A DNA stretch of 64,000 nucleotides from an uncultured Oscillospiraceae bacterium (GTDB taxonomy: Bacteria; Bacillota; Clostridia; Oscillospirales; Oscillospiraceae). Location of the stretch: contig CAJUAC010000005.1 in the NCBI GenBank assembly GCA_910583885.1, positions 16,508 through 80,507 of the forward strand, given 5' to 3'. The translations under genes were made by a program, and so were the position numbers. This document shows positions 1 through 64,000 of this stretch, one piece after another. Positions within the stretch are counted from its first letter, which is position 1, and each line of letters begins with the position of its first letter. The notes under the pieces were generated by a model. The model made no database searches, was not told where the DNA came from, and saw only the letters and a program-made list of their open reading frames with translations.

Positions 1-52
1 CGGCTGATCTTGACACACGGTCCTGTATTTAGCACACCGATGCAACTGCCTC

Positions 53-88
53 GGGGGAGGCGCAGCCCTTTGCGCCTCCTCCTTTTGT
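53..88 (+). terminator. GC-rich hairpin plus T-run upstream of the permease genes (terminator/attenuator of the gene lying upstream of the window)
   Basis: 5' arm gggggaggcgca and 3' arm tgcgcctcctcc form a ~12-bp stem with a 6-nt loop, followed by ttttgtattt. Confidence 0.6.
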
Positions 89-168
89 ATTTCCCTAAAA
101 ACGGAGAAGAGATCAAAATCAGGCGTCCCGCCTCCAAACGGGCGGCCTGAGGGAAGGAGAGGAAGAAT

Positions 169-1125
169 TTGCTGAAATTCATCGGGAAGAAGCTGCTTCA
201 GATGATCCCCATGCTGCTACTGATCAGCTTTATCGTATTTGGAGGGCTGCAGCTGATGGATGTAGACCCCATCAGCTACATGGTTACCCCTGATATGGCC
301 GCTAGCGCGGAGAATCAGGAGGCCCTCCGGGAGCAGCTGGGGCTCAACGACCCCTTTGTGGTCCGCTATTTCAACTGGGTGAAGGATCTGGTCACCGGCG
401 ACTTTGGCTACAGCATTGTCAACGGCACCTCCATCGCCTCACTCCTGAAAACCAGGCTTCCAGCTACCTTTGAGCTGGCTATTATTGCCCTTGTCCTGTC
501 CTCCTTCATCGGAATCGGGATCGGCATTATATCCGCCATCCGGCAAAACGGAATTATTGACTACGTCGGCCGCGTGTTCGCGGTGCTGGGACAGTCCATC
601 CCCCAGTTCTTCTTTGGCATCTGCGCCATCCAGATCTTTGCCATCAAGCTGGGCTGGCTGCCTGTGAACGGACGCACCTCCCCCGGCGCCAGCGGCCTGG
701 GTGACGCTGTCATCCACCTGGTGCTGCCGGTGCTGACTATGACGGTGGCCATGTGCGCCGTCCTCATGCGCTACTCCCGCAATACCATGCTGGGCGTACT
801 CAACTGCGACTACATCAAGACCGCCCGTTCCAAGGGCATCCCGGAGTGGAAGGTGTACATCAAGCACGGCTTCCGCAACGCCATGCGGCCGGTGCTGGTC
901 ATTCTGTGCTTCCGCCTGCCCATGCTGATCGGCGGCTCGGTGGTTATTGAGTCCGTGTTCGGCTGGCCGGGCATCGGCTCCATCATCACCCAGTCCGTGG
1001 TTTCCGGCGACTATCCGGTGATCATGGTGACCACGCTGATGGTGGCGGCGGCCATTCTGGTGGCCAGCTTCCTGGTAGACGTGCTGACGGCGGCGCTGGA
1101 CCCCAGGGTCCGGCTGGGCGAGTAG
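169..1125 (+). CDS. Opp/Dpp-family ABC transporter permease (BPD_transp_1, OppB/DppB-like)
   Basis: 318 aa and multi-TM. N-terminus MLKFIGKKLLQMIP and C-terminus LDPRVRLGE are typical of DppB/OppB. GGAAGGAGAGG RBS before a TTG start. Confidence 0.9.
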   Translation: MLKFIGKKLLQMIPMLLLISFIVFGGLQLMDVDPISYMVTPDMAASAENQEALREQLGLNDPFVVRYFNWVKDLVTGDFGYSIVNGTSIASLLKTRLPATFELAIIALVLSSFIGIGIGIISAIRQNGIIDYVGRVFAVLGQSIPQFFFGICAIQIFAIKLGWLPVNGRTSPGASGLGDAVIHLVLPVLTMTVAMCAVLMRYSRNTMLGVLNCDYIKTARSKGIPEWKVYIKHGFRNAMRPVLVILCFRLPMLIGGSVVIESVFGWPGIGSIITQSVVSGDYPVIMVTTLMVAAAILVASFLVDVLTAALDPRVRLGE

Positions 1126-1140
1126 GAAGGAGGGGCCAAA

Positions 1141-2031
1141 ATGAGTTCTCAGGCATCTACAATTCAGCAAGCCAGCAAGAAGCAGGCCTCCAGCCTGCTG
1201 CGCAAAAATATCCGAAAATTCGTCAACAACCGCCTAGCCATGATCGGCCTGGTGTTTGTGGCGGTGATTATCTTCACCGCTGTATTCGCCCCCTTGCTCA
1301 CCAGCTATGATCCCAATGAGATCAGCCTGGGCGAGAAGAGCATGGGCCCCTGCGCGGAGCACATCCTGGGCACGGACAACCTGGGCCGGGACGTGTTCGC
1401 ACGGGTGCTGTATGGTGGGTGCATCTCCATGCTCGTCAGCGTGCTGGGCGCACTGATGGGTTCTCTGGTGGGCATGGTGCTGGGCTCCCTGGCCGGCTAC
1501 TTTGGCGGCAAGGTGGACATGGTGCTGGTGCGCCTGTCCGAGATCTTCCAGACCTTCCCGGAGATGATCCTCATTATGATCCTGGTGGCCATTCTGGGCC
1601 AGGGCGTGGGCAACCTGGTGCTGGTGTTCTCCATCACCGGCTGGATGACCACCTTCCGCATGGTGCGCAATGAGTTTCTGGTCCTGCGGGAGGAGACCTA
1701 CGTCCAGGTCTGCGAGGCCTTCGGCATGTCCAAGGCAGCCATCATGTTCAAGCAGATTCTGCCCAACGTCCTCTCCCCGGTCATCGTGTCCACCACCGTC
1801 AACGTGGCGGGCTTCATCCTCTCCGAGGCCAGCCTGAGCTTTTTGGGCGTGGGCGTGCCCTCGTCCGTGCCCACCTGGGGCAACATCCTCAACGCCGCTA
1901 AGAGCGTGGAGGTGGTGTCCAACTACTGGTGGCTGTGGGCAGTGCCCGGCGGGGTGATCTCCATCTTTGTGCTGGCTATCAACTTCTTCGGCGACGGCCT
2001 GCGGGACGTCCTCGATCCGAAACAGCAGTAA
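1141..2031 (+). CDS. Opp/Dpp-family ABC transporter permease (OppC/DppC-like)
   Basis: 296 aa. Has the N-terminal OppC-type segment, and the end GDGLRDVLDPKQQ is typical of DppC/OppC. Starts 16 nt after the previous gene. Confidence 0.9.
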   Translation: MSSQASTIQQASKKQASSLLRKNIRKFVNNRLAMIGLVFVAVIIFTAVFAPLLTSYDPNEISLGEKSMGPCAEHILGTDNLGRDVFARVLYGGCISMLVSVLGALMGSLVGMVLGSLAGYFGGKVDMVLVRLSEIFQTFPEMILIMILVAILGQGVGNLVLVFSITGWMTTFRMVRNEFLVLREETYVQVCEAFGMSKAAIMFKQILPNVLSPVIVSTTVNVAGFILSEASLSFLGVGVPSSVPTWGNILNAAKSVEVVSNYWWLWAVPGGVISIFVLAINFFGDGLRDVLDPKQQ

Positions 2032-2041
2032 GGAGGGCGTC

Positions 2042-3058
2042 ATGGAAAAGAAAGATTTTGTATTGGACGTAAAAAACCTGTCCACCAGCTTTATCTCCGA
2101 CAGGAAGGAAGTCCGCATTGTTAAAAATGTCTCCCTGCGCCTGCGCCGGGGCACTACCCTGGCGGTGGTGGGCGAGTCCGGCTGCGGCAAGAGCGTGACT
2201 GTCCACTCCATCGTCAAGCTGATGCCCAAAAACGCCAGGGTCAGCGCGGACCACGTGCTCTACCGCTCCGCCAAGGACGGGAAGGAGTACCGCTTAGACC
2301 AGATGGAGCCCTACGGCGCGGAGATGCGCAAGCTCCGGGGCGCGGAGATCGGCATGGTGTTCCAGGACCCCATGAGCTCCCTTAACCCGGTCTATAAGGT
2401 GGGTGACCAGGTTGCCGAGGGGCTGATCCAGCACACGGGCATGAGCAAGGCCGAGGCCCGGGAGAAGGTGCTGGACATGTTCCGCAAGCTGGGCATCCCC
2501 GACCCGGAGAGCCGCCTCAACGACTATCCCCACCAGTTCTCCGGCGGTATGAAGCAGCGGGTGGTCATTGCCATTGCCATGATCTGCAACCCGGACATCA
2601 TCATCGCCGACGAGCCCACCACCGCGTTGGACGTGACCATCCAGGCCCAGATCATGGAGCTGATGAAGGCCCTCCAGGTCAACGACCACAAGTCCATCAT
2701 CCTCATTACCCACAACATGGGCCTGGTGGCGGAGATGGCGGATGAGGTGTGCGTGATGTACATGGGCCGGGTCATGGAGTTCGGCTCCCTGGAGGACATC
2801 TTCGAGAATCCCTCCCACCCCTACACCCAGGCGCTGCTGCGCTCGGTGCCGGTGCTGGGCCTGGCGGAGGGCCAGGAGCTGGAGACCATCCCGGGCATCA
2901 CCCCCAACCCGGCGGACCTGGGCCCTGGCTGCGAGTTCGCCGGCCGGTGCCCCTTCTGCCAGGAGCGGTGCAAGCAGAAGGATATCCCCCGCTTCGAGGT
3001 GTCCCCTGGGCACTATGTCCGCTGTCTGAAATTTGATTCCTTCCAGGAGGTGGACTGA
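2042..3058 (+). CDS. Oligopeptide/dipeptide-type ABC ATP-binding protein (OppD/DppD-like)
   Basis: Walker A GESGCGKS, signature FSGGMKQR, Walker B IIIADEPTTALD, and a C-terminal oligo_HPY-type Cys cluster. The start at MEKKDFVL was chosen over the longer ORF. Confidence 0.9.
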   Translation: MEKKDFVLDVKNLSTSFISDRKEVRIVKNVSLRLRRGTTLAVVGESGCGKSVTVHSIVKLMPKNARVSADHVLYRSAKDGKEYRLDQMEPYGAEMRKLRGAEIGMVFQDPMSSLNPVYKVGDQVAEGLIQHTGMSKAEAREKVLDMFRKLGIPDPESRLNDYPHQFSGGMKQRVVIAIAMICNPDIIIADEPTTALDVTIQAQIMELMKALQVNDHKSIILITHNMGLVAEMADEVCVMYMGRVMEFGSLEDIFENPSHPYTQALLRSVPVLGLAEGQELETIPGITPNPADLGPGCEFAGRCPFCQERCKQKDIPRFEVSPGHYVRCLKFDSFQEVD

Positions 3059-3059
3059 T

Positions 3060-4052
3060 ATGGCAGATAAGGAACTGATTTTCCAGATCAAGAATTTGCA
3101 GATGTGGTTCCCCATCAAGAAGGGGTTTATGAAAAAGACCGTGGGCCACGTCAAGGCTGTGGACGATGTGAGCCTGGACGTATACAAGGGGGAGACCCTG
3201 GGCATTGTAGGGGAGTCCGGCTGCGGCAAGTCCACCTTCGGCAAGACCATTATGATGCTCAACACCCCCACCGGGGGCCAGGTGCTCTTCAACTACGGGG
3301 GCCAGTTTAAGGACATCACCCAGTTCACCAGCCAGGAGCTTTTCCAGTTCCGCAAGAAGGTGCAGATGGTGTTCCAGGACCCCTATTCCGCCCTCAACCC
3401 CCTCAAGAAGATCTACACCGCCTTTGAGGAGCCCCTGAAGGTCCACGGTGTGAACAGCAAGGAGGAGCGGGAGAAGATCATGGAGGACGTGCTGAAGATG
3501 GTCAACATCCAGCCCGACTACCTCCTGCGCTACCCCCACGAGTTCTCCGGCGGCCAGCGCCAGCGGCTGTGCATCGCCCGGGCCCTGGAGGTCCGGCCGG
3601 AGGTGCTCATCTGCGATGAGCCGGTCTCCGCCCTGGACGTGTCCATCCAGGCCCAGGTGCTCAACCTGATGAAGAAGATCCAGAAGGATCTGGGCCTGAC
3701 ATACCTCTTCATTGCCCACGACCTGTCGGTGGTGCAGTACATGTCCAACCGTATCGTGGTGATGTACCTGGGCAAGATCGTGGAGATCGCGGATTCCCGC
3801 GCCCTCTACGACGAGCCCCTTCATCCCTACACCCGGGCCCTTCTCTCCGCCATCCCGGTGCCCCAGATCCACCAGGAGAAGAAGCGGATCGTGCTCCAGG
3901 GCGAGGTGCCCAGCCCGATCAACAAGCCCACCGGCTGCGCCTTCCACCCCCGCTGTCCCCACTGCACGGAGAAGTGCAGACAGGTGGACCCGGCCCTGAT
4001 CCGGCACAAGGACAGCGAGCACATGGTGGCCTGCCACCTCTACAATAATTGA
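3060..4052 (+). CDS. Oligopeptide/dipeptide-type ABC ATP-binding protein (OppF/DppF-like)
   Basis: Walker A GESGCGKST, signature FSGGQRQR, Walker B LICDEPVSALD, and C-terminal CAFHPRCPHCTEKC. ATG lies 2 nt after the previous stop. Confidence 0.9.
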   Translation: MADKELIFQIKNLQMWFPIKKGFMKKTVGHVKAVDDVSLDVYKGETLGIVGESGCGKSTFGKTIMMLNTPTGGQVLFNYGGQFKDITQFTSQELFQFRKKVQMVFQDPYSALNPLKKIYTAFEEPLKVHGVNSKEEREKIMEDVLKMVNIQPDYLLRYPHEFSGGQRQRLCIARALEVRPEVLICDEPVSALDVSIQAQVLNLMKKIQKDLGLTYLFIAHDLSVVQYMSNRIVVMYLGKIVEIADSRALYDEPLHPYTRALLSAIPVPQIHQEKKRIVLQGEVPSPINKPTGCAFHPRCPHCTEKCRQVDPALIRHKDSEHMVACHLYNN

Positions 4053-4127
4053 CTTGGGCAATGCCCTGGCCCTCTCCGGCGATTCCGCCGGGGAAGGCTG
4101 GGTATCTGCTGAAAAGGGGAGAATGTC

Positions 4128-5708
4128 ATGGATACCTTTGCGGAGGACTATAGCCAGTGCCTGGCGGCGTATCTGCGGGAGCCGCCGCCTGCCGGGATTG
4201 AGGGCCTGCGGGACAACCTGTACCAGGCCTACCTCCGGCTGAAAACCGGGGCCTCCGCCCAGGCTGCCCAGGGCAGCCGGCTGCTGGAGGAGGCGCCTTG
4301 GGGCCCCTGTCCCTACAGCGGCGTCCCGGCTGTGCAGCTGCTGACGGAGTGCGGCGATGCCCTGGACATCCGGGCCCGGGACAGGCTCCTGCACTTTTTG
4401 CAGGAGGGCCGGGCCGGGTGGCTTGCGGAATTGGGCCGGAACTGCTGCAACAGCTTCCGCCTGCTGGCCGCGGCGTCCCTGCTGGGGTGCGGCCTGCTGC
4501 TGGAGGACCGGGAGGCTGCGGCGCAGGCCGAGGGCGCGCTGGCGTGGATGGAGGACCATCTGGAGGGCTGTGATCTGCCGGATGAGTTTCTCTCCCCCTT
4601 CTACACAGGCCTGCAGCTGTCCGCTCTGGCGGAGATCCGCGCCCTCCCTGTGGCGGAGTCCTGCCGGGCCAGGGCGGCACGGCTGGAGGCCTTTATTTGG
4701 CGGGGGGTGCTGCGGCACTACCAGCCGGGGCTTCTGGGACTCGCGGGGGTATACAGCCGGGGGTACACCAGCGAGCTGGCGGGCCATTTCCAGATCATTC
4801 TGGCCTGCCTCCGGCGGCTGCTGGGGGACGAGGCCGGCTTTACCCTCCGGGCCACCCTTTGGTCGCCGGACTACGCCCAGGCTATCCTGCCCCACGGCAC
4901 CTTGGCGTCCATGCAGTTTTACGCCCTGTATTTCGCCAGCTTTGACTACCTGTGTCCGCAGGAGGCTCTGGCGGCCTGGCGGGAGCGGCGGCTGCCCTGT
5001 GCCATCTCGGAGCGGGCGCGCACCGGTCCATCCCGGGATGTCAGCATCAAGCGCCAGGTGGCCCCGAATGCGCCCTGGGACTACCCGGCCCAGGAGCTGC
5101 GGCTGACCACCCGGCTGGAGGAGGGCCTGGCGGTGTCCTGGTCCGACGGAGAGTTTGAAAACGGCATGGCCTGCCCCGGGCTCCATGTGCTCTACAGCCG
5201 GGCCGGGCGCACCAAGGCATTTTTTCCCAAGCTGGTACGGAGCGCGGAGCGCTATATCGGCGAGGTAAACGACTACCCGAACCTGGGCCTGCGGCTGGGC
5301 CCCTCCAACTTTCCCGACGACGGGAGAAAGACCGTTCAGGCGGAAGGAGAGGGACTGCGCCTGTGCTACCGCCCCCGGGCCCTCTGCCGGGGCGCGAAAG
5401 AGATGAAGCTGGCGCTGATCTTTGCCGCCCACTTCTCCCTGCCCGACCAGGTATGGACCGGAGATACACGGGTGGAGCGCTTTGACGGCCAGGAGCGATA
5501 CCCCCTTGTGCCAGTGACGATCCGTGACGGGGACGCTGTATTTACCTTCGAGCCCCTCTCTTGCCAGGGATACTGGCAGTTCACCTGCCGCAACCGCTTT
5601 TTTCATGTGGAGTGGGTGCAGGACGCGGAAAACTTCGACCAGCTGAGCTGGGAGGTGCTGGTGGGCGTCACCAGCTCTCCGGATCAGCAGGGCAACATTA
5701 CGCTTTAA
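4128..5708 (+). CDS. Hypothetical 526-aa cytoplasmic protein; Leu/Ala-rich helical N-terminal half and beta-rich C-terminal half
   Basis: High GC3 coding pattern and an AAAGGGGAG RBS. No signal peptide and no motif I can name. In an operon with the ABC importer and the hydrolase-like gene. Confidence 0.6.
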   Translation: MDTFAEDYSQCLAAYLREPPPAGIEGLRDNLYQAYLRLKTGASAQAAQGSRLLEEAPWGPCPYSGVPAVQLLTECGDALDIRARDRLLHFLQEGRAGWLAELGRNCCNSFRLLAAASLLGCGLLLEDREAAAQAEGALAWMEDHLEGCDLPDEFLSPFYTGLQLSALAEIRALPVAESCRARAARLEAFIWRGVLRHYQPGLLGLAGVYSRGYTSELAGHFQIILACLRRLLGDEAGFTLRATLWSPDYAQAILPHGTLASMQFYALYFASFDYLCPQEALAAWRERRLPCAISERARTGPSRDVSIKRQVAPNAPWDYPAQELRLTTRLEEGLAVSWSDGEFENGMACPGLHVLYSRAGRTKAFFPKLVRSAERYIGEVNDYPNLGLRLGPSNFPDDGRKTVQAEGEGLRLCYRPRALCRGAKEMKLALIFAAHFSLPDQVWTGDTRVERFDGQERYPLVPVTIRDGDAVFTFEPLSCQGYWQFTCRNRFFHVEWVQDAENFDQLSWEVLVGVTSSPDQQGNITL

Positions 5709-5745
5709 GAAAACATTGACCGTTCTTGTTATGGAGGTTATCACA

Positions 5746-7197
5746 ATGGACAAATTTCTTTTCCTGGACCGCAGCTGTCTCCAGCCCCAGGGCATGGACA
5801 ATGTGCGCCTGGTGGTGGCTGCTGCGGAGAAGGACGCTGCTAACAATCCCCTGTTCCACGAGGACTTCTTCAGCACCCCCTCTCTGCCCTGGGAGGCCCG
5901 GTATGACAACGCCTACCCCAACGTGATCTACGACCCCAAGTACAAGAAGTACCGCTGCTACTACACCTTCTGCTCCAAGGATGTGGAGTCCACCTCCACC
6001 CCCCGGGAGGAGCGGGCCAAGCGGGACTACCGCCCCATGTCCACCCGCATCACATCCCTGGGCTATGCTGAGAGCGACGACGGTATCCACTGGGTCAAGC
6101 CAAACCTGGGCCTGGTGGACTTTGAGGGAAGCAGGGAGAACAACATGCTCTTCCGCTACGCCCACGGCACGGGTATTTTCCTGGACGAGGAGGAGACCAA
6201 CCCCGCCAAGCGCTATAAGCTGGTGACCAAGGTGGAGTACCCTGGCAGCCGCACCTATATGGCGGTGAACTTCTCCGAGGACGGCATCCACTGGGGGGAT
6301 ATGATCCCCTGGCCCCGGTGGAATCCCCCGGCGGACTCCCACAACTTCCCCTTCCGGGACAAGGTGGACGGCCTGTTCAAGGTCATCACCCGTACCTGGC
6401 GCAACGGGGTGCGCGTCTCCGCCATCTGCTCCAGCCGGGACTTCATCAACTGGAGCGAGCCCCGGGAGATCCTGCGCGGGGACGGCTTTGAGTCCCAGGT
6501 CTACTCCATGCCCGTGTTCTGGTACGACGGACTCTACTTGGGCCTGGCCTCCATGTTCCACGAGGGGGACCGCTCCGCAGAGAACTTTGACACAGTGGAT
6601 CTGGAGCTGACCTACGCCTCCTCCTGCGACAAATTCGACCGGGTGGCCCCCTACCAGTACCTGATTCCCCGGGGTCAGGGCAAATACCCGGACGGGGACT
6701 TTGACAGCTGCTGCATCTACGCCGCTGCGCCCATCGACATGGGGGACGGACGGCTGTGCATCTACTACATGGCAGGCAACGGCCAGCACACCAACTTCCG
6801 GGAGACCTCCTTCGCCCGTGCCTTCCTGCCCAAGGATCGCTTTGCCTGGTACGAGCCCAGGAACCCGGAGAAGACCGCTGTCATCCCCACCGGCCGCATG
6901 AACATCTACGGCAATGAGCTGTGCGTGCTGGCGGATACGGAGGAGGGCGGAGAGTGGTCTGTGGCCGTATGCCCCACCTGGAAGAGCGAGCCCTTTGAGG
7001 GCTTCGGCTTTGACGACTGCACCCTGTCCCCGGGTGAGGACGGTTATACCCGGGTGCAGTGGAAAAAGAACCTGATGGACCTGGAGAACGCCACCATCTC
7101 CCTGGTGTTCCGCTTTAGAAAAACCAGGCTGTACGCCATCCGCGGAGAGGTTGTCCGCACTGCTGAGCGCTACTACGAGGGCGCACCCACGGTGTAA
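5746..7197 (+). CDS. Asp-box (BNR-like) beta-propeller glycoside-hydrolase-like protein
   Basis: Two SxDxGxxW Asp-boxes (SDDGIHW at 6073-6093, SEDGIHW at 6274-6294) and repeated beta-strand-rich blades. GGAGG RBS 8 nt before the ATG. The exact family is not assignable by eye. Confidence 0.55.
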   Translation: MDKFLFLDRSCLQPQGMDNVRLVVAAAEKDAANNPLFHEDFFSTPSLPWEARYDNAYPNVIYDPKYKKYRCYYTFCSKDVESTSTPREERAKRDYRPMSTRITSLGYAESDDGIHWVKPNLGLVDFEGSRENNMLFRYAHGTGIFLDEEETNPAKRYKLVTKVEYPGSRTYMAVNFSEDGIHWGDMIPWPRWNPPADSHNFPFRDKVDGLFKVITRTWRNGVRVSAICSSRDFINWSEPREILRGDGFESQVYSMPVFWYDGLYLGLASMFHEGDRSAENFDTVDLELTYASSCDKFDRVAPYQYLIPRGQGKYPDGDFDSCCIYAAAPIDMGDGRLCIYYMAGNGQHTNFRETSFARAFLPKDRFAWYEPRNPEKTAVIPTGRMNIYGNELCVLADTEEGGEWSVAVCPTWKSEPFEGFGFDDCTLSPGEDGYTRVQWKKNLMDLENATISLVFRFRKTRLYAIRGEVVRTAERYYEGAPTV

Positions 7198-7216
7198 GGC
7201 GGGGGAGGAAGAGTAC

Positions 7217-7663
7217 ATGATTTTTTGCAAGCTGGAGCAGCTGAGCAGGTACAAGGGCCTCTCAAAGCACCTGGACACGGCCATCCGTTTTCTGGAGGAG
7301 GGCGGCGCCTCCCGCCTGACCATGGGGTGCAACGAGGTAGACGGCGAGGCGGTGTACGTCAACCGCTTTGACTACGACACAGCGGAGGAGGCCATCACCG
7401 AGGGCCACATCCGCTACATTGACGTGCACGTGGTCCTCTCCGGTCAGGAGCAGATCGGCGTGGCGGACGTGTCCACTCTACAGGAGGTGGAGCGGCGGGA
7501 GGAGGAGGACTACATCGGCTTCTCCGGCCCCTTCCAGTGCATGTGCGTGATGAAGCCCGGGGACGTGCTGATCACCTTCCCGGAGGACGCCCACAGCCCC
7601 AAGCGACAGAACGGTGGACCCTGCCATGTGGAGAAGGCGGTTATTAAGGTGCTGGCCTGCTGA
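7217..7663 (+). CDS. YhcH/YjgK/YiaL (DUF386, EbgC-like) family protein
   Basis: 148 aa. MIFCKLEQLSRYKGL...LDTAIRFL, ...HIRYIDVHVVLSGQEQIG and ...FPEDAHSP are the characteristic DUF386 cupin-like pattern. Confidence 0.75.
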   Translation: MIFCKLEQLSRYKGLSKHLDTAIRFLEEGGASRLTMGCNEVDGEAVYVNRFDYDTAEEAITEGHIRYIDVHVVLSGQEQIGVADVSTLQEVERREEEDYIGFSGPFQCMCVMKPGDVLITFPEDAHSPKRQNGGPCHVEKAVIKVLAC

Positions 7664-7993
7664 GGGTGGCAATGCCTCCCTGCAAAATGATGGTTACACG
7701 GCTCATGGCGTTCAACAGGGAGACCTCCATGCCTATGAGGTACACCCCCTCCGAATGGTGTAGGATGCCCTCGCCGGGCGCGATGGACTGGTCCGTGAGG
7801 ATCTTCCCCATCATATCGGTGAGCGTGACAGGGTAGCTTGTCCGGCTGCTGATAGCCCAGGCTGATGGAGAGCATTATCCATCATCAGCACTTTTTTGCC
7901 CGCTTTTGCCAGTCCAATCCCTAAATAGACGCAGGTTGTGGACTTTATTACGCCGCCCTTCTGGTTGGACAGCGCGATAATCTGTGCCTTCAT
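7664..7993 (-). pseudogene. Decayed parA/soj-type partition ATPase (mobile-element or plasmid remnant)
   Basis: MKAQIIALSNQKGGVIKSTTCVYLGIGLAKAGKKVLMMD has a corrupted Walker A (KGGVGKTT expected). A frameshift follows, into LSISLGYQQPDKLP and then ...GMEVSLLNAMSRVTII in other frames, with an internal deletion. The remnant abuts the yhcH stop codon. Confidence 0.7.
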
Positions 7994-8555
7994 CCCCTGC
8001 CTCCTATCCCAGCAGGCGGTTTTGTAGCTTACCGCCGCCGCGCTGCCCAACAGACGGCAGGCGTTGATAACAGCGCGTGTAGAGGCGATCTCATACGGCC
8101 TGCCTGTTTTCTTCGCCAGGGTCCGGAGGGCCTGGGATGCAGCAGACGTTATCGCAGGGGGCGCCGCAATGGCAAGGATCGTGTTCTTAGCAGTTGTATC
8201 GCATAGGGAAACACTCCTCCCTGTATCACAGTAGCGCGGCTATACACCGCATGGGCTGGACATCCGCACTGGCCACAACGGGCGCAGCTTGGTGTCCGCT
8301 ATTATCTTATGCACAAGAAAGCGCGGCAGTTCCCGAATATGCTCCTGTTTCAGGGAGGAACCGTGCGTAACAAGTGCTCCCTTTGGACAAAGGGAGGGGA
8401 GATTGCAAACGTCATGCTATAAGCTGAGAAAATGTCTTCCTTTGATAAATTCAATGCTATTGAATAGAAAATTTCTGTGTTTTCGGAATGTCGCGGGCAA
8501 ATTCTGCGCAAGATGGTTGTGTACTCTATATAACACCCTGCCCCAGTATTCAGGC

Positions 8556-8584
8556 TATACAATACAGCTGCATTTTGTTATAAT
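8556..8584 (+). promoter_or_regulatory. Sigma-A-type promoter with extended -10 for the orphan gene at 8619
   Basis: -35 TATACA, a 17-nt spacer, then TGtTATAAT (8576-8584). Confidence 0.45.
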
Positions 8585-8618
8585 GCATTATGGACTGTGA
8601 TATGGGGAGGGGTGCTCT

Positions 8619-9215
8619 ATGTCGAAACATACCAGCCCGTATGAGGCATACGCAAAACATATGCTTGAGATGATGTATGGGGAGAGATATGGAACCTTAC
8701 TTCTGCGGGACAAACCAGATCTTCAAACGGCAGATGGGGAATCCGGCATCGAAGTCATGTCCGTGAATGGCGAAGCATTCGAGCGCCTGGTAACGGAGAT
8801 CGCAATGTGCAAGCCATATCAAGCCCCATCGGACAGGGTACTGGATCTGTGTGCGAAATGCGGCATAGAATACCATTCCTGGCAGACCTATGTCATAAAA
8901 CCCCTTCCAGCAGCCGGGTTCATTGAACCGTTCCGCATCAAATTGAAGAAGCTGAACGCTGGATATGCATTCCTGGGACACTACGACCTGTTCCTTTATT
9001 CAGACCGGCATACGCTGGAAGACTACGAATTGGAGCCACTTCTGGAGACACTGTGCGATGAGAACAAAGCCCCGATCTCATACCACTATGTCTATATTGA
9101 TGCTGACGGAAAGCTGGTGTGCTTTGATCTGGCCCGCTGTACCTTTGAGGTTCAATCCACCAGCGGTATACGGGAGAAACTGTTGACCGGCTCTGCCGGC
9201 TTCTCCTTGATTTGA
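8619..9215 (+). CDS. Orphan hypothetical protein (198 aa) with a possible PD-(D/E)xK-like segment
   Basis: GGGGAGGGG RBS. The segment RDKPDLQTADGESGIEVMS resembles the PD...(D/E)x(K) nuclease core, but the Lys position is Met. The gene has its own promoter and terminator and a lower GC than the flanking DNA. Confidence 0.5.
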   Translation: MSKHTSPYEAYAKHMLEMMYGERYGTLLLRDKPDLQTADGESGIEVMSVNGEAFERLVTEIAMCKPYQAPSDRVLDLCAKCGIEYHSWQTYVIKPLPAAGFIEPFRIKLKKLNAGYAFLGHYDLFLYSDRHTLEDYELEPLLETLCDENKAPISYHYVYIDADGKLVCFDLARCTFEVQSTSGIREKLLTGSAGFSLI

Positions 9216-9315
9216 ATCAGGTTCAGATCTGTCCCTCCTCAAATTCCCTCGCTATTGCAGGGGGGCTGTAAACCATTTTCCACCGTATAGCACCCGCGTT
9301 CGCCGGGGTGCCGAA

Positions 9316-9344
9316 ACGGGCGATGTCTTACTGACATCGCCCGT
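9316..9344. terminator. Bidirectional hairpin between the orphan gene and ppiB
   Basis: acgggcgatgtc / gacatcgcccgt forms a 12-bp stem with a 5-nt loop. It is flanked by an A-run and a T-rich run. Confidence 0.6.
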
Positions 9345-9417
9345 CTTCTACTGCCTTAAAAAGTATTCAATATATGGTTTCTTGCAACTTTGCTATGAAG
9401 CAACGGTTAATAACCTG

Positions 9418-9942
9418 TCACTTCTTTTCCGGTTCCGGATACTCCTGGCCTAAGGTATCCACCCGAACGGATCTCATAACCTGCGGCTGCTTTGGCTTAT
9501 CATTCATCATGCTCCGCGGTGTCCGGGAAATTTCCACTGCGGCGTCCACATTTTCAGTAATCTGTCCAAAGGCGGCATATTGCCCGTCCAGGTGGGGCGC
9601 AGCATCCACCATAATAAAGAACTGGCTGCCCGCACTATCAGGTGACATGGAACGAGCCATCGAGAGGATCCCCAAAGTGTGCTTTATGTCATTCGTCTCA
9701 AAACCATTACCGGAAAACTCCCCACGGATAGAATAACCTGGCCCGCCCATGCCAGTACCGTCGGGACAGCCTCCCTGAATCATAAAGCCGGGAATCACCC
9801 GATGGAAGATCAGCCCATCATAGTACCCGCTATTGGCCAGGGCAATAAAATTATTGACCGTGTTGGGCGCTTTTTCTGGGTACAGCTCCCCCCGCATAAT
9901 TTGTCCATTCTCCATCTCTATCGTGACAATAGGTTTGCTCAT
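9418..9942 (-). CDS. ppiB: Cyclophilin-type peptidyl-prolyl cis-trans isomerase
   Basis: FHRVIPGFMIQGGCP, SMARS....SAGSQFFI and the overall 174-aa cyclophilin pattern. Confidence 0.92.
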   Translation of the reverse strand: MSKPIVTIEMENGQIMRGELYPEKAPNTVNNFIALANSGYYDGLIFHRVIPGFMIQGGCPDGTGMGGPGYSIRGEFSGNGFETNDIKHTLGILSMARSMSPDSAGSQFFIMVDAAPHLDGQYAAFGQITENVDAAVEISRTPRSMMNDKPKQPQVMRSVRVDTLGQEYPEPEKK

Positions 9943-9961
9943 ACTGTCTCTCCTCCTTAAT

Positions 9962-10429
9962 TTACCGATTATAGGATTTCATGGCCCGGTCAATATCCCG
10001 TTTGGCATCCCGTTTAGCCATGGAGTCGCGCTTATCATAGTTTTTCTTGCCCTTACACAGCCCGATTTCTACTTTGACCCGTGCGTTCTTAAAATAAACG
10101 CTGATGGGAATCAAAGCATAGCCATCCTGCTGGGCATAGGCTTGGAGCCGGTTAATCTCCCGCTTGTGCATCAACAGCCGCCGGGGCCGCACTGGATCCC
10201 GGTTAAAAATATTCCCGTGCTCATAGGGGCTGATATGCATCCCATGAAGGTAAATCTCCCCGTTCTTTGCGATACAGTAGGAATCTTTCAAATTCAACGT
10301 CCCAGCCCGGATTGATTTCACTTCTGTGCCATAGAGCTCAATGCCCGCTTCATAGCGGTCCTCTACAAAGTAGTCATGATGTGCCTTTCGATTCTGCGCT
10401 GCCACCTTGACTCCCTTTTTTTCTGCCAT
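9962..10429 (-). CDS. smpB: SsrA-binding protein SmpB
   Basis: NRKAHHDYF...[16 protein letters not shown]...[10 protein letters not shown]...[12 protein letters not shown]. The start at MAEKKG was chosen. Confidence 0.92.
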
Positions 10430-10750
10430 GAACCAGCCCTCCTTCCAAGCTTTTGACCAGTATACCATATATCGCCTGTCACTTCAAGTCAGGAAATTGC
10501 TGTTGCGCGCCTATCTCACAAAGTGCTGAGAATCGGGATCCCCATCCCTCGAAGCCAGTGTACAGATGCGATGGCTACAGGAATCAGAACACAATAAAGA
10601 CAAAATATAAAAATCGTCTTTATTTAGAAATCAATTTATCGCAGAAAAATTTTATAGTGAGCCTCGTTCTTTTCCATAAAATCGTAACAAATCGAACTAA
10701 TAGTGTTCATTAAGCAACGATTACCCCTCTTAGAAACACAAAAACAGGAC

Positions 10751-10779
10751 TTGCACTTCTTTCTCTTTTATGATATAGT
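10751..10779 (+). promoter_or_regulatory. Sigma-A-type promoter of the glycopolymer operon (about 310-nt leader)
   Basis: TTGCAC, a 17-nt spacer, then TGaTATAGT, located in an AT-rich gap. Confidence 0.45.
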
Positions 10780-11092
10780 TGTCCTCAACGTTAAAAATGC
10801 TCCATGCTGGAGCCCTTTATATGACGCTATTTATAGACAACTTTTATATTTTGATTATAAATTTGAAAGGGGTTGCATCATGCAGTACGACCTAACAGGT
10901 CCTGGATTCCGTTTAGCACAGGAAGGGATCAAACGCTGCTTGACGGCTTGCTGTGGTTTGAGCCACAACGATAAATCCTGGCCGCAATGCATTGGGGGGC
11001 TGGGGCGGCAACAAACAGCCTACGCCCAGGAGCAGATACGGGCCGGACCCACGGAGCTGCTGAAGATTGATCGGAAAGGGAGGTAATATACA

Positions 11093-12565
11093 TTGCGAAA
11101 AATTACCCGTGCAGCGCTCTCTGAGCGCATGGAACAGTATCATATATTCAACCGCGTGGCGGTACGTGCCCTTCTGGGTTATCTTGCCTTGGTTGTCCTG
11201 TTTTTCTTCCTGGCAGGGGAGCAGCTCCATTTCCGCAGATCCCGTGGGGAAATTGCTATGCCTGCGGCGGACAGCGGCACGGTAGAGATGGCCGCAGGGA
11301 ATGTTGTGGAGCAGCGCTTTACCACCGCAGTCCAGCGCATTGAGCAGGTTGACGTCCAATGGGGGACATACTACCGGCCAAATGCGGGGGCCATCCTGAT
11401 GGAGCTCTGGGACACGCGGGACAACACGCTCCTGCTGTTGGGCCGCTTTGACGCTGCGGCCATCACAGAGGGCGGCGTGACCTCCCTCACTGCATCCCAG
11501 CCGCTAGAGGGGCTTTACCGGATCCCGCTCCTGCTGCGGGTTTCCTCACCGGACTGCCAGCCAGGCAGCTCACCTTCCCCGCTGATGAGCGTACAGGAGG
11601 CCCTGCCAGACAGCAGCCTATATCTCAATGGCGCAGCGGCGGACGGTGTGCTCTGCTTCGCGGTGCATGGCACGGACTACATTTGGACAGGTCTGCATTA
11701 CTGGGAGTTTGCAGCGGTGGGGCTTCTGCTCCTGCTTGCAGCTCTGGCCGTGATATGGTACCGCGTCCGCCTGGGGAAGCGCAGCTATGTACTCAATGCG
11801 GTAGTTGCCACAGAGAAGTACAGTTTCCTGATCCGCCAGCTGGTAGCGCGGGATTTTAAGACCAAGTACAAGCGGTCGGTACTGGGTATCTTCTGGAGCT
11901 TCCTCAACCCGCTGCTGACAATGTGCGTCCAGTACTTTGTTTTTTCAACAATTTTTAAAAGCGATATCCCCCATTATGTGGCCTATCTGCTGGTAGGTAT
12001 TGTCGTCTTCAACTTCTTTTCTGAGGCCTGCGGCATGTCGCTGACTGCCATCGCCGGCAACGCCAGCCTCATCACCAAGGTATATGTGCCCAAGTACATC
12101 TACCCTCTGACACGGGTGATCTCCTCGGTGATAAACCTAGGGATTTCTTTGATCCCCCTCGTGCTGGTCTCTTTGGGGACGGGGGTGGCACTCCGGAAGT
12201 CCACTGTGCTGGCTGTATACTTTTTATCATGCACCATCATCTTCAGCCTGGGGCTTGGCCTGCTCCTGTCGGCAGCCATGGTGTTTTTCCGGGACACCCA
12301 GTTCCTATGGGGGGTGCTAAGCATGATTTGGATGTATGTGACCCCCATTTTCTACCCGGAGAGCATCCTGCCGGACAATTTTAAGATCATCTTATGGATC
12401 AATCCCCTCTATCATTTCCTGAAAAATACCCGCATCTGCATTTTAGATGGTATTTCCCCTGAGCCAACCGTGTACCTCCACTGTATGCTGCTGGCCCTGG
12501 GGGCGCTGGGGATTGGCTCATGGATATTCCGTAAAGTACAGGACCGTTTTATCCTGTACCTGTAA
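11093..12565 (+). CDS. ABC-2 (Wzm/TagG-type) polysaccharide export permease with a ~235-aa N-terminal TM/extracytoplasmic-domain/TM extension
   Basis: The C-terminal 255 aa (FLIRQLVARDFKTKYKRSVLGIFWSFLNPLL... plus 6 TM) is the classic ABC-2 core. The N-terminal part has two hydrophobic helices bracketing a ~170-aa soluble segment. GGGAGG RBS before a TTG start. Confidence 0.85.
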   Translation: MRKITRAALSERMEQYHIFNRVAVRALLGYLALVVLFFFLAGEQLHFRRSRGEIAMPAADSGTVEMAAGNVVEQRFTTAVQRIEQVDVQWGTYYRPNAGAILMELWDTRDNTLLLLGRFDAAAITEGGVTSLTASQPLEGLYRIPLLLRVSSPDCQPGSSPSPLMSVQEALPDSSLYLNGAAADGVLCFAVHGTDYIWTGLHYWEFAAVGLLLLLAALAVIWYRVRLGKRSYVLNAVVATEKYSFLIRQLVARDFKTKYKRSVLGIFWSFLNPLLTMCVQYFVFSTIFKSDIPHYVAYLLVGIVVFNFFSEACGMSLTAIAGNASLITKVYVPKYIYPLTRVISSVINLGISLIPLVLVSLGTGVALRKSTVLAVYFLSCTIIFSLGLGLLLSAAMVFFRDTQFLWGVLSMIWMYVTPIFYPESILPDNFKIILWINPLYHFLKNTRICILDGISPEPTVYLHCMLLALGALGIGSWIFRKVQDRFILYL

Positions 12566-12574
12566 GAGGGGCTT

Positions 12575-13300
12575 ATGAGCAGAACAGTTATTGAATTAAC
12601 CGATGTGACCATGCGGTTTCGGATGAACAGCGACAAGATCCTGTCCTTGAAGGAATTTGTAACCACCGCCCTGCGAGGGAAGCTGGATTACCAGGAATTT
12701 ACCGCCCTGGACCACGTCTCCCTCCAGGTAAAAAAAGGGGAGACCCTGGGGCTGATCGGCCGCAACGGTGCGGGAAAAAGCACGCTGCTGAAGGTGATCT
12801 CCGGCATCCTGAAGCCGACAGCGGGCAGCGTACAGTGCCAGGGAACCATTGCGCCCATGCTGGAACTGGGTTCCGGGTTTGATATGGATCTGACTGGGCG
12901 GGAGAACATTTTCCTCAATGGTGCGATCCTTGGCTACAGTGAGGCATTTTTGAACGCAAAGTACGACGAAATCGCAGCATTTTCTGAGCTGGGCAACTTC
13001 ATCGAAACCCCTATCCGCAACTACTCCTCCGGGATGCTGGCGCGGCTGGCCTTCTCGGTTACAACAGTAGTCCAGCCGGAGGTACTGATCGTCGACGAGA
13101 TCCTATCCGTAGGGGATGCGGCATTCCAGGAGAAGAGCAGGCGGCGGATGATGGAGCTGATGGGCGGTGGAACTACCGTGCTCTTTGTCTCCCACAGCCT
13201 GGAGCAGATCCGTGAGATGTGCAGCCGGGTAGCCTGGCTGGAACAGGGGCGGGTCAAGATGATAGGCGCGCCTGCTGCGGTTTGCAGCGCTTATGTATAG
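12575..13300 (+). CDS. Polysaccharide/teichoic-acid export ABC ATP-binding protein (Wzt/TagH-type, no C-terminal carbohydrate-binding domain)
   Basis: Walker A GRNGAGKST, signature YSSGMLARL, Walker B LIVDEILSVGD, 241 aa. Confidence 0.9.
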   Translation: MSRTVIELTDVTMRFRMNSDKILSLKEFVTTALRGKLDYQEFTALDHVSLQVKKGETLGLIGRNGAGKSTLLKVISGILKPTAGSVQCQGTIAPMLELGSGFDMDLTGRENIFLNGAILGYSEAFLNAKYDEIAAFSELGNFIETPIRNYSSGMLARLAFSVTTVVQPEVLIVDEILSVGDAAFQEKSRRRMMELMGGGTTVLFVSHSLEQIREMCSRVAWLEQGRVKMIGAPAAVCSAYV

Positions 13301-13319
13301 GAGAGGGGGCAGGCCATCG

Positions 13320-14561
13320 ATGGACCAACTAACTGAACATTTTTCCGGTCCGCTCCTCTTTTCGTATGTCTGGTGGGTTCTTCATCAGGCAGTCCACATG
13401 CGGATTGGCAGGCTGTACTTTTTAGCCAGGGACGGCTGCCTCCTGCGGGAAATGGCGGAGCAGTTCTGCCGGAGCTGCCGCCTGCCCATTGAATGCCGCT
13501 ACCTGTATTGCTCCCGTATGGCCCTGCGCACACCATGCTGCCACCTGATTGGGGACGAGGCGCATGACCTGCTGCTCCTGGGCGGGTATCGGGTTTCCCT
13601 GCGCAGCCTGTTGGACCGGGTGGGGCTGGAGGACAGCGAGCGTCAGGAGGTATATCGGGAATGCGGCCTAGTCAGCCGGGATAAGGATGTCTTGCTGCCG
13701 GAGAAGGAGCTTGCACTGGTCCGCAGGCTGCTCAGAGGCAGCGAAACCTACCGCCGGGCTGTGGGGCGCAGATCCCGGGAGGCCTATCCAGCCGCAATGG
13801 GGTATCTCCGGCAGGAGGGGCTGTTTGATGGGGCCACTGTGGCCATCGTTGACAGCGGATGGACAGGCTCCATGCAGCGCTCCCTGCGCCAGCTGCTGCA
13901 ATCCGGCGGATATGCCGGGAGGATCGTCGGGTTCTACTTCGGCATGTACGCCCCACCCAAAAGCCCGGAGGACGGCGCCTATTTCACCTGGTTCTTTTCT
14001 GGCAGGGACCACCTCCTGCGGAAAATCCCCTTTAACAACAACCTCTTTGAGTGCCTGCTGTCCGCCCCGCACGGAATGACGGCAGGCTATCGGGAAGAAC
14101 GCGGTACCTATGTGCCGGTGTGCCTGCCGTGTACGGAGGGCTACCGGCAAACGGTGCGCAGGCAGATGGCCCGTGTACTGCGGTATACACAGAGGCGGCT
14201 GGAGACCTTGGACTTTGGCCGCTTCCACGGAAAGGCCTTGTTGAAGGAGAGCGAAAAAATCGTTTCCCGCTATATGGCACATCCAACGCGGGAGGAGGCG
14301 GTTGCCTGGGGGGAGTATCTTTTTTGCGACGACGTGACAGATGGATATCTCCTGCCCCTGGCAGACGCGTCACAGACAGCCATGCTCAAGAATTATGCTA
14401 TCCTCCGGCGCATATGCCGCAAGCTGGCGGGCAGGCCTGCCCAGGCTGCCGCAGAGCTGTACTGGCCCGAGGGGGTGTCCGCCTTCCTGCCACCGGCAAG
14501 GCGGCTGTGGTACCGCTGGAATATCTATGTGTGGGAGCTCCTGCGCTATGTGCTGCATTGA
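13320..14561 (+). CDS. Unknown-function protein, paralogous to the central domain of the 1266-aa protein (called the X domain here)
   Basis: Shares YFLARDG and IVDSGWTGSMQRSL with YFMLRDG and IVDLGWKGSMLRGL of the gene at 16303. GGAGAGGGGG RBS. An alternative ATG at 13293 overlaps the tagH-like stop. Confidence 0.7.
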   Translation: MDQLTEHFSGPLLFSYVWWVLHQAVHMRIGRLYFLARDGCLLREMAEQFCRSCRLPIECRYLYCSRMALRTPCCHLIGDEAHDLLLLGGYRVSLRSLLDRVGLEDSERQEVYRECGLVSRDKDVLLPEKELALVRRLLRGSETYRRAVGRRSREAYPAAMGYLRQEGLFDGATVAIVDSGWTGSMQRSLRQLLQSGGYAGRIVGFYFGMYAPPKSPEDGAYFTWFFSGRDHLLRKIPFNNNLFECLLSAPHGMTAGYREERGTYVPVCLPCTEGYRQTVRRQMARVLRYTQRRLETLDFGRFHGKALLKESEKIVSRYMAHPTREEAVAWGEYLFCDDVTDGYLLPLADASQTAMLKNYAILRRICRKLAGRPAQAAAELYWPEGVSAFLPPARRLWYRWNIYVWELLRYVLH

Positions 14562-15366
14562 CAGTCCGCCCAAGATCTCAGTGGTTATGGGGGCGTACAA
14601 TATTGCCGGCCTGTCCATCTTCCCAGAGGCCATCCAGTCCATCCTGTCCCAATCGCTGGTGGAGCTGGAGCTCCTCATCTGCGACGACGGCTCCTCGGAC
14701 AGGACCTGGGACATCCTCACCCTGCTGGCCGGGCAGGACCGCAGGGTACGGCTCCTCCGCAGTGGGCGGAACCGGGGGCTGGCCGCCGCGCTCAACCGCT
14801 GTATTGCAGCCGCTGGAGGGCGGTATATCGCGCGGCAGGACGCGGATGACCTCTCGGACCGGTTCCGCCTGGAGAAACAGTGCCGTTTCCTGGACAGCCA
14901 CCCGGAGATCCAGTTTGTAGGCAGCGATACGGAGCTGTTCGACCGGGACGGCATCTGGCGGGTACGGCGCTTTCCGGCCTTTCCCCGCCCGGAGGACTTC
15001 CTGTTTACCATGCCCTTTGTCCATGGGGCCCTCATGTTCCGGAGGGAGGCGCTGCTGGATATGGGCGGCTACCGCGTGGCGCGGGAGACCCGCCGCACCG
15101 AGGACTATGATCTGCTCATGCGGCTATACGCAGGCGGTCTGCGGGGGGCGAACATCGGAGAGCCCCTGTACCGCTTCCAGGAGGGCAGGGATACCGAGCA
15201 GCGCCGGAAATACCGCTACCGCGTGGACGAGGCGGCCGTCCGCTGGAAGGGGTTTGCGGCGATGGGCCTCATGCCGCGGGGGATCCCCTATGCCCTCAAG
15301 CCGCTGGCAGTGGGGCTCCTGCCTGCGGGCATCCTGCGCAGGATGAAGAAACTGCGCCCATATTGA
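14548..15366 (+). CDS. Family-2 glycosyltransferase (GT-A)
   Basis: ISVVMGAYNIAG...ILSQSLVELELLICDDGSSD...ARQDADDLS (DxD) fits the typical GT2 N-terminal half. The start is uncertain (14527, 14548 or 14587). Confidence 0.85.
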   Translation: MCCIDSPPKISVVMGAYNIAGLSIFPEAIQSILSQSLVELELLICDDGSSDRTWDILTLLAGQDRRVRLLRSGRNRGLAAALNRCIAAAGGRYIARQDADDLSDRFRLEKQCRFLDSHPEIQFVGSDTELFDRDGIWRVRRFPAFPRPEDFLFTMPFVHGALMFRREALLDMGGYRVARETRRTEDYDLLMRLYAGGLRGANIGEPLYRFQEGRDTEQRRKYRYRVDEAAVRWKGFAAMGLMPRGIPYALKPLAVGLLPAGILRRMKKLRPY

Positions 15367-15424
15367 GGGCCTGCATCCATGTCAAGCCAACGCTGGATAC
15401 AGGCCCGGAAGGGAAGGGACCCAC

Positions 15425-16234
15425 ATGGAGATCAGACGGATCATCCGCAGGGCAGACAGGGCGCTCTGCATATGGCTGCTGGAACGGAGCTCCCTGCCGC
15501 AGAAGATCATGTACTACCAGAGGCGGTATGATGGGCAGATCCTGCAAAGCTTCCTGCTGCCGCCGGTGGCACGGGGACAGCAGGAGGGCTGTATACTGAT
15601 GGACTACGCCGGCCGCAGGGCGTACCGGCCTGCGGATGTGTACGGATTCCTGGAGGGTTTCGACACCGTGTCCTTTGACCTCTTTGATACGCTCCTGTTC
15701 CGGGATACGCCCTCGCCAGCGGATCTATTCGGGCTGGTGGGACGGGAGCTGGGCATCCCGGATTTCCAGCGCTCCCGCATTGCGGCGGAGCGGGCGGCCC
15801 GGCGGGCCAAGCGCCAAGCCGCCGGAACCAGTGAGGTGACGCTTACGGACATCTACTCCATGTTGCCTGGCGCAGGCCGCAGCCATATGGAGGAGGAGCT
15901 CCGCCAGGAGCAATGCCACTGCCGCATAGACACCGCCATGCGGCAGCTGGTGGAGGTGCTGTGCCGGCGAGGGAAGCAGGTCGTGATCATATCGGATATG
16001 TACCTCACCGCAGAACAGCTGGCGGCACTGCTCCAGTGCGCCGGGTACACCTTCCCGGGCCATCTGTACGTCTCCAGCCAGTACGGATGCAGCAAGGCCA
16101 GCGGCGGGCTCTTCCCTCTGGTCCTGCGGGAGTGCGGTGCGAAGCGGATGGCCCATATCGGGGACAACTTTGCCAGCGATATCCTCATGGCCCGCCAGGC
16201 GGGGGTTCCTGCCCTGCACTGTTTGCAGCCATAG
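15425..16234 (+). CDS. HAD-superfamily (subfamily IA-like) hydrolase, paralogous to the N-terminal domain of the 1266-aa protein
   Basis: Motif I FDLFDTLLFR, ISDMYL, and motif III HIGDNFASD. The longer start is favoured by the coding-like GC3 of 15425-15598; an alternative start is at 15599. Confidence 0.8.
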   Translation: MEIRRIIRRADRALCIWLLERSSLPQKIMYYQRRYDGQILQSFLLPPVARGQQEGCILMDYAGRRAYRPADVYGFLEGFDTVSFDLFDTLLFRDTPSPADLFGLVGRELGIPDFQRSRIAAERAARRAKRQAAGTSEVTLTDIYSMLPGAGRSHMEEELRQEQCHCRIDTAMRQLVEVLCRRGKQVVIISDMYLTAEQLAALLQCAGYTFPGHLYVSSQYGCSKASGGLFPLVLRECGAKRMAHIGDNFASDILMARQAGVPALHCLQP

Positions 16235-16302
16235 GGAGGACAGTCCCCCGGGAAATTGGAGCAGCTCAACATCATAAAAAGTTTTGCAAGGAGCGGGTAT
16301 AT

Positions 16303-19300
16303 ATGGATATCACAACAATACGGCAGCTTATCAGCCAATCCCAAGCAGTTTCTTTTGACCTGTTTGACACGCTGGTTGTGCGGCTCTTCCGGAAGCCAAC
16401 TGACCTGTTCGCGCATCTGGAGGAATCCACCCAGGCCACCGGCTTCCAGTCGGCCCGGATCGCCGCAGAGCAGGAGGCGCGCTCCCTGGCCGCCGGGTGC
16501 GGTGTACACGAGGTCACACTCGATGAGATCTACACCCAGCTGCACCCGTCCTATCAGCCGCTGCGGCAAAAGGAGCTGGCGCTGGAGCGGCTGATGTGCC
16601 AGGCAAATCCGGAGATGCAGGAGGTCTTCCGCTGTGCGCTGGAGAGCGGGAAGCCGGTCTTCATTGCCTCAGATATGTACCTCCCCAGGGAGGTAGTGAC
16701 GGCCATCCTGGAGGACGCTGGATACCAAGGCTATCAGAAGCTCCTGCTCTCATCGGAGACCCGCCGCCCCAAGGCGACAGGAGAGATGTATGAGGATTTG
16801 ATCGCTGTTTCCGGCCTGGAGGCTGGCCAGATCCTCCACATCGGGGACCACCCCTATACAGACGGCCAGGCCGCGCGGGAGAAGGGGCTGCAAACCTACA
16901 GCTATACGCCGCTGCGGCAGTCCGCCGGGAACAACCGGAACTCCGCCTATTTTGCTGTGCTGAACCGTTATGCGGAGCAGGAGCCCGCCGTCTCCATCCT
17001 GGAGGGGCTGGTGACAGCCTACGAGGCCAGCCAACCTGCCCACACCTACTGGGAGTCCTTTGGCTACAAGTACACCGGCATCCTCGCCTATGGGTATATG
17101 AAGTGGCTCAAGGAGCGGCTGGATCACCTGGGGATCACCAGGGTTTACTTCATGCTGCGGGACGGCTTTGTGCTCAAGCGCGTATTTGACAGGCTCTTCC
17201 CGCAGTTTGAGACGTATGAAATCTACGGCTCCAGGAGGCTCTTCCTCTTCGCGGGGATGCGGTCCTACCGCGATATCCAGCTCCACATTACAGGTCTCCA
17301 CACAAAGGGGATCACCTATGCCCAGTTCTGGGACAGGCTCAGCTTAGAGGACGAGGCGTTCCATGCGCGCTACCTGGAGTCTTTCCCCATGCAGGCGCAG
17401 CGGATTTCCAGCGAGGGGCAGCTGCGGGAGCTGGACGCCTTTATGGAGGCCCATGAGGCGGATCTGCTGGCGGCAGGCCGGGAGGAGCGGGCTGCCCTGG
17501 CGGCGTACTTCCAGCAGATCGACCTGCTGGAGGGCCCGGCTGCCATTGTTGATTTAGGCTGGAAGGGATCTATGCTGCGGGGGCTGGAGAACGTATGCCA
17601 TCTCTTGGGCCGCTCCGCAGAGCTCACGGGCTTTTTCCTGGGCACACACACCTGCAATACCCCCGGCCTGCGGGTGGAGTCCTACCTGCTGGACCACGGG
17701 CACGCAACCGGCGCGAGGAATGCGGAGGTGCTGCTGGACTACGGGTACATTGTCCCGATTTTGGAGTCCGCCTTTTCCGCCCCCCACCAGAGCATCCTCA
17801 AGCTGAAGCAGCAGGACGGGGAAATGATCCCCATTTATCAGGACAGCAGCGCCCACGAGGAGGCGCGCAGCGGGATGTGCCGCCAGGTCCTTGACGGCAT
17901 ACTGGCGTTTGCTGCGGACATGGGCCGCATTGAGACGGTGTTCCCGCTCCCCATTTCCCGCGAGGCTGCCCTTGCCCCGATGGAGTACCTCTCCCGGTCC
18001 GCCAGCAAACCGGATCAGGTGCAGATACAGATGCAGAGCGTCTGCCCTGGCCTCGGGAATGACAGCAGCAACAGCCCCATTCTGCGGCAGGGCCGGCCTG
18101 TGATCGGTGTTGTCAACCCCTGGCCGGGGGATATGAGCGCGGAGTCCGAGGTGCTGGCGCGGCTGAAGCGGGCGGCAGAGGAAAATGGCATCGGCTATGT
18201 GATGCTGGACAATTTCGGCCATCTATTGGATGAACACCAGCGCGCGACCAGCACCTTTGTGGATGCGGATGATGTCAGCTTTATTCTCACGACCCATTAC
18301 GAGACGGCCAAGGTGCTGGACGCCTTCCACTACCACACCCTCTGGAACCCGCCGGAAATCCCGCTCAACCTGGACTACTATACCCAGCGCGTCACCAACC
18401 AATATCTGATGAACGAGGATTTCCTGATCTATGACGCCGGTGGCATGTCCAACCACCTGAAAGGGATGCTGCTCAACTGCCCCCGGACGCTGGAGGGTGC
18501 GTCCTCCCTGACAGCGTCCTTCCCCCTCAGCGCCATGCTGGCACCCCGGCTGGAGTCGCCCACCATGTTTTACTGCGGCATGAACTGGGAGAAAACGATC
18601 CATGGCAGCAACCGGCACGAGGGCCTGTTCAAGCTCCTGGACCGGACCGGGAAGGTAAAATTCTTCGGCCCGGAGGTTGTGGAGGCCTGGGGCGGCCTCC
18701 GGCCCTGGGAGGGGTACCAGTGCTATCAGTATTCCATCCCCTTTGACGGGTTCTCGATCCTGGAGGAGATCAACCAGTGCGGGATCTGCCTGGTACTCTC
18801 CTCCGACATACACCGGCGGGCAGGCAGCGCCACAAACCGCACCTATGAGGCCTGTGCCGCCGGGGCCGTCATCATCTCGGACGACAACGCCTTCATGCTG
18901 AAGTATTTTTCGGATGCTGCGCTGTTTATTACCTACAACAGGAACAACCCCCAGGACACTTTCCGCCAGATCATGGAGAAGTACAGCTGGATTATCTCCC
19001 ACAGGGAGGAGGCCCTTGCCCTGGCCAGGCGGGCGCAGCAGATTTTCGCAGAAACATTCGCCCTGGACATCCAGCTGAAACAGATTGTCGCAGCCCACCC
19101 TGCCCGCTTTGCCCAGGTCGCAGGGGACCTGTATGCAAAGGACGACGGGCAGACCGTTCTGGTGACTTATGTGCTCAATACCCAGGAGATGGGTACAGCA
19201 AAGGCACAGCTGGACAGCGTATTCCGGAATATCCACCGCCAGCTCTACCGCACCATCCAGCTTGCCATTGCGGCGGACCTGTCGATCTGCCAGGAGGTGC

Positions 19301-20103
19301 AGTCCTACTGCCTCGTGCGCTGTGCCTGTGCGCAGGTGGTTCCCATGGCGCTGTTTGACAAAAAGGGGGTCCGAAGCCTTACAGATGGCCAGGCCGTCCG
19401 CAGGCTGCAAAAACAGGTGGCCCATACCTATTCCATCAATACCAATGCTGAGGAGATCTGGTTTTTTGACCACATCACCGCCATGGCCCGCCAGATTGAG
19501 GACACCGGCGCACCCTGCGCCTACTCCGGGAGCGCATACCAGGACTGCCATGGATACCGCCGGGTGAATTTCTTTGAAAAACTGGGCACCAGCCATCTGT
19601 TCTATCAGAGCAAACCGGAACGGCCCCTGATGCCGGGGCAATTCCTGTTCCATGCGGACGCCCACGCACTGCTCCCGGACTATCTGTTTGACTGCTTGGA
19701 CGGCGGGGAGCACCTGGCCTATGCGGGGATCCTCCACTACAAATACGGGCAGATGCTTGCCTTTAGCCGGCGGATGAGCTTCTGCTTTACCCAGGAGGAA
19801 AAGGATACGCGCAGCAGCGTGCTGCCCGCCGCCATGCAGACGCGGTTTATCCAGGATCTGGTGCGTCTGGACCTGCCGGAGCAGGGGCCAGCGGAGGGGA
19901 CGCCTGCCGCATCAGTGCAGGCGGGAGAGATGCGGCGGATGGTCGCAGACGGGCTGCTGATCATGCCGCTGAAGAACCTGATCCGGCTGCGCTTCTACCG
20001 CATGAGGATGCGGAAGCTGGATCCGGGCGGCGAACGCTATCAGGCGCTAAACAGGAAATACAACGCTGTTTTGAAGCAATATGAAGATTTTTGGGGGATT
20101 TGA
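16303..20103 (+). CDS. 1266-aa multidomain protein: HAD hydrolase, X domain, GT-B/CgeB-like glycosyltransferase region, then a GT-A-like degenerate C-terminal region
   Basis: AAGGAG RBS. Motifs in order: FDLFDTLVVR...ASDMYL...HIGDHPYTD (HAD), YFMLRDG...IVDLGWKGSM (X), CGICLVLSSDIHRRAGSATNRTYEACAAGAVIISDD (GT1-like C-terminal motif region), then TVLVTYVLNTQE... (GT2-like beginning). The 130 codons upstream in the ORF track overlap the HAD gene and were rejected. Confidence 0.8.
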   Translation: MDITTIRQLISQSQAVSFDLFDTLVVRLFRKPTDLFAHLEESTQATGFQSARIAAEQEARSLAAGCGVHEVTLDEIYTQLHPSYQPLRQKELALERLMCQANPEMQEVFRCALESGKPVFIASDMYLPREVVTAILEDAGYQGYQKLLLSSETRRPKATGEMYEDLIAVSGLEAGQILHIGDHPYTDGQAAREKGLQTYSYTPLRQSAGNNRNSAYFAVLNRYAEQEPAVSILEGLVTAYEASQPAHTYWESFGYKYTGILAYGYMKWLKERLDHLGITRVYFMLRDGFVLKRVFDRLFPQFETYEIYGSRRLFLFAGMRSYRDIQLHITGLHTKGITYAQFWDRLSLEDEAFHARYLESFPMQAQRISSEGQLRELDAFMEAHEADLLAAGREERAALAAYFQQIDLLEGPAAIVDLGWKGSMLRGLENVCHLLGRSAELTGFFLGTHTCNTPGLRVESYLLDHGHATGARNAEVLLDYGYIVPILESAFSAPHQSILKLKQQDGEMIPIYQDSSAHEEARSGMCRQVLDGILAFAADMGRIETVFPLPISREAALAPMEYLSRSASKPDQVQIQMQSVCPGLGNDSSNSPILRQGRPVIGVVNPWPGDMSAESEVLARLKRAAEENGIGYVMLDNFGHLLDEHQRATSTFVDADDVSFILTTHYETAKVLDAFHYHTLWNPPEIPLNLDYYTQRVTNQYLMNEDFLIYDAGGMSNHLKGMLLNCPRTLEGASSLTASFPLSAMLAPRLESPTMFYCGMNWEKTIHGSNRHEGLFKLLDRTGKVKFFGPEVVEAWGGLRPWEGYQCYQYSIPFDGFSILEEINQCGICLVLSSDIHRRAGSATNRTYEACAAGAVIISDDNAFMLKYFSDAALFITYNRNNPQDTFRQIMEKYSWIISHREEALALARRAQQIFAETFALDIQLKQIVAAHPARFAQVAGDLYAKDDGQTVLVTYVLNTQEMGTAKAQLDSVFRNIHRQLYRTIQLAIAADLSICQEVQSYCLVRCACAQVVPMALFDKKGVRSLTDGQAVRRLQKQVAHTYSINTNAEEIWFFDHITAMARQIEDTGAPCAYSGSAYQDCHGYRRVNFFEKLGTSHLFYQSKPERPLMPGQFLFHADAHALLPDYLFDCLDGGEHLAYAGILHYKYGQMLAFSRRMSFCFTQEEKDTRSSVLPAAMQTRFIQDLVRLDLPEQGPAEGTPAASVQAGEMRRMVADGLLIMPLKNLIRLRFYRMRMRKLDPGGERYQALNRKYNAVLKQYEDFWGI

Positions 20104-20105
20104 CC

Positions 20106-21005
20106 ATGGACTATGTCGTGATTGGCGCGGGGGGCTTCCTCGGCTCCTACCTGCTGGAGGAGCTCCAGGCGGCGGGGCATCGGGTGCTCGCCACGGCGCG
20201 GTCGGTAGAAGGGCGCACCTGCGGGCCTCAAATTACCTGGCAGCGCTGTGACATCACAAAAGAGCGGGAGGCCGGCGCCCTGATAGAGCGGCTTTCCGGA
20301 CTGCCCGCCTGCCGGCTCTTTTATTTGGCCGCCTACCACCACCCAGATCTGGTGCAGAAACACCCCGGCAAGGCGTGGGAGACGAACATCACCGCCCTGT
20401 CGGCATTCCTGAACCAGGCGGCCAACGTGGGGGCGCTGTTCTATGCATCCACCGATGTGGTCTATGGGGAGGGCACCCTGGAGCGGCGCTTCCGGGAGCA
20501 GGATCCCCCGCGTCCTGTCAACCTGTATGGGAAGCATAAAGCCCTTGCTGAGCAGCTTGTGCTGGCCTGCGGGTACAACGTGGTCCGATTCCCCTTCCTC
20601 ATCGGGCCCAGCCGGGCGGCAGGGAAACAGCATTTCTACGATACGATTTGCGGGAGCCTGTCCCGGGGCATACCCATTGAAATGTTTGCTGACTCCTACC
20701 GCTCCGCCCTGAGCTTCCGGCAGGCGGCCCGCCTGCTGGTACAGGTTTCCGAGCTGGAGGGCTGCCCGGCGGTGCTCAATATCGCCTCAGACGACGCCCT
20801 GTCAAAATACGATACCGGCAGGATGATTGCAGAGAAACACGGCTACGATCCAACGCTGGTACGGCCTATCCGGTTCCGGGATGCCCAGGGGATTTTCGAG
20901 GTCCCGCGGGCAGGCACGGCACTGCTGGACAACACCCTCCTGAAGCGGATGCTGGGAGTGCCGGAGATCCACCTGCGGCTGGATGAGGAGGGAGCTGTCA
21001 GATGA
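20106..21005 (+). CDS. Extended SDR (RmlD/4-reductase-like) NAD(P)-dependent sugar-nucleotide reductase/epimerase
   Basis: GAGGFLGSYL Rossmann motif and catalytic YGKHK. 299 aa. ATG lies 3 nt after the previous stop. Confidence 0.8.
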   Translation: MDYVVIGAGGFLGSYLLEELQAAGHRVLATARSVEGRTCGPQITWQRCDITKEREAGALIERLSGLPACRLFYLAAYHHPDLVQKHPGKAWETNITALSAFLNQAANVGALFYASTDVVYGEGTLERRFREQDPPRPVNLYGKHKALAEQLVLACGYNVVRFPFLIGPSRAAGKQHFYDTICGSLSRGIPIEMFADSYRSALSFRQAARLLVQVSELEGCPAVLNIASDDALSKYDTGRMIAEKHGYDPTLVRPIRFRDAQGIFEVPRAGTALLDNTLLKRMLGVPEIHLRLDEEGAVR

Positions 21006-22003
21006 TTATGACAAAAGCGCCCTTCCGGATGTCCTTTTTCGGAGGAGGGACCGACTACCCGCCATTTTTTATGGAGCACGGGGGAAGCGTCCTCTCCACG
21101 ACATTTGACAAATATGTCTATGTCTCCGTGCGCCACCTCCCCCGTTTTTTTGCGTACCGCACGCAGGTCATCTACTCCAAAATTGAGCGGGTGGTATCCG
21201 AGGAGGAGCTGGAGCACCCCTTGGTCCGTGAGGCGATGCGGTATCTGGATATGCACAACCTGCATATCACCTATGACGCAGATCTGCCCGCCCGCTCTGG
21301 CCTGGGGTCCAGCAGCGCCTTTGCGGCGGCGCTGATCGGTGCGTTCCACGCCCTGAAGGGGCAGTATGTCCCACCGGGGCAGCTGGCGGAGGAGTGCATC
21401 TACGTGGAGCGCACACTCTGCGGGGAGGACGGCGGGTGGCAGGATCAGATTGCGGCCTGCTATGGGGGCTTTAACCGCATTGATTTCAAGGGGAGCCAGT
21501 TTGAAGTCCACCCGCTGATTATCCCCAAGGAGAGGAAGCAGGCCCTCAACCGGAACTTGATGCTGTTTTTCACCGGCTTCACCCGCTTTTCCTCGGATAT
21601 TGCCAAGGAGCAGACGAAGGCGGCCTCCGAAAAGGAGCGGGAGCTGGAGGAGATGCTTGCCCTGGTGGATGAGGCGGAAAATGTACTGGTGAACCGGCAC
21701 GGGGATCTGGATGCCTTCGGCCATCTGCTCCACCACACATGGGTCCTCAAGCAGCGCATGTCGAAGAGGATATCAACGTCCCAGCTGGATGAAATCTATG
21801 AGGCTGCCCGGCGTGCCGGTGCGCTGGGGGGCAAGCTGCTGGGGGCAGGCGGCGGGGGGTTCTTTGTGTTTTATGTGCCTGCCCAGTACCAGGAAGGCGT
21901 AAAAAATGCCCTATCCGGGCTGCTGCATGTCCCATTTTCCTTTGAAGAGGATGGGACAAAGGTGCTGTACTATGTACCGGAGGACTACGAAAAGGAGAAT
22001 TAG
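21002..22003 (+). CDS. hddA: GHMP kinase, D-glycero-alpha-D-manno-heptose-7-phosphate kinase (HddA-like)
   Basis: APFRMSFFGGGTDYPPF, LPARSGLGSSSAF and GGWQDQ are the HddA/fucokinase-type GHMP pattern. The gene sits in a heptose context. Confidence 0.75.
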   Translation: MIMTKAPFRMSFFGGGTDYPPFFMEHGGSVLSTTFDKYVYVSVRHLPRFFAYRTQVIYSKIERVVSEEELEHPLVREAMRYLDMHNLHITYDADLPARSGLGSSSAFAAALIGAFHALKGQYVPPGQLAEECIYVERTLCGEDGGWQDQIAACYGGFNRIDFKGSQFEVHPLIIPKERKQALNRNLMLFFTGFTRFSSDIAKEQTKAASEKERELEEMLALVDEAENVLVNRHGDLDAFGHLLHHTWVLKQRMSKRISTSQLDEIYEAARRAGALGGKLLGAGGGGFFVFYVPAQYQEGVKNALSGLLHVPFSFEEDGTKVLYYVPEDYEKEN

Positions 22004-22004
22004 T

Positions 22005-23018
22005 ATGAGAAAACGGGCTTTGATTACAGGAATGACAGGGATGGTCGGATCCCATATGGCAGACTACCTGCTGGAGAACACTGACTGGGACATCTTCGGG
22101 ATGCAGCGCTGGCGCAGCCCGCTGGATAACATCATGCACTTGATGCCCAGGATCAATGGGAAGGACCGGGTTTTTGTGGTATACGGCGATTTAAATGACA
22201 TGGCGAGCCTGGCTAATGTCCTCAACGAGGTCCAGCCGGACTACATCTACCATCTGGCCGCGCAGAGCTATCCGCTGACAAGCTTTACCGCACCGGCCGA
22301 TACGCTCAACACGAACATCCTGGGGACCTGCCGCCTGCTGGAGTCTGTGCGCCAGCTGAAGCTGGATCCAGTGATCCACGTGTGCGCCTCCAGTGAGGTG
22401 TTTGGGCGCGTCACGGCGGACAAGCTCCCCATCGATGAGTCGTGCTGTTTCCAGCCGGCGTCGCCCTACGCCATTTCCAAGGTGGGCACGGATCTGATCG
22501 GCCGCTTTTACGCAGAGGCCTACGGCATGACCGTGATGACAACCCGCATGTTCACACACACCGGCCCCCGCCGCGGCGACGTGTTCCATGAATCTACATT
22601 TGCCAAGCAGGTGGCAATGATTGAGGCGGGGCGGCAGCCGCCGGTCATCAAGGTGGGCAACCTGGATTCGCTCAGGACCTACGCAGATGTCCGCGACGCG
22701 GTGCGGGCCTACTATCTGCTGACAACGGTAAACCCGATACCGGGGGAGTATTACAATATCGGCGGCACCTACACCTGTACGGTAGGGGATACCCTCCAGT
22801 ATTTCATTGACCACTCCACGATGAAAGAGGCCATCCGCGTTGAGGTGGATCCGGCGCGCTTACGGCCGATCGACGCGGATTTGCAGGTTCCAAACTGTGA
22901 GAAGTTTACAAAGCACACCGGCTGGACGCCAGTATATCCCTATCAGCAGACAATGGACGACCTGCTGTCCTACTGGCGGGAGAAGCTTCAGCACACTGGG
23001 ACATACATTGACAGGTGA
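22005..23018 (+). CDS. Extended SDR, GDP-sugar 4,6-dehydratase/Rmd-like
   Basis: ALITGMTGMVGSHM, SSEVFG and YAISK (S/Y/K triad). 337 aa. The assignment of dehydratase versus reductase between this gene and the one at 20106 is uncertain. Confidence 0.75.
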   Translation: MRKRALITGMTGMVGSHMADYLLENTDWDIFGMQRWRSPLDNIMHLMPRINGKDRVFVVYGDLNDMASLANVLNEVQPDYIYHLAAQSYPLTSFTAPADTLNTNILGTCRLLESVRQLKLDPVIHVCASSEVFGRVTADKLPIDESCCFQPASPYAISKVGTDLIGRFYAEAYGMTVMTTRMFTHTGPRRGDVFHESTFAKQVAMIEAGRQPPVIKVGNLDSLRTYADVRDAVRAYYLLTTVNPIPGEYYNIGGTYTCTVGDTLQYFIDHSTMKEAIRVEVDPARLRPIDADLQVPNCEKFTKHTGWTPVYPYQQTMDDLLSYWREKLQHTGTYIDR

Positions 23019-23023
23019 CGGCC

Positions 23024-23404
23024 ATGTTGAAACGATTAAAGCCGGATTTTACCCATCGGGACGGGCGCGGATCCCTTGTCCAACTGGTCAGGGCGGGCTA
23101 TACGCAGTTCAATGTTATTACCAGCAGGGCGGGGGCGGAGCGGGGACGCCACTTCCACAAGCGTAATGGCGAAGCCTTTTACATCATCAGCGGGAAGGTG
23201 CGCGTTGATGTCAGCAGCCACGGGCAACGGGAGAGCTACCAGTTTGGAGACGGGGACTTCTTTTCCATTGAACCGCTGGATTTGCACAGCTTTTCCTTTA
23301 TTGAGGACACTGTCCTGGCGAGTATGTACGACCTTGGCGTGGAGCTGGAGGACGGGAAGAAGGATATTTATGATGAAGCAGAGTACAAAGCATATACTAA
23401 ATGA
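23024..23404 (+). CDS. Small cupin-fold sugar-nucleotide epimerase/ketoisomerase-like protein
   Basis: About 126 aa. DGRGSLVQL...ERGRHFHKRNGEAFYIISGKV is the cupin motif as in WxcM/FdtA/RmlC-type enzymes. An alternative GTG start is at 23015. Confidence 0.65.
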   Translation: MLKRLKPDFTHRDGRGSLVQLVRAGYTQFNVITSRAGAERGRHFHKRNGEAFYIISGKVRVDVSSHGQRESYQFGDGDFFSIEPLDLHSFSFIEDTVLASMYDLGVELEDGKKDIYDEAEYKAYTK

Positions 23405-24020
23405 TCTGATTGTGCGCTATCCGGCGCTGGATTGCTGTAAGGAGGGGATTTTCTCCGCTGTCGCAGTCAGCGCCCGCGCCTATGCGGAGGGCGGCAAGGT
23501 GCTGGCCTGCGGCAATGGCGGGAGCGCTGCTGACAGTATGCACATTGTGGGGGAATTGATGAAGGGGTTTACCCTGCCACGGAAGCTGCCGGAGGCGCTC
23601 TGCCAGCAGATCGCCCAGACGTCCCCGGAGACGGCGGCTTACCTGACAGAAAATTTACAGCAGGCCCTGCCCGCGATCTCCCTGGTGGGGGAAACCGCGC
23701 TCTCCACAGCCTACAGCAACGACATTTCGCCCGTCCTATGCTTTGCACAGCAGGTCCTAGCCCATGGGAAGGCGGGGGATATTTTGCTGGGGATATCCAC
23801 CTCGGGCAATTCAGCAAATGTCATTTACGCGGCCCAGATGGCACGTGTGAAGGGGATGCAGGTCATCGCTCTGACAGGGGGAACAGGGGGCGGACTGGTG
23901 GATTGGGCGGATGTACCCATCATTGTACCGGCCTCAGTAACCTATCACATCCAGGAGCTGCATCTGCCGGTCTATCACGCCTACTGCCTGGCACTGGAAA
24001 ATGAATTTTTCGGAGGATAA
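23370..24020 (+). CDS. gmhA: SIS-domain phosphoheptose isomerase
   Basis: KVLACGNGGSAADSMHIVGEL, ISTSGNSANV and the 216-aa length. Overlaps the cupin gene by 35 nt. Confidence 0.85.
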   Translation: MMKQSTKHILNDLIVRYPALDCCKEGIFSAVAVSARAYAEGGKVLACGNGGSAADSMHIVGELMKGFTLPRKLPEALCQQIAQTSPETAAYLTENLQQALPAISLVGETALSTAYSNDISPVLCFAQQVLAHGKAGDILLGISTSGNSANVIYAAQMARVKGMQVIALTGGTGGGLVDWADVPIIVPASVTYHIQELHLPVYHAYCLALENEFFGG

Positions 24021-24024
24021 GCGG

Positions 24025-24717
24025 ATGGAAGCAATTGTGTTGGCAGGTGGGTTGGGGACGCGGCTTGCCCACGTTGTAGCTGATGTCCCCAAGCCGATGG
24101 CACCGGTGTCAGGTACGCCGTTTTTACAACATATATTGGATCACCTCGTTCAGCAGGGGGTGTCGCATATCGTGCTGGCTGTGGGCTACAAAAAAGAGGC
24201 CATCACCAGCTATTTCCAAAACAGCTACCGGGGTGTACCAATCAGCTATTCGGTTGAAGAGTCCCCGCTGCTGACCGGGGGCGCGATCAAACAGGCGCTG
24301 GCATATTGTAGGGAAGATCCCGTGTTTATCAGCAACGGGGATACCTTGTTTGATGTGGACTATGCGCAGATGATGGCCGCCCACCAAGCGGCACATGCAG
24401 ACATCAGCATTGCGGTGAAGCCTATGGAACAGGTTGGGCGGTATGGCAGGGTGGCGTTCGATCAGGACATGCGGGTCCAATCATTCCACGAGAAGGGCTT
24501 CTGTGAAAAGGGTGCCATCAATGGTGGGGTGTACCTTCTGCAAAGAGGGGTGGTTGATACCATTACCGCAAATAAATTCAGCTTTGAAAAGGATGTCATG
24601 GAGGATCATCCCGCAGGCAAACGGATATTTGCCTGCCCATCTGCGGGCTATTTTATTGATATCGGCGTCCCGGAGGACTACGAAAAGGCGCAGAAGGATT
24701 TCCAGGAGAGGCGATGA
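24025..24717 (+). CDS. hddC: D-glycero-alpha-D-manno-heptose-1-phosphate guanylyltransferase-like nucleotidyltransferase
   Basis: MEAIVLAGGLGTRL....PKPMAPV is the NTP-transferase signature. 230 aa, in a heptose context. Confidence 0.75.
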   Translation: MEAIVLAGGLGTRLAHVVADVPKPMAPVSGTPFLQHILDHLVQQGVSHIVLAVGYKKEAITSYFQNSYRGVPISYSVEESPLLTGGAIKQALAYCREDPVFISNGDTLFDVDYAQMMAAHQAAHADISIAVKPMEQVGRYGRVAFDQDMRVQSFHEKGFCEKGAINGGVYLLQRGVVDTITANKFSFEKDVMEDHPAGKRIFACPSAGYFIDIGVPEDYEKAQKDFQERR

Positions 24718-25202
24718 GACGGGCAGCATTTTTTGACCGTGATGGGACAATCAACGTAAATTTCGGCCATGTGTATCAGAGGGAACGCCTTGTATTTGTT
24801 GCGGGAATTCCAGAGCTGATCGCCGGATATAACCGGAGCGGCATCCCGGTGATTGTAATCACCAATCAGGCTGGGATAGCCAAGGGGATGTACACGGAGG
24901 CCGACATGCACCAGTTCCATATATATATGAATGGACGCCTGGAGGAACTGTATGGGGCGCATATCGATGCGTTCTATTTCTGTCCGCACCATCCCGATTT
25001 TACTGGGCCATGTACTTGCCGCAAACCAGCCCCAGGGATGTTTTTTGCAGCTGCCAGGGACTGGCAGATCTCCTTGCAGGGGTCCACCATGTATGGGGAC
25101 AAGGAAACGGACCGATTGGCTGCCCAGCGGGCGGGGATTATGGATTTCCGTCCCGTTTCCTGCCGGGAAAATATCAGTGAAACTGGAGAGAAGTTGTCAT
25201 GA
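24714..25202 (+). CDS. gmhB: D,D-heptose 1,7-bisphosphate phosphatase (HAD-IIIA)
   Basis: AAFFDRDGTINV, VITNQAGIAKG and CPHHP....C.CRKP (Zn-binding loop). 162 aa. Confidence 0.85.
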   Translation: MRRAAFFDRDGTINVNFGHVYQRERLVFVAGIPELIAGYNRSGIPVIVITNQAGIAKGMYTEADMHQFHIYMNGRLEELYGAHIDAFYFCPHHPDFTGPCTCRKPAPGMFFAAARDWQISLQGSTMYGDKETDRLAAQRAGIMDFRPVSCRENISETGEKLS

Positions 25203-25226
25203 ATAGGACAGCTGGAATTCCATAGT

Positions 25227-26363
25227 TTGGAGGGGAAAGATTTGACACAGCAGCGGGTAAGATTTTTGGACATCTATAGATTCCTGGCAATGATTTTTGT
25301 GATGTGGGGACATCTTGTCGGAACAGGGATGTACGCAACAGAAATACCTGGCATAATAGCAGGTGCAATGCCAACCCCAATCATCGACGCGGCCGGGAAT
25401 CAGCTGGGTATATTAGAAAATTTCTTATATTACAGGTTACATACGCAGACCGCTGTTATGGGCGTTATTATGTTTTTCATGTGTACAGGATATTTTGTTC
25501 CCGCCATGTTGGAACGTTACCGGCGGAGTGAATTTATTGTAAACCGGCTATGCCGGATATTCCCTACGCTGTTTGTTTCCGTTGGCTTATGGGGCGTGGC
25601 TGTCTTTCTTTCACAAAAAATTACTTTTCGGCCGTCACAATATCTCACGAGCATTACCCTGACCTATCAGGTTTTTGGTATTGCCCCATTTATGGGGATA
25701 CTGTGGACCTTAGTAATTGAAGTCCTGTTTTACCTGGTTGCGGCGGCAGCGGGCCAGGTCAACAAAAACACAATTGTTTCTATCTATATTCTTATTGCTA
25801 TCACGGGCCTTATTTATCGTGAATTCCCCAATAGCCACACCTACAATTTGTTTTATAACCTGGAATATGTTTCATTTATACTGCTTGGCGCGACGCTGCA
25901 CTGTGCATTTCATGATAGGAAGTCCACTATAGTCGGGCAGTTTGCGCCAGTAGGGTCAGCACTATTCGCAAATCTAGTACTTTTTCAAATGAACCGCGAT
26001 ATATTACAGGACAGTACAACATACCCAAACCTTTTCAGCCATCTGATCCCTCTGTTTCTCTTCCTTATCCTCGCTTTTTTAGAGAAATCCGCTCCCAATT
26101 TTTACGAAAAAATCCCTGCCGCAGTATATCAGCTGTCCCATCTTGTGTTTCCAGTCTACACAACGCATGTATGTGTTGGCTTGACGAGTATGTATTGGGC
26201 TTCTACATGGGGGTTCAATCGATATATCACCGTTCTGATTGGATTCCTGCTGTCATTCTTAGTTGGAAAAGCAATTGCAGCAGCAATCGAAGTGCCGTCA
26301 ATTGTTTGGAGTAAAAAGGCAATTTCTGCAATGCGGGATAAGCCGCGTCCAGCATCCGAATGA
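25227..26363 (+). CDS. Acyltransferase-3 family membrane O-acyltransferase
   Basis: FLDIYRFLAMIFVMWGHL and about 10 TM segments. The gene is visibly AT-richer than the neighbouring genes. An alternative TTG start is at 25242. Confidence 0.8.
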   Translation: MEGKDLTQQRVRFLDIYRFLAMIFVMWGHLVGTGMYATEIPGIIAGAMPTPIIDAAGNQLGILENFLYYRLHTQTAVMGVIMFFMCTGYFVPAMLERYRRSEFIVNRLCRIFPTLFVSVGLWGVAVFLSQKITFRPSQYLTSITLTYQVFGIAPFMGILWTLVIEVLFYLVAAAAGQVNKNTIVSIYILIAITGLIYREFPNSHTYNLFYNLEYVSFILLGATLHCAFHDRKSTIVGQFAPVGSALFANLVLFQMNRDILQDSTTYPNLFSHLIPLFLFLILAFLEKSAPNFYEKIPAAVYQLSHLVFPVYTTHVCVGLTSMYWASTWGFNRYITVLIGFLLSFLVGKAIAAAIEVPSIVWSKKAISAMRDKPRPASE

Positions 26364-26523
26364 GTATTGACATCTCTTCTCCCGTTGGTTTGCTTCCACG
26401 CTTGCACCAGTGGCCCGCCACAATCTCACAGCCACCTGTGCGGAGATATTTCCTGTTTTGATGCAAGAGGCTATCTTCCCACTCAGATCTAACCGCTTCC
26501 CACCACAGGGCAGGCTGCTATAT

Positions 26524-26569
26524 TGTATAAGGGCGCACATTCCTTTGCGGGAATATGCGCCCTTATACA
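26524..26569. terminator. Long hairpin between the convergent acyltransferase and M42 peptidase genes
   Basis: tgtataagggcgcacattcc / ggaatatgcgcccttataca forms a 20-bp stem with one mismatch. Confidence 0.65.
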
Positions 26570-26595
26570 ATTATGTACGGATATGGCTGTTTTTA

Positions 26596-27675
26596 TCAGA
26601 AGCTCTCAATGAGCGGCCGATCCATCCTTTGGAGGATCTCACAGGCCAGCTTCACCCCGTTTTCGAAATCCGCATAGGCGGAAATCCCGTAATGGGTGTG
26701 GGCATACCGCACCGGAACACCAATGACGATGACGGGTACACCGCTGCCTGTCAGATGGATAGATGCCCCGTTGGTAGACCCGGCGGAGCGGACCGCCTCC
26801 TGAACAGGGATCCCCAGCTCTGCGGCCAGATCCAGGGCGTAGCGCTGGTAGCGCGGATTGGTAATCATCCGGGCATCAATGTGGCGGAGCATGGGGCCCC
26901 GCTTGATGGCCGTCTGCACCATATAGGGCTCTACGCAGGTGTCGTCCGCCGGGCAGCCCTCAAAGACAATGGCGATGTCCGGGCGGATGACCTGGGCGGT
27001 CACAGCGGCCCCCCGGGTGCCCACCTCTTCCTGGGCGGCACAAGCGCCCACGATATCTACGTTCAGCGCCTGCCCCTTCAGCGTATCCAGGGTCTTTACA
27101 ATCGAAGCGCATCCCAGCCGGCAATCGAAGCTCTTGCCCACCATGAGGTCATTCTTCTCAGAGTAGGTAAAGGTCACATCGGGCACCACGGGCTCACCGA
27201 TACGCACGCCGTAGGTCTCCACAGCTTCCTCCCGGGATGTCGCCCCCACATCTACAGTGATGCTGCTGATCTCCAAGGGGGCGCTGCGCTCCTGCTGGGT
27301 CATGAAGTGGGGCGGTTTGCTGGCAGTGAGGCCAGGGATGTAGGCCCCTTCCCGGTTGCGCACCCACATCTTGTGGGCAGGGATGTTGTGGCTGATCCAG
27401 CCTCCCAAGGGGATGATACGCAGAGTCCCGTTGGGGCAAACAGCCTGGACCATGAAGCCGACCTCATCGCTGTGGGCATCCAGCTGCACCACCGGACGCC
27501 CACCGGTGTTCTCCTTGCGGCGGATGTATAGATTCCGCATCCTGTCCACCTGGGCTTCCCCCAATTCCTTGGCATAGGGCAGGATAGCGGCTACTACCTC
27601 GTCCTCGAAGCCTGGGGCCCCGTTGGCGTTGGAGATGGCGGCGATCATCTCAAGCGTTTGTTTCTTATCCATCAT
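26596..27675 (-). CDS. M42 family metallo-aminopeptidase (FrvX/PepA-like)
   Basis: ISNANGAPGFEDEV, LDAHSDEVGFMV and FEGCPADD are the M42 pattern. 359 aa. Confidence 0.85.
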   Translation of the reverse strand: MMDKKQTLEMIAAISNANGAPGFEDEVVAAILPYAKELGEAQVDRMRNLYIRRKENTGGRPVVQLDAHSDEVGFMVQAVCPNGTLRIIPLGGWISHNIPAHKMWVRNREGAYIPGLTASKPPHFMTQQERSAPLEISSITVDVGATSREEAVETYGVRIGEPVVPDVTFTYSEKNDLMVGKSFDCRLGCASIVKTLDTLKGQALNVDIVGACAAQEEVGTRGAAVTAQVIRPDIAIVFEGCPADDTCVEPYMVQTAIKRGPMLRHIDARMITNPRYQRYALDLAAELGIPVQEAVRSAGSTNGASIHLTGSGVPVIVIGVPVRYAHTHYGISAYADFENGVKLACEILQRMDRPLIESF

Positions 27676-27693
27676 CTTGTCATTTCCTCCTTA

Positions 27694-28455
27694 TCAGTTT
27701 AGCTTGACCTTCTTGAATTCCTCCATAAAGTCCACGATGTAGTCCGCTGTGGCCTGGAGCATCTCCCGGCCCCACTCCTCGGTGGCCGTATTCGGATGGT
27801 CAGGACCGATCCATCCGCTGTCCGTGACATGGGGGGTACTGCGCATGATCTCCACAGACACGCCCTTGTACTGTACAGAGCGGAAGCCGGTAGTCTTCAG
27901 ATTGTCGGTCAGGTCGAAGAACTTCAGTTCCCCGCCGATCTCGCTCTTGTCCACCAGGGACGGGTCAATGCCCAGGATGGCCGCAGTCTCCTCGCCGCCG
28001 CCATGGCCGCCCTTCCAGGCCGGGTTCATGTCCCAAGCCATCAGCCACCAGTTGAGACCGGCCACCAGGCAGCCCTTCTTCTCATACTCCAGCCCCAACC
28101 GTTCAATCATCTTCATATTGCCGCCGTGGCCGTTAAGGAACACAAACTTCCGGGCCCCATGGCGGTACAGGCTCTCAAAAACCTGCTTGCAGAACAGGTA
28201 GAGCACCTCGTTGTCAATATCAATTGTGCCGGGATAGGGGGCCAGGCTCTGGCAGGCGCCAAAGGGGATGGTGGGAACAATGAGCACGTCGCTCTTTTTC
28301 TCGATTTTCTCCAGCAGATGCTCGGGGATGAGGGTATCTGTGCCAAGGGGCATGTGGCGGCCATGGCACTCGATGCTTCCGATACTCAGCAGCACAATGT
28401 CACTTTTTTCAAAGTACGCCTGAACCTGGGGCCATGTCATGTGGGAAAGCCTCAT
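27694..28455 (-). CDS. Creatininase (creatinine amidohydrolase) family protein
   Basis: GSIECHGRHMPLGTD...LNGHGGN...GGHGGGEET is the conserved metal-ligand pattern. GGAGGAG RBS. Confidence 0.85.
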   Translation of the reverse strand: MRLSHMTWPQVQAYFEKSDIVLLSIGSIECHGRHMPLGTDTLIPEHLLEKIEKKSDVLIVPTIPFGACQSLAPYPGTIDIDNEVLYLFCKQVFESLYRHGARKFVFLNGHGGNMKMIERLGLEYEKKGCLVAGLNWWLMAWDMNPAWKGGHGGGEETAAILGIDPSLVDKSEIGGELKFFDLTDNLKTTGFRSVQYKGVSVEIMRSTPHVTDSGWIGPDHPNTATEEWGREMLQATADYIVDFMEEFKKVKLN

Positions 28456-28523
28456 AATGTGTAATCTCCTCCATATGCTCGGGTTGCCAGTGATGCGCCA
28501 GTAGCCCGAACAGTGAAACCGGG

Positions 28524-28858
28524 TTACTGGGCAACCCTGACATTTTCCAAGTGATGGTACTCGTTCACGTCCATAACAACTCCCCCAACGTTTTTGCTGG
28601 CGCCTACATGAACAGATATGTAGAGAACAGGCATGGTATTGTTGTACGCGGCCAGCTTCTGATACAGCTCCTTACGGGTATCCACTGGAGCGTGCATCTT
28701 TAATGGGCGGGGCCATAGGGGGCTTTGGTTTTGATGGTGACTGTACCATCCCCATTATCACTCACACTCTCAATAAAGTCAACAATATTCAGATACTGTT
28801 GCGGAGTGGATGGCCAGGCCTTCGCCTTTGAACCCTGTTCCTGCACCTTGATACGCTG
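28524..28858 (-). pseudogene. Internally deleted family-5 (peptide/nickel) ABC substrate-binding protein remnant
   Basis: One frame gives ...YLNIVDFIESVSDNGDGTVTIKTKAPYGPAH* (an N-terminal-type SBP_bac_5 segment). It is followed directly by ...VDTRKELYQKLAAYNNTMPVLYISVHVGASKNVGGVVMDVNEYHHLENVRVAQ* (a C-terminal end). There is no start codon or signal peptide. Confidence 0.6.
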
Positions 28859-28860
28859 AA

Positions 28861-28891
28861 CCGGAGGGGAATGCATTCCCCGCCGGTTTTT
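28861..28891. terminator. Hairpin downstream of iorB (A-run and T-run flanked; orientation ambiguous)
   Basis: ccggaggggaatgcattccccgccgg is followed by ttttt on the + strand. It lies 6 nt past the iorB stop on the - strand. Confidence 0.5.
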
Positions 28892-28896
28892 CCAGC

Positions 28897-29475
28897 CTAG
28901 CAGCCCCGCCCCAGGGCGAAGGCCTTCTGATTCATCTCCAAAAATTTCGGTGGCACACTCTGCTCAATGGCCGTCGTCCACTCCTCCTCTGTGAAATCGA
29001 ACCACTTTGAGAGCCGGCCCAGAAGCACAATATTTACCGCTTTACTGCTCCCGGCTTCCTCCGCCAAGGCGAGGGCGTCCATGGCATCCAGGTCGATCCC
29101 CGCGTCACGCAGCTTCCCCTCCAGCCCCTGGGGGTACTGGGCCGCACCGGTGATGACCGGCATGGGGTTCACCTGCTGGGTGTTGGTAATGATCCGTCCA
29201 CCAGGCTTCAAGTACTCCGTCCAGCGGGCTGCCTCCAGCAGCTCAAAGGAGAGGATAACATCTGCCTGCCCCCGGTCGATAATGGGGGAGTAGACCTTTT
29301 CCCCCCACCGGACATAGGTCACTACGCTGCCGCCACGCTGGCTCATGCCATGCACCTCGCTGACCTTGACATCGTAGCCCTTGCCCAAAAGCAGCCTGCC
29401 CAGAAGTTTGCTGGCCAGCAGGGTCCCCTGGCCGCCTACGCCGACAATCATAATGTTCTTTGTTTCCATATTCAT
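28897..29475 (-). CDS. iorB: Indolepyruvate:ferredoxin oxidoreductase subunit beta
   Basis: NIMIVGVGGQGTLLASK, VHGMSQRGGSV. About 192 aa. An alternative ATG is at 29469; the longer ORF-track start was rejected. Confidence 0.85.
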   Translation of the reverse strand: MNMETKNIMIVGVGGQGTLLASKLLGRLLLGKGYDVKVSEVHGMSQRGGSVVTYVRWGEKVYSPIIDRGQADVILSFELLEAARWTEYLKPGGRIITNTQQVNPMPVITGAAQYPQGLEGKLRDAGIDLDAMDALALAEEAGSSKAVNIVLLGRLSKWFDFTEEEWTTAIEQSVPPKFLEMNQKAFALGRGC

Positions 29476-29560
29476 ATTCTCCAACAAAAGCCCTTCTCCT
29501 GCAGCCGGGTGGAACTTCCGGAAAAGCAGGGGAAACAGAGCGCATTCCATTCTTTGTGTT

Positions 29561-31300
29561 TTAAGACAAGGCACCGCCGAGGGCATCAAATTTGCACAGC
29601 TGGCTGCACACGCCGCAGCCGGTGCAAAGGGTGCTGTCAATCACCGCTTTGCCCTCCACGATACTGATAGCGGGACAGCCGATACGCATACAGGATTTGC
29701 ACCCCACGCACTTGTCCCGGTCCGCCGCAATGGGGCCAGGATGCCTGACGTACTTGAGCAGGGCGCAGGGGCGGCGGGAGATGATGACCGACGGCTCCTT
29801 CGCCGCCAGCTCCTCCTTTACCGCCGTATCGCAAGCCGCCAGATCATAGGGATCCACCACCCGTACCCGGTTGATCCCCACGGCCCGGCACAGGCTCTCC
29901 AGATCAATTTTCGTGCAGGGATCACCCTTGAGGTTGAATCCGGTGGTTGGATTCTGCTGATGGCCGGTCATGCCGGTGATCGAATTGTCCAGGATGATGA
30001 CTGTCGAGTTGGACTCGTTGTAGGCCGCGTTGATCAGGCCCGTGACGCCGGAGTGCATGAAGGTGGAGTCGCCGATAACGGCCACGGTCATCCCCTCGCT
30101 CTCCCCTCCAGTGGCCTTGTTGAAGCCGTGGAGGCTGGAAACCGACGCGCCCATACAGATGGTGGAGTCCATCGCCCCCAGAGGGGCGACCGCGCCCAGG
30201 GTGTAGCAGCCAATATCCCCCAACACGGTAAGGTTGTTCTTTTTGAGGGTATAGAATAATCCCCGGTGGGGGCATCCAGCGCACATGACCGGAGGCCGGG
30301 CAGGGATGTCCTCTGCCAGCTTCTTCCCCGTGCAGTGGTACTGGCCAAGCTGCGCGGCCACCATGTTCTGGCTGAGCTCGCCCACACAGGGGAACAGGCT
30401 CTTACCCTCTACCGGCACACCGATATACCGGCAATGGGACTCAATGAACCCATCCAGCTCCTCCACAACCACCACCCGGTCCACGCCTGCGGCAAAGGTC
30501 TTGATCTTCTCCACCGGCAGGGGCCAGGCCATGCCCAGCTTCAGCACCGGATATGTATTGCCGCAGGCCTCCTTGACATACTGGTAACTGGTAGAGGAGG
30601 TGATGATCCCCAGGCTGTAGTCCTTGCCCGCCTCGATCCGGTTGACGGAGGCGTGTTCTGCCCAATCGGCAAGCTTCGCGGTACGCTCCTCCACCACGGG
30701 GTGGCGACGCTTGGCGTTGCCGGGCATCATGATGTACTTGGCCCCATCCTTCTCATAGGGTTTTTGTGGGACCTCCTCCCGCTCCCCGGCCTCTACTACG
30801 CTCTGGGAGTGGGCGACGCGGGTACACATCTTCATGATGACCGGGGTATCAAAGGCTTCCGAGAGCTCGTAAGCCAGCTTGGCGAAGTCCAACGCCTCGG
30901 CGGAGTCGCTGGGCTCCAGCATGGGGATCTTGGCGGCCATGGCATAGTGGCGGGAGTCCTGCTCGTTTTGGGAGGAGTGCATCCCTGCATCGTCCGCCAC
31001 AGCGATCACCATGCCGCCCCGCACGCCGGTATAGGAGAGGGTAAACAGGGGGTCAGCAGCTACGTTCAGGCCAACATGCTTCATGCCGCAGAAGCTGCGG
31101 CGGCCAGCCAGGGACGCACCAAAGGCCGCCTCCATCGCCACCTTTTCGTTGGGCGCCCACTCGGCGTAAATCTCCGGATATTTGGCGGCAGCCTCGGTGA
31201 TCTCCGTACTGGGGGTGCCCGGATAACTGGAGACAAAGGTACAGCCCGCCTCATACAGGCCCCGGGCAACAGCCTCATTGCCCAGCATCAGTTGTTTCAT
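29561..31300 (-). CDS. iorA: Indolepyruvate:ferredoxin oxidoreductase subunit alpha (TPP and 2x[4Fe-4S])
   Basis: MLGNEAVARG..SYPGTPSTEI, GDIGCYTLG and C-terminal CVGCKSC...CPA...CTGCGVC. 579 aa. Confidence 0.9.
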   Translation of the reverse strand: MKQLMLGNEAVARGLYEAGCTFVSSYPGTPSTEITEAAAKYPEIYAEWAPNEKVAMEAAFGASLAGRRSFCGMKHVGLNVAADPLFTLSYTGVRGGMVIAVADDAGMHSSQNEQDSRHYAMAAKIPMLEPSDSAEALDFAKLAYELSEAFDTPVIMKMCTRVAHSQSVVEAGEREEVPQKPYEKDGAKYIMMPGNAKRRHPVVEERTAKLADWAEHASVNRIEAGKDYSLGIITSSTSYQYVKEACGNTYPVLKLGMAWPLPVEKIKTFAAGVDRVVVVEELDGFIESHCRYIGVPVEGKSLFPCVGELSQNMVAAQLGQYHCTGKKLAEDIPARPPVMCAGCPHRGLFYTLKKNNLTVLGDIGCYTLGAVAPLGAMDSTICMGASVSSLHGFNKATGGESEGMTVAVIGDSTFMHSGVTGLINAAYNESNSTVIILDNSITGMTGHQQNPTTGFNLKGDPCTKIDLESLCRAVGINRVRVVDPYDLAACDTAVKEELAAKEPSVIISRRPCALLKYVRHPGPIAADRDKCVGCKSCMRIGCPAISIVEGKAVIDSTLCTGCGVCSQLCKFDALGGALS

Positions 31301-31502
31301 TGCTTGGTTCCCTCCTAAGAGATGGATTAGCCCCGCTGGGATGCGGGGGATCTATTCGTTCTTCTCCCCAATGTGACAGCAGCCCGCCGCTCATGGCAGG
31401 GGATCATCGGGAGATAACTGCCGGCATGGATATGGACGAAGGGCAGAAATGCGTCTGCCAGCGCCCCATCCCATCTGCCGTTTTTCGTCTGCATCTCTTA
31501 TG

Positions 31503-31531
31503 ATATTACCCTGAATGACGCCCAATGTCAA
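31503..31531 (-). promoter_or_regulatory. Sigma-A-type promoter of iorAB (about 195-nt leader)
   Basis: Read on the - strand: TTGACA, a 17-nt spacer, then TAATAT. Confidence 0.5.
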
Positions 31532-31604
31532 GGCAGAAGAAATGCAGTACCCTTTGAGAAAAGTGTTATTGAGGGATCACTTTGGCAGTTTCTACAAAAC
31601 CAGG

Positions 31605-31633
31605 TTGAAGCGGTAATCATTTTGTGCTATAAT
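31605..31633 (+). promoter_or_regulatory. Sigma-A-type promoter of the RibD_C-like gene
   Basis: TTGAAG, a 17-nt spacer, then TGcTATAAT. Confidence 0.5.
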
Positions 31634-31666
31634 CAGTTCTACAAACCACAATTTAGGAGTGACAAA

Positions 31667-32347
31667 ATGAACAGGCCAATTACAACACTATTTATGCTGA
31701 TGTCAGTTGACGGAAAAATAAGCACTGGCGCAACGGACGAGTTAGATGTAGACAAGGATTTTCCCCAAATTGCGGGAGTGAGCGAAGGCTTGCACCAGTA
31801 TTACGAAATAGAGCAAACGACAGATTTATGGACGCTCAATTCTGGCCGAGTACAAGCTAAAATCGGTGTCAATACAAAGGATATGCCAAACAGAACGCCT
31901 GTATCTTTTGCGGTGATAGATAACACGCATTTGAACGAAAATGGCATACAGTATTTTTGTGCTTTATCGAAAAAGTTTGTGTTGATTACATCAAATGCAA
32001 AACACCCGGCATTTAACGTAGAGGACGGCAATGTTCATATCATATATCAAAAAGAATTATCGCTAAAAAATGCACTGATACAGCTCAAATCAGAATATGG
32101 TTGCGAGCGGATCACGATACAAACCGGTGGGACATTAAACGGCTTATTTCTTCGAGAAAAACTATTCGATTATGTTGATATTGTTGTTGCTCCAGTTTTG
32201 ATTGGCGGCAAAGACACATCTACTTTAATTGATGGCAAATCCTTGTTTTCACAAAGTGAACTGTCAAAATTGGGGGTTCTAAAGCTGCAAGAATGTGTGG
32301 TTTTAGAGAACTCCTATTTACGATTGCGTTATGAAGTAATTCACTGA
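31667..32347 (+). CDS. RibD C-terminal domain / dihydrofolate-reductase-like family protein
   Basis: MNRPITTLFMLMSVDGKIS.G and ...IQTGGTLNG.F.......D...IVVAPVLIGG are the PF01872-type pattern. AGGAG RBS. The gene is strongly AT-rich. Confidence 0.75.
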   Translation: MNRPITTLFMLMSVDGKISTGATDELDVDKDFPQIAGVSEGLHQYYEIEQTTDLWTLNSGRVQAKIGVNTKDMPNRTPVSFAVIDNTHLNENGIQYFCALSKKFVLITSNAKHPAFNVEDGNVHIIYQKELSLKNALIQLKSEYGCERITIQTGGTLNGLFLREKLFDYVDIVVAPVLIGGKDTSTLIDGKSLFSQSELSKLGVLKLQECVVLENSYLRLRYEVIH

Positions 32348-32351
32348 TAAA

Positions 32352-32386
32352 AATAGGCAGTTACCCGTATAGGGTAACTGCCTATT
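32352..32386. terminator. Bidirectional hairpin shared by the RibD_C-like gene and the Gx-transporter gene
   Basis: aataggcagttaccc / gggtaactgcctatt forms a 15-bp stem. The stop codon of the - strand gene lies inside the 3' arm. Confidence 0.65.
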
Positions 32387-32861
32387 TCACACGTGCCGTT
32401 ACCAGGCCGCCTGCCGCCCCGACAGCGGCCCCGGCCAGCGTGCCGGAAACCAGCAGTACCGGCAGATACCAGACCAGCTGTTCTGTGCCCAGCACAGCCA
32501 TAGCAACCGCAATCTGTCCCAGGTTGTGGCCCACACCCCCCGCAATGCTGACGCCCAGAATGGAGAATTTCCCCGTCCGTTTCAACCCCGCCATCACCGC
32601 CAGGCTCAGCACAGCCCCCGCCAGGGAGTAGGCAAAGCTGTAGGCGTTGCCGAAGGTCATGGACACCAGCAGTACCCGGACCAGGGAGAGGGCTGCCGCA
32701 TCCCGCAGGGACATGCGGTAGAGGGCGAACACCACCACGATATTGGTCAGCCCCAGCTTCATCCCCGGCGCTGCCATGGACAAGGGGACCATACTCTCCA
32801 GCCAGGAGAGTGCCATCGCCAATGCCGTCAACAGCGCATAGCGCGCCACCCGTTTACTCAT
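32382..32861 (-). CDS. Gx transporter family membrane protein (annotated in databases as heptaprenyl diphosphate synthase component I)
   Basis: MSKRVARYALLTALAMALSWLESMVP....PGMKLGLTNIVVVFALY, with about 5 TM segments. Confidence 0.7.
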   Translation of the reverse strand: MSKRVARYALLTALAMALSWLESMVPLSMAAPGMKLGLTNIVVVFALYRMSLRDAAALSLVRVLLVSMTFGNAYSFAYSLAGAVLSLAVMAGLKRTGKFSILGVSIAGGVGHNLGQIAVAMAVLGTEQLVWYLPVLLVSGTLAGAAVGAAGGLVTARVK

Positions 32862-32954
32862 AGCTGCCTCCATTTTCCCTTCTTTTCTTTGTGAACAAAG
32901 AAAAGAAGCAAAAGAAAAACTTCACCCCGCTTTTTCTGACAAGAAAAAGCGGGA

Positions 32955-33263
32955 TTACTTTACCGCCGCATCAAAGGGCGCGGCTTCACCGCCCTCCACA
33001 TGGATGACCAGCCGGTGGGGCAGGCAGACAATGGTTTCCCCCTCCCGGGAAATCCCTCCTGTCCGGATGCAAGTATGATCCCCGCAGTTGGCCTCAACCA
33101 CTGCAACCGTCCCGCCGGAGATATTCAGGACATTATAGGCATCCTCCCCAATGGTATGGGCCTGATCCACGGCCAAATCGTAACGGGCCGTTTCCACCCC
33201 ATCCACCGTTACCACCACCCAGGCTCCCGCCCCACCGGGATGGAAAAGCAGGTATAAGATCAA
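32955..33263 (-). CDS. NusG domain II-containing (DUF1312) protein
   Basis: VTVDG......DL.....I.......N...I.GG.V.V.EANCGDHTCI..G.IS..GE.IVCLPHRLVI. It is the typical partner of Gx transporters. The start codon is uncertain (TTG; the frame stays open upstream). Confidence 0.7.
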   Translation of the reverse strand: MILYLLFHPGGAGAWVVVTVDGVETARYDLAVDQAHTIGEDAYNVLNISGGTVAVVEANCGDHTCIRTGGISREGETIVCLPHRLVIHVEGGEAAPFDAAVK

Positions 33264-33432
33264 CGCTGCCAGCAGGGCTCCGCCTGCCAGCAGCAGATCG
33301 CTGCGCAGATGCTTACCGATTGCTCTCCGCCTCCTTTCCGCCGATCAAATCTTTCCATGCCCCTGCGGGCCGCATATTCCCCGTGTTTCGTGGGAAGGTA
33401 TGGGCAGATTCTGTCGTAAGGGGGGCTGGGCT

Positions 33433-33987
33433 ATGCCGGCAAACTCTGCCGCAGCTGCCCGGCGGGATGACCCGCTGGAGCTGCCGCTATTGCTGTTTTT
33501 TACACTCTCCGCCGCCGGATGGGTGTGGGAGGTGCTATTCACTGTCCTCTCCACAGGGCAGCTTGTCAACCGGGGCTTTTTTCACGGCCCCTGGCTGCCG
33601 GTATACGGCGTAGGCGGGCTGCTGATGCTGCTCCTGCTGGGCCGCCGCCAGCAGAGCTGGCTGCTGTTTCCCCTGTGCGCCCTGCTGGGCTGTGGGGTGG
33701 AGTATGCCGTATCCGTCCTGTTGGAAGCCCTATTCCACGCCAGATGGTGGGACTACAGCGGGTGGGCCGGAAACCTGGATGGCCGGGTCTGCCTGGCCAG
33801 TGCCGCCGCCTTCGGCGCGGCAGGCTGGCTGCTGGTCCGGCGGGCGGGTCCGCGCCTATGCGGTACACTGTCCGCCATGCCGGTCCGGCCCCGTGCAGTG
33901 CTCTGCCGCACCCTCTGCATCCTCTTTGCGCTGGATGCTGCCGTATCCATGACTGTGCCCAACATGGGCGGCGGCGTCCCCCTGTGA
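33433..33987 (+). CDS. DUF1113-type membrane protein (database name: putative ABC-transporter type IV)
   Basis: GWVWEVLF....G.LVNRGFFHGPWLPVYGVG and RWWDYS are characteristic. 4-5 TM segments. AAGGGGGG RBS. Confidence 0.65.
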   Translation: MPANSAAAARRDDPLELPLLLFFTLSAAGWVWEVLFTVLSTGQLVNRGFFHGPWLPVYGVGGLLMLLLLGRRQQSWLLFPLCALLGCGVEYAVSVLLEALFHARWWDYSGWAGNLDGRVCLASAAAFGAAGWLLVRRAGPRLCGTLSAMPVRPRAVLCRTLCILFALDAAVSMTVPNMGGGVPL

Positions 33988-34046
33988 TCCTGCTGAACCA
34001 CAGTATACCCCATTGCCGGGGAGATGTCCACCGGGATTCCAAGTTT

Positions 34047-34757
34047 TTATAGACGGATTTCCGCCCTGTTATAGCTGAAGCCGATGAAAGCCAGCATAGC
34101 CAGCACCGCTGCCGCCCCGATTGCCAGCCAAGCCGCCATCCCCATCCCGGCCAGGGCGAGAAATCCCCGCCCAATTCCGGCCAGGAGGCTGCCGCTGCCG
34201 GATTGTACCGCACGAAGGGCCTGGCTAATCACCGCAGGGGCAAAGCACAGAGGAAACCACAGCACAGCGAACCCTTTGAAACCAAAACGGGTATGGACTG
34301 CGCCCAGGAACAGGTCCAGGAGGGCTACGCCCAAAATTAGCGGGATGTATTTCCACTGGAATATCGCCGTCAGATCCAGCTCGTTCTCATAGCCGGGGTA
34401 GAGCAAGCTGTAGAGCCATGTTTCCGCTTGGGTCAGGCACCATGCCACGCCTACGCCCAGCAAGGAGGTCAGCACCGTCAGCAGCGGGTCTATCAGCAGG
34501 AAATCCCGGCGGGTCTGCCCCATCGATACGGCCATGCGGAAACGGGCGGCGGCTCCACCGCCCCGGGCCACCAAACCTGCGAAGACCCCGATAATAGCCA
34601 TCAGGCTTCCGAGTGGGGCGTAATCCTGATCGCTGTTGAAAAAGGTATTGACCACAACCACCAGGACGATCCCGAACAGGAAAAACCCCAGTTGGTAGGC
34701 CATCATCACGAGGGGGGTATTCCGAGTCACTTGAAAATGCCGCTTAAAAAAATACAT
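34047..34757 (-). CDS. ABC-2-like membrane permease (second permease of the YtrA-type operon)
   Basis: 237 aa starting MYFFKRHFQV, with 6 hydrophobic segments and an AAGGAGGG RBS. The upstream part of the 442-aa ORF in the track was rejected. Confidence 0.7.
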   Translation of the reverse strand: MYFFKRHFQVTRNTPLVMMAYQLGFFLFGIVLVVVVNTFFNSDQDYAPLGSLMAIIGVFAGLVARGGGAAARFRMAVSMGQTRRDFLLIDPLLTVLTSLLGVGVAWCLTQAETWLYSLLYPGYENELDLTAIFQWKYIPLILGVALLDLFLGAVHTRFGFKGFAVLWFPLCFAPAVISQALRAVQSGSGSLLAGIGRGFLALAGMGMAAWLAIGAAAVLAMLAFIGFSYNRAEIRL

Positions 34758-34771
34758 GGACGTTTCCCTCC

Positions 34772-35428
34772 TTACAATTTTACTTCCCGTCGGCGCAGCA
34801 GCAGCCATTGAAACAGGATGTCCGCTGCGAACAACGCCAATGCCGCCATAACCAGCCACCAGGGCAGCACTGTCAGGTAGGATACCATCTGCATAGTATC
34901 CGCCGCCAGATTCAAATCGCCTACACTGGCGAGGCCAATAAAGCCGCCTGCCACACCGCTCATGAGGACAACCAGGACTGTTCCCGCCCATTTCCATTTG
35001 ACCGTCAGCGTCCCCAGCAGGCTGCCGGCGGCGGAGGTGATGAGCAGGCCAAACAGGAGGGTTGGGATGCTCTGCAAGCCGGTGCGGGAAAGCTCCCCCG
35101 GCACCAGCAGCCATACCAGCGCGCACACGCCTATGGTGACAGCGATAATCAGCGTCCGGTAGTACTGGAATCCCAGCAGGACGTTGCGCCGCGTCTCCCC
35201 CATGGCAAGCAGGAGAGGGACATACAGGGTCTGTGCGCCGGTGTTGACCATCATGATACTGAACACAGCGGAAAAGCAGAGGAAATAGGGGACCACCGAG
35301 GCCAGCAGGGAGAAGTCCAGACGGTCCGCTTTCAGGATGGAGATGGCCGCCAGAACCCCTGTGATGGCTGCGCATACACCGGCGGTTTCCCAGGTGAAGC
35401 GGGTCCAGAATGCCACATTACGCCTCAT
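34772..35428 (-). CDS. ABC-2-like membrane permease (first permease)
   Basis: 218 aa with 6 hydrophobic segments. Overlaps the ATPase stop by 11 nt. Confidence 0.7.
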   Translation of the reverse strand: MRRNVAFWTRFTWETAGVCAAITGVLAAISILKADRLDFSLLASVVPYFLCFSAVFSIMMVNTGAQTLYVPLLLAMGETRRNVLLGFQYYRTLIIAVTIGVCALVWLLVPGELSRTGLQSIPTLLFGLLITSAAGSLLGTLTVKWKWAGTVLVVLMSGVAGGFIGLASVGDLNLAADTMQMVSYLTVLPWWLVMAALALFAADILFQWLLLRRREVKL

Positions 35429-36299
35429 GCCTTGCCTCCTCGCCGCATAGGGCTACAAAGGCCCGCTGGAGGTTCACCGGCTGGATGGATACATCCCGGC
35501 TCCCATCGATGGACTGCCCGGGCTTGAGGAATACAGTGACTCCTTTGCTTCGGCCGACTGTCTCCGGATAATGGGTCTCCAGGCCCGCCACGGCCGCATC
35601 CACCTCCTCCGCCCGGCCGCTGACATGGCAGGCGCTGTCCACAAAGGCTTGGGTATTCCCCGTTACCAGGATTTTCCCCTCGTGGAGGATGATGACATCC
35701 TCCAATACGTCGGCAGCCTCTTCAATGATATGGGTGGAGATGACAAAGGTACGGCCAGTCGCGGTGTACTCCTCCAGCAGCAGCTGGTAGAACTGCTCAC
35801 GGGCCACCACGTCCAGCCCTGCTACCGGCTCATCCAGGAAGGTGTAAGGGGTTTTGGCACACATAGCTACGATGATCGTAACCATGGAGAGCATCCCTTT
35901 GGAGAGCTTCCCCATCTTCTTTTTGACATCCAGATCGAAGAGCTGGATGAGCCGTTTCTCCAGGTCCTTATCCCAGCCTTCATAATAGATGGCGGCAATG
36001 CGCAGGTACTCCTTGGCCTTCATGGAGGCCAGACCACTCTCTGCATTGGTACTCAGCTCACGGGAAAAGCAGAGCTGCTTGAGGCTGGCACGATTTTCCC
36101 AAACAGGCTGCCCATCCAGGGAGACGGTCCCCCCGGTAGCGGGGTTCTGTGCGGTCAGGATGGACAGGAGTGTGGTTTTGCCCGCCCCATTGCGGCCAAT
36201 CAGGCCATAGATTTTACCTGGCTGGAGCTCCAGGCTGACTTGCCGGAGGACCTCCTTGCCGCCATATGTTTTTACGATATTTTCACAGATCAGGCTCAT
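35418..36299 (-). CDS. ABC transporter ATP-binding protein
   Basis: Walker A GRNGAGKTT, signature LSKGMLS, Walker B FLDEPVAGLD. 293 aa. Overlaps the regulator gene by 4 nt. Confidence 0.9.
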   Translation of the reverse strand: MSLICENIVKTYGGKEVLRQVSLELQPGKIYGLIGRNGAGKTTLLSILTAQNPATGGTVSLDGQPVWENRASLKQLCFSRELSTNAESGLASMKAKEYLRIAAIYYEGWDKDLEKRLIQLFDLDVKKKMGKLSKGMLSMVTIIVAMCAKTPYTFLDEPVAGLDVVAREQFYQLLLEEYTATGRTFVISTHIIEEAADVLEDVIILHEGKILVTGNTQAFVDSACHVSGRAEEVDAAVAGLETHYPETVGRSKGVTVFLKPGQSIDGSRDVSIQPVNLQRAFVALCGEEARHEA

Positions 36300-36661
36300 A
36301 TGCTGCTCTCTCCTATCATGTTCAGTAATTCCTCTTTTGAGATCCCCAGGCTCCTGGCCTCCGCCAGAAGAGGGGTGATATGGTTCTCCGCGAAAGCCGC
36401 CCTTCTCTTTTCCAGTATTTTTTCCCGTGCGCCCTTGGATACAAACATCCCAATCCCCCGGCGCTTGTACAGGATCCCGTCGTCTACCAACAGTCCTACC
36501 CCCTTCGCAGCTGTAGCTGGATTGATCGTATAAAGCTTAGCCAGCTCATTTGTACTTGGAACTTGCTCCTCCTCCAGCAGGATTTTCCGCAAAATGTCTG
36601 TCTCAATCATTTCGCTAATTTGGAGGTAGATCGACTTTTGCTCCGTTAAACGCTCATTCAA
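36296..36661 (-). CDS. GntR-family (YtrA subfamily) transcriptional regulator
   Basis: Short (about 121 aa) wHTH protein: IYLQISEMIETDILRKILLEEEQVPSTNELAKLYTINPATAAKGV..L...G.LYKRRGIGMFV. GGAAGGAGG RBS 7 nt before a TTG start. Confidence 0.85.
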   Translation of the reverse strand: MNERLTEQKSIYLQISEMIETDILRKILLEEEQVPSTNELAKLYTINPATAAKGVGLLVDDGILYKRRGIGMFVSKGAREKILEKRRAAFAENHITPLLAEARSLGISKEELLNMIGESSI

Positions 36662-36695
36662 ATTAGCGCCTCCTTCCACCTCGTTTGTTGTTTGG

Positions 36696-36726
36696 CTAAT
36701 TGGTTAATTAGTTGTGTAATCAACTA
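36696..36726. promoter_or_regulatory. Candidate YtrA-type operator: two overlapping perfect 6-bp inverted repeats
   Basis: CTAATT-ggtt-AATTAG (36696-36711) and TAGTTG-tgtaat-CAACTA (36709-36726), lying 35-65 nt upstream of the regulator start. Confidence 0.4.
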
Positions 36727-36890
36727 TATACCAACCGAACATGATTGTCAAGATAAATCCCGACATTTTTTCAGCTTTGTTGAGTTACTGTTGAAGTGTG
36801 AAAGCTCGAAAGAGCTCGACGCACTTCCATTTTTTGTTAAACGAAAACCACCGGTACGGCCGGCGGTCATGATTTTTCCATACTTGAAAC

Positions 36891-36919
36891 TTGCAAAAAA
36901 AAAACTGATGTGGTAAAAT
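36891..36919 (+). promoter_or_regulatory. Sigma-A-type promoter about 205 nt upstream of smc
   Basis: TTGCAA, a 17-nt spacer, then TGgTAAAAT. Confidence 0.45.
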
Positions 36920-37124
36920 AAAACGCTATGTGAGATGTTTTCCTGTGTTTGAAAACGCAGAGGCGGTAGTTGTGCGGGATAAGGCGGATAGCCGAAAACT
37001 TGTGCGTGCTAGCTTTTGAAAATAACGGATATATCAGGATTTCAGAAATTATGGAAAATACGAAACGCTTCGTGTTGCGGCGGCGCAGGAGGCCGGTCAG
37101 CTTGGAGAAGAAAGGGGCTGTGTG

Positions 37125-40100
37125 ATGTACCTAAAAGCATTGGAAATCCAGGGGTTCAAATCCTTTCCGGATAAGACAGTCCTAAATTTTGGCGAGGATA
37201 TCACCGCCATTGTAGGCCCCAACGGTTCTGGGAAATCCAACATATCCGATGCCATCTGCTGGGTGATGGGGGAGCAGTCCGTTCGCAGCCTCCGGGGCAG
37301 CAAAATGGAGGATGTCATTTTTGGCGGCACAGAGAAGCGCAGCGCCGTGGGCTTTGCCCAGGTGACGTTGGTGCTGGACAATGGTGAAGGGATCTTCCCA
37401 GCCATTGACAGCAGCGAGGTGATGGTCACCCGCCGCTACTACCGCAGCGGTGAGAGTGAGTACTATATTAATAAGCAGTCCGTGCGCCTGCGGGATATCA
37501 ACGAGCTGTTTATGGACACAGGCTTGGGCCGGGAGGGGTACTCCATCATTGGCCAGGGCCGTATTGATGAAATCCTCTCTGCCCGCAGTGCGGACAGGCG
37601 GGAGGTCTTTGAGGAGGCGGCAGGCATCTCCAAGTACCGCCACCGCAAGGAGGAGACGGAGCGCCGTCTCCAGCGCACGGAGGAGAACCTGGTGCGCATC
37701 AACGATAAAATCAGCGAACTGGAGCTCCAGGTCACACCCCTGCGGGCCCAGGCGGAGACGGCAAAACGGTTTTTGCTGCTGCGCGATGAGCTGCGTATTT
37801 TGGAGATTTCTGTCTGGCTGGAGCGTCTGGAGGAGATCAAGACGGCAAAGAACCGCCTCCAGGCGGAGTACGCCGCCGCCAAGGAGCACCAGGAGGCCAC
37901 CAGGGCGCGGCAGGACGCGCTCTATGAGGAGAACGACCGCTTCTCCCTGCGGATGCAGGGGAACGACACGGAGCAGGAGCGGGTACGTCAGGAGGCAGAG
38001 GGCTTTGCCGGACAGGCCAGGGACGAGGAGAATGCCGCAGCCCTGCTGCGTACGAATATCCAGAACCGGAACAATGCCATTGCTGACATCGCCCAGGAGC
38101 TGGCCCGGCAGGAGAGCCGGGGCCGCAGTGCCCAGCAGGAGCTGGAGGCCCAGCGCCTGCGTGTGAAGGAAGTGGAGGAACACACAGCCAGCCTGGAGGA
38201 TGAGCTGGAAGCGCTGCGGGAGAAGGCGCGCCAGGCCGCTGAGAGTGCGGGGAGTGCGGGCCATGAGATCAGCGCCCTCCAGTCGGGAGAGGTGCTGGCC
38301 GCCGATGCCGCTGCCAAGGGCCGTGAACGGCTCTCCGCCCTTTGTGCCAGCCTGGAGCAGATGGAGGGGCGGCAGCGGGATATTGCCCGGGAGCTGGAGG
38401 CAGTCCAGTTCCAGCTGGAGGCCACTGGCCAGGATGCCAAGGCGGCCCGCCGCTCCCTGGAGGATGCCCAGGAGGAGGCCGGTGCAGCCGCCAATGTCAT
38501 CCAGGGCCACACCCTGCGCATGGAGGGCCGGGAGCAGCGGGAGAGGGCGGCAGGCGAGGCCCATCTCCAACTGACAATGGAGCAGAACAACCTGGAGGGG
38601 CGCATCCGGATGCTCTCTGAGATGGAGAAGGAATACGAGGGCTTCAGCAAGGCGGTCCGGGTGGTGATGCAGGCCGGCTACACCCTGCGGGGCATCCACG
38701 GCCCGGTGGCCAACCTGATGCGCACAGACAGCAAATACGCCGTGGCCTTGGAGGTGGCATTGGGGGCCGGGATGCAGAATATTGTGGTAGACCGGGAGGA
38801 GGATGCCAAGACCGCCATCCACTACCTCAAGCGGCGGGACGCAGGCCGGGCAACCTTCCTGCCCTTGACCGCCATCCGCGGCGAGGAGCTGCGGGAGCAG
38901 GGGATTGAAAATGAGTACGGCTTCGTAGGCGTAGCCTCCCGGCTGATCGCCTATGACAGCCAATATGAACAGGTTTTCCGCAGCCTGCTGGGCCGTACTG
39001 TGGTGGCAGAGGACCTGGACTGCGCCATCGCTATGGCCCGCAAGTACCGGAACCGCTTCCGTATTGTCACCCTGGACGGGCAGGTCATCAACCGGGGCGG
39101 CGCCATGACCGGCGGCAGCGTCTCCAAGAGCGCGGGGGTTCTCTCCCGGGCCAACGAGCTGGAAGCCCTGCGGGGGCGGCGCACGGCGCTATCCCAAAAG
39201 CTGGCGGAGGCCCAGCGGGAGAAGGATGAGGCGGCCCGTGAGCTCCAGGCGGCCCGGTATGAGCTCCAGGTGGCGGAGGGCCAGCGGCGTTCCGCCGAGG
39301 ACGCGGTGCTCAAGTTCCAGGGCGAGGTGAAGCAGTACGCCGCCCTGCTGGAGAGCATCCGCGCCAGCATTGAGAACCTGGAGGGGGAGCGGGCCGCGCT
39401 GGCGCAGCGGGTTACGGACAGCCGCGCCCAGCAGGCGGATGTCCAGGCGGAGATTGACGCCCGGGAGGCCGAGGCCGCCCGGCTGCGGCGGACGATCCAG
39501 GAGAAGCTGGCGGGCCAGACAGATTTGCAGAGCTACTCCAACCAACTGAGTGAGGAGATGGCGGAGTGCAAGGAGAAGCTGGCGGGCCTGCGGGCTGAGC
39601 GGGCCGCCTGCCAGGAGGGACTGGCCCGCCTGGAGCAGACCCAGCGGGATCTGGAGGGGGACCGGGAGCAGCGGCTGCGCCGTATGGAGGAGTACCGCTC
39701 CGCCAACGAGGCGGACGAGGAGGAGAGCACCCGCAGGACTGGCGCGGCGGCATCCCTCCGCCTGCAAGCCCAGACGAGCCAGTCCCGGCTGCGGCAGCTC
39801 CAGGATGCCCGGCTGCACCTGGAGCAGGAGCGCACCGCCATGGGGGCGCGGCTCAAGGAGTGCAATGAGGCGGTGCTGAACGCCGAACGGGAGGCTGGGC
39901 GGCTGGAGCAGCGCCTGAATACCGGCGGAATGGAGGAGAAGCAGATCCTGGATAAGCTCTGGGATAGCTATGAGCTCAGCCACTCCGCCGCCATGGAGCA
40001 GCGCATAGAGCTGGAGAGCGCAGCCAAGGCCAACCGGCGCATCGGCGAGCTCAAGAAGGAGATCAGCGGCCTGGGGGCCGTCAATGTGGGGGCGATTGAG

Positions 40101-40691
40101 GAGTTCCAGCGTATCAATGAGAGGTACACCTACCTGACTGGCCAGCGCGACGATGTGGAGCAGGCCAAGGGGGAGCTGGCGGGGATCATCGGGGAGATTA
40201 CCCGGGAAATGACCGTTATTTTTGCCGAACAATTCCAGCTGATCAGCGCGTCCTTCCAGGAGACGTTCCTGGACCTGTTCGGCGGCGGCCAGGCCACGCT
40301 GGAGCTGGAGGATCCGTCAGATATCCTGGGCTGCGGCATTGAAATCAAGGTGCAGCCTCCGGGGAAGACGCTGAAAACGCTGTCCCTGCTTTCCGGCGGG
40401 GAGAAGGCGTTTGTAGCCATTGCACTGTATTTCGCTATTTTGAAGGTGCATCCCACGCCGTTCTGCGTGATGGACGAGATTGAGGCGGCCCTGGACGAGG
40501 CCAATGTGGTGCGGGTGGCCCGGTATATGCGCTCCATTGCGGATAAAACCCAGTTTATTGTGATTACCCACCGGCGGGGCACCATGGAGGAAGCGGATAT
40601 ACTATATGGCGTGACCATGCAGGAGAAGGGCGTCAGCAAGATGCTCAGCATCAACCTGAATGACGTCTCCGAGGAATTGCATATCAAATAG
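37125..40691 (+). CDS. smc: Chromosome segregation protein SMC
   Basis: MYLKALEIQGFKSF...GPNGSGKSN, long coiled coils, a hinge (GPVANLM...), and C-terminal LSGGEKAFVAIAL...DEIEAALD. 1188 aa. Confidence 0.95.
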   Translation: MYLKALEIQGFKSFPDKTVLNFGEDITAIVGPNGSGKSNISDAICWVMGEQSVRSLRGSKMEDVIFGGTEKRSAVGFAQVTLVLDNGEGIFPAIDSSEVMVTRRYYRSGESEYYINKQSVRLRDINELFMDTGLGREGYSIIGQGRIDEILSARSADRREVFEEAAGISKYRHRKEETERRLQRTEENLVRINDKISELELQVTPLRAQAETAKRFLLLRDELRILEISVWLERLEEIKTAKNRLQAEYAAAKEHQEATRARQDALYEENDRFSLRMQGNDTEQERVRQEAEGFAGQARDEENAAALLRTNIQNRNNAIADIAQELARQESRGRSAQQELEAQRLRVKEVEEHTASLEDELEALREKARQAAESAGSAGHEISALQSGEVLAADAAAKGRERLSALCASLEQMEGRQRDIARELEAVQFQLEATGQDAKAARRSLEDAQEEAGAAANVIQGHTLRMEGREQRERAAGEAHLQLTMEQNNLEGRIRMLSEMEKEYEGFSKAVRVVMQAGYTLRGIHGPVANLMRTDSKYAVALEVALGAGMQNIVVDREEDAKTAIHYLKRRDAGRATFLPLTAIRGEELREQGIENEYGFVGVASRLIAYDSQYEQVFRSLLGRTVVAEDLDCAIAMARKYRNRFRIVTLDGQVINRGGAMTGGSVSKSAGVLSRANELEALRGRRTALSQKLAEAQREKDEAARELQAARYELQVAEGQRRSAEDAVLKFQGEVKQYAALLESIRASIENLEGERAALAQRVTDSRAQQADVQAEIDAREAEAARLRRTIQEKLAGQTDLQSYSNQLSEEMAECKEKLAGLRAERAACQEGLARLEQTQRDLEGDREQRLRRMEEYRSANEADEEESTRRTGAAASLRLQAQTSQSRLRQLQDARLHLEQERTAMGARLKECNEAVLNAEREAGRLEQRLNTGGMEEKQILDKLWDSYELSHSAAMEQRIELESAAKANRRIGELKKEISGLGAVNVGAIEEFQRINERYTYLTGQRDDVEQAKGELAGIIGEITREMTVIFAEQFQLISASFQETFLDLFGGGQATLELEDPSDILGCGIEIKVQPPGKTLKTLSLLSGGEKAFVAIALYFAILKVHPTPFCVMDEIEAALDEANVVRVARYMRSIADKTQFIVITHRRGTMEEADILYGVTMQEKGVSKMLSINLNDVSEELHIK

Positions 40692-40704
40692 AGGAGGAAC
40701 AGCC

Positions 40705-41583
40705 ATGGGGTTTTGGCAGAAACTGAAGAAGATCTATATGGGCGACGTGTTCGGCTCGGCCATCAGCGAGGCGGACGAGGCATTTTTTGAGGATTTGGAG
40801 GAGATGCTGATCCTAGCCGACGTGGGCATGGAGACCGCTGCGGAGGCGGTCAAGGAGCTGCGGGAGCGGATGATTGAGGACAAGATCTCCGGCCAGGAGC
40901 CGGTAAAGGCCTGTTTGCGGGAGATCCTTGCGGAGAAGCTGCAGGTAGGTGATGGGGCGTTGAATCTCTCAACCCGGCCCTCTGTGGTTTTGATGGTGGG
41001 TGTCAATGGCGTGGGCAAGACCACCTCCATCGGTAAGCTGGCCGACAGCCTCCGGCGGCAGGGGAAACGGGTGCTGCTGTGCGCAGGGGACACCTTCCGG
41101 GCGGCGGCGGCAGACCAGCTGGAGATCTGGGCCAACCGTGCCCGCTGTGAGATTGTCCGCCAGAAGGAGGGGGCTGACCCCGGGGCGGTGCTTTTCGATG
41201 CCCTCCAGGCAGCCAGGGCCCGTGGGGTGGATGTGGTGCTCTGCGACACCGCCGGGCGGCTGCACAATAAGGCCAACCTCATGGCGGAGCTTGCCAAGCT
41301 GCGCAAGATCATCGGCCGCGAGATGCCGGATGCGGCGTTGGAGGTGCTGCTGGTGCTGGATGCCACCACCGGGCAGAACGGACTGATCCAGGCCAAGCAG
41401 TTCCAGGAGATCTCCGGCTGTACAGGCATCGTCCTGACCAAGCTGGACGGCACAGCCAAGGGCGGCATTGTCATCGCCATTGCCCAGGAGCTGCAAGTGC
41501 CGGTGAAGTTCGTGGGCCTGGGCGAGGGGATTGGAGACCTCCAGCCCTTTGACGCACAGGAATATGTCGGCGCACTGATCTGA
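40705..41583 (+). CDS. ftsY: Signal recognition particle receptor FtsY (short form)
   Basis: GVNGVGKTTSIGKLA, DTAGRLHNK, LTKLDGTAKGG. 292 aa. Confidence 0.93.
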   Translation: MGFWQKLKKIYMGDVFGSAISEADEAFFEDLEEMLILADVGMETAAEAVKELRERMIEDKISGQEPVKACLREILAEKLQVGDGALNLSTRPSVVLMVGVNGVGKTTSIGKLADSLRRQGKRVLLCAGDTFRAAAADQLEIWANRARCEIVRQKEGADPGAVLFDALQAARARGVDVVLCDTAGRLHNKANLMAELAKLRKIIGREMPDAALEVLLVLDATTGQNGLIQAKQFQEISGCTGIVLTKLDGTAKGGIVIAIAQELQVPVKFVGLGEGIGDLQPFDAQEYVGALI

Positions 41584-41598
41584 CAGCGGGGCACAGCG

Positions 41599-41778
41599 AT
41601 GTGGCAGAAGTGGAAAAAGAACCTCTCCCCGATGCACCGGGCGGTACTGGGCCTGGCCCTGCTCATTGGCGGCATCGCCATGGGCCGGATGCAGTCCAAT
41701 TTTGTGCCGTACCTGGGGGATGTGCTTTGCCTTGTGGGGGTCTATGCGCTGTACCAGGCGGTCAGGAACAAGGGATAA
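41599..41778 (+). CDS. Small (59-aa) two-TM membrane protein
   Basis: MWQKWKKNLSPMHRAVLGLALLIGGIAMG...YLGDVLCLVGVYALYQAVRNKG. It is below the 60-aa cut-off of the ORF track. The overlapping 68-aa frame looks non-coding. Confidence 0.4.
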   Translation: MWQKWKKNLSPMHRAVLGLALLIGGIAMGRMQSNFVPYLGDVLCLVGVYALYQAVRNKG

Positions 41779-41793
41779 AGGAAGGATACCATC

Positions 41794-42516
41794 ATGGATC
41801 GTATTGACGGCAGGGCGTATGACCAACTGCGCCCAGTAAAAATAACCACCGGCTTTGTGGACTTTGCCGAGGGCAGCGCCCTCATTGAATGCGGCAGGAC
41901 GAAGGTGCTCTGCTGTGCCAGTGTGGAGGAGGGGGCGCCCCGCCATGTGCCCGAGGGTACGGGCTGGGTGACAGCGGAGTACTCAATGCTGCCCCGGGCC
42001 AACCGGGAGCGTAGCCGCCGGGATGTGAGCAAGCTCAAGCTCAGCCCCCGCTCGGCGGAGATCCAGCGGCTGATAGGCCGCAGCCTCCGGGCGGCGGTAG
42101 ACCTGTCCGCCCTGGGTGAGCGGACCATCACCATTGACTGCGACGTGCTGCAAGGCGACGGCGGTACCCGCACGGCCTCTGTCACCGGCGGCTTCGTGGC
42201 CCTGGCCATTGCCTGCGATGCGCTGGTGCGGGCAGGGAAACTGGAGAGGAACCCCCTCCGAGGGTACGTGGCCGCTGTCTCTGCGGGCATTGTGGAGGAC
42301 CGGCCGCTGTTGGATCTCTGCTATGAGGAGGACAGCCGGGCCATGGTGGATCTCAACTGTGTGATGAATGAGCGGGGGGAGCTCATCGAGCTCCAGGGCA
42401 CCGGCGAGGGCCGGGGCTATACCGTGGCGGAGCAGCAGGAGCTGGTGCGGCTGTGTACCGGCGGTATCGGGCAGCTGATCGGGAGACAGAAAGAAATTGT
42501 AGAGGGGCTTATCTGA
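41794..42516 (+). CDS. rph: Ribonuclease PH
   Basis: RIDGRAYDQLRPVKIT....AEGSALIE.G.TKVLC, and GDGGTRTASVTGG. 240 aa. Confidence 0.93.
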   Translation: MDRIDGRAYDQLRPVKITTGFVDFAEGSALIECGRTKVLCCASVEEGAPRHVPEGTGWVTAEYSMLPRANRERSRRDVSKLKLSPRSAEIQRLIGRSLRAAVDLSALGERTITIDCDVLQGDGGTRTASVTGGFVALAIACDALVRAGKLERNPLRGYVAAVSAGIVEDRPLLDLCYEEDSRAMVDLNCVMNERGELIELQGTGEGRGYTVAEQQELVRLCTGGIGQLIGRQKEIVEGLI

Positions 42517-42517
42517 C

Positions 42518-43111
42518 ATGAAATTTATCTTAGCTTCACAAAATAGCCACAAGCTGGCGGAGATGCAGTCTATTTTGTCCGCCCACGGGGTGGAGGTGGT
42601 CCTCCAGTCGGAGGCGGGGCTCCACGTGGAGGTGGAGGAGACCGGGGCCACCTTTGCGGAGAATGCCATGCTGAAGGCGCGGGCGGTGATGGAGGCCAGC
42701 GGGCTGCCGGCCATTGCGGACGACTCCGGCGTGTGTGTGGACGCACTGAACGGCGCGCCGGGGGTCTACTCCGCCCGGTACGGCGGGGAGGGGCTGGACG
42801 ACGTAGGCCGTTACAAGCTGCTGCTGGAGAACATGCGGGGGGCTGGCAGCCGGACCGCCCACTTCACCAGCGCCATTGCCTGTATGTTCCCCAACGGGGA
42901 TACTATCGAGGCGGAGGGCATCTGCCCCGGGACCATCGCCTTTGCCCCCCAGGGTGACGGCGGCTTTGGCTACGACCCGGTGTTCTTCCTGCCGGAGCTG
43001 CGCAAGACCTACGCCCAGCTGACACCGGAGGAGAAGGCGGCAGTCTCCCACCGCGGGAAGGCCCTGGCGGTATTTGACGGGAAGCTCCGGGCGTACCTGG
43101 AGAAACAATAG
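42518..43111 (+). CDS. rdgB: Non-canonical purine NTP pyrophosphatase (XTP/dITP diphosphatase)
   Basis: ILASQNSHKLAEM, ETGATFAENA, ADDSG..VDALNGAPGVYSARY, GFGYDPVF, SHRG.A. Confidence 0.92.
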   Translation: MKFILASQNSHKLAEMQSILSAHGVEVVLQSEAGLHVEVEETGATFAENAMLKARAVMEASGLPAIADDSGVCVDALNGAPGVYSARYGGEGLDDVGRYKLLLENMRGAGSRTAHFTSAIACMFPNGDTIEAEGICPGTIAFAPQGDGGFGYDPVFFLPELRKTYAQLTPEEKAAVSHRGKALAVFDGKLRAYLEKQ

Positions 43112-43128
43112 AGACGGAAAGGAAGCAT

Positions 43129-43455
43129 ATGGAACTGACCAGTAAACAGCGCGCCCAGCTTCGGGGCGTCGCTAATAGCATTGACACCATCGTCCACATC
43201 GGCAAGGACGGCATCGGCGAGAACCTAGTCAAGCAGGCCAACGACGCCCTGGATGCCCGGGAGATCATCAAGTGCAAGGTTTTGGAAAACTCCCTGCTCA
43301 CAGCCCGGGAGGCCTGCGAGCAGATGGCCCGGCTCACCCGCAGCGAGCGGGTGCAGGTGATTGGGACCAAGTTTGTCCTCTACCGCCAGCACTACGATAA
43401 GAGTAAACGGAAAATTGAGCTGGTCCGGGACCGGAAACCGCAACAAAGAGGTTGA
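43129..43455 (+). CDS. yhbY: YhbY/YqeI CRM-domain RNA-binding (ribosome assembly) protein
   Basis: LTSKQRAQLRG.AN....IVHIGKDGI.ENL......AL.AREIIK.KV is the CRS1_YhbY pattern. Confidence 0.85.
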   Translation: MELTSKQRAQLRGVANSIDTIVHIGKDGIGENLVKQANDALDAREIIKCKVLENSLLTAREACEQMARLTRSERVQVIGTKFVLYRQHYDKSKRKIELVRDRKPQQRG

Positions 43456-43518
43456 CAGCGGCGCTGGCCTATGCTACCGTAGTTTCGACGAAGTGATGAA
43501 AGGAAAGAAGGCTGCGCC

Positions 43519-44712
43519 GTGAGGATCGGAATTTATGGGGGGACCTTCAACCCTATCCATCTGGGGCATATGGAGGCAGCCCGCTGCGCTGCGGAGAGGC
43601 TGCGGCTGGATAAGCTGTGCCTAATCCCTACGGGCTCACCGCCCCACAAGCGTCTGGAGGGCGCACCTTCTCCCCAGGACAGGCTGGAGATGGCCCGCCT
43701 GGGCGCAGAGGCTATCGGCGCCCCCTGTGAGGTGGAGGTGCTGGAGCTGGAGCTGCGGCGGGGGGGGAAAAGCTATACGGTAGATACCCTGCGGGAGCTG
43801 AAGCGGAAGCTGCGGGGGGACCGCCTCTTCCTGCTGCTGGGGACGGATATGTTCCTGTCCTTCCAGACCTGGCGGGATCCGGAGGAGATTGCGGGGATGT
43901 GTACCCTGTGCGCCTTCTCCCGGGAGGAGGCGGGGGGGGATGGCCTGCTGGAGAGCCAGAAGCGGTATCTGGAGCAGGCCATGGACGCGGATGTGAAAAT
44001 CATCCGCCTGCCCCAGATTATTGACATTTCCTCCACCCAGCTGCGCGGGCAGCTGGCCCGGGGGGAGGGCCAGGCGTATCTGGCCCCGGCGGTCTACGGC
44101 TACATCCTGCGGGAGGGGCTGTATGGCACGGGGGCGGATTTGAAGGCATTGTCCCTGGAGGAGCTGCGGTGCGCGGCGATGTCCATGCTGCGCCACAGGC
44201 GGATCGCCCATGTGCTGGGCACGGAGGAGACCGCCGCCGCTCTGGCCCGCCGCTGGGGGGAGGATGAGCAGGCCGCCCGCCGGGCCGCCCTGCTCCATGA
44301 CTGCACAAAAAAGCTGGACAGGGAACAACATATGGCCCTCTGCCGTCAATATGGTATCGTGCTGGATCCGGAGGAGCGGCAGGCGGAGAAGCTGCTCCAC
44401 GCCATCACCGGCGCTGCGGTGGCAGAGCATATATTTGGCGAGAGCAGGGCGGTGGTGAACGCCATCCGCTGGCATACCACCGGCAGGGCGGCTATGTCCG
44501 CCCTGGAGGAGATCATCTATCTGGCGGACTACATCGAGCCCACCCGTGACTTCTGCGATTTGACGGAGCTGCGGGCGCTGGCGTTCCAGGATCTGGACCG
44601 GGCTGTGCTCCTGGGGCTGAAAATGGCGGTGCATGATCTGAAAAAACGGGGGATGGCGGTCCATTCCAACAGTGTGCGTGCGAGGGATTATCTGAAAGGA
44701 AAACTGACATGA
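43519..44712 (+). CDS. nadD: Fusion of nicotinate-nucleotide adenylyltransferase NadD with the HD-domain protein YqeK
   Basis: N-terminus IGIYGGTFNPIHLGHM (NadD (H/T)xGH motif) and ISST.LR. C-terminal half RIAHVLGTEETA..LA.RWG....A..AALLHDCTK ... WHTTGRA is the YqeK HD pattern. It forms a single uninterrupted 397-aa frame with a GTG start. Confidence 0.85.
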   Translation: MRIGIYGGTFNPIHLGHMEAARCAAERLRLDKLCLIPTGSPPHKRLEGAPSPQDRLEMARLGAEAIGAPCEVEVLELELRRGGKSYTVDTLRELKRKLRGDRLFLLLGTDMFLSFQTWRDPEEIAGMCTLCAFSREEAGGDGLLESQKRYLEQAMDADVKIIRLPQIIDISSTQLRGQLARGEGQAYLAPAVYGYILREGLYGTGADLKALSLEELRCAAMSMLRHRRIAHVLGTEETAAALARRWGEDEQAARRAALLHDCTKKLDREQHMALCRQYGIVLDPEERQAEKLLHAITGAAVAEHIFGESRAVVNAIRWHTTGRAAMSALEEIIYLADYIEPTRDFCDLTELRALAFQDLDRAVLLGLKMAVHDLKKRGMAVHSNSVRARDYLKGKLT

Positions 44713-46331
44713 GCAGGACAAGAGGCAAGCGGGAGGCAGGCGGCCGGGCAGGCGACCCCTTCGCAGAAGGACAGAAGAAGGGGGCAGGCGGGAAGCGTAA
44801 GCTGCTGGTTGCGCTGTGCTGTATAGCCGCCGTCGCGGCAGCGGTTGCCGTTGCATTGGCGCTGTATGTCCGCCCGCCGGACGTCAGCGGCAACGACCGG
44901 CCCAGCGTCACGGACAATAATCCCAACAAAGCCCAGGGTGAGGAGGACACGGAAGCGCTCTCTGGCCGGAAGGAGGACTATTTCACGTTCCTCCTGCTGG
45001 GGCGGGACACCGGCGGCGGCGGGAATACAGATACCATCATTCTCGTATCCTATGATGTGCCCAACCAGCAGGTGAACATGATGAGCATCCCCCGGGACAC
45101 TGCCGTCAATGTGTCCTGGAGCAATAAGAAGATCAACAGCGTCTACAATGCGAAGGAGTCCAGCGGCGGCGGGCTGGAAAACCTGAAAAAGCAGGTGGCC
45201 TGCCTTACCGGCGTGATGCCGGACCGCTACGTCATTATTGAGTGGAAGGCTGTGGGGGAGCTGGTGGATGCCGTAGGGGGCGTGGAGTTCGACGTACCGC
45301 GGAACATGAACTACGACGACCCCTATCAGGATCTCCATATCCACCTCAACAAGGGCCTCCAGACCCTTAACGGCCAGCAGGCCATGGAGATGCTCCGCTA
45401 CCGCAACGACAACGGCTATAAGGCGGGGTACAACGACACCGGACGTATGACCACCCAGCGGGACTTCCTCAAGGCGATGGCCAAGGAGGTCCTACAGCTG
45501 AAGAACATGACCAAGATTGGCAGTTTTATCAATATTTTTATGGACAACGTGGAGACAGACTTGAAGTTGAACGAGCTGATGTGGTTTGCCTCCCAGGCCC
45601 TGGGGGTCAATCTGGACACCATGCAGTCCAGTACCCTGCCCTACATTGATGTGGGCAAGTACCGGGGGGAGTACTACTTCCTGCCCAATGGGGAGGAGAT
45701 TGTGCCCCTGGTGAACGAGCAGTTCAACCCCTACAACCGGCCGATCACGGAGAAGGATATCCAGATCATTGCCCGGAACAAGGACGGCTCCTGCTATGTG
45801 ACCAACGGCGAGCTGCTGGACTCCCGGTGGGCCTCTCCGGCCTCCACATCCGGTACGGCTGGAGGCGGCGTGACCACTACCGACCCCACAGGGGTCATAG
45901 CAGACCCGGTTGTCCCCGCGCCCAGCGGAGGAGGGGAAGAACCCCCGGCCAGCGATCCCCAGCCTCCAGAGGACACGGCAGGCCCTGATGGGCAGCCTCC
46001 AGAGGATCCGGAGGGATCTGGAAGCAGCGGCGGGGAGCAGCCCAGTGTCCCGCCTGCGGGGGAAGCGGGCGATCCCTCCCTCACAGAGCCAGGTGAGGAG
46101 CCTGGCGGCCCAGATGATTCTGGCGCTACAGGCACCCCCGGCGATGTGGACGTAACAGAGCCCGATGGCCCCAGTACAGAGGGGCCGGCCGGCACAGAAC
46201 CGCCGCCGGATCCCACAGCCCCGGCAGAGCCGGAGATGCCGCCGGAGCCTGCACCTCCGCCAACCGACCCCATCCCCCCAGAGGGTGGGGCGGCGGGCGG
46301 CGAGCCGGAACCGCCGCCTACAGTACAATAA
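44709..46331 (+). CDS. LytR-CpsA-Psr (LCP) family glycopolymer ligase with a ~170-aa acidic Pro/Gly-rich C-terminal tail
   Basis: N-terminal TM segment; FLLLGRDTGGGGNTDTIILVSYD, MMSIPRDT, YDDPYQDLHIHL.KG.QTLNG.QAM...RYR. The tail runs from about 45830. Confidence 0.88.
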   Translation: MSRTRGKREAGGRAGDPFAEGQKKGAGGKRKLLVALCCIAAVAAAVAVALALYVRPPDVSGNDRPSVTDNNPNKAQGEEDTEALSGRKEDYFTFLLLGRDTGGGGNTDTIILVSYDVPNQQVNMMSIPRDTAVNVSWSNKKINSVYNAKESSGGGLENLKKQVACLTGVMPDRYVIIEWKAVGELVDAVGGVEFDVPRNMNYDDPYQDLHIHLNKGLQTLNGQQAMEMLRYRNDNGYKAGYNDTGRMTTQRDFLKAMAKEVLQLKNMTKIGSFINIFMDNVETDLKLNELMWFASQALGVNLDTMQSSTLPYIDVGKYRGEYYFLPNGEEIVPLVNEQFNPYNRPITEKDIQIIARNKDGSCYVTNGELLDSRWASPASTSGTAGGGVTTTDPTGVIADPVVPAPSGGGEEPPASDPQPPEDTAGPDGQPPEDPEGSGSSGGEQPSVPPAGEAGDPSLTEPGEEPGGPDDSGATGTPGDVDVTEPDGPSTEGPAGTEPPPDPTAPAEPEMPPEPAPPPTDPIPPEGGAAGGEPEPPPTVQ

Positions 46332-46364
46332 ACGAGACTATCCATCCCGAAAGGACAGAGAGAC

Positions 46365-48209
46365 ATGGCGTATAAAGGAAGAAGAGAAGCCTCACGCCCC
46401 GAGAAGGGGAGAGGGGAGAGAGGGCTGCACCGGGAGACGGTGGAAGATCCCTTTGCCGAGCCGCCCGCGCCGGCGGGAGACCTCTTTGCAGAGGGGGGAC
46501 GGCCGGACGGGCCGGGGTTCCGCGAGCGCTGGATGGCCTACTGGGACTCTGGGAAGGGGAAAATCCTGACAGCGTCTCTGGGGTGCCTGGCGGTATTTGT
46601 CATCGTTGTCGCCGTGGTGCTGAAGATGTGGATCAAGCCCCCCACGCTGCCGGCAGAGAACACCACCCCCACGCCGCCGGCCGCTGCCAAGCCGGTACAG
46701 CCGGAAAAACCGGATGATGAGCCGGAGGGCCCCACGGACGACGAGCTGTACCCGGATGACGGCTATGACGGCGACATGCCCACCGTGTCCGGCAACCGGA
46801 AGGAGGGGGTCTATACCTTCCTTCTGGTAGGGACAGACAAGGACGACGGCAACACGGATACCATCATGGTGGCCAGCTATGACACCAAGGAGCAGGATGT
46901 CAATATTATGAGCATCCCCCGGGACACCATGGTCAACGAGCGCTGGGATATCAAGAAGATCAACTCCATCTACTCCCGCACAGGCAATAGTGTTGACTCC
47001 CTGGCGGGCCGGATCCAGAAGCTGGTCGGCTTTAAGCCGGACTTCTATGTCAAGGTGGATCTGAGCATGTTTGTGGAGCTGGTGGATCTGATCGGCGGCG
47101 TAGAGTTTGAGGTGCCCCAGGACATGAACTATGACGACCCCTATCAGGATCTGCACATCCACCTGAAAAAGGGGATCCAGACCTTAGATGGGGAACATGC
47201 CATGCAGCTGGTCCGCTTCCGCCGGTACAGCGAAGGGGATATCAAGCGGGTAGAGGTCCAGCAGAACTTCATGAAGGCCCTTATTAAGGAATGCCTCAGC
47301 ATCCAGCACTGGGGGAAGATCAAGGCGTATATTGACCTGGCAATGGAGAACGTAGAGACAGACCTGGAATTTGGCTCTGTGGTCTGGTTTGCCTCCAATG
47401 CGCTGGGGCTGAATGGTGTAGCGGCGCTGAATATGGACGACGTATATACCTGCACCCTCCCCGGCGACTACTGGGGATCTGCCTGGAGCAGGGATACCAA
47501 CCAGGAGCAGTCCTATGTCACCATCTACCCCAAGCAGGTGGTAGAGCTGGTCAATGAGCGCTTTAACCCCTACGAGCAGCGGGTCAATACCTCCATGCTT
47601 GACGCCATGAGTATCCTCTCCAACGGCGACATCGCCTCCTCCACCGGCTCCCTCCGGGATACGCGGCATAACGCCATCATGGCGGTACGCCGGGGCGAGG
47701 CATACTATGACGATGATGGGAACCTGGTATACGGCAAGCCGCCGGCCAAGCCGGAGCAGGACGAGGCGGGCCGGTACTTCATCCTGGACGAGGCGGGCAA
47801 TCCCGTCTATACGGATGAAAATGGCACCCCTCTGGATGAGCCGATGCTTCCGGGGACAATCGATGGCTTGGGGCCTGAGGCACCGGATACGCTGCCGCAG
47901 GTTCCCGGAGACTCCTCTGGTGCTGGCCCGGAGGGCGGGGATCCCACCATGCCTGGCGGCCCCACGACCGATCCCATAGGCGGCGGGGAGGATCCTGCTG
48001 GAGGGACAGCGGAACCTCCTGGAGAGACAGGGGAGCCCTCTGGAGAGGGCAATCCGCCAACAGACACCGCAAACCCTGCAGATCCTACAGATCCCACAGC
48101 AACCGGCGGGGGTGACGGAGGTGAGCCCGTACTGCCTGCGGAGCCGGTGCCCCCGGTAGGGGAACCCGCGGACACTGGGATTGATGACATCCCTCCGGGA
48201 TGGTTATAA
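46365..48209 (+). CDS. Second LCP family protein (tandem paralogue) with a Pro/Gly/Asp-rich tail
   Basis: FLLVGTDKDDGNTDTIMVASYD, IMSIPRDT, YDDPYQDLHIHLKKGIQTLDGEHAMQLVRFRR. 614 aa. Confidence 0.88.
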   Translation: MAYKGRREASRPEKGRGERGLHRETVEDPFAEPPAPAGDLFAEGGRPDGPGFRERWMAYWDSGKGKILTASLGCLAVFVIVVAVVLKMWIKPPTLPAENTTPTPPAAAKPVQPEKPDDEPEGPTDDELYPDDGYDGDMPTVSGNRKEGVYTFLLVGTDKDDGNTDTIMVASYDTKEQDVNIMSIPRDTMVNERWDIKKINSIYSRTGNSVDSLAGRIQKLVGFKPDFYVKVDLSMFVELVDLIGGVEFEVPQDMNYDDPYQDLHIHLKKGIQTLDGEHAMQLVRFRRYSEGDIKRVEVQQNFMKALIKECLSIQHWGKIKAYIDLAMENVETDLEFGSVVWFASNALGLNGVAALNMDDVYTCTLPGDYWGSAWSRDTNQEQSYVTIYPKQVVELVNERFNPYEQRVNTSMLDAMSILSNGDIASSTGSLRDTRHNAIMAVRRGEAYYDDDGNLVYGKPPAKPEQDEAGRYFILDEAGNPVYTDENGTPLDEPMLPGTIDGLGPEAPDTLPQVPGDSSGAGPEGGDPTMPGGPTTDPIGGGEDPAGGTAEPPGETGEPSGEGNPPTDTANPADPTDPTATGGGDGGEPVLPAEPVPPVGEPADTGIDDIPPGWL

Positions 48210-48277
48210 TTGACAGAAAATAGCGGGAAAAACAGAGAAAAATATGCTATGTGTTCAGAAGAAAGTGAGGAATGCGT

Positions 48278-48640
48278 ATGACACCAAAGGAACTGGCGGT
48301 CCTGGCGGCAAAGGCCCTGGACGGGAAAAAGGGCGAGGAGATCAAGGTCATGGAGGTCACAGATCTGACTACCCTGGCGGACTACTTCGTCATCTGCACA
48401 GGCGGCAGCAATACGCAGATCAACGCTCTGTGCGACGCCGTGGAGGAGAAGCTGGAGGCTGAGGCGGGGGAAAAGCCCCTGCACCGTGAGGGGCACCGGG
48501 GCGGTATCTGGGTCCTGCTGGACTACGGCTGCCTGGTAGTCCACGTGTTCAACAGCGAGGCCCGGGAATTCTACGGGCTGGAGCGGCTGTGGAGCGACGG
48601 GAAACCTCTGGATCTGGAGGGCCTGCTGGCGCAGGTGTAA
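48278..48640 (+). CDS. rsfS: Ribosome silencing factor RsfS
   Basis: AL..KKGE.I.V..V...T..ADYFVICTG.SN.Q..A....V and W.LLDYG..VVH.F. Confidence 0.9.
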   Translation: MTPKELAVLAAKALDGKKGEEIKVMEVTDLTTLADYFVICTGGSNTQINALCDAVEEKLEAEAGEKPLHREGHRGGIWVLLDYGCLVVHVFNSEAREFYGLERLWSDGKPLDLEGLLAQV

Positions 48641-48761
48641 GAAGCAGCGCTGCCTGAGAGAGGCGCTGAAGCTTCAGCAGCACAAGGCGGCATCCCCAAC
48701 AGCGGGGATGCCGCCCTATTCGGATCCCTCTGCGCTTGCTTGCACAGAGGGATAACAGAAA

Positions 48762-48791
48762 CCCGCCGGAAGGCTTGCGCTTTCCGGCGGG
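48762..48791 (-). terminator. Intrinsic terminator of feoA
   Basis: cccgccggaa / ttccggcggg forms a 10-bp stem. On the - strand it is followed by TTTCTGTT. Confidence 0.6.
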
Positions 48792-48842
48792 TATACCTTG
48801 CCGTCTGGCAGCGCGGGCCCGCGCTGCCGCTATGTCGCCTGG

Positions 48843-49073
48843 CTACCGCACAGCAATTTGCCGTGCATCTGCACGGCGCAGCGCGATGACTGCGCCGCAG
48901 ACCGCATAGGCCACCGGGTCGCCCCAAGGGCTCTCCTGGAGCGCGGTCACAGCGCCGCCGGGGACGAACCCCAGATCCAGCATCCGCCGCCTCTGGTCCT
49001 CCGGTGCGGAGAGGGCGGCTACCGTTGCCTTCTGCCCTACCGCCAGGCGGTCCAGCGTCCGTATGTCCTCCAT
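48843..49073 (-). CDS. feoA: FeoA-family small protein (no feoB nearby)
   Basis: 76 aa. L..L..G....V.......RRRMLDLGFVPG..V......P.GDP....V.G..IALRR..A..I. AAAGGAGGAG RBS. Confidence 0.75.
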   Translation of the reverse strand: MEDIRTLDRLAVGQKATVAALSAPEDQRRRMLDLGFVPGGAVTALQESPWGDPVAYAVCGAVIALRRADARQIAVR

Positions 49074-49180
49074 CAGAGGGACTCCTCCTTTAATCATAAG
49101 GCGGAACGCTATCCGCCGGAAACAGTTTTCCATGCATACGCCCCAGCAGAGGTGGTATGCCATACCATCCTATGCCCGGC

Positions 49181-49978
49181 TTACCCGGCCTGTTCCAGAT
49201 AGGTCAGGATACCATCTGCAATCCCCATAGCCAGCTTCTCCTGGTAGGCGGGCTGGACCAGCAGCGCCAGCTCCTCCGGGGTGGACATATAACCGCACTC
49301 CACCAGGGCCGCCGGCACCTCGGCTGTGCGGAGCACGGCCAGGTTGGGGCGGGCCTCGGAGCCCATGTCCGCCGCACCGGTGGCGGACATCATGGCCTGG
49401 CGCAGGATATCCGCCAGGATCCAGCCGTCGCTGTGCTCGCTGGCAGCAGCGGTGTAAATCCCCATGGCAGCACCATTGGTCAGGCTGGCGTTGCAGTGGA
49501 CGCTGACGAAGAGGTCTGCGCCCTGACCGTTGGCCAGGTCGATGCGGTCGTAGAGCCCGACATCCTGGTCGCTGGTCCGGGTCATGAGCACTGTCAGCCC
49601 GGCCTCCTCCAGCAGCTGGGCAGCCTGCTTGGCAATAGACAGATTCAGATCCTTCTCTGCCACGCCTTCATATGTGGCCCCGTTGGCGGAGCCGCCGTGG
49701 CCGGGGTCGATGACAACCAGGGCGGCGGGCTGTACCTCCGGTTCCCCGCCGGAGGTGACTGCGACGGTGCGGGTCTGCGGATCCCAGCTGACAGAGAAGC
49801 CTAGGGCTTGGGCCAGGTCCCGCAGGGGGACCATCGTCTTGCCCTCCTCTGATATGTAGGCCATTGTGTCCAATGGGACGCCATCCACGGTGATGGTGAC
49901 GTTGTCAGCCCCAGCGGCGGTGAGGGAGAGCAGAAGGATAAAACACACGCCCAGCAGGGAGGAATAGAGTCGTTTCAT
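49181..49978 (-). CDS. Secreted N-acetylmuramoyl-L-alanine amidase (Amidase_3) with an N-terminal copper-amine-oxidase-like stalk domain
   Basis: Signal peptide MKRLYSSLLGVCFILLLSLTAAGA; TVDGVPLD....Y..EGKTMVPLRDLA.ALG; VVIDPGHGG...G; VSVHCNA; E.GYMS. Confidence 0.88.
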   Translation of the reverse strand: MKRLYSSLLGVCFILLLSLTAAGADNVTITVDGVPLDTMAYISEEGKTMVPLRDLAQALGFSVSWDPQTRTVAVTSGGEPEVQPAALVVIDPGHGGSANGATYEGVAEKDLNLSIAKQAAQLLEEAGLTVLMTRTSDQDVGLYDRIDLANGQGADLFVSVHCNASLTNGAAMGIYTAAASEHSDGWILADILRQAMMSATGAADMGSEARPNLAVLRTAEVPAALVECGYMSTPEELALLVQPAYQEKLAMGIADGILTYLEQAG

Positions 49979-50140
49979 AGGCTATCCGTTCCTTTCCTGT
50001 CGCACCCCGCGCAGGGGCGCAGTCGTTGCCCCTATTGTACAGGATTTCCGACGTATTTTGCAAGTGGTAATGTCTGGGAACGGCTGGGGAAGCGGGCAGG
50101 GAGGGTGCCATAGAAAAAGCGGAAAAGTGGCATTTGGCAC

Positions 50141-50169
50141 TTGACAGGGCACGCCCTGGGCTGTACTAT
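50141..50169 (+). promoter_or_regulatory. Sigma-A-type promoter of nrdDG
   Basis: TTGACA, a 17-nt spacer, then TACTAT. Confidence 0.5.
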
Positions 50170-50210
50170 ATGTACATTCGCGCAAAAAGCCGCCATACCA
50201 TATCTTGTGT
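50163..50210. promoter_or_regulatory. Two candidate NrdR boxes spaced about 32 bp (three helical turns)
   Basis: Box 2, ataCcAtATcTtGtgt (50195-50210), matches the published acaCwAtATaTwGtgt consensus at about 13 of 16 positions. Box 1 lies in the palindrome tgtacTATATgtaca (50162-50176), which overlaps the -10. Confidence 0.5.
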
Positions 50211-50281
50211 TCTGAGCTGGGCCATTTGTTTCTGGTATGTGGTCATCGGGATGGCAAATTTCACGGAGGGGAAGACAAAAC

Positions 50282-52603
50282 ATGACGATTGAAAAGCTGA
50301 AAAAACGGGACGGGCGTCTGGTGGACTTCGACAAGGAGAAGATCGCATCCGCTATTGCCAGGGCCTTTGAGGCCACCTACAAGCCGGGCCAGGAGGACGT
50401 GGCAGCTGGCCTGACAGAGGAGGTCCTCTCGATCCTGGAGGTGGAGGGGATTGCCGCCCCCGAGGTGGAACACATCCAAGATATTGTGGAACGGGTGCTG
50501 ATGGACAACGGCTATGTCCAAACAGCAAAGGCTTACATCCTCTACCGCAGCGAGCGCAGCCGGGTGCGGGAGATGAACACGCGGCTGATGAAGACCTACG
50601 AGGACATCACCTTCTCCGACGCGGTGGATTCCGATCTGAAGCGGGAAAACGCCAACATCAATGGGGACACCGCCATGGGTTCCATGCTGAAATACGGCAG
50701 CGAGGGGGCCAAGCAGTTCTATCAGATGTTCGTGCTCAAGCCCGAGCACGCCCGGGCCCACCAGGAGGGGGATATCCATATCCACGACCTGGATTTCTAC
50801 ACCCTGACCACCACCTGCTGCCAGATCGACATCCAAAAGCTCTTCAAGGGCGGTTTCTCCACGGGCCACGGCTACCTGCGGGAGCCCAACGACATCTCCT
50901 CCTACGCCGCCCTGGCCTGCATCGCCATCCAGTCCAACCAGAACGACCAGCACGGCGGACAGGCTATCGTCAACTTTGACTATGGTATGGCCGAGGGTGT
51001 GGCCAAGACCTTCCGCCGCTACTATACCCGGAACCTGGCCAAGGCCCTTATGCTCTGGCACGATATGGAGGATCCGGAGGAGGAGCTGAAGGAGCTGCGG
51101 GAGCGGCTCCAGGAGGAGAAGGGGCTTTCCCCCCGCCTGGAGGCCTGCGGGCCCTATCTGGAGGCGGAGCTGCCCTATCTGGTGGAGAAGTACGGGGAGC
51201 GGGAGCGGATGGAGAAGGCACAGTCCATGGCTGTCCACTACGCGGAGAAGGAGACAGAGCGCTCCACCTTCCAGGCCATGGAGGCGTTTATCCACAACCT
51301 GAACACCATGCACAGCCGTGCCGGTGCGCAGACCCCCTTTTCCTCTATCAACTACGGCATGGATACCAGCCCGGAGGGCCGCATGGTCATGCGCAACCTC
51401 CTGCTGACCACGGAGGAAGGCCTGGGCAACGGCGAGACGCCCATCTTCCCCATCCAGATTTTCCGGGTGAAGGAGGGGGTCAACTACAACCCCGGCGACC
51501 CCAATTACGATTTGTTCAAGCTGGCCTGCCGGTGCAGCGCCAAGCGTCTGTTCCCCAACTTCGCGTTTTTGGACGCGCCCTTTAACCTGCAATACTACGA
51601 CCCCCAGCGGCCGGAGACAGAGATTGCCTACATGGGCTGCCGTACCCGGGTCATCTCCAATGTGTGCGACACCAACCGCCAGCAGTGCAACCAGCGGGGC
51701 AACCTCAGCTTTACCTCGATCAACCTCCCACGCATCGCGATCAAGGCCAGGGGGGATCTGGACACGTTCTTTGAAGAGCTGGACCGGAAGCTGGATCTGT
51801 GTGTGGAGCAGCTGCTGGAGCGCTTTGAGATCCAGGCGAGGAAGCATGTGTACAATTTCCCCTTCCTCATGGGCCAGGGGGTGTGGCTGGACAGCGAGAA
51901 GCTGAGCTGGACGGATGAGGTCCGGGAGGTGCTCAAGCACGGCACACTGTCTGTAGGCTTCATTGGCCTGGCGGAGAGCCTGGTGGCCCTCACCGGCCAG
52001 CACCACGGGGAGAGTGAGCGCAGCCAGCGGCTGGGCCTGGAGATCGTCGCCCGGATGCGTGCCCGGATGGACGAGGAGAGCCAGAAGCGGGGGATGAACT
52101 TCTCCCTGCTGGCGACCCCGGGGGAGGGGCTCTCCGGCTGTTTTACCCGCATTGACAAGAAGAGGTTCGGCATGATCCCCGGCGTTACGGATCGGGAGTA
52201 CTACACCAACAGCTTCCATGTCCCGGTTTACTACCCCATCAGTGCCTTTGAGAAGATCAAGCTGGAGGCCCCCTACCATGCGCTGACCAATGCGGGGCAT
52301 ATCAGCTATGTGGAGATGGACGGCGACCCGCTGAAGAATCTGGACGCCTTTGAGAAGGTGATCCGCTGCATGAAGGAGGCGGGGATTGGCTACGGCTCTG
52401 TCAACCACCCGGTGGACCGGGATCCCTGCTGCGGGTACACGGGGATTATTGACGACGTGTGCCCCGGGTGCGGGCGGCGCGAGGAGGGCGACCGGACCGG
52501 GTTTGAGCGGATCCGCCGGATCACCGGGTATCTGGGTACGCTGGACTACTGGAACAACGCCAAGGCAGCCGAGGAGTCTGACCGCGTCAAGCACGGGATG
52601 TAA
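50282..52603 (+). CDS. nrdD: Anaerobic ribonucleoside-triphosphate reductase (class III)
   Basis: N-terminal ATP-cone (KRDGRLVDFDKEKI), a C-terminal Zn ribbon CCGYTG....CPGCG and the glycyl-radical motif RRITGYLG. Confidence 0.95.
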   Translation: MTIEKLKKRDGRLVDFDKEKIASAIARAFEATYKPGQEDVAAGLTEEVLSILEVEGIAAPEVEHIQDIVERVLMDNGYVQTAKAYILYRSERSRVREMNTRLMKTYEDITFSDAVDSDLKRENANINGDTAMGSMLKYGSEGAKQFYQMFVLKPEHARAHQEGDIHIHDLDFYTLTTTCCQIDIQKLFKGGFSTGHGYLREPNDISSYAALACIAIQSNQNDQHGGQAIVNFDYGMAEGVAKTFRRYYTRNLAKALMLWHDMEDPEEELKELRERLQEEKGLSPRLEACGPYLEAELPYLVEKYGERERMEKAQSMAVHYAEKETERSTFQAMEAFIHNLNTMHSRAGAQTPFSSINYGMDTSPEGRMVMRNLLLTTEEGLGNGETPIFPIQIFRVKEGVNYNPGDPNYDLFKLACRCSAKRLFPNFAFLDAPFNLQYYDPQRPETEIAYMGCRTRVISNVCDTNRQQCNQRGNLSFTSINLPRIAIKARGDLDTFFEELDRKLDLCVEQLLERFEIQARKHVYNFPFLMGQGVWLDSEKLSWTDEVREVLKHGTLSVGFIGLAESLVALTGQHHGESERSQRLGLEIVARMRARMDEESQKRGMNFSLLATPGEGLSGCFTRIDKKRFGMIPGVTDREYYTNSFHVPVYYPISAFEKIKLEAPYHALTNAGHISYVEMDGDPLKNLDAFEKVIRCMKEAGIGYGSVNHPVDRDPCCGYTGIIDDVCPGCGRREEGDRTGFERIRRITGYLGTLDYWNNAKAAEESDRVKHGM

Positions 52604-52635
52604 CAGCCGCCCAGCTGGCGGAGAAAGGAACCCCG

Positions 52636-53127
52636 ATGAGAATTTATGGCCTCCAGCAGGATTCGATTGTAGATGGTCCCGGCTTCCGGTTTGCCTGTTT
52701 TGTCCAGGGCTGCCCCCACGGCTGCCCCGGCTGCCATAACCCGGACAGCCACGACCCGGCGGGCGGGGTGGAGATGGCAGTGGAGCAGGTGGCGGAGGAG
52801 CTGCTGAAAAACCCGCTGACCGACGGGCTGACCCTCTCCGGAGGGGAGCCCTTCGCCCAGGCGGAGGACTGCCTGGCCCTGGCAAAGCTTGCACACAGCC
52901 ATGGCCTGAACGTGTGGTGCTACTCCGGCTGGACGTTTTCGTACCTGCGGGACAAGGGGAATGCGGCGCAGAAAGCGCTCCTGGCCGAGCTGGATGTGCT
53001 GGTGGACGGACCCTTCCTTTTAGCGGAACGGTCCCTGTCCCTGCCCTGGCGGGGCAGCCGGAACCAGCGGGTGATCGACGTGCAGGCTTCATTGGCTGCT
53101 GGTAGCGAGGTCGTCCGTCCAGACTAA
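52636..53127 (+). CDS. nrdG: Anaerobic RNR activating protein (radical SAM)
   Basis: DGPGFRFACFVQGCPHGCPGCHNP and LSGGEP. 163 aa. Confidence 0.92.
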   Translation: MRIYGLQQDSIVDGPGFRFACFVQGCPHGCPGCHNPDSHDPAGGVEMAVEQVAEELLKNPLTDGLTLSGGEPFAQAEDCLALAKLAHSHGLNVWCYSGWTFSYLRDKGNAAQKALLAELDVLVDGPFLLAERSLSLPWRGSRNQRVIDVQASLAAGSEVVRPD

Positions 53128-53177
53128 GGGCGCTAAGGGACCCGTTAAGAGATAGGGCCATGTGTTAATACGGCATT

Positions 53178-53209
53178 AAGAGCAGGGGATAAGCCCTTGC
53201 TCTTTTTTT
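53178..53209 (+). terminator. Intrinsic terminator after nrdG
   Basis: The aagagcagggg / gcccttgctctt stem is followed by a run of 7 T. Confidence 0.7.
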
Positions 53210-53256
53210 AATGTCCGGTAAAATAGGGGCAGTTATCATAGGAGGTTATCGCAAGC

Positions 53257-53514
53257 ATGGAAAATCTGTTCGTATGTGTGATGGGGATGGGGGTCACCTT
53301 CTTTGGCCTGACCTGCCTGATCGGCCTGATCACCCTGTTGGGCAAGTTCCCAGGCAGCAAGCCGGTGGAAGTCCCCCAGCAGGTGGCGCCGGCGGCCCCC
53401 GCCGGGATCCCTAACCGGCAGGAACTGATTGCCGCAGTATCCGCTGCCCTGGCAGAGGAGCTGGGGACAGATGTTACCGCCATCCGTATCCTCTCCTTCC
53501 GGAAGGTGTCCTGA
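53257..53514 (+). CDS. OadG-family (Na+-decarboxylase gamma-subunit-like) small membrane protein, orphan
   Basis: MENLFVCVMGMGVTFFGLTCLIGLITLLG is the typical OadG N-terminal TM, followed by an Ala/Pro linker and AAVSAALAEELG. 85 aa. AGGAGG RBS. Confidence 0.6.
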   Translation: MENLFVCVMGMGVTFFGLTCLIGLITLLGKFPGSKPVEVPQQVAPAAPAGIPNRQELIAAVSAALAEELGTDVTAIRILSFRKVS

Positions 53515-53544
53515 CCGCCCCGTCCCTTACATAGTGTGCAAAAA

Positions 53545-53587
53545 GCAGTGGGAGCCAGCCCAGATGGGCCAGCTCCTGCTGTTTTTT
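53545..53587 (+). terminator. Intrinsic terminator after the oadG-like gene
   Basis: agcagtgggagccagccc...gggccagctcctgct forms an imperfect long stem followed by tttttt. Confidence 0.65.
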
Positions 53588-53718
53588 CTGGGAATTCGAT
53601 AAAATCTACAAAATTGTGTATTCCCAGCCTTTACAATTCCGCTAAGATTTGGTAAGATAAATTCCACCATTTAATACCCAAGGTTTGATATGGTAAGTGT
53701 GTGGGAAAGAGGGAGTAT

Positions 53719-55434
53719 ATGACTCATCAAGAAAAGGCGGTCATGTTTCTGCGCCAAGGATATCACTGTTCACAGGCGGTTTTTGGTGCATTTGCAGAGG
53801 ATTTCGGGCTCGACCAGTCGGCCGCCTTTAAAATCAGTGCCTACTTTGGCAGTGGGATGCGGTGGGGCGGGAGCTGTGGCTGCATGACAGGGGCTTTGCT
53901 GGTGTTGGGGATGGCCATGGGATTTTATGATACCCAAGACCGGGACTTAGAGGAGTACGGGAACAGGAAGACCAGCGAGTTTATCCGGCGTTTTACAGAG
54001 CAGATGCACGGGGAGATCGAGTGCCGGGGCGTGGAAAAGGATACCCTGGGGCCGCAGGGGACGGGCAGGGAGGAGGATCTCCAAAGGTGCCATCGCGCGG
54101 TCAGCGCGGTCGTAGACATCCTGGAGGATATGATGGCGCAGTTCCAGGCTGAGCGGGCCTGCCGCTGCGAGAACTTGGATACCCACAGCATCATCAGGCG
54201 TGCCAACGAGCTCCGGCAGTTTCAGTACAAGGTCAACACCCTCCTGTGTACCTCTAGCAAACAGGTTGCGTTTATTCAGTTTGATATCCGGCAGTTCAAA
54301 ATTATCAACGACCTGTATGGCGAAAAATTCGGCGACCAGATCTTGGATTTTGTCGTCTGCCGGCTGGAGGGGCTGTGCCGCAAGGAGCAGCTTTTTGCCA
54401 ATCTGCGCAGCGATGTGTTCATGGTTGTCATGGAATTTGGCGAGCGGGAGGAGATCACGGCGTTTATCCAACGGCTGGACGAGCAGGTCCGGTTGTTCCA
54501 GAATGTGCAGCTCCAGATGTCCTATGGCGTCTATATTGTACAGGACAGGTATATGGAGCAGCGGCAGATGGAGGACCGCGCTGCCATGGCGCGCAAGGCC
54601 GCCAAGCAGAACGTGCTGACCAATATCGCTTTCTACAAGGAGCAGTTTAAGGAGAGCCTTTACAACAGGAAATTTATCGAGGAGAACATGGATAAGGCCC
54701 TTGCAGAGCGGCAGATCAAGATGTACCTCCAGCCAAAATACAGCATCAAGCAGAATCGGATCGTGGGTGCGGAGGCGCTGGTGAGATGGCTCCATCCCAG
54801 CCGCGGCATGATCTATCCGGACCAGTTCATCCCCATTGTCGAGGAAAACGGCCTCATCCAGAAGATTGACTACTATATCTGGGAGGAGGCCTGCCAATTC
54901 CTGAGCAGGTGCAAGGCGGCGGGGATTACCACCTGCCCGGTCTCTGTCAACATGTCGCGCAACCACCTGCGGGACAGCAGCTGCATCCAGGTGCTCACCG
55001 AGATGATCGAGCGCAACGGCATCACCAAGCAGATGCTGGAGCTGGAGATCACAGAGACCGCTGGCGGCCAGATCCGCAAGAAGGCTATGCAGCTGAAGAA
55101 GGAAGGCTTTACGCTGCTGATGGACGATTTCGGCAGCGGCTATTCGTCACTGAACATCCTGTTGGAGACGCCGTTTGACGTAATCAAGCTGGACAAGAAG
55201 TTTATGGAGAACATTGTGTCATCCCAGAAGGGCCTGCTGATCCTCGAGCAGGTGGTATCTATGGCGAACAAGCTGGAGATGGGCCTGCTGGCGGAGGGCG
55301 TGGAGACGAAGGAGCAGGTCGACCTGCTGCGCGGTATCGGCTGCGACCAGGTGCAGGGCTACTACTACGCCGCACCGATGCCGCAGGACGAATTTTATCA
55401 TATACTAATCAAGCAGTATGGTGCGACAGCGTGA
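53719..55434 (+). CDS. C_GCAxxG_C_C domain fused to a degenerate GGDEF domain and an EAL phosphodiesterase domain
   Basis: N-terminus: YHCSQAV...GSCGCMTGALLVLG...C...C (C_GCAxxG_C_C-type). Middle: FDIRQFKIINDLYGEKFGD...LRSDVFMVV, with RSDVF in place of GGDEF. C-terminus: GAEALVRW, ELEITE, DDFGSGYSSL, IKLDKKF, AEGVET, QGYYY (a complete EAL set). Confidence 0.8.
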   Translation: MTHQEKAVMFLRQGYHCSQAVFGAFAEDFGLDQSAAFKISAYFGSGMRWGGSCGCMTGALLVLGMAMGFYDTQDRDLEEYGNRKTSEFIRRFTEQMHGEIECRGVEKDTLGPQGTGREEDLQRCHRAVSAVVDILEDMMAQFQAERACRCENLDTHSIIRRANELRQFQYKVNTLLCTSSKQVAFIQFDIRQFKIINDLYGEKFGDQILDFVVCRLEGLCRKEQLFANLRSDVFMVVMEFGEREEITAFIQRLDEQVRLFQNVQLQMSYGVYIVQDRYMEQRQMEDRAAMARKAAKQNVLTNIAFYKEQFKESLYNRKFIEENMDKALAERQIKMYLQPKYSIKQNRIVGAEALVRWLHPSRGMIYPDQFIPIVEENGLIQKIDYYIWEEACQFLSRCKAAGITTCPVSVNMSRNHLRDSSCIQVLTEMIERNGITKQMLELEITETAGGQIRKKAMQLKKEGFTLLMDDFGSGYSSLNILLETPFDVIKLDKKFMENIVSSQKGLLILEQVVSMANKLEMGLLAEGVETKEQVDLLRGIGCDQVQGYYYAAPMPQDEFYHILIKQYGATA

Positions 55435-55438
55435 ACGG

Positions 55439-55469
55439 CTGCCTGGTATTGCGGCGCAATACCAGGCAG
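55439..55469 (+). terminator. Hairpin between the EAL gene and the patatin gene
   Basis: ctgcctggtattg / caataccaggcag forms a 13-bp stem followed by atttctct (a weak U-tract). Confidence 0.5.
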
Positions 55470-55499
55470 ATTTCTCTATGTTACAGGCGGAGGTGCAGC

Positions 55500-56339
55500 A
55501 TGAAAACAGGAATAGTGGATGTGGGCGGCGGGTTCCGAGGGATCTATGCGGCGGGGGTGTTCGATTACTGCATAGACCGGGATATCTGGTTTGACCTGGT
55601 CATCGGTGTTTCAGCGGGCAGTGCCAACGCTGCCTCCTATTTGGCGGGGCAGCGGGGGAGGAACTACACGTTCTATACCGAGTACGCCCTGCGTAAGGAG
55701 TATATGGGGGCAAAAAACGCCCTGACCAAGCTGTCCTATATCAATCTGGACTACGTCTATGGGACGCTGAGCAGTGCGGCAGGGGAGTGCCCGCTGGACT
55801 ATCCGGCGCTGATGGAGAACCCAGCGGAGCTGTTGGTGGTGGCGACCAATGCGTTGACAGGCAGTACGCGCTACTTTGATAAATCCCATATCCAGCAGGA
55901 TGTCTATGACATTTTCAAGGCCTCCTCCGCCATCCCCTTTGTGTGCCGGCCCTACCAGGTGGATTGGATGCCCTATTATGATGGCGCACTGGGCGACCCG
56001 GTGCCGGTAGAGAAGGCGTTCCAATGTGGGTGTGACCGGGTTGTGGTCATTTTGTCCAGGCCGGCGGACCGGCGGAGGGTACCGGGGCGGGACGGTTTCC
56101 TGGCGGATAGGATCCAGCGGAAGTACCCCTTTGCGGCCCAGAAACTCCGTTCCCGGGTGGATCGCTACAACGAGGGGGTTGCGCTGGCGAAGCGCTACGA
56201 ATCGGAGGGCCGGGCCCTCATCATCGCACCGGACAGCATCTGCGGGCTGGATACCCTGTCGCGGGACACGGAGGCCTTGAAGCGTTTTTATCAGAAGGGC
56301 TACCAGGACGCGGAGGCAATCACCGCTTTCCTGGGGTGA
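55500..56339 (+). CDS. Patatin-like phospholipase family protein
   Basis: VGGGFRG (oxyanion), GVSAGS (GxSxG) and YYDGALGD (catalytic Asp). 279 aa. GGAGG RBS. Confidence 0.88.
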   Translation: MKTGIVDVGGGFRGIYAAGVFDYCIDRDIWFDLVIGVSAGSANAASYLAGQRGRNYTFYTEYALRKEYMGAKNALTKLSYINLDYVYGTLSSAAGECPLDYPALMENPAELLVVATNALTGSTRYFDKSHIQQDVYDIFKASSAIPFVCRPYQVDWMPYYDGALGDPVPVEKAFQCGCDRVVVILSRPADRRRVPGRDGFLADRIQRKYPFAAQKLRSRVDRYNEGVALAKRYESEGRALIIAPDSICGLDTLSRDTEALKRFYQKGYQDAEAITAFLG

Positions 56340-56363
56340 GGCTGCGCCAGGATAGAGAGAAGG

Positions 56364-56406
56364 GATGGGAGAGGCCCCCGGCTCGATGCCGGGGGCCTCT
56401 CCCATC
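56364..56406. terminator. Bidirectional 19-bp hairpin between the convergent patatin and asd genes
   Basis: gatgggagaggcccccggc / gccgggggcctctcccatc are perfect arms with a 5-nt loop. Confidence 0.7.
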
Positions 56407-56427
56407 TTGCTGCAAGGATGTGGGGTT

Positions 56428-57513
56428 TTAGATGTAGCCCTCTGCGCACAGCAGCTCTGCCAGGAGCACCGAGCCGCCGGCCGCGCCGCGCAAGGTGTTG
56501 TGGCTGAGGCAGACGAACTTGTAGTCATACTGGCTGTCCGGCCGCAGGCGGCCGATGGACACAGCCATGCCGTCCTCCAGCATCCGGTCCAGACGGGTCT
56601 GGGGGCGGTCGGGCTCCTCAAAGTAGTGGAGGAACTGTTTGGGAGCGGAGGGGAGTGCCAGCTCCTGGGCCCGGCCGGAGAAATTGGCCCAGTCCGCTTT
56701 GATCTGCTCCATGGTGGGCTTGCAGCCCTCCCGGAAGCGCATAAAGCAGGCCGCCATGTGGCCGTCCTGGCAGGCGACCCGGAAGCACTGGGCAGTGATG
56801 GAGGGGGAGGTGGCCAGGACGAACTTGCCGTCCTCGATCTTCGCCCACAGCTTCATGGGCTCCTTCTCGCTCTTCTCCTCCTCGCCGCCGATGTAAGGGA
56901 TGCAGTTATCCACCATTTCCGGCCAGCGCTCAAAGGTCTTGCCCGCACCGGAGATCGCCTGATAGGTACAAACCAGCGCCTGCTCCATGCCGTATTTCAG
57001 CAGGGGATGCAGGGCGGGGACATAGGACTGGAGGGAGCAGTTGGATTTTACCGCCACGAAGCCCCGCTTGGTGCCCAGGCGCTTGCGCTGCTGCTCAATG
57101 ATCCGGATGTGGTCCGCGTTGATCTCCGGGACAACCATGGGGACATCCTCTGTCCAGCGGTTGGCACTGTTGTTGGAGACCACGGGGCACTCCAGCTTGG
57201 CGTAGCGCTCCTCCAGGGCGCGGATCTCCTCCTTCTTCATGTCCACGGCGCAAAAGACGAAATCAACCATCCCGGCCAGCTTCTCCGCATCCGCCTGGGC
57301 ATCCAGGACCACCAGGTCCCTCGCCTGCTGGGGGATGGGGGAGGTCATGGCCCAGCGGCCCTCTACTGCCTCCCCGTAGGTCTTGCCCGCGCTGCGGGTA
57401 CTGGCCGCGATGGCCGTCAGCCGGAACCAGGGGTGGTTTTCCATCAGGGTGACGAAGCGTTGGCCCACCATCCCGGTGCCGCCGATGATCCCGACACGAT
57501 ATTCTTTCCTCAT
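56428..57513 (-). CDS. asd: Aspartate-semialdehyde dehydrogenase
   Basis: VGIIGGTGMVGQRF, NCSLQ (active-site Cys region), SGAG, and LSHNTLRGAAGG. 361 aa. AGGAGG RBS. Confidence 0.9.
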   Translation of the reverse strand: MRKEYRVGIIGGTGMVGQRFVTLMENHPWFRLTAIAASTRSAGKTYGEAVEGRWAMTSPIPQQARDLVVLDAQADAEKLAGMVDFVFCAVDMKKEEIRALEERYAKLECPVVSNNSANRWTEDVPMVVPEINADHIRIIEQQRKRLGTKRGFVAVKSNCSLQSYVPALHPLLKYGMEQALVCTYQAISGAGKTFERWPEMVDNCIPYIGGEEEKSEKEPMKLWAKIEDGKFVLATSPSITAQCFRVACQDGHMAACFMRFREGCKPTMEQIKADWANFSGRAQELALPSAPKQFLHYFEEPDRPQTRLDRMLEDGMAVSIGRLRPDSQYDYKFVCLSHNTLRGAAGGSVLLAELLCAEGYI

Positions 57514-57696
57514 GTTGGTACCTCCTGCAAAAATTGGATGCGCAGGGGAGGGGAAAACTGTCGAATCTTGGCTTGAAATCTTCCCCGACCCCATGTATAC
57601 TGTATGTGAACAGCTCGCTGATGAGAGCGGATTCCCGTATTTTCATATCACATTTTTCTCATCGTGTCAACTATTTTATCCCCTCCAGGAGGTTCC

Positions 57697-59373
57697 ATGA
57701 AGAAGTTTTTGCGCACCCTGTTCCTTTGTATGCTAACTGCGGCCACATTGACTGTTTATGCCCTTGCTGCAGAGGACACAATAAAGGTAGGCCTGTTCTA
57801 CGGCAGCGGGGCCCTCTACTCCGCCAACCTGCAAAATTACCAGGGCGCGGGCTACCATCTGGGCTGGTTCGACGAGAACAGCCGGGCATTCACTGAGATC
57901 GGCTATCTGGAGGAGGAAAAGCTCTCCATGACGGCTGACGGGACCATCTACATGAGTGGCGGCGCCTACTATGGCAGCCGGCCTGGCAGTGTGGACGGCA
58001 CGGTGGGCGGCTACCATGTCCAGTTGGACGAGGTGTTCCCGTCCTTTGACGCTGCTGCCTACGTGGCCGCCCAGTTCCAGGACGCATTCCCCGCCTTTAT
58101 CAACAACCAGTACCGGGTTCGGGTGGGCAGCTTTACCGCCCGGGAGGAGGCGGAGTCCGCCGCCGCGACCTATGCCACCTTCAACTGGCAGGATCTGGGC
58201 GGAGGGAAACGGCAGTTTGCCGGGTCGGTAGCAACCCCCAGTGCCACTGGCGTGACGGTCACGGAGACGGCCACGGACCGGGTCCTCTTTGAGTTCGACT
58301 GTTCTGGCGCAAAGAGCCTGGGGATCTTGCCGGACGGTGGGGCAGGCAAAGCCCTCACCTGGTTTAAGGGATACAAGTGGTACGGTGGGTTTGAGTACCG
58401 GCGCAGTACGGGCGGCAATCTCAATGTGATCAATGTGGTGGGGCTGGACGACTATATTAAAGGTGTACTGCCCTATGAGATGAGCCCCACCTGGCCCCTG
58501 GAGGCCCTGAAGGCCCAGGCGGTCTGCGCCCGGACCTACGCGCTGCTCCAGACCAGGCACTATGACAGCTACCGCTTTGATGTGTGCAACACCACAGACT
58601 GCCAGGTCTATCAGGGGGCCAACCAGGCCAGTGCCCTGACGGACCAGGCAGTGGAGGAGACGGCGGGGGTTGTAGCTGTCTACGGCGGGAAATATGCGGA
58701 GACCTACTATTACTCCTGTAACGGCGGCGCTTCGGAGAGCTCGGAGAACGTGTGGACAAACGCACTTCCCTACCTGGTGGGGAAGGAGGACCCCTATGAG
58801 GGGATGATTACGATACCGGATTATACATACACGCTCCACTACACCTATAGCCAGCTGACCAGTATGCTCAAGAGCAAGGGGTACTCCATTGGTACGGTCA
58901 ACAGTGCCTACATCTCCCGGACCACCCCCACCGGGAATGTCCTGGAGATCACCTTCCGGGACACCTCCGGCAAAACCCTGGTGGTCTCCAGGGAGAACTG
59001 CCGGTCAGTGCTGTCCACCCGGAGTATGCGCTTTACAATTTCCGGCGGGGGCAGTGGGGGGAGCTGGTATGTCAACAACGCCAGCGGGACGCTCTCCAGC
59101 CTGGGCGGAGCCTACACCATCTCCGGGAAGGGGGACATAGCGGCCTGTCCGGATGGGGAGGCCTATGTCGTCACCGCCTCCGGCACGTCGCTGCTCCAGG
59201 CACCCGCCGCATCCTCCGGCAGCGGGAAGGGGATCACGATCACCGGCAGCGGCCACGGCCATGGGGTAGGCATGAGCCAATATGGGGCCAAGGCCATGGC
59301 GGAGCTGGGATATTCCCATGAGGAGATCCTGGGCTTTTATTTCACAGGGATTACACTGGAAAGGGTCGGATAA
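57697..59373 (+). CDS. SpoIID/LytB-domain protein with an N-terminal SPOR-like domain
   Basis: Signal peptide; [18 protein letters not shown] (SPOR-like); [10 protein letters not shown]...[43 protein letters not shown]. Confidence 0.88.
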
Positions 59374-59377
59374 ACGC

Positions 59378-60418
59378 TTGAAAACACACGATTTTAACTT
59401 TGAACTTCCTCCGGAGCTGATTGCACAGACGCCCATAGAACAGCGGGACGCGTCACGGCTGCTGGTGCTGGACAAGGAGACAGGGGCATATGTACACCGC
59501 CGGTTCTACCAGCTGCCGGAGCTGCTGCGGCCAGGCGACTGCCTGATTATGAACGATTCCCGGGTGCTGCCCGCCCGCCTGCTGGGCAGCCGGGTCCGGT
59601 CTGACGGCACCCTGGGCGGGGCCTGCGAGGTCCTGCTGCTTACTGATCGGGGGGATGGCGTGTGGGAATGCCTGGTCCGCCCGGGGCGGAAGCTGCGCAC
59701 AGGTGCGCGGGTCTCCTTTGGCGGGGCCGGGGAGCTGACGGCGGAGATCACCGGCGAAGCTGAGGGGGGCGGCCGGCTGGTGCGCTTCTTTTACGAGGGG
59801 ATTTTCCTGGAGGTGCTGGAGCGGCTGGGCCGGATGCCATTGCCACCCTATATCAAGGCGGAGCTGGAGGACCGGGAGCGGTACCAGACGGTGTACTCCC
59901 GCGTCAGCGGCTCTGCCGCCGCCCCCACGGCAGGCCTCCACTTCACCCGGGAGCTGATGGGGCAGATCCAGGCCATGGGTGTGGAGATCGGGTATGTCAC
60001 CTTGCATGTAGGTCTGGGGACCTTCCGCCCGGTGAAGGAGGAGGAGGTCACAGATCATGACATGCACAGCGAGTACTGCGAGATCCCAGCGGAGACGGCG
60101 GCGCTCATCAACCGTACCAAGGCCCGCGGCGGGCGGGTGATCTGCGTGGGCACCACCTCCTGCCGTACCCTGGAGAGCTGGGCCAGGGAGGACGGGCACA
60201 TGGAGGCGGAATCCGGGTGGACTAAGATTTTCATCTATCCTGGCTACCGGTTTAAGGTGATGGACGCGTTGGTTACTAATTTCCATCTGCCGGAGAGCAC
60301 CCTGCTGATGCTGGTCTCTGCCCTAGCGGGCAGGGAGCACGTCCTGGCCGCCTATGAGGAGGCGGTACGGGAGCGGTACCGGTTCTTTTCCTTTGGCGAC
60401 GCCATGTTTATCGGATAG
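59378..60418 (+). CDS. queA: S-adenosylmethionine:tRNA ribosyltransferase-isomerase
   Basis: [16 protein letters not shown]...[20 protein letters not shown]....[34 protein letters not shown] start. Confidence 0.92.
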
Positions 60419-60452
60419 CGCCATCAAGGGGGCCAAGCCCCATTCTAATAAA

Positions 60453-60496
60453 ACGCACCGGCATCCCGTGCCAACAGGGGATGCCGGTGCGTTTTT
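60453..60496 (+). terminator. Intrinsic terminator after queA
   Basis: acgcaccggcatccc / gggatgccggtgcgt forms a 15-bp stem with a 9-10-nt loop, followed by ttttt. Confidence 0.8.
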
Positions 60497-60636
60497 GCAG
60501 GCCTATGGGTTTTTCTGCTGCTATGTGTATTTGCATAAAAACACTGGTCCTCAAAGGCGGAAGTTCCACCATAATGCCCATTCATGCGCTGTTTGAACCA
60601 GGATTTGAAAGAAAGTACCACATCCTTGGCAACCGG

Positions 60637-60665
60637 TTGACTTAAAAGAAAATATTCTTTACTAT
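60637..60665 (+). promoter_or_regulatory. Sigma-A-type promoter of the murQ operon (about 160-nt leader)
   Basis: TTGACT, a 17-nt spacer, then TACTAT. Confidence 0.5.
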
Positions 60666-60828
60666 AGAGCTGCAACTGATACCGCGCTGATCCGGCCTCC
60701 CAGACCCTGGAGGGCCGGGGAGCCACACATTTCAACAGCTTGGATCCCCGTCCATATGCATAACCGCTGCTCTGTGTTTTGCGGCGCTGGTGCTTGGGGA
60801 TCCAGACAGGGAAAGGAGAAATTGCATT

Positions 60829-61725
60829 GTGGAAATTAACTTAGACAAAATGACGACAGAAACCCGCAACCCGGACACCATGGAGCTGGACCGTATGAGC
60901 CCCTTGGAGGTCGTCACCGCCATGAACCGGGAGGACGCCAAGGTCCCTGCGGCTATCGCGCCTGTGCTGCCCCAAATCGCCAATGTGGTAGAGTGGGCGA
61001 TTGCCTCCCTGGAGGCTGGCGGCCGCGTGTTTTACATGGGCGCGGGCACCAGCGGCCGTCTGGGCGTGCTGGACGCGGCGGAGTGCCCCCCCACCTTCGG
61101 CGTCTCCCCGGACCGGATGGTTGGCCTGATTGCCGGCGGCGACCAGGCATTCCTCAAGGCCGTAGAGGGTGCGGAGGATAGCCGCGAGATGGGCCGGGAG
61201 GATCTGGTGAAAAATGGCCTGGAGAGCCGGGATCTGGTCATTGGCATCGCCGCCAGCGGCCGTACCCCCTATGTCCTGGGCGCTTTGGCCTACGCCAAGG
61301 AGGTGGGATGCCATACCGCTGCCATCTCCTGCAACGCGGGCTCTGAGATCGGCAAGGCTGCCGATCTGGCTGTAGAGGTCGTGGTAGGGCCTGAGGTTCT
61401 CACCGGCTCCACCCGCCTGAAGGCCGGCACTGCCCAGAAGCTGGTCCTCAATATGATCTCTACCGCCTCTATGGTGGGCGTAGGGAAGGCCTACCAGAAC
61501 CTGATGGTAGATGTGATGCAGACCAATGAGAAGCTGCACCGCCGGGCGGAGAAGATTGTCATGGAGGCTACTGGCGTGGACCAGGCGGCTGCCCGGGAGA
61601 AGATCACCGCCGCAGGCGGCAGCGTCAAGGCCGCCATCACCATGATCCTGGCAAACTGCGGCGCAGAGGAAGCTGCCGCCCGTCTGGAGAAGGCCAGGGG
61701 ACACGTGCGGGAGGCCATCCAGTAA
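60829..61725 (+). CDS. murQ: N-acetylmuramic acid 6-phosphate etherase (SIS domain)
   Basis: LDKMTTETRNP.T..LD.MS.LE....MN.ED..V, GAGTSGRLGVLDA.ECPPTFG, and GSTRLKAGTAQK..LNM.ST. The start is GTG at 60829 or ATG at 60850. Confidence 0.9.
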   Translation: MEINLDKMTTETRNPDTMELDRMSPLEVVTAMNREDAKVPAAIAPVLPQIANVVEWAIASLEAGGRVFYMGAGTSGRLGVLDAAECPPTFGVSPDRMVGLIAGGDQAFLKAVEGAEDSREMGREDLVKNGLESRDLVIGIAASGRTPYVLGALAYAKEVGCHTAAISCNAGSEIGKAADLAVEVVVGPEVLTGSTRLKAGTAQKLVLNMISTASMVGVGKAYQNLMVDVMQTNEKLHRRAEKIVMEATGVDQAAAREKITAAGGSVKAAITMILANCGAEEAAARLEKARGHVREAIQ

Positions 61726-61843
61726 AGCCCCTGGGCTCCCTATCAGTATCAGCGCAAAATGGCGCGCGCCATTTTGCTGCCCCATCCTGGGGCAGCGGTA
61801 TCCCATATGTCAGTGTGTTTGATTGTAAAATTGGAGGTAAAAC

Positions 61844-63268
61844 ATGACGAACCAAGAGTTATCCCGCAAAATCCTGGAGCTGGTCGGCGGTAAGAGCAAC
61901 GTCGTCAGCGCCGCCAACTGCATGACCCGCCTGCGCGTCCAGCTGAAGGACAACTCCAAGGTAAAGATCGCCCAGCTGAAGGCCACCGAGGGTGTGCTGG
62001 GTGTCGTGGAGGACACCACCCTCCAGGTGATCCTGGGGCCCGGCAAGGCGAAGAAGGTCTGCGACCTGTTTGTGGTGGACGCAGGCGTCCAGAACGGCAT
62101 GAGCACCGGCAACGATTGGCAGGCCAATAAGGCCGCTATGAAGGCCGGCCAGAAGGACAGCCCCCTCAAGCAGGGCCTGCGCACCATTGCCAATATCTTT
62201 ATCCCCATGATCCCTGCGGTGATCGCCGCCGGCCTCTTCAACGGCCTGGCAAGTCTCATGGGCCAGCTGTTCCCCGAGGCCATTGCTTCCGGCAAGGGCG
62301 TCCTCTTCATTATCCAGACCCTGTTCAGCCTCTTCGGCGCCTCCTTCCTGGGCTACTTCGCTATCTACACCGGCATCAACGCGGCCAAGGAATTCGGCGC
62401 GACCCCGGCCCTGGGCGGTATGATCGGCGGTATCTCCATCGGCTCCCAGATCGTGACCATCTCCACGCTGCTGGGCCTGTACAACGCGGATGTGCCCCTG
62501 AACTCCATCCTGACCACCGGCAAGGGCGGTATCATCGGCGTCATCATTGGCGTGTGGATCCTCTCCAAGGTGGAGAAGGCCCTGCGCAAGGTGATCCCCG
62601 ACGTGCTGGATCTGATCCTCACCCCCCTGCTGAGCATGATCGTGGTGGGTGTGGTCTACGTATTCGTCCTCATGCCTGTCACCGGTTTCATCTCCGACAT
62701 CCTGGTAGGCGCCCTCAGCCTGCTCATCAATTCCTCTAATCCCGTGATCAGCATCATCTCCGGCTATGTCATGAGCGCGGTCTTCCTGCCCATGGTTCTG
62801 CTGGGCCTGCACCACGGCCTGATCCCCATCTACGCGGTGCAGCTGGAGACTCTCGGCGGCGTGACCCTGTTCCCCTGCCTGGCTATGGCAGGTGCAGGCC
62901 AGGTGGGCGCAGCCCTGGCGATCTACCTGAAGGCCCGCCAGGTGAAGAACCTGCGGATGCAGCAGACCATTATCGGCGCACTGCCTGCTGGTGTGCTGGG
63001 TGTAGGTGAGCCTCTGATCTACGGCGTAACGCTTCCCATGGGCAAGCCCTTCGTCACCGCTGGCCTGGGTGCCGGCTTCGGCGGCGCGTTCGTGATGCTC
63101 ATGCACGTGCAGGCGATTGCCTGGGGTCCCTCCGGACTGGTGGCGATCCCCCTGATGAAGACGCCCTCTATGATGCTCTATTTCTTCCTGGGCATCGTCA
63201 TCGCTTACATCATGGGCTTCATCATCACCTGGTTCGGCATCAAGGCCGAGGATGTTGCCAATGTCTGA
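61844..63268 (+). CDS. murP: PTS EIIBC component, MurNAc-specific type
   Basis: EIIB motif NCMTRLR at the N-terminus, followed by about 10 TM segments of an EIIC glucose-superfamily domain. Lies in a murQ context. Confidence 0.85.
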   Translation: MTNQELSRKILELVGGKSNVVSAANCMTRLRVQLKDNSKVKIAQLKATEGVLGVVEDTTLQVILGPGKAKKVCDLFVVDAGVQNGMSTGNDWQANKAAMKAGQKDSPLKQGLRTIANIFIPMIPAVIAAGLFNGLASLMGQLFPEAIASGKGVLFIIQTLFSLFGASFLGYFAIYTGINAAKEFGATPALGGMIGGISIGSQIVTISTLLGLYNADVPLNSILTTGKGGIIGVIIGVWILSKVEKALRKVIPDVLDLILTPLLSMIVVGVVYVFVLMPVTGFISDILVGALSLLINSSNPVISIISGYVMSAVFLPMVLLGLHHGLIPIYAVQLETLGGVTLFPCLAMAGAGQVGAALAIYLKARQVKNLRMQQTIIGALPAGVLGVGEPLIYGVTLPMGKPFVTAGLGAGFGGAFVMLMHVQAIAWGPSGLVAIPLMKTPSMMLYFFLGIVIAYIMGFIITWFGIKAEDVANV

Positions 63269-64000
63269 TCTTTTAGGCTATTCTGTCTACCTCTCCACCT
63301 TTGACACCCAGCAGCCCATGCTGGAGCGCTCCGCTGGGACGGATGCGCCGGTCTTCCTCTCTCTGCACATCAGCGAGGAGTTCGGGCCGGACTACTGTGC
63401 CCGGGCTGAGGCGGTCTGCCACTGGCTGGCCGGGGCCGGATACCGGATCATTGCGGACGTATCCGTTAAGACAGTCGCCCAGTTTGGCGAGCCGGACCTG
63501 GTCCGGCTCGCCAAGCGGCTGCATGTGTGGGCGCTGCGGATTGATTACGGTTTCTCAGAGGAGGAGACTGCTGCCCTGGCCGCGCAGATGCCAATTGTCC
63601 TCAATGCCTCTACCACCATGCCGGAGGCGGGGGCCAGGATTGCTGCGGCTGGTAAGCTGGTCATGGCAATGCATAATTTCTATCCCAGGCCGGAAACTGG
63701 GCTGGACAGTGCATTCCTGCTGGAGAGTACCCGTACCCTCCAGCAGGCAGGGCTGAAGGTTCTGGCATTCCTGCCTGGGGACCGTGCCCTGCGGGGGCCC
63801 ATCCAAGCGGGACTGCCGACTTTGGAGGAGCACCGGGGCCAGCTCCCCTCTGCCTGCTATGCGGATCTAGCCCTGCGCTTCGGCATGGACGGCATCTTTT
63901 TAGGCGACCCGGAGCTGAGCGAAGAGGAGCAGGAGCGCATCCGGCGCTTCCAGGAGGAGGGCATACTGAGCATCCCCGCCCGCCTGGAGCATGGCCGGGA
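63261..64000 (+). CDS. mupG: DUF871/MupG-family 6-phospho-N-acetylmuramidase (partial; runs off the window)
   Basis: MSDLLGYSVYLS...FLSLHI.EE...., and MHNFYPRPETGL is the DUF871 hallmark. The ATG overlaps the murP stop (aATGtcTGA). The frame is open to position 64000 and is not in the ORF track because it has no stop. Confidence 0.8.
   Translation, partial: MSDLLGYSVYLSTFDTQQPMLERSAGTDAPVFLSLHISEEFGPDYCARAEAVCHWLAGAGYRIIADVSVKTVAQFGEPDLVRLAKRLHVWALRIDYGFSEEETAALAAQMPIVLNASTTMPEAGARIAAAGKLVMAMHNFYPRPETGLDSAFLLESTRTLQQAGLKVLAFLPGDRALRGPIQAGLPTLEEHRGQLPSACYADLALRFGMDGIFLGDPELSEEEQERIRRFQEEGILSIPARLEHGR

What the first reader, a model, noticed from the sequence alone, without database searches (positions are those of the whole stretch)
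11093..26363. ABC-exporter-dependent glycopolymer locus built on a complete GDP-heptose / 6-deoxyheptose branch, with almost no conventional assembly enzymes
Seen in sequence: 15 co-directional genes are packed tightly or overlapping behind one promoter and a long leader.
- Export: a Wzm/TagG-like permease and a Wzt/TagH-like ATPase.
- Assembly candidates: an X-domain protein, a GT2, a HAD hydrolase and a 1266-aa HAD-X-GT protein.
- Sugar-nucleotide synthesis: SDR, hddA, SDR, cupin, gmhA, hddC, gmhB.
- Modification: an O-acyltransferase.

Established knowledge: GmhA-HddA-GmhB-HddC is the GDP-D-glycero-alpha-D-manno-heptose route characterised for the Aneurinibacillus thermoaerophilus S-layer glycan. 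A GMD-like 4,6-dehydratase plus a cupin epimerase plus a 4-reductase makes the GDP-6-deoxyheptoses of the Campylobacter jejuni capsule and the Yersinia pseudotuberculosis O-antigen.

Inference: this anaerobic Firmicute makes a (6-deoxy)heptose-containing wall or surface polymer that is finished in the cytoplasm and exported by the ABC-2 pump.

Unusual points: I see no polyprenyl-phosphate priming transferase (WecA/TagO or WbaP type), no Wzx/Wzy, no TagF-type polymerase, and only one small GT2. Polymerisation therefore has to rest on the uncharacterised HAD/X/GT modules. This is the strongest candidate for an undescribed system in the window.
Basis: partly seen in the sequence, partly recalled or inferred. 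Interest (0 to 1): 0.75.

Follow-up and report, generated by a model that had tools for sequence, protein, structure and literature searches.

The report
Ribofuranose and 6-deoxyheptose surface glycan locus
This gut Oscillospiraceae gene cluster most likely builds and exports a surface polysaccharide of ribofuranose and a 6-deoxyheptose; its "unknown" HAD/X modules are the PRPP-dependent ribofuranosyltransferase and phosphatase pair described in 2022-2023, so it is an uncharacterised example of a known kind of system, not a new one.

Summary
The observed genes are real. Fourteen co-directional genes (11093-26363) lie between housekeeping genes and end at a 22-bp hairpin.

The X domain is a CriT/gPRT-type PRPP-dependent ribofuranosyltransferase:
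- Its family profile hits Hib Bcs3 and the Thermobacillus composti ribofuranosyltransferase at E~1e-18.
- The AlphaFold model (pLDDT 92.5) matches only those two structures.
- The catalytic residues are conserved.

The HAD partners are CrpP/PRP-type phosphatases. The locus has two such pairs, one split and one fused.

The 1266-aa protein also carries a GT4-like GT-B domain and a GT-A-like domain. With the separate GT2 enzyme, the locus has five transferase modules, not "almost none".

The GDP-heptose and 6-deoxyheptose branch is supported by best hits. The epimerase, however, is a CapF-type cupin, not RmlC-like.

No priming transferase lies in the window. Related loci carry Bac_transf enzymes, so initiation is probably conventional and encoded elsewhere.

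Verdict: an ABC-transporter-dependent ribofuranose/6-deoxyheptose glycan locus. It is a new variant of a known kind and of moderate interest.

The parts
10470..11092 (+). AT-rich intergenic region with promoter-like hexamers (10821-10863) and a 5' leader of about 230-270 nt. The 68-aa ORF at 10880-11086 is probably not a gene.
   Evidence: The ORF is absent from public gene calls and conserved only in same-species contigs. No Rfam family matches.
11093..12565 (+). Wzm-type ABC-2 permease (490 aa). It has an N-terminal extension of about 235 aa: TM ~25-45, a hydrophilic domain of about 160 aa that is probably extracytoplasmic, and TM ~205-225.
   Evidence: Pfam ABC2_membrane covers aa 247-448. 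NCBIfam Wzm/KpsM are the best hits. The extension is conserved in related loci down to 29% identity.
12575..13300 (+). Wzt/TagH-type ABC ATPase (241 aa) with no C-terminal carbohydrate-binding domain.
   Evidence: NCBIfam galactan Wzt scores 209 bits and TagH 190 bits. The protein is only as long as the nucleotide-binding domain.
13320..14561 (+).
   Evidence: The family profile hits Bcs3 CriT (E 1.4e-18) and 7SHG (E 2.6e-18). The AF2 model has pLDDT 92.5. In Foldseek only 7SHG and 8A0C/8A0M match (E<=1e-10, TMq 0.56-0.71), and the next hit is at E 0.13. Motifs RDG (R37, D38), SRxxxR (S65, R66, R70) and DSGWxGS (D178-S184) are invariant.
14548..15366 (+). GT2 glycosyltransferase (272 aa) with a canonical DADD motif, EpsE-like. 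It is a candidate adaptor transferase or a partner of the ribofuranosyltransferase.
   Evidence: Pfam Glycos_transf_2 at E 3.5e-26. NCBIfam EpsE scores 236 bits, below its 450 cutoff. The start is taken from the public gene call.
15425..16234 (+). Stand-alone HAD phosphatase (269 aa), CrpP/PRP-like. It is the partner of the gPRT at 13320-14561.
   Evidence: Pfam Hydrolase. It is 37% identical to the N-terminal HAD of the large protein. Homologues of X and of this HAD are fused as X-HAD proteins of about 660 aa in many relatives.
16303..16917 (+). Large protein, domain 1 (aa 1-205): CrpP/PRP-like HAD phosphatase.
   Evidence: Profile A1 hits Bcs3 residues 385-834 (CrpP plus CriT) at E 1e-39. 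The invariant residues fit the four HAD motifs. As in CrpP, only the first Asp of motif I is conserved (D19). The others are S123, K157 and G181-D182...D187.
17050..18072 (+). Large protein, domain 2 (aa ~250-590): CriT/gPRT-like phosphoribosyltransferase.
   Evidence: Conserved motifs are R286-D287-G288, S310 and D417-L418-G419-W420.
18097..19134 (+). Large protein, domain 3 (aa ~599-944): GT-B glycosyltransferase, GT4-like (Pfam Glyco_trans_1_2). It is the candidate 6-deoxyheptosyltransferase.
   Evidence: Pfam PF13524. The AF2 model has pLDDT 90.5. Foldseek matches ManT 7QSG, PimA and sucrose-phosphate synthase. It co-occurs with the cupin and reductase genes in 22-23 of 28 related loci.
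19147..19869 (+). Large protein, domain 4 (aa ~949-1189): GT-A-like domain without a canonical DXD motif. Only E1051 and D1056-H1057 are invariant. It may be catalytic or accessory.
   Evidence: AF2 model. Foldseek matches SpsA 1QG8, RmlT, K4CP and WrtF.
19918..20094 (+). Large protein, C-terminal basic helices. These may mediate membrane or partner association (inferred).
   Evidence: The AF2 model shows helices at fragment residues 617-675 after a disordered linker. The analogy is to the Bcs3 C-terminal helical bundle.
20091..21005 (+). RmlD-like SDR, the candidate GDP-4-keto-6-deoxyheptose 4-reductase. The start may instead be the ATG at 20106.
   Evidence: Pfam RmlD_sub_bind at E 4e-29. 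There are only weak PDB relatives: MoeE5, MAT2B and RmlD. It is conserved next to the GT module in related loci.
21002..22003 (+). HddA/WcbL-like heptose-7-phosphate kinase (GHMP family).
   Evidence: HddA is the best NCBIfam hit at 130 bits, below its 600 cutoff. The best PDB hits are WcbL 4USK (E 1.6e-42) and other heptose kinases.
22005..23018 (+). GDP-D-glycero-D-manno-heptose 4,6-dehydratase.
   Evidence: 368 bits to 7US5, against 142 bits to GDP-mannose 4,6-dehydratase.
23015..23404 (+). Small cupin (129 aa) of the CapF/WbcJ C-terminal type. It is the candidate C3 (or C3/C5) epimerase of the 4-keto intermediate.
   Evidence: Pfam PF14667 and Cupin_2. NCBIfam WbcJ C-terminal region. Cap5F is a weak PDB hit and no RmlC-like hit is found.
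23370..24020 (+). GmhA sedoheptulose-7-phosphate isomerase.
   Evidence: The best NCBIfam hits are phosphoheptose isomerase and gmhA at E 1e-40 to 1e-43.
24001..24717 (+). HddC heptose-1-phosphate guanylyltransferase.
   Evidence: NCBIfam HddC scores 235 bits (cutoff 300) and is the best hit.
24714..25202 (+). GmhB heptose-1,7-bisphosphate 7-phosphatase (HAD-IIIA).
   Evidence: NCBIfam GmhB families at E 1e-36 to 1e-38.
25227..26363 (+). Membrane O-acyltransferase (Acyl_transf_3). It probably O-acetylates the glycan.
   Evidence: Pfam PF01757 at E 2.8e-20. Homologues occur in several related loci.
26522..26571 (.). A near-perfect hairpin with a stem of about 22 bp, between the convergent acyltransferase and M42 peptidase genes. 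It is a likely bidirectional terminator.
   Evidence: MFE -79 kcal/mol, z -4.5.

Best explanation
The locus encodes an ABC-transporter-dependent pathway for a cell-surface heteropolysaccharide whose locus-specific sugars are beta-D-ribofuranose and a 6-deoxyheptose.

Donors:
- PRPP comes from central metabolism.
- A GDP-6-deoxyheptose is made from sedoheptulose-7-phosphate. The steps are GmhA, HddA, GmhB and HddC, giving GDP-D-glycero-alpha-D-manno-heptose. These are followed by the heptose 4,6-dehydratase, a CapF-type cupin epimerase and an RmlD-like 4-reductase.

Assembly, on the cytoplasmic face of the membrane and on a lipid-linked primer made by a phosphoglycosyltransferase encoded elsewhere:
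- The GT2 enzyme and the stand-alone gPRT plus PRP pair add early or adaptor residues. The gPRT transfers ribofuranose-5-phosphate from PRPP and the HAD phosphatase then removes the 5-phosphate.
- The 1266-aa PRP-gPRT-GT-B-GT-A protein acts as the repeat-unit polymerase. It alternates ribofuranose addition with (6-deoxy)heptose addition.

After assembly:
- Wzm/Wzt export the finished chain. There is no recognition domain for a terminal cap.
- The Acyl_transf_3 protein O-acetylates the chain.
- The chain is then attached to peptidoglycan by LCP ligases or to a protein by an O-oligosaccharyltransferase.

Shown here: the fold, family and motif assignments of all modules, and their co-occurrence across genomes.

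Inferred: the donor and acceptor specificities, the order of action, the stereochemistry of the final heptose, and the final anchor.
For: gPRT assignment:
- Profile matches to Bcs3 CriT and to 7SHG.
- A high-confidence model whose only structural neighbours are those two enzymes.
- Conservation of the residues shown by mutagenesis or structure in Bcs3: D680 and E818 equivalents, S707/R708/R712, and loop 3.

PRP assignment:
- HAD motifs with only the first Asp of motif I conserved, as in CrpP.
- Fusion of X and HAD in relatives and in the large protein.

Other modules:
- GT-B and GT-A folds in the C-terminal half of the large protein.
- Heptose branch.
- ABC transporter.

Comparative genomics:
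- The GT-B/GT-A module sits with the cupin, the RmlD-like reductase and a 4,6-dehydratase in 22-23 of 28 loci from Firmicutes, Alphaproteobacteria, Spirochaetes and others.
- The same gene set occurs with Bac_transf priming enzymes, and in one case with a 790-aa Wzy_C protein, in related loci.
- The locus is identical in at least 8 metagenome samples.

Precedent: ribofuranosyltransferase modules work within ABC-transporter-dependent polymerases in Klebsiella O4/O7, Hib, C. jejuni HS:2 and the Salmonella T1 antigen.
Against: - No biochemical or compositional data exist for this organism, which is known only as a metagenome-assembled genome.
- The heptose enzymes score below the NCBIfam equivalog cutoffs: HddA 130 of 600, HddC 235 of 300, GmhB 130 of 178.
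- The cupin and the reductase have no characterised close relatives, so the product sugar is unknown.
- The GT-A-like domain lacks a DXD motif and may not be catalytic.
- No priming transferase or dedicated ligase lies in the locus or the window.
- Which GT module uses which donor was not tested.
Confidence: 0.7

Rival explanations
1. The biosynthetic machinery is the same, but the product is a protein-linked O-glycan (S-layer or another surface protein) rather than a peptidoglycan-anchored wall polysaccharide or capsule. This would follow the ABC-transporter-dependent S-layer glycosylation clusters of Geobacillus and Aneurinibacillus.
For: A close relative of the locus (L037, whose large protein is 58% identical) has a 790-aa Wzy_C-domain protein and a Bac_transf enzyme directly upstream of the same gene set. 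From my own knowledge, not tested here: this is the WsaP/WsaB arrangement, and heptose-containing S-layer glycans are known from Aneurinibacillus.
Against: No Wzy_C gene is in this window. Two LCP ligase genes lie 18 kb downstream, which fits wall attachment, but they may serve another polymer.
Confidence: 0.25
2. One reading: the HAD/X modules are a new, undescribed kind of polymerase, and the locus lacks conventional glycosyltransferases and lipid priming.
For: Pfam and NCBIfam give no family for the X protein. No primer gene is in the window.
Against: The X protein matches solved and biochemically characterised ribofuranosyltransferases in sequence, fold and catalytic residues. GT-B, GT-A-like and GT2 modules are present. 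Related loci carry Bac_transf enzymes.
Confidence: 0.04
3. The gPRT-like modules use a donor other than PRPP or add a residue other than ribofuranose, so the polymer contains no ribose.
For: Identity to characterised enzymes is low (17-19% in structural alignments). The second 5-phosphate-binding Arg is shifted in the fused copy.
Against: The acidic pair, the phosphate-binding Ser/Arg and loop 3 are conserved. The module is always paired with a CrpP-type phosphatase. That pairing makes sense only if a phosphorylated sugar is transferred.
Confidence: 0.06
4. The locus is a non-functional or incomplete remnant, since it has no primer and no ligase.
For: No priming transferase lies within about 20 kb upstream or 37 kb downstream. 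The neighbourhood holds ParA gene fragments and a low-GC patch.
Against: All 14 ORFs are intact and tightly coupled. The locus is conserved at 97-100% identity in at least 8 independent samples. From established knowledge: primers encoded away from the locus are normal, for example rgpG/tagO for streptococcal rhamnan and wecA for Klebsiella O antigens.
Confidence: 0.05

Closest known systems
Haemophilus influenzae type b capsule polymerase Bcs3 (CroT-CrpP-CriT-SH3b; PDB 8A0C; PMC10299916)
   Same: It has a HAD phosphatase followed by a PRPP-dependent ribofuranosyltransferase, fused to a further transferase in one polymerase. It works with an ABC transporter. The catalytic residues are conserved.
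   Different: The partner module in Bcs3 is a TagF-like ribitol-phosphate transferase. Here it is a GT4-like GT-B domain plus a GT-A-like domain. There is no SH3b domain. The organism here is Gram-positive-type and has a second, split gPRT/PRP pair.
Klebsiella pneumoniae O4/O7 ribofuranosyltransferases and the Thermobacillus composti homologue (PRP-gPRT; PDB 7SHG; PMC11231755)
   Same: It is a dual PRP plus gPRT enzyme acting inside an ABC-transporter-dependent O-antigen pathway, alongside separate GT polypeptides. It is the closest structural neighbour of the X protein.
   Different: Those enzymes are single PRP-gPRT polypeptides. Here one pair is split by a GT2 gene. In relatives the pair is fused in the opposite order (gPRT-PRP). 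The other pair is embedded in a four-module protein.
Salmonella T1 antigen STM0725 (GT-A) and STM0726 (PRP-gPRT) (PMC11294581)
   Same: A GT-A-fold protein is encoded beside, and complexes with, a ribofuranosyltransferase in an ABC-transporter-dependent system. That resembles the X-GT2-HAD trio here and the GT-A-like domain of the large protein.
   Different: T1 is a ribofuranan/galactofuranan and contains no heptose.
Campylobacter jejuni HS:2 Cj1432 and the C. jejuni GDP-heptose modifying enzymes (PMC12096443; PDB 7US5)
   Same: It has a GT-phosphatase-PRPP-transferase multidomain polymerase, and its capsule combines ribose and heptose. The 4,6-dehydratase is a close homologue (368 bits).
   Different: The domain order and GT types differ. 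From my own knowledge, the C. jejuni epimerases are RmlC-like cupins; no PDB protein annotated as such an epimerase matches the cupin here, whose only polysaccharide-enzyme match is Cap5F.
GDP-D-glycero-alpha-D-manno-heptose pathway of Aneurinibacillus thermoaerophilus, and the Burkholderia pseudomallei 6-deoxyheptan capsule (WcbL and others)
   Same: The GmhA/HddA/GmhB/HddC enzyme set is present. The kinase is closest to WcbL. The product is an exported, O-acetylated deoxyheptose-containing polymer (the precedent is from established knowledge).
   Different: The scores fall below the equivalog cutoffs. The polymerase modules are unrelated, and ribofuranose is an additional component.

Membership tests
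Glycan phosphoribosyltransferase (CriT / gPRT) | Sequence-profile similarity to characterised members | tested here: met
   Profile A2 against PDB gives Bcs3 at E 1.4e-18 and 7SHG at E 2.6e-18. Profile A1 gives Bcs3 385-834 at E 1e-39.
Glycan phosphoribosyltransferase (CriT / gPRT) | PRTase-like alpha/beta catalytic core with helical bundles | tested here: met
   The AF2 model has pLDDT 92.5. In Foldseek only 7SHG and 8A0C/8A0M match (E 3e-13 to 7e-11, TMq 0.56-0.71), and the next hit is at E 0.13.
Glycan phosphoribosyltransferase (CriT / gPRT) | Acidic pair that positions the ribose (Bcs3 D680 and E818), plus the 5-phosphate-binding Ser/Arg (S707, R708, R712) | tested here: met
   In the X protein, D38, D178, S65, R66 and R70 are invariant and align to these residues. 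In the fused copy, D287, D417 and S310 are conserved (invariant or in at least 90% of sequences), followed by R311 and R312 in the window sequence; the second Arg is shifted.
Glycan phosphoribosyltransferase (CriT / gPRT) | PRPP-dependent transfer of ribofuranose-5-phosphate to a glycan acceptor | not testable with these tools
   This needs an enzyme assay.
Phosphoribose phosphatase (CrpP / PRP, HAD superfamily) | HAD motifs I-IV with only the first Asp of motif I conserved, and physical or genetic pairing with a gPRT | tested here: met
   D19, S123, K157 and G181-D182/D187 are conserved. Fusion or adjacency is shown.
ABC-transporter-dependent glycan assembly (Wzm/Wzt type) | Adjacent ABC-2 permease and nucleotide-binding subunit within the glycan locus | tested here: met
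   The pair is conserved with the polymerase in related loci.
ABC-transporter-dependent glycan assembly (Wzm/Wzt type) | Polyprenyl-phosphate priming transferase | tested here: not met
   None is in the locus, the window, or the 10 kb upstream of the window. Bac_transf enzymes are present in related loci. The rest of the genome could not be searched.
ABC-transporter-dependent glycan assembly (Wzm/Wzt type) | Wzt C-terminal carbohydrate-binding domain (subtype with capped chains) | tested here: not met
   Wzt is 241 aa, the nucleotide-binding domain only. This points to the uncapped, TagGH/KpsMT-like subtype.
GDP-D-glycero-alpha-D-manno-heptose pathway (GmhA, HddA, GmhB, HddC) | All four enzymes present, each with a heptose enzyme as its best hit | tested here: met
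   NCBIfam best hits. The kinase's best PDB hits are WcbL and other heptose kinases.
GDP-D-glycero-alpha-D-manno-heptose pathway (GmhA, HddA, GmhB, HddC) | Scores above the NCBIfam equivalog cutoffs | tested here: not met
   HddA 130 of 600, HddC 235 of 300, GmhB 130 of 178, GmhA 146 of 276. These are divergent members, and their function is inferred from context.
GDP-heptose 4,6-dehydratase (DmhA / WcbK / C. jejuni type) | Closer to heptose dehydratases than to GDP-mannose dehydratases | tested here: met
   368 bits to 7US5, against 142 bits to the best GDP-mannose dehydratase.
RmlC-like GDP-heptose epimerases (DdahB / MlghB / Cj1430) | Detectable homology to RmlC-type cupin epimerases | tested here: not met
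   No PDB hit at E<=0.01 is annotated as an RmlC-type sugar epimerase (that such structures are in the PDB is from my own knowledge). Weak hits go to OxdC cupins and the Cap5F C-terminal domain, and Pfam gives PF14667.
TagF-type teichoic acid polymerase / classical WTA locus | CDP-glycerol or CDP-ribitol phosphotransferase domain, with TagO/TagA/TagB | tested here: not met
   There are no such Pfam or NCBIfam hits. The GT-B domain's structural neighbours are GT4 enzymes.

The most novel reading that the evidence does not exclude
The locus may define a distinct, widespread polymerase system. In it, a GT-B/GT-A tandem is dedicated to a previously undescribed GDP-6-deoxy sugar configuration made by a CapF-type cupin and an RmlD-like reductase, from either a heptose or a hexose. 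The DXD-less GT-A-like domain would act as a non-catalytic processivity or partner module for the ribofuranosyltransferase, as STM0725 does. The conserved extracytoplasmic domain on Wzm would couple export to downstream handling of the chain, such as attachment or length control.
Probability: 0.2. Interest if true: 0.6.

Novelty: new variant of a known kind. Interest (0 to 1): 0.4.

Why it matters
Surface glycans of gut Clostridia are largely uncharted, yet they shape recognition by phages, antibodies and the host.

This locus predicts a concrete and testable composition: ribofuranose plus an O-acetylated 6-deoxyheptose. It extends PRPP-dependent ribofuranosylation, so far shown biochemically only in Gram-negative pathogens, to abundant gut Firmicutes.

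It also flags three uncharacterised parts:
- a GT-B/GT-A tandem family of about 1000 sequence clusters;
- a cupin and reductase pair for GDP-6-deoxy sugars;
- a Wzm permease with an external domain.

It does not reveal a new mechanism of polymerisation.

Tried and rejected
- tmRNA or tRNA island attachment next to SmpB: ARAGORN and Rfam found none near the locus.
- The 68-aa leader ORF as a 15th gene: rejected. It is not called by the public gene caller, has no Pfam match, and is conserved only within the species.
- The N-terminal domain of Wzm: the homologue search returned only close, mostly fragmentary relatives and no annotated partner domains.
- A clean empty site in a relative: a related genome with a 90%-identical M42 peptidase has a different, rearranged neighbourhood, so no insertion junction could be defined.
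- Literature search for known ribose/6-deoxyheptose polymers in Gram-positives or Eubacterium saburreum: nothing usable in the held library.
- TagF-type or WTA interpretation: rejected for lack of any matching domain.
- RmlC-like assignment of the cupin: rejected.
- Comparison of the GT2 enzyme with Salmonella STM0725: not possible, because the sequence is not in the accessible collections.

Full report
**Observation**

The region 11093-26363 holds 14 intact genes, all on the + strand. They overlap or lie at most 68 nt apart.

- an ABC-2 permease and a Wzt/TagH-type ATPase;
- a protein with no family (X), a GT2, a HAD-IA hydrolase and a 1266-aa protein with HAD and Glyco_trans_1_2 matches;
- an RmlD-like SDR, a GHMP kinase, a GMD-like SDR and a cupin;
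- a SIS isomerase, an NTP-transferase, a HAD-IIIA phosphatase and an Acyl_transf_3 protein.

The X protein aligns to aa 257-511 of the large protein. The small HAD aligns to its N-terminus. The module is therefore duplicated.

The flanks are housekeeping genes. Upstream lie Opp, DUF386, PPIase and SmpB. Downstream lie an M42 peptidase, a creatininase and POR. The locus ends at a hairpin with a stem of about 22 bp at 26522-26571.

GC3 in the locus is 0.62-0.77, against 0.83-0.89 upstream. The 68-aa ORF in the leader is not a conserved gene. The window is positions 33455-97454 of contig CATLAI010000010.1 (assembly GCA_949878405.1). The same locus occurs in at least 8 independent samples.

**What the X and HAD modules are**

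A profile of the X family (45 sequences) matches two PDB entries. One is the CriT domain of the H. influenzae type b capsule polymerase Bcs3 (E 1.4e-18). The other is the Thermobacillus composti polysaccharide ribofuranosyltransferase 7SHG (E 2.6e-18).

A profile of the large protein matches Bcs3 residues 385-834, which are CrpP plus CriT, at E 1e-39.

The AlphaFold model of the X protein has pLDDT 92.5. Only those two enzymes are structural neighbours (E 3e-13 to 7e-11, TMq 0.56-0.71). The next hit is at E 0.13.

Residues that the Bcs3 paper identifies in the PRPP site align to invariant residues of the X family:
- S678-R679-D680 of Bcs3 correspond to A36-R37-D38 of X.
- S707/R708/R712 correspond to S65/R66/R70.
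- E818 and loop 3 correspond to D178-S179-G180-W181-x-G183-S184.

The HAD domains have motifs II-IV and, like CrpP, only the first Asp of motif I. Many X homologues are fused to the HAD as proteins of about 660 aa.

These modules are therefore the glycan phosphoribosyltransferase (gPRT/CriT) and the phosphoribose phosphatase (PRP/CrpP). The first adds ribofuranose-5-phosphate from PRPP and the second removes the 5-phosphate. The chemistry was demonstrated in Klebsiella O4/O7, Hib, C. jejuni Cj1432 and the Salmonella T1 antigen. The locus has two such pairs.

**The rest of the large protein**

The C-terminal 677 residues were modelled at pLDDT 90.5. They form three parts:
- a GT-B domain whose neighbours are GT4 enzymes such as the GDP-mannose-using ManT and PimA;
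- a GT-A-like domain whose neighbours are SpsA, RmlT, K4CP and WrtF;
- basic C-terminal helices.

The GT-A-like domain keeps the early Asp (D992). In place of DXD it has only an invariant Glu (E1051) followed by D1056-H1057. Its catalytic competence is uncertain.

The tandem family has about 1000 sequence clusters at 50% identity. Many members are stand-alone proteins of about 650 aa.

**The sugar-nucleotide branch**

- The dehydratase scores 368 bits to the C. jejuni GDP-D-glycero-D-manno-heptose 4,6-dehydratase and 142 bits to GDP-mannose dehydratase.
- The kinase is closest to B. pseudomallei WcbL and other heptose kinases.
- HddC, GmhA and GmhB are the best NCBIfam hits, although all are below the equivalog cutoffs.
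- The cupin is not RmlC-like. It belongs with the C-terminal domain of CapF/WbcJ.
- The reductase is only distantly RmlD-like.

A GDP-6-deoxyheptose is therefore likely, but its stereochemistry cannot be inferred.

**Comparative genomics**

I retrieved 28 loci that encode relatives of the large protein. They come from Oscillospiraceae, Lachnospiraceae, Megamonas, Treponema, Streptobacillus, Gluconacetobacter, Roseomonas and Azospirillum.

- In 22-23 of them the GT-B/GT-A module sits with the cupin, the RmlD-like reductase and a 4,6-dehydratase.
- About 14 loci have the heptose-type dehydratase plus heptose genes. About 8 have only a hexose-type GMD.
- At least one GT domain therefore seems tied to the configuration made by the cupin and reductase pair, not to the heptose tail (inference).
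- Related loci carry Bac_transf priming enzymes beside the same gene set. One of them also has a 790-aa Wzy_C protein. Another is flanked by integrases.

In this genome no priming transferase lies within the window or within 10 kb upstream of it. Two LCP ligase genes lie at 44709-48209.

**Mechanism proposed**

1. A primer is made on undecaprenyl phosphate by an enzyme encoded elsewhere.
2. The GT2 enzyme and the split gPRT/PRP pair carry out the early steps.
3. The four-module protein builds the repeat unit. It alternates PRPP-derived ribofuranose with (6-deoxy)heptose.
4. Wzm/Wzt export the chain. Wzt has no carbohydrate-binding domain, so no terminal cap is read.
5. The chain is O-acetylated and then attached to the wall or to a protein.

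The family and fold assignments and the co-occurrence are shown here. The specificities, the order of steps and the final anchor are inferred.

**Comparison and verdict**

The system works like the ABC-transporter-dependent O-antigen and capsule polymerases that contain ribofuranosyltransferase modules. It passes the sequence, fold and motif tests for gPRT and PRP membership. It differs in four ways:
- module composition (PRP-gPRT-GT-B-GT-A plus a split pair);
- the partner sugar and its cupin and reductase pathway;
- the extended Wzm permease;
- host lineage.

Its claim of an undescribed assembly system is not. I rate this a new variant of a known kind, with interest 0.4.

Noticed in passing
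window 44709-46331 and 46365-48209 (+): Two tandem LytR-CpsA-Psr (LCP) family genes lie about 18 kb downstream of the locus. They are candidate ligases for attaching a lipid-linked glycopolymer to peptidoglycan.
   Followed up: partly
window 11093-11800 (N-terminal ~235 aa of the permease): The Wzm permease carries a conserved extension: TM, a hydrophilic domain of about 160 aa, then TM. It has no Pfam match. Relatives keep it down to 29% identity. Its function is unknown.
   Followed up: partly
L001 and L002 (contigs CANQSU010000012.1 and CANQSU010000015.1, same rabbit-gut Oscillospiraceae MAG): One MAG carries two complete paralogous copies of the whole locus on different contigs. Each is about 61% identical to the window's large protein. 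One copy is flanked by two integrase genes (L040).
   Followed up: partly
window 46179-46271 (-): ARAGORN calls a 93-nt tRNA-Glu(CTC) inside the 3' end of an LCP coding sequence. Rfam finds no tRNA there, so it is probably a false positive.
   Followed up: partly
window ~8000-9400: A low-GC patch holds a 198-aa ORF with no family. The public gene calls place two tiny ORFs here; the 60-aa one has ParA/CbiA-type Pfam hits. This may be a remnant of a mobile element next to the locus.
   Followed up: no
window 4128-5708 and 5716-7197 (+): Two large ORFs (526 aa, and 493 aa or 483 aa in the public gene call) with high GC3 and no Pfam family lie between the Opp transporter genes and DUF386.
   Followed up: no
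L037 8772-9899, L040 8744-9940: Relatives of the locus carry a Methyltransf_21-type gene immediately upstream of the large polymerase gene. The window has none. It could be a chain-terminating or modifying methyltransferase.
   Followed up: no
one search hit list (P0046-P0103): The HAD-gPRT module is fused in other organisms to GT2, GT4, Capsule_synth (KpsC/S-type, PF05159), RgpF (PF05045) and a Polysacc_synt domain. This shows wide modular reuse.
   Followed up: no

What the first reader, a model, noticed from the sequence alone, without database searches (positions are those of the whole stretch)
16303..20103. 1266-aa HAD - X - GT-B-like - GT-A-like fusion protein as candidate polymerase/modification machine
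Seen in sequence: a single uninterrupted frame carries the following regions.
- (i) A HAD-IA-like phosphatase/transferase domain with intact motifs (FDLFDTL, SDMYL, HIGDHPYTD).
- (ii) A ~350-aa domain with the conserved blocks YFMLRDG and IVDLGWKGSM. I cannot assign it to a characterised family; it resembles what databases call COG5610-type predicted HAD-superfamily hydrolases.
- (iii) A region with a GT1/CgeB-like C-terminal signature (LVLSSD..RRAGSATNRTYEACAAGAVIISDD).
- (iv) A tail that begins like a GT2 (VLVTYVLNTQE) but lacks an obvious DxD.

Inference: a HAD nucleophile domain fused to glycosyltransferase folds suggests phospho-sugar or phospho-alcohol chemistry (a phosphodiester-linked, teichoic-like repeat, or phosphatase proofreading) coupled to glycosyl transfer. 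No membrane segment is visible, which is consistent with cytoplasmic assembly before ABC export.
Basis: partly seen in the sequence, partly recalled or inferred. Interest (0 to 1): 0.7.

Follow-up and report, generated by a model that had tools for sequence, protein, structure and literature searches.

The report
Four-domain ribofuranose/6-deoxy-sugar polysaccharide synthase
This 1266-residue protein is real, but its "unknown" middle domain plus the HAD domain are the already characterised two-step enzyme that adds ribofuranose to bacterial polysaccharides, here fused to two uncharacterised glycosyltransferase domains, so it is a useful but not surprising variant of known multi-enzyme polysaccharide polymerases.

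Summary
The ORF 16303..20103 (+), 1266 aa, is real and intact. About 45 full-length homologues (36-99% identity) exist in Clostridia, Negativicutes and Alphaproteobacteria, so it is not a chimera.

- **Residues 1-~595 (HAD + "X").** These are homologous over their whole length to the solved PRPP-dependent ribofuranosyltransferases Bcs3 CrpP-CriT (profile E=1.6e-72) and T. composti 7SHG (8.8e-52). The catalytic residues are kept (D19; R286/D287, D417, E488). "X" is therefore a known family (gPRT/CriT), and the HAD domain is its 5-phosphate-removing partner (PRP/CrpP). It is not a teichoic-type phosphotransferase.
- **Residues ~597-945.** A CgeB-like GT-B domain whose nearest structures are GT4 enzymes.
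- **Residues ~946-1175.** A divergent GT-A (SpsA-like) domain with [D/N/E]-E in place of DxD.
- **Residues 1176-1266.** A basic helical tail.

The GT-B+GT-A pair is a self-standing, uncharacterised module. It nearly always sits next to genes for making GDP-6-deoxy sugars: GDP-6-deoxyheptose here, GDP-mannose-derived 6-deoxyhexose elsewhere.

Best reading: a cytoplasmic multi-enzyme synthase that builds a β-Ribf/6-deoxyheptose polymer exported by the adjacent Wzm/Wzt transporter.

Novelty: a new variant of a known kind. Interest is modest.

The parts
16303..16938 (+). PRP domain (HAD-type phosphoribose 5-phosphatase, residues 1-~212). The nucleophile is D19 in SFDLFDTL. Other HAD motif residues are S123/D124, K157 and G181-D182...D187.
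   Evidence: Pfam PF00702. Aligned to Bcs3 CrpP, including its nucleophile D386. These residues are invariant in 41 and 32 homologues. AF2 model pLDDT is 93.5, and the Foldseek top hits are Bcs3 and 7SHG.
16939..18090 (+). gPRT/CriT domain (PRPP-dependent glycan phosphoribosyltransferase, residues ~213-596). Catalytic equivalents are R286-D287 (Bcs3 R679-D680), D417 (E818) and E488 (E874).
   Evidence: The A3 profile matches Bcs3 381-950 at E=1.6e-72 and matches 7SHG residues 26-629 of 648 at E=8.8e-52. Foldseek gives E~2e-26 with TMq 0.64. Residue roles are taken from PMC10299916.
18091..19137 (+). GT-B glycosyltransferase domain, CgeB-like (residues ~597-945). It has two Rossmann halves plus returning helices. 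Invariant blocks are HYHTLWNPPEIP, FYCGMNWE, PFDG and SSD.HRR...R..YEACAAGAVIISDDN (E849).
   Evidence: Pfam PF13524 at E=5.8e-9, and present in 29/29 module homologues. AF2 model and Foldseek: nearest structures are the GT4 enzymes ManT 7qsg, PimA, BshA and MshA. Conservation is shown.
19138..19827 (+). Divergent GT-A (GT2/SpsA-like) domain (residues ~946-1175). The DxD position holds [D/N/E]1050-E1051. Conserved residues are N976, Q980, Y982, D992, W1053, D1056-H1057, D1133-G1134-x-E1136, F1154 and R1157.
   Evidence: The A2 profile matches SpsA 1h7l at E=2.9e-4. Foldseek to SpsA gives TMt 0.67-0.68. PF00535 is detected in 7/29 homologues but not in this protein. The family is tiny and nearly always lies behind the GT-B domain.
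19828..20103 (+). C-terminal helical tail (residues 1176-1266 plus stop). It is poorly conserved and basic: 13 K/R against 6 D/E in the last 61 residues. It may mediate membrane or partner association.
   Evidence: AF2 secondary structure shows helices at module residues 582-670, with a low-confidence linker at 600-615. The function is inferred by analogy with the C-terminal amphipathic helices of Bcs3 (PMC10299916).
11093..13300 (+). Wzm-like ABC-2 permease (11093..12565) with a conserved ~230-aa N-terminal extension, followed by a Wzt/TagH-like ATPase (12575..13300, 241 aa, no carbohydrate-binding extension).
   Evidence: Pfam PF01061 and PF00005. NCBIfam Wzm/Wzt/TagH-like. The N-terminal extension is conserved in L001, L002, L006 and L004.
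13293..16234 (+). A second ribofuranosyltransferase, split into two genes around a GT2 gene: gPRT-only (13293..14561), an EpsE-like GT2 (about 14548..15366), and PRP-only HAD (15425..16234).
   Evidence: BLASTP: gPRT-only is 24% identical to residues 257-511 of the big protein, with RDG and D-x-GW-x-GS kept. HAD-only is 37% identical to residues 16-196. Pfam and NCBIfam identify the GT2. The same gene order occurs in L001 and L002.
20106..24717 (+). GDP-6-deoxyheptose supply genes: RmlD-like 4-reductase (20106..21005), HddA-like heptose-7-P kinase (21002..22003), GDP-sugar 4,6-dehydratase-like (22005..23018), GmhA-like isomerase (within 23076..24020) and HddC-like guanylyltransferase (24001..24717).
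   Evidence: Pfam and NCBIfam hits, mostly below equivalog cutoffs: HddA 130 bits, gmd 170 bits against a cutoff of 415, gmhA 138 bits, HddC 235 bits against a cutoff of 300.
25227..26363 (+). Acyltransferase_3 membrane protein, a probable O-acetyltransferase. It is the last gene of the cluster.
   Evidence: Pfam PF01757. The next gene is an M42 peptidase on the opposite strand.

Best explanation
The gene encodes a soluble, cytoplasmic multi-enzyme glycan synthase with four catalytic domains. It works on a lipid-linked chain that the adjacent Wzm/Wzt ABC transporter then exports.

1. **gPRT domain (residues ~213-596).** It transfers ribofuranose-5-phosphate from PRPP to the non-reducing end of the chain with inversion, giving β-Ribf-5-P. 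This is shown by homology, fold and catalytic residues.
2. **N-terminal HAD domain (PRP, nucleophile D19).** It hydrolyses the 5-phosphate so that the chain can be extended. The basis is the same.
3. **CgeB-like GT-B domain and 4. divergent GT-A domain.** Each adds a sugar from a GDP-activated 6-deoxy sugar. Here that is the GDP-6-deoxyheptose made by the five genes immediately downstream. This regenerates an acceptor for the next ribose. This step is inferred from fold, conserved active-site positions and gene neighbourhood.

The expected product is a neutral β-Ribf/6-deoxyheptose heteropolymer. It is probably O-acetylated and probably attached to the wall of a Gram-positive Oscillospiraceae-like organism.

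A second, split ribofuranosyltransferase plus a GT2 in the same operon presumably add an adaptor, a branch or a further backbone residue.
For: **PRP-gPRT identity.**
- phmmer to Bcs3 gives E=2.7e-18, and to 7SHG 1e-10.
- A family profile matches Bcs3 381-950 at E=1.6e-72 and nearly the whole of 7SHG at 8.8e-52.
- The AF2 model (pLDDT 93.5, pTM 0.92) has Bcs3 and 7SHG as its Foldseek top hits, at E 2e-26 and 2e-24.
- Equivalents of Bcs3 D386, R679/D680, E818 and E874 are invariant or nearly invariant. Their roles come from PMC10299916.
- The two-step chemistry is established for the family (PMC11127046; PMC11231755; PMC12096443).

**Precedent for fusion.** Cj1432 is GT4-PRP-gPRT, and its GT4 domain glycosylates the ribose just added. 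Bcs3 is CroT-CrpP-CriT.

**C-terminal module.**
- The AF2 model has pLDDT 89.8.
- Its first part matches GT4-type GT-B structures, led by GDP-mannose-using ManT and PimA. Its second part matches the GT-A enzymes SpsA, RmlT and K4CP.
- Active-site-position residues are invariant across 29-41 homologues.

**Donor inference.**
- 21 of 28 related loci carrying the module also carry the RmlD-like reductase, often directly adjacent.
- 14 loci carry the heptose-type dehydratase at 68-85% identity, 13 of them with HddA.
- Lacrimispora and Gluconacetobacter loci instead have a true GDP-mannose 4,6-dehydratase, with ManC as well in Lacrimispora; a third, unnamed-bacterium locus (L017) has ManC with the reductase.

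**Export.** Wzm/Wzt genes are in the operon, and the protein has no transmembrane segment.

**Wall attachment.** Two LCP genes lie in the window.
Against: - No biochemical data exist for this protein or for any member of the GT-B+GT-A module.
- The GT-A domain lacks a canonical DxD, and Pfam GT2 does not detect it in this protein. It is also less conserved than the GT-B domain: 31-56% identity against 51-81% in full-length relatives. It may therefore not be catalytic.
- Neighbourhood association does not show which of the GT-B, GT-A or the separate GT2 uses the heptose donor.
- Polymerase activity cannot be told apart from single-round addition by sequence.
- The heptose genes score below the NCBIfam equivalog cutoffs. 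No GmhB and no priming transferase is present in the cluster.
- In one relative, Roseomonas (L009), no sugar-nucleotide genes were recognised nearby.
Confidence: 0.6

Rival explanations
1. Only two transferase activities are present. The PRP-gPRT pair and the GT-B domain are active, while the GT-A-like tail is a degenerate, non-catalytic domain used for acceptor or polymer binding, dimerisation or chain-length control. The product would be a disaccharide repeat (Ribf plus one 6-deoxyheptose), or the separate GT2 would supply a third linkage.
For: - There is no DxD, and position 1050 is variable (D8/N7/E5 of 29).
- Pfam GT2 is not detected in this protein.
- The GT-A part is clearly less conserved than the GT-B part in every related locus.
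- Bcs3 carries a non-catalytic polymer-binding SH3b domain at the equivalent C-terminal position (PMC10299916).
Against: Residues at the canonical GT-A functional positions are invariant over 29-41 divergent homologues:
- D992 after β2
- E1051 at the DxD site
- D1056-H1057
- D1133-G-x-E1136, about 82 residues after E1051, compared with the 92-residue SpsA D99-D191 spacing recalled from the SpsA literature (not checked here)

That pattern is more typical of an active site than of a scaffold.
Confidence: 0.2
2. The protein is not the repeat-unit polymerase. It is a non-processive assembly enzyme that builds a defined oligosaccharide once per chain, such as an adaptor on the lipid primer, a terminal cap or a side branch. 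Polymerisation would be done by the other transferases of the operon: the split gPRT/PRP plus GT2.
For: - The operon holds a second complete Ribf-transferase and a GT2, enough for a separate disaccharide polymerase.
- ABC-transporter-dependent systems commonly have dedicated adaptor or terminator enzymes (PMC11231755).
Against: - Where Ribf-transferase domains have been studied in fused proteins (Bcs3, Cj1432) or as stand-alone proteins (K. pneumoniae O4/O7), they are part of the polymerase.
- The Wzt here is short (241 aa) with no carbohydrate-binding domain that would read a terminal cap.
- The GT-B+GT-A module is often the largest or only multi-domain GT next to Wzm/Wzt in related loci such as L017.
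Confidence: 0.15
3. The HAD domain acts in phosphodiester (teichoic-like) repeat formation or as a proofreading phosphatase on sugar phosphates, and X is a new kind of domain.
For: - A HAD Asp nucleophile is present and conserved.
- The Wzt ATPase also resembles TagH.
Against: - HAD+X aligns end to end with enzymes of proven PRPP to Ribf-5-P to Ribf chemistry.
- No TagF-type (CDP-glycerol/ribitol phosphotransferase) or Stealth domain was detected in the protein, or in the other operon genes scanned.
- No CDP-alcohol or sugar-1-phosphate transferase genes are in the operon.
Confidence: 0.03
4. The long frame is an assembly or binning chimera that joins two unrelated genes.
For: The window appears to derive from a metagenome-assembled genome. 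The C-terminal half also exists as a stand-alone gene elsewhere.
Against: - The identical 1266-aa protein occurs on 5 public contigs.
- About 45 co-linear full-length homologues of 1244-1380 aa exist, including isolate genomes of Roseomonas nepalensis and Gluconacetobacter dulcium.
- Conservation is continuous across the junction at residues 585-616.
Confidence: 0.01

Closest known systems
Bcs3, the Haemophilus influenzae type b capsule polymerase (PDB 8A0C/8A0M; Cifuente et al. 2023, PMC10299916)
   Same: - A single polypeptide joins a HAD phosphatase (CrpP) directly to a PRPP-dependent ribose-5-P transferase (CriT), in the same order, together with a further polymerising transferase.
- It works with an ABC transporter.
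- Catalytic residues map one to one.
- It is the best sequence and fold match.
   Different: - Bcs3's extra transferase is an N-terminal TagF-like ribitol-phosphate transferase, and its polymer is a phosphodiester polymer.
- Bcs3 ends in an SH3b polymer-binding domain.
- Here the extra modules are C-terminal, being a CgeB-like GT-B plus a GT-A. No TagF-like or SH3b domain was detected.
- Foldseek identity is about 19-20%.
Cj1432 of Campylobacter jejuni NCTC 11168 (HS:2 capsule; Xiang, Narindoshvili & Raushel 2025, PMC12096443, PMC11800397)
   Same: - It is a three-activity polymerase: a GT4-type GT-B domain, a HAD phosphatase and a ribose-5-P transferase on one chain.
- The GT-B domain glycosylates the ribose that the other two domains installed.
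- The capsule locus also makes GDP-heptoses.
   Different: - The domain order is GT4-PRP-gPRT, not PRP-gPRT-GT-B-GT-A.
- The donor of the GT4 domain is UDP-GlcA.
- There is no GT-A domain.
- I could not compare the sequences directly, because Cj1432 is not in the tools' retrievable sets.
Stand-alone dual-domain ribofuranosyltransferases: Thermobacillus composti enzyme (PDB 7SHG), Klebsiella pneumoniae O4 ORF5 and O7 ORF7 (Kelly et al. 2022, as cited in PMC11127046 and PMC11231755)
   Same: The PRP+gPRT architecture and the two-step β-Ribf transfer match. A profile of the N-terminal half matches 7SHG over residues 26-629 of 648 at E=8.8e-52.
   Different: Those are ~650-aa proteins that cooperate in trans with separate GTs. 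Here the partner GT modules are fused. The window also contains a version split into two genes.
CgeB/YkvP-type GT-B domains (Pfam PF13524) and GT4 enzymes of known structure (ManT 7qsg, PimA 2gej)
   Same: Residues 782-923 pass the PF13524 gathering score. The predicted fold is a two-Rossmann GT-B that superposes on GT4 enzymes, including GDP-mannose users.
   Different: - Identity to any solved GT-B is only about 10-13%.
- No sequence-level PDB hit was found.
- Only the second Glu of the GT4 EX7E motif is recognisable (E849).
- No member of this particular subfamily has a known substrate.
SpsA and other GT2-family GT-A enzymes
   Same: - The fold matches (Foldseek TMt 0.67-0.68 to SpsA).
- The β1 strand, the N..Q.Y helix and the Asp after β2 align with SpsA.
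- 7 of 29 homologues reach Pfam PF00535.
   Different: - DxD is replaced by [D/N/E]-E.
- There is an extra invariant W-F-x-D-H block.
- The subfamily has only 66 representatives among 1.84 billion proteins, and where the hit is long enough to judge the domain lies behind the CgeB-like GT-B domain; about 20 short hits cannot be judged.

Membership tests
PRP / CrpP (HAD-family phosphoribose 5-phosphatase of Ribf transferases) | HAD fold with a helical cap. | tested here: met
   PF00702 scores 29.0 bits against a cutoff of 26.4. The AF2 model has pLDDT 93.5. Foldseek hits are Bcs3 and 7SHG, followed by generic HAD enzymes.
PRP / CrpP (HAD-family phosphoribose 5-phosphatase of Ribf transferases) | Motif I Asp nucleophile in F-D-x-F-D-T-L (Bcs3 D386; ORF15 D18), plus HAD motifs II-IV. 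| tested here: met
   D19 aligns with the Bcs3 nucleophile. S17, F18, D19, T23, D124, K157, G181, D182 and D187 are invariant or nearly invariant.
PRP / CrpP (HAD-family phosphoribose 5-phosphatase of Ribf transferases) | Physical or genetic pairing with a gPRT. | tested here: met
   It is fused directly upstream of the gPRT domain.
PRP / CrpP (HAD-family phosphoribose 5-phosphatase of Ribf transferases) | Hydrolysis of the 5-phosphate of terminal Ribf-5-P. | not testable with these tools
   This needs an enzyme assay.
gPRT / CriT (PRPP-dependent glycan phosphoribosyltransferase) | Homology over the whole domain to characterised members. | tested here: met
   The profile matches Bcs3 381-950 at E=1.6e-72 and 7SHG 26-629 at E=8.8e-52.
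gPRT / CriT (PRPP-dependent glycan phosphoribosyltransferase) | PRTase-like α/β core embedded in helical bundles. | tested here: met
   The AF2 model shows parallel strands at 280-284, 303-307, 413-417 and 441-447 flanked by long helices. Foldseek TMq to Bcs3 is 0.57-0.65 over ~610-647 columns.
gPRT / CriT (PRPP-dependent glycan phosphoribosyltransferase) | Catalytic and PRPP-binding residues (Bcs3 R679, D680, E818, E874). | tested here: met
   The equivalents are R286, D287, D417 (Asp in place of Glu) and E488. All are invariant or at least 90% conserved. Roles are from PMC10299916.
gPRT / CriT (PRPP-dependent glycan phosphoribosyltransferase) | Use of PRPP as donor, giving β-Ribf. | not testable with these tools
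   This needs an enzyme assay and NMR.
CgeB-like GT-B (Pfam PF13524, Glyco_trans_1_2) | Pfam model matched above the gathering score. | tested here: met
   36.5 bits against a cutoff of 25, at residues 782-923. 29/29 module homologues match.
CgeB-like GT-B (Pfam PF13524, Glyco_trans_1_2) | Two-Rossmann GT-B fold. | tested here: met
   AF2 and Foldseek hits to ManT, PimA, BshA and MshA, with E from 6.6e-10 to about 1e-6.
CAZy GT4 (retaining GT-B) | EX7E motif and sequence-level membership. | tested here: inconclusive
   Only E849 (E-A-C-A-A-G) is recognisable. No sequence hit to any solved GT4 was found. The resemblance is at fold level only. Stereochemistry cannot be inferred.
GT2-type GT-A (SpsA-like) | GT-A fold. 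| tested here: met
   Foldseek to SpsA gives TMt 0.67-0.68 at E~3e-7. RmlT, K4CP and GalNAc-T are also hit.
GT2-type GT-A (SpsA-like) | Pfam PF00535 match. | tested here: not met
   No hit in this protein at E<=0.05. 7 of 29 homologues do match, with a best E of 9.3e-6. The profile matches SpsA at E=2.9e-4.
GT2-type GT-A (SpsA-like) | DxD metal- and nucleotide-binding motif. | tested here: not met
   SpsA T-D-D aligns with N-A-E(E). Position 1050 is D8/N7/E5 of 29, and position 1051 is E27/D2.
GT2-type GT-A (SpsA-like) | Asp after β2 and a catalytic base about 90 residues after the DxD. | tested here: inconclusive
   D992 (28/29) aligns with the SpsA D-D after β2. D1133-G-x-E1136 is invariant.
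   No such Pfam or NCBIfam hit in the protein at E<=0.1. The Foldseek top list contains none.
Bcs3-type multi-enzyme capsule polymerase | CroT (TagF-like) domain and SH3b polymer-binding domain in addition to CrpP-CriT. | tested here: not met
   Only the CrpP-CriT part is shared. The remainder is GT-B, GT-A and helices.

The most novel reading that the evidence does not exclude
The C-terminal GT-B+GT-A unit is a previously unrecognised family of dual-activity polymerases dedicated to GDP-activated 6-deoxy-D-manno-type sugars (6-deoxyheptose or D-rhamnose/6-deoxytalose). It uses a metal site built from [D/E]-E and D-H in place of DxD. Fused to PRP-gPRT, it forms a self-sufficient three-transferase machine that makes a so far undescribed β-ribofuranose/6-deoxyheptose wall polysaccharide in gut Clostridia. 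The ~830-aa stand-alone forms would be descendants that lost the ribosyltransferase core but kept its helical scaffold.
Probability: 0.4. Interest if true: 0.45.

Novelty: new variant of a known kind. Interest (0 to 1): 0.3.

Why it matters
**What is already known.** Ribofuranose incorporation through PRPP was only worked out in 2022-2025, and in Gram-negative pathogens.

**What this locus adds.**
- The same PRP-gPRT unit is used in gut Clostridia, in Negativicutes and in some Alphaproteobacteria.
- There it is fused to a different pair of transferases, next to a GDP-6-deoxyheptose pathway and a Wzm/Wzt exporter.
- It gives a concrete, testable candidate for the enzyme that polymerises 6-deoxyheptose- or D-rhamnose-type sugars. 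No polymerase of this GT-B+GT-A subfamily has yet been characterised.
- It provides a one-protein route for cell-free synthesis of a Ribf/6-deoxyheptose glycan.

**What it does not do.** It does not overturn anything.

Tried and rejected
- **Pfam and NCBIfam scans.** They gave nothing for residues 210-700 or 950-1266. Identification came only from PDB sequence and profile searches and from structure prediction.
- **PDB profile search with the C-terminal module.** It found no GT-B relative at E<=10, only SpsA for the tail.
- **TagF or Stealth polymerase.** No signal.
- **Transmembrane segments.** None.
- **Assembly chimera.** Rejected.
- **HAD-only gene 15425..16234 as the missing GmhB.** Considered and rejected. 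It is 37% identical to the PRP domain, carries the FDLFDTL motif, and sits with a gPRT-only gene in conserved synteny.
- **Literature searches.** Searches for Eubacterium saburreum heptose polysaccharides and for 6-deoxyheptose transferases in Gram-positives returned nothing usable. My recollection that Lachnospiraceae such as E. saburreum make heptose- and 6-deoxyheptose-rich antigens therefore remains unverified memory.
- **Rfam scan of the window.** No hits.
- **Things I could not do.** I could not superpose the model on SpsA or PimA because coordinates are not exposed. I could not fold the full 1266-aa chain because of the 1200-aa limit. I could not retrieve the Cj1432 sequence for a direct comparison.

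Full report
**1.
- The + strand frame 16303..20103 encodes 1266 residues without interruption.
- The mechanical ORF opens at 15913. However, the ATG at 16303 follows a GGAG, the earlier part overlaps the preceding gene, and a public gene call on an NCBI record gives the same 1266-aa product.
- Pfam recognises only two pieces: a HAD domain (residues 15-199) and a CgeB-like GT-B C-terminal half, PF13524 (residues 782-923). It leaves 210-700 and 950-1266 blank.
- No 19-residue window exceeds a Kyte-Doolittle mean of 1.26, so there is no membrane segment.

**2. It is not a chimera.**
- A search of 5.8 billion proteins found about 45 co-linear homologues of 1244-1380 aa, at 36-99% identity.
- A genome scan placed them in Oscillospiraceae, Lachnospiraceae, Megamonas and other Clostridia MAGs. 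They also occur in isolate genomes of Roseomonas nepalensis and Gluconacetobacter dulcium.
- The identical protein is on five contigs.
- Conservation runs straight through the domain junctions.

**3. HAD + "X" is a known enzyme.**
- A plain phmmer search of PDB sequences hit Bcs3, the H. influenzae type b capsule polymerase, at E=2.7e-18. It hit the "ribofuranosyl transferase" 7SHG at E=1e-10, and the latter alignment includes the IVDLGWKGS block.
- A profile built from 32 family members matched Bcs3 residues 381-950 at E=1.6e-72 and nearly the whole of 7SHG at E=8.8e-52.
- An AlphaFold2 model of residues 1-599 (pLDDT 93.5, pTM 0.92) has Bcs3 (E~2e-26, TMq up to 0.65) and 7SHG (E 2e-24) as its top structural matches. 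Generic HAD enzymes come far behind.
- According to Cifuente et al. (PMC10299916), Bcs3 374-591 is CrpP, a HAD phosphatase with nucleophile D386. Residues 592-1036 are CriT, a PRTase-like ribose-5-phosphate transferase that uses PRPP, in which D680, E818 and E874 matter.
- The Whitfield group calls the same pair PRP and gPRT. They showed that the family transfers β-Ribf-5-P from PRPP and then removes the 5-phosphate (PMC11127046; PMC11231755).
- In the present protein the equivalents are D19, R286-D287, D417 and E488. All are invariant or nearly so.
- The HAD domain therefore signals neither phosphodiester chemistry nor proofreading. It is the obligatory second step of ribofuranose addition.

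**4. The C-terminal half is an independent, uncharacterised two-domain module.**
- Searching with residues 595-1266 returned more than 140 proteins. Nearly all of them cover 88-100% of the query.
- These proteins are mostly stand-alone at 650-700 aa or 810-850 aa. Some carry other N-terminal fusions.
- An AF2 model (pLDDT 89.8, pTM 0.84) shows three parts:
  - A two-Rossmann GT-B (residues ~597-945). Its nearest solved relatives are GT4 enzymes: ManT 7qsg, PimA, BshA and MshA.
  - A GT-A (residues ~946-1175) resembling SpsA (TMt 0.67-0.68), RmlT and K4CP.
  - Three long, poorly conserved, basic helices.
- At the sequence level, the module profile finds only SpsA in the PDB (E=2.9e-4).
- PF13524 is found in 29/29 homologues and PF00535 in 7/29, but PF00535 is not found in this protein.
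- The SpsA "TDD" aligns with N-A-E-E. Position 1051 is Glu in 27/29 and position 1050 is D/N/E.
- Other conserved positions are N976, Q980, D992, W1053, D1056-H1057, D1133-G-x-E1136 and R1157.
The pattern of invariant acidic residues argues for an active but atypical site, without proving it.
- An exhaustive phmmer search of 1.84 billion representatives with the tail alone found only 66 relatives. Where the hit is long enough to judge, the tail sits behind the GT-B domain, at about residue 350, 530 or 940 of 650-, 830- and 1260-aa proteins; about 20 short hits are likely fragments.

**5. Context points to the donor.** The gene sits in a co-directional operon:

| Coordinates | Product |
|---|---|
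| 11093..12565 | Wzm-like permease |
| 12575..13300 | Wzt/TagH-like ATPase |
| 13293..14561 | gPRT-only protein |
| ~14548..15366 | EpsE-like GT2 |
| 15425..16234 | PRP-only HAD |
| 16303..20103 | the four-domain protein |
| 20106..21005 | RmlD-like reductase |
| 21002..22003 | HddA-like kinase |
| 22005..23018 | GDP-sugar 4,6-dehydratase-like enzyme |
| within 23076..24020 | GmhA-like isomerase |
| 24001..24717 | HddC-like guanylyltransferase |
| 25227..26363 | acyltransferase_3 |

- This is the gene set for GDP-D-glycero-D-manno-heptose followed by 4,6-dehydration and 4-reduction, which gives a GDP-6-deoxyheptose. That pathway logic comes from established knowledge of the DmhA/DmhB and WcbK-type routes. 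The family scores here are mostly below the equivalog cutoffs.
- I ran a tblastn survey of 38 related loci. Of the 28 that carry the GT-B+GT-A module:
  - 21 also carry the RmlD-like reductase, frequently directly adjacent.
  - 14 carry the heptose-type dehydratase at 68-85% identity, 13 of them together with HddA.
- Where heptose genes are missing, GDP-mannose genes take their place. The Lacrimispora locus L012 has a bona fide GDP-mannose 4,6-dehydratase (TIGR01472, 490 bits, above cutoff) plus a mannose-1-P guanylyltransferase, and L017, from an unnamed bacterium, has the guanylyltransferase next to the reductase. Gluconacetobacter has a GDP-mannose dehydratase plus an epimerase/reductase.
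- The common denominator is a GDP-activated 6-deoxy sugar of the manno series. The top structural neighbours of the GT-B part include GDP-mannose users, which is weak but consistent evidence.

**6. Mechanistic proposal.**
- Shown by homology: the gPRT domain adds β-Ribf-5-P from PRPP, and PRP removes the phosphate.
- Inferred: the GT-B and GT-A domains add one 6-deoxyheptose each, or one adds a different sugar. This recreates the acceptor, so that one polypeptide polymerises a Ribf-containing repeat in the cytoplasm. Wzm/Wzt then exports the polymer.
- Two LCP ligase genes elsewhere in the window (44709..48209) fit wall attachment in a Gram-positive host.
- Precedents are Cj1432 and Bcs3. In Cj1432 (GT4-PRP-gPRT), the GT4 domain glycosylates the ribose that was just added. 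Bcs3 is described.
- The split second Ribf-transferase and the GT2 may build an adaptor, a branch or another backbone residue. Equally, they could be the polymerase while the big protein builds a defined unit (rival 2). The GT-A domain may be non-catalytic (rival 1).

**7. Comparison with what is known, and novelty.**
- The protein passes every computational membership test for PRP and gPRT.
- It is not a Bcs3-type enzyme, because it has no TagF-like or SH3b domain.
- It does not share the domain order of Cj1432.
- The C-terminal module belongs to the PF13524 GT-B family and to the GT-A fold class. It fails the DxD and Pfam-GT2 tests, and it has no characterised member.
- Overall this is a new architectural variant of a known kind: multi-enzyme, ABC-transporter-dependent polysaccharide polymerases that contain a PRPP-dependent Ribf transferase.
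- The most mysterious part of the original finding is already explained. What remains open is the specificity of an uncharacterised dual GT module. Interest is 0.3.

Noticed in passing
L017:9767-12268 and many ~810-850-aa homologues; corresponds to window 16930-17150 and 17790-18090: Stand-alone ~830-aa GT-B+GT-A proteins carry an N-terminal ~165 residues that align to two separate pieces of the big protein. These are residues 210-283 and 496-595, the helical parts of the gPRT domain. The PRP domain and the catalytic α/β core (284-495) are missing. Among the 83 proteins of 790-900 aa whose N-terminal 190 residues hit the big protein, 29 hit both pieces and 67 hit the second. This looks like a ribosyltransferase that lost its core but kept its helical scaffold, possibly the dimerisation bundle HB-1 of Bcs3.
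   Followed up: partly
window 13293-16234: A second ribofuranosyltransferase is encoded as two separate genes, gPRT-only (422/413 aa) and PRP-only (269 aa), flanking an EpsE-like GT2. Both keep the catalytic motifs. The same order is conserved in related Oscillospiraceae loci (L001, L002).
   Followed up: partly
window 11093-11810: The Wzm-like ABC-2 permease has a ~230-residue N-terminal extension containing a hydrophobic helix and a soluble region. The extension is 52-54% identical in L001, L002 and L006, and 29% identical in L004. It is absent from the Wzm of the other related loci. Its function is unknown.
   Followed up: partly
window 20106-24717: The GDP-heptose gene set lacks a GmhB-type heptose-1,7-bisphosphate phosphatase. 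The cluster also has no priming (WecA/TagO- or WbaP-type) transferase. Both must be encoded elsewhere or replaced.
   Followed up: no
window 43519-48209: Two tandem LytR-CpsA-Psr (LCP) genes lie at 44709-46331 and 46365-48209, downstream of a cytidylyltransferase-like/HD-domain gene. They are candidate ligases for attaching the polymer to peptidoglycan.
   Followed up: no
L001 and L002 (contigs CANQSU010000012.1 and CANQSU010000015.1 of one Oscillospiraceae MAG): One metagenome-assembled genome carries two complete copies of the whole cluster, from Wzm to HddC, in the same order. Each is about 61% identical to the window protein. This is either two paralogous polysaccharide loci or strain mixing in the bin.
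   Followed up: no
L005:4231-7242 (-), Gluconacetobacter dulcium: Next to the four-domain homologue there is a second large protein (1003 aa) with a CgeB-like PF13524 domain, a GDP-mannose 4,6-dehydratase, an epimerase/reductase and an IS-type transposase.
   Followed up: no
window 4128-7197: Two consecutive + strand ORFs of 526 and 493 aa lie in a 65% GC stretch after an Opp-type peptide ABC importer. Neither has a Pfam hit. Long antisense ORFs overlap them, as expected at this GC content.
   Followed up: no
window 8000-12000: A lower-GC stretch (0.51 against about 0.60) contains a cyclophilin-like ORF at 9418-9942 (-) and an SmpB-like ORF at 9962-10468 (-), both identified by reading the translation only, and a 198-aa ORF at 8619-9215 with no Pfam hit. 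No Rfam family, including tmRNA, reached gathering score anywhere in the window.
   Followed up: partly
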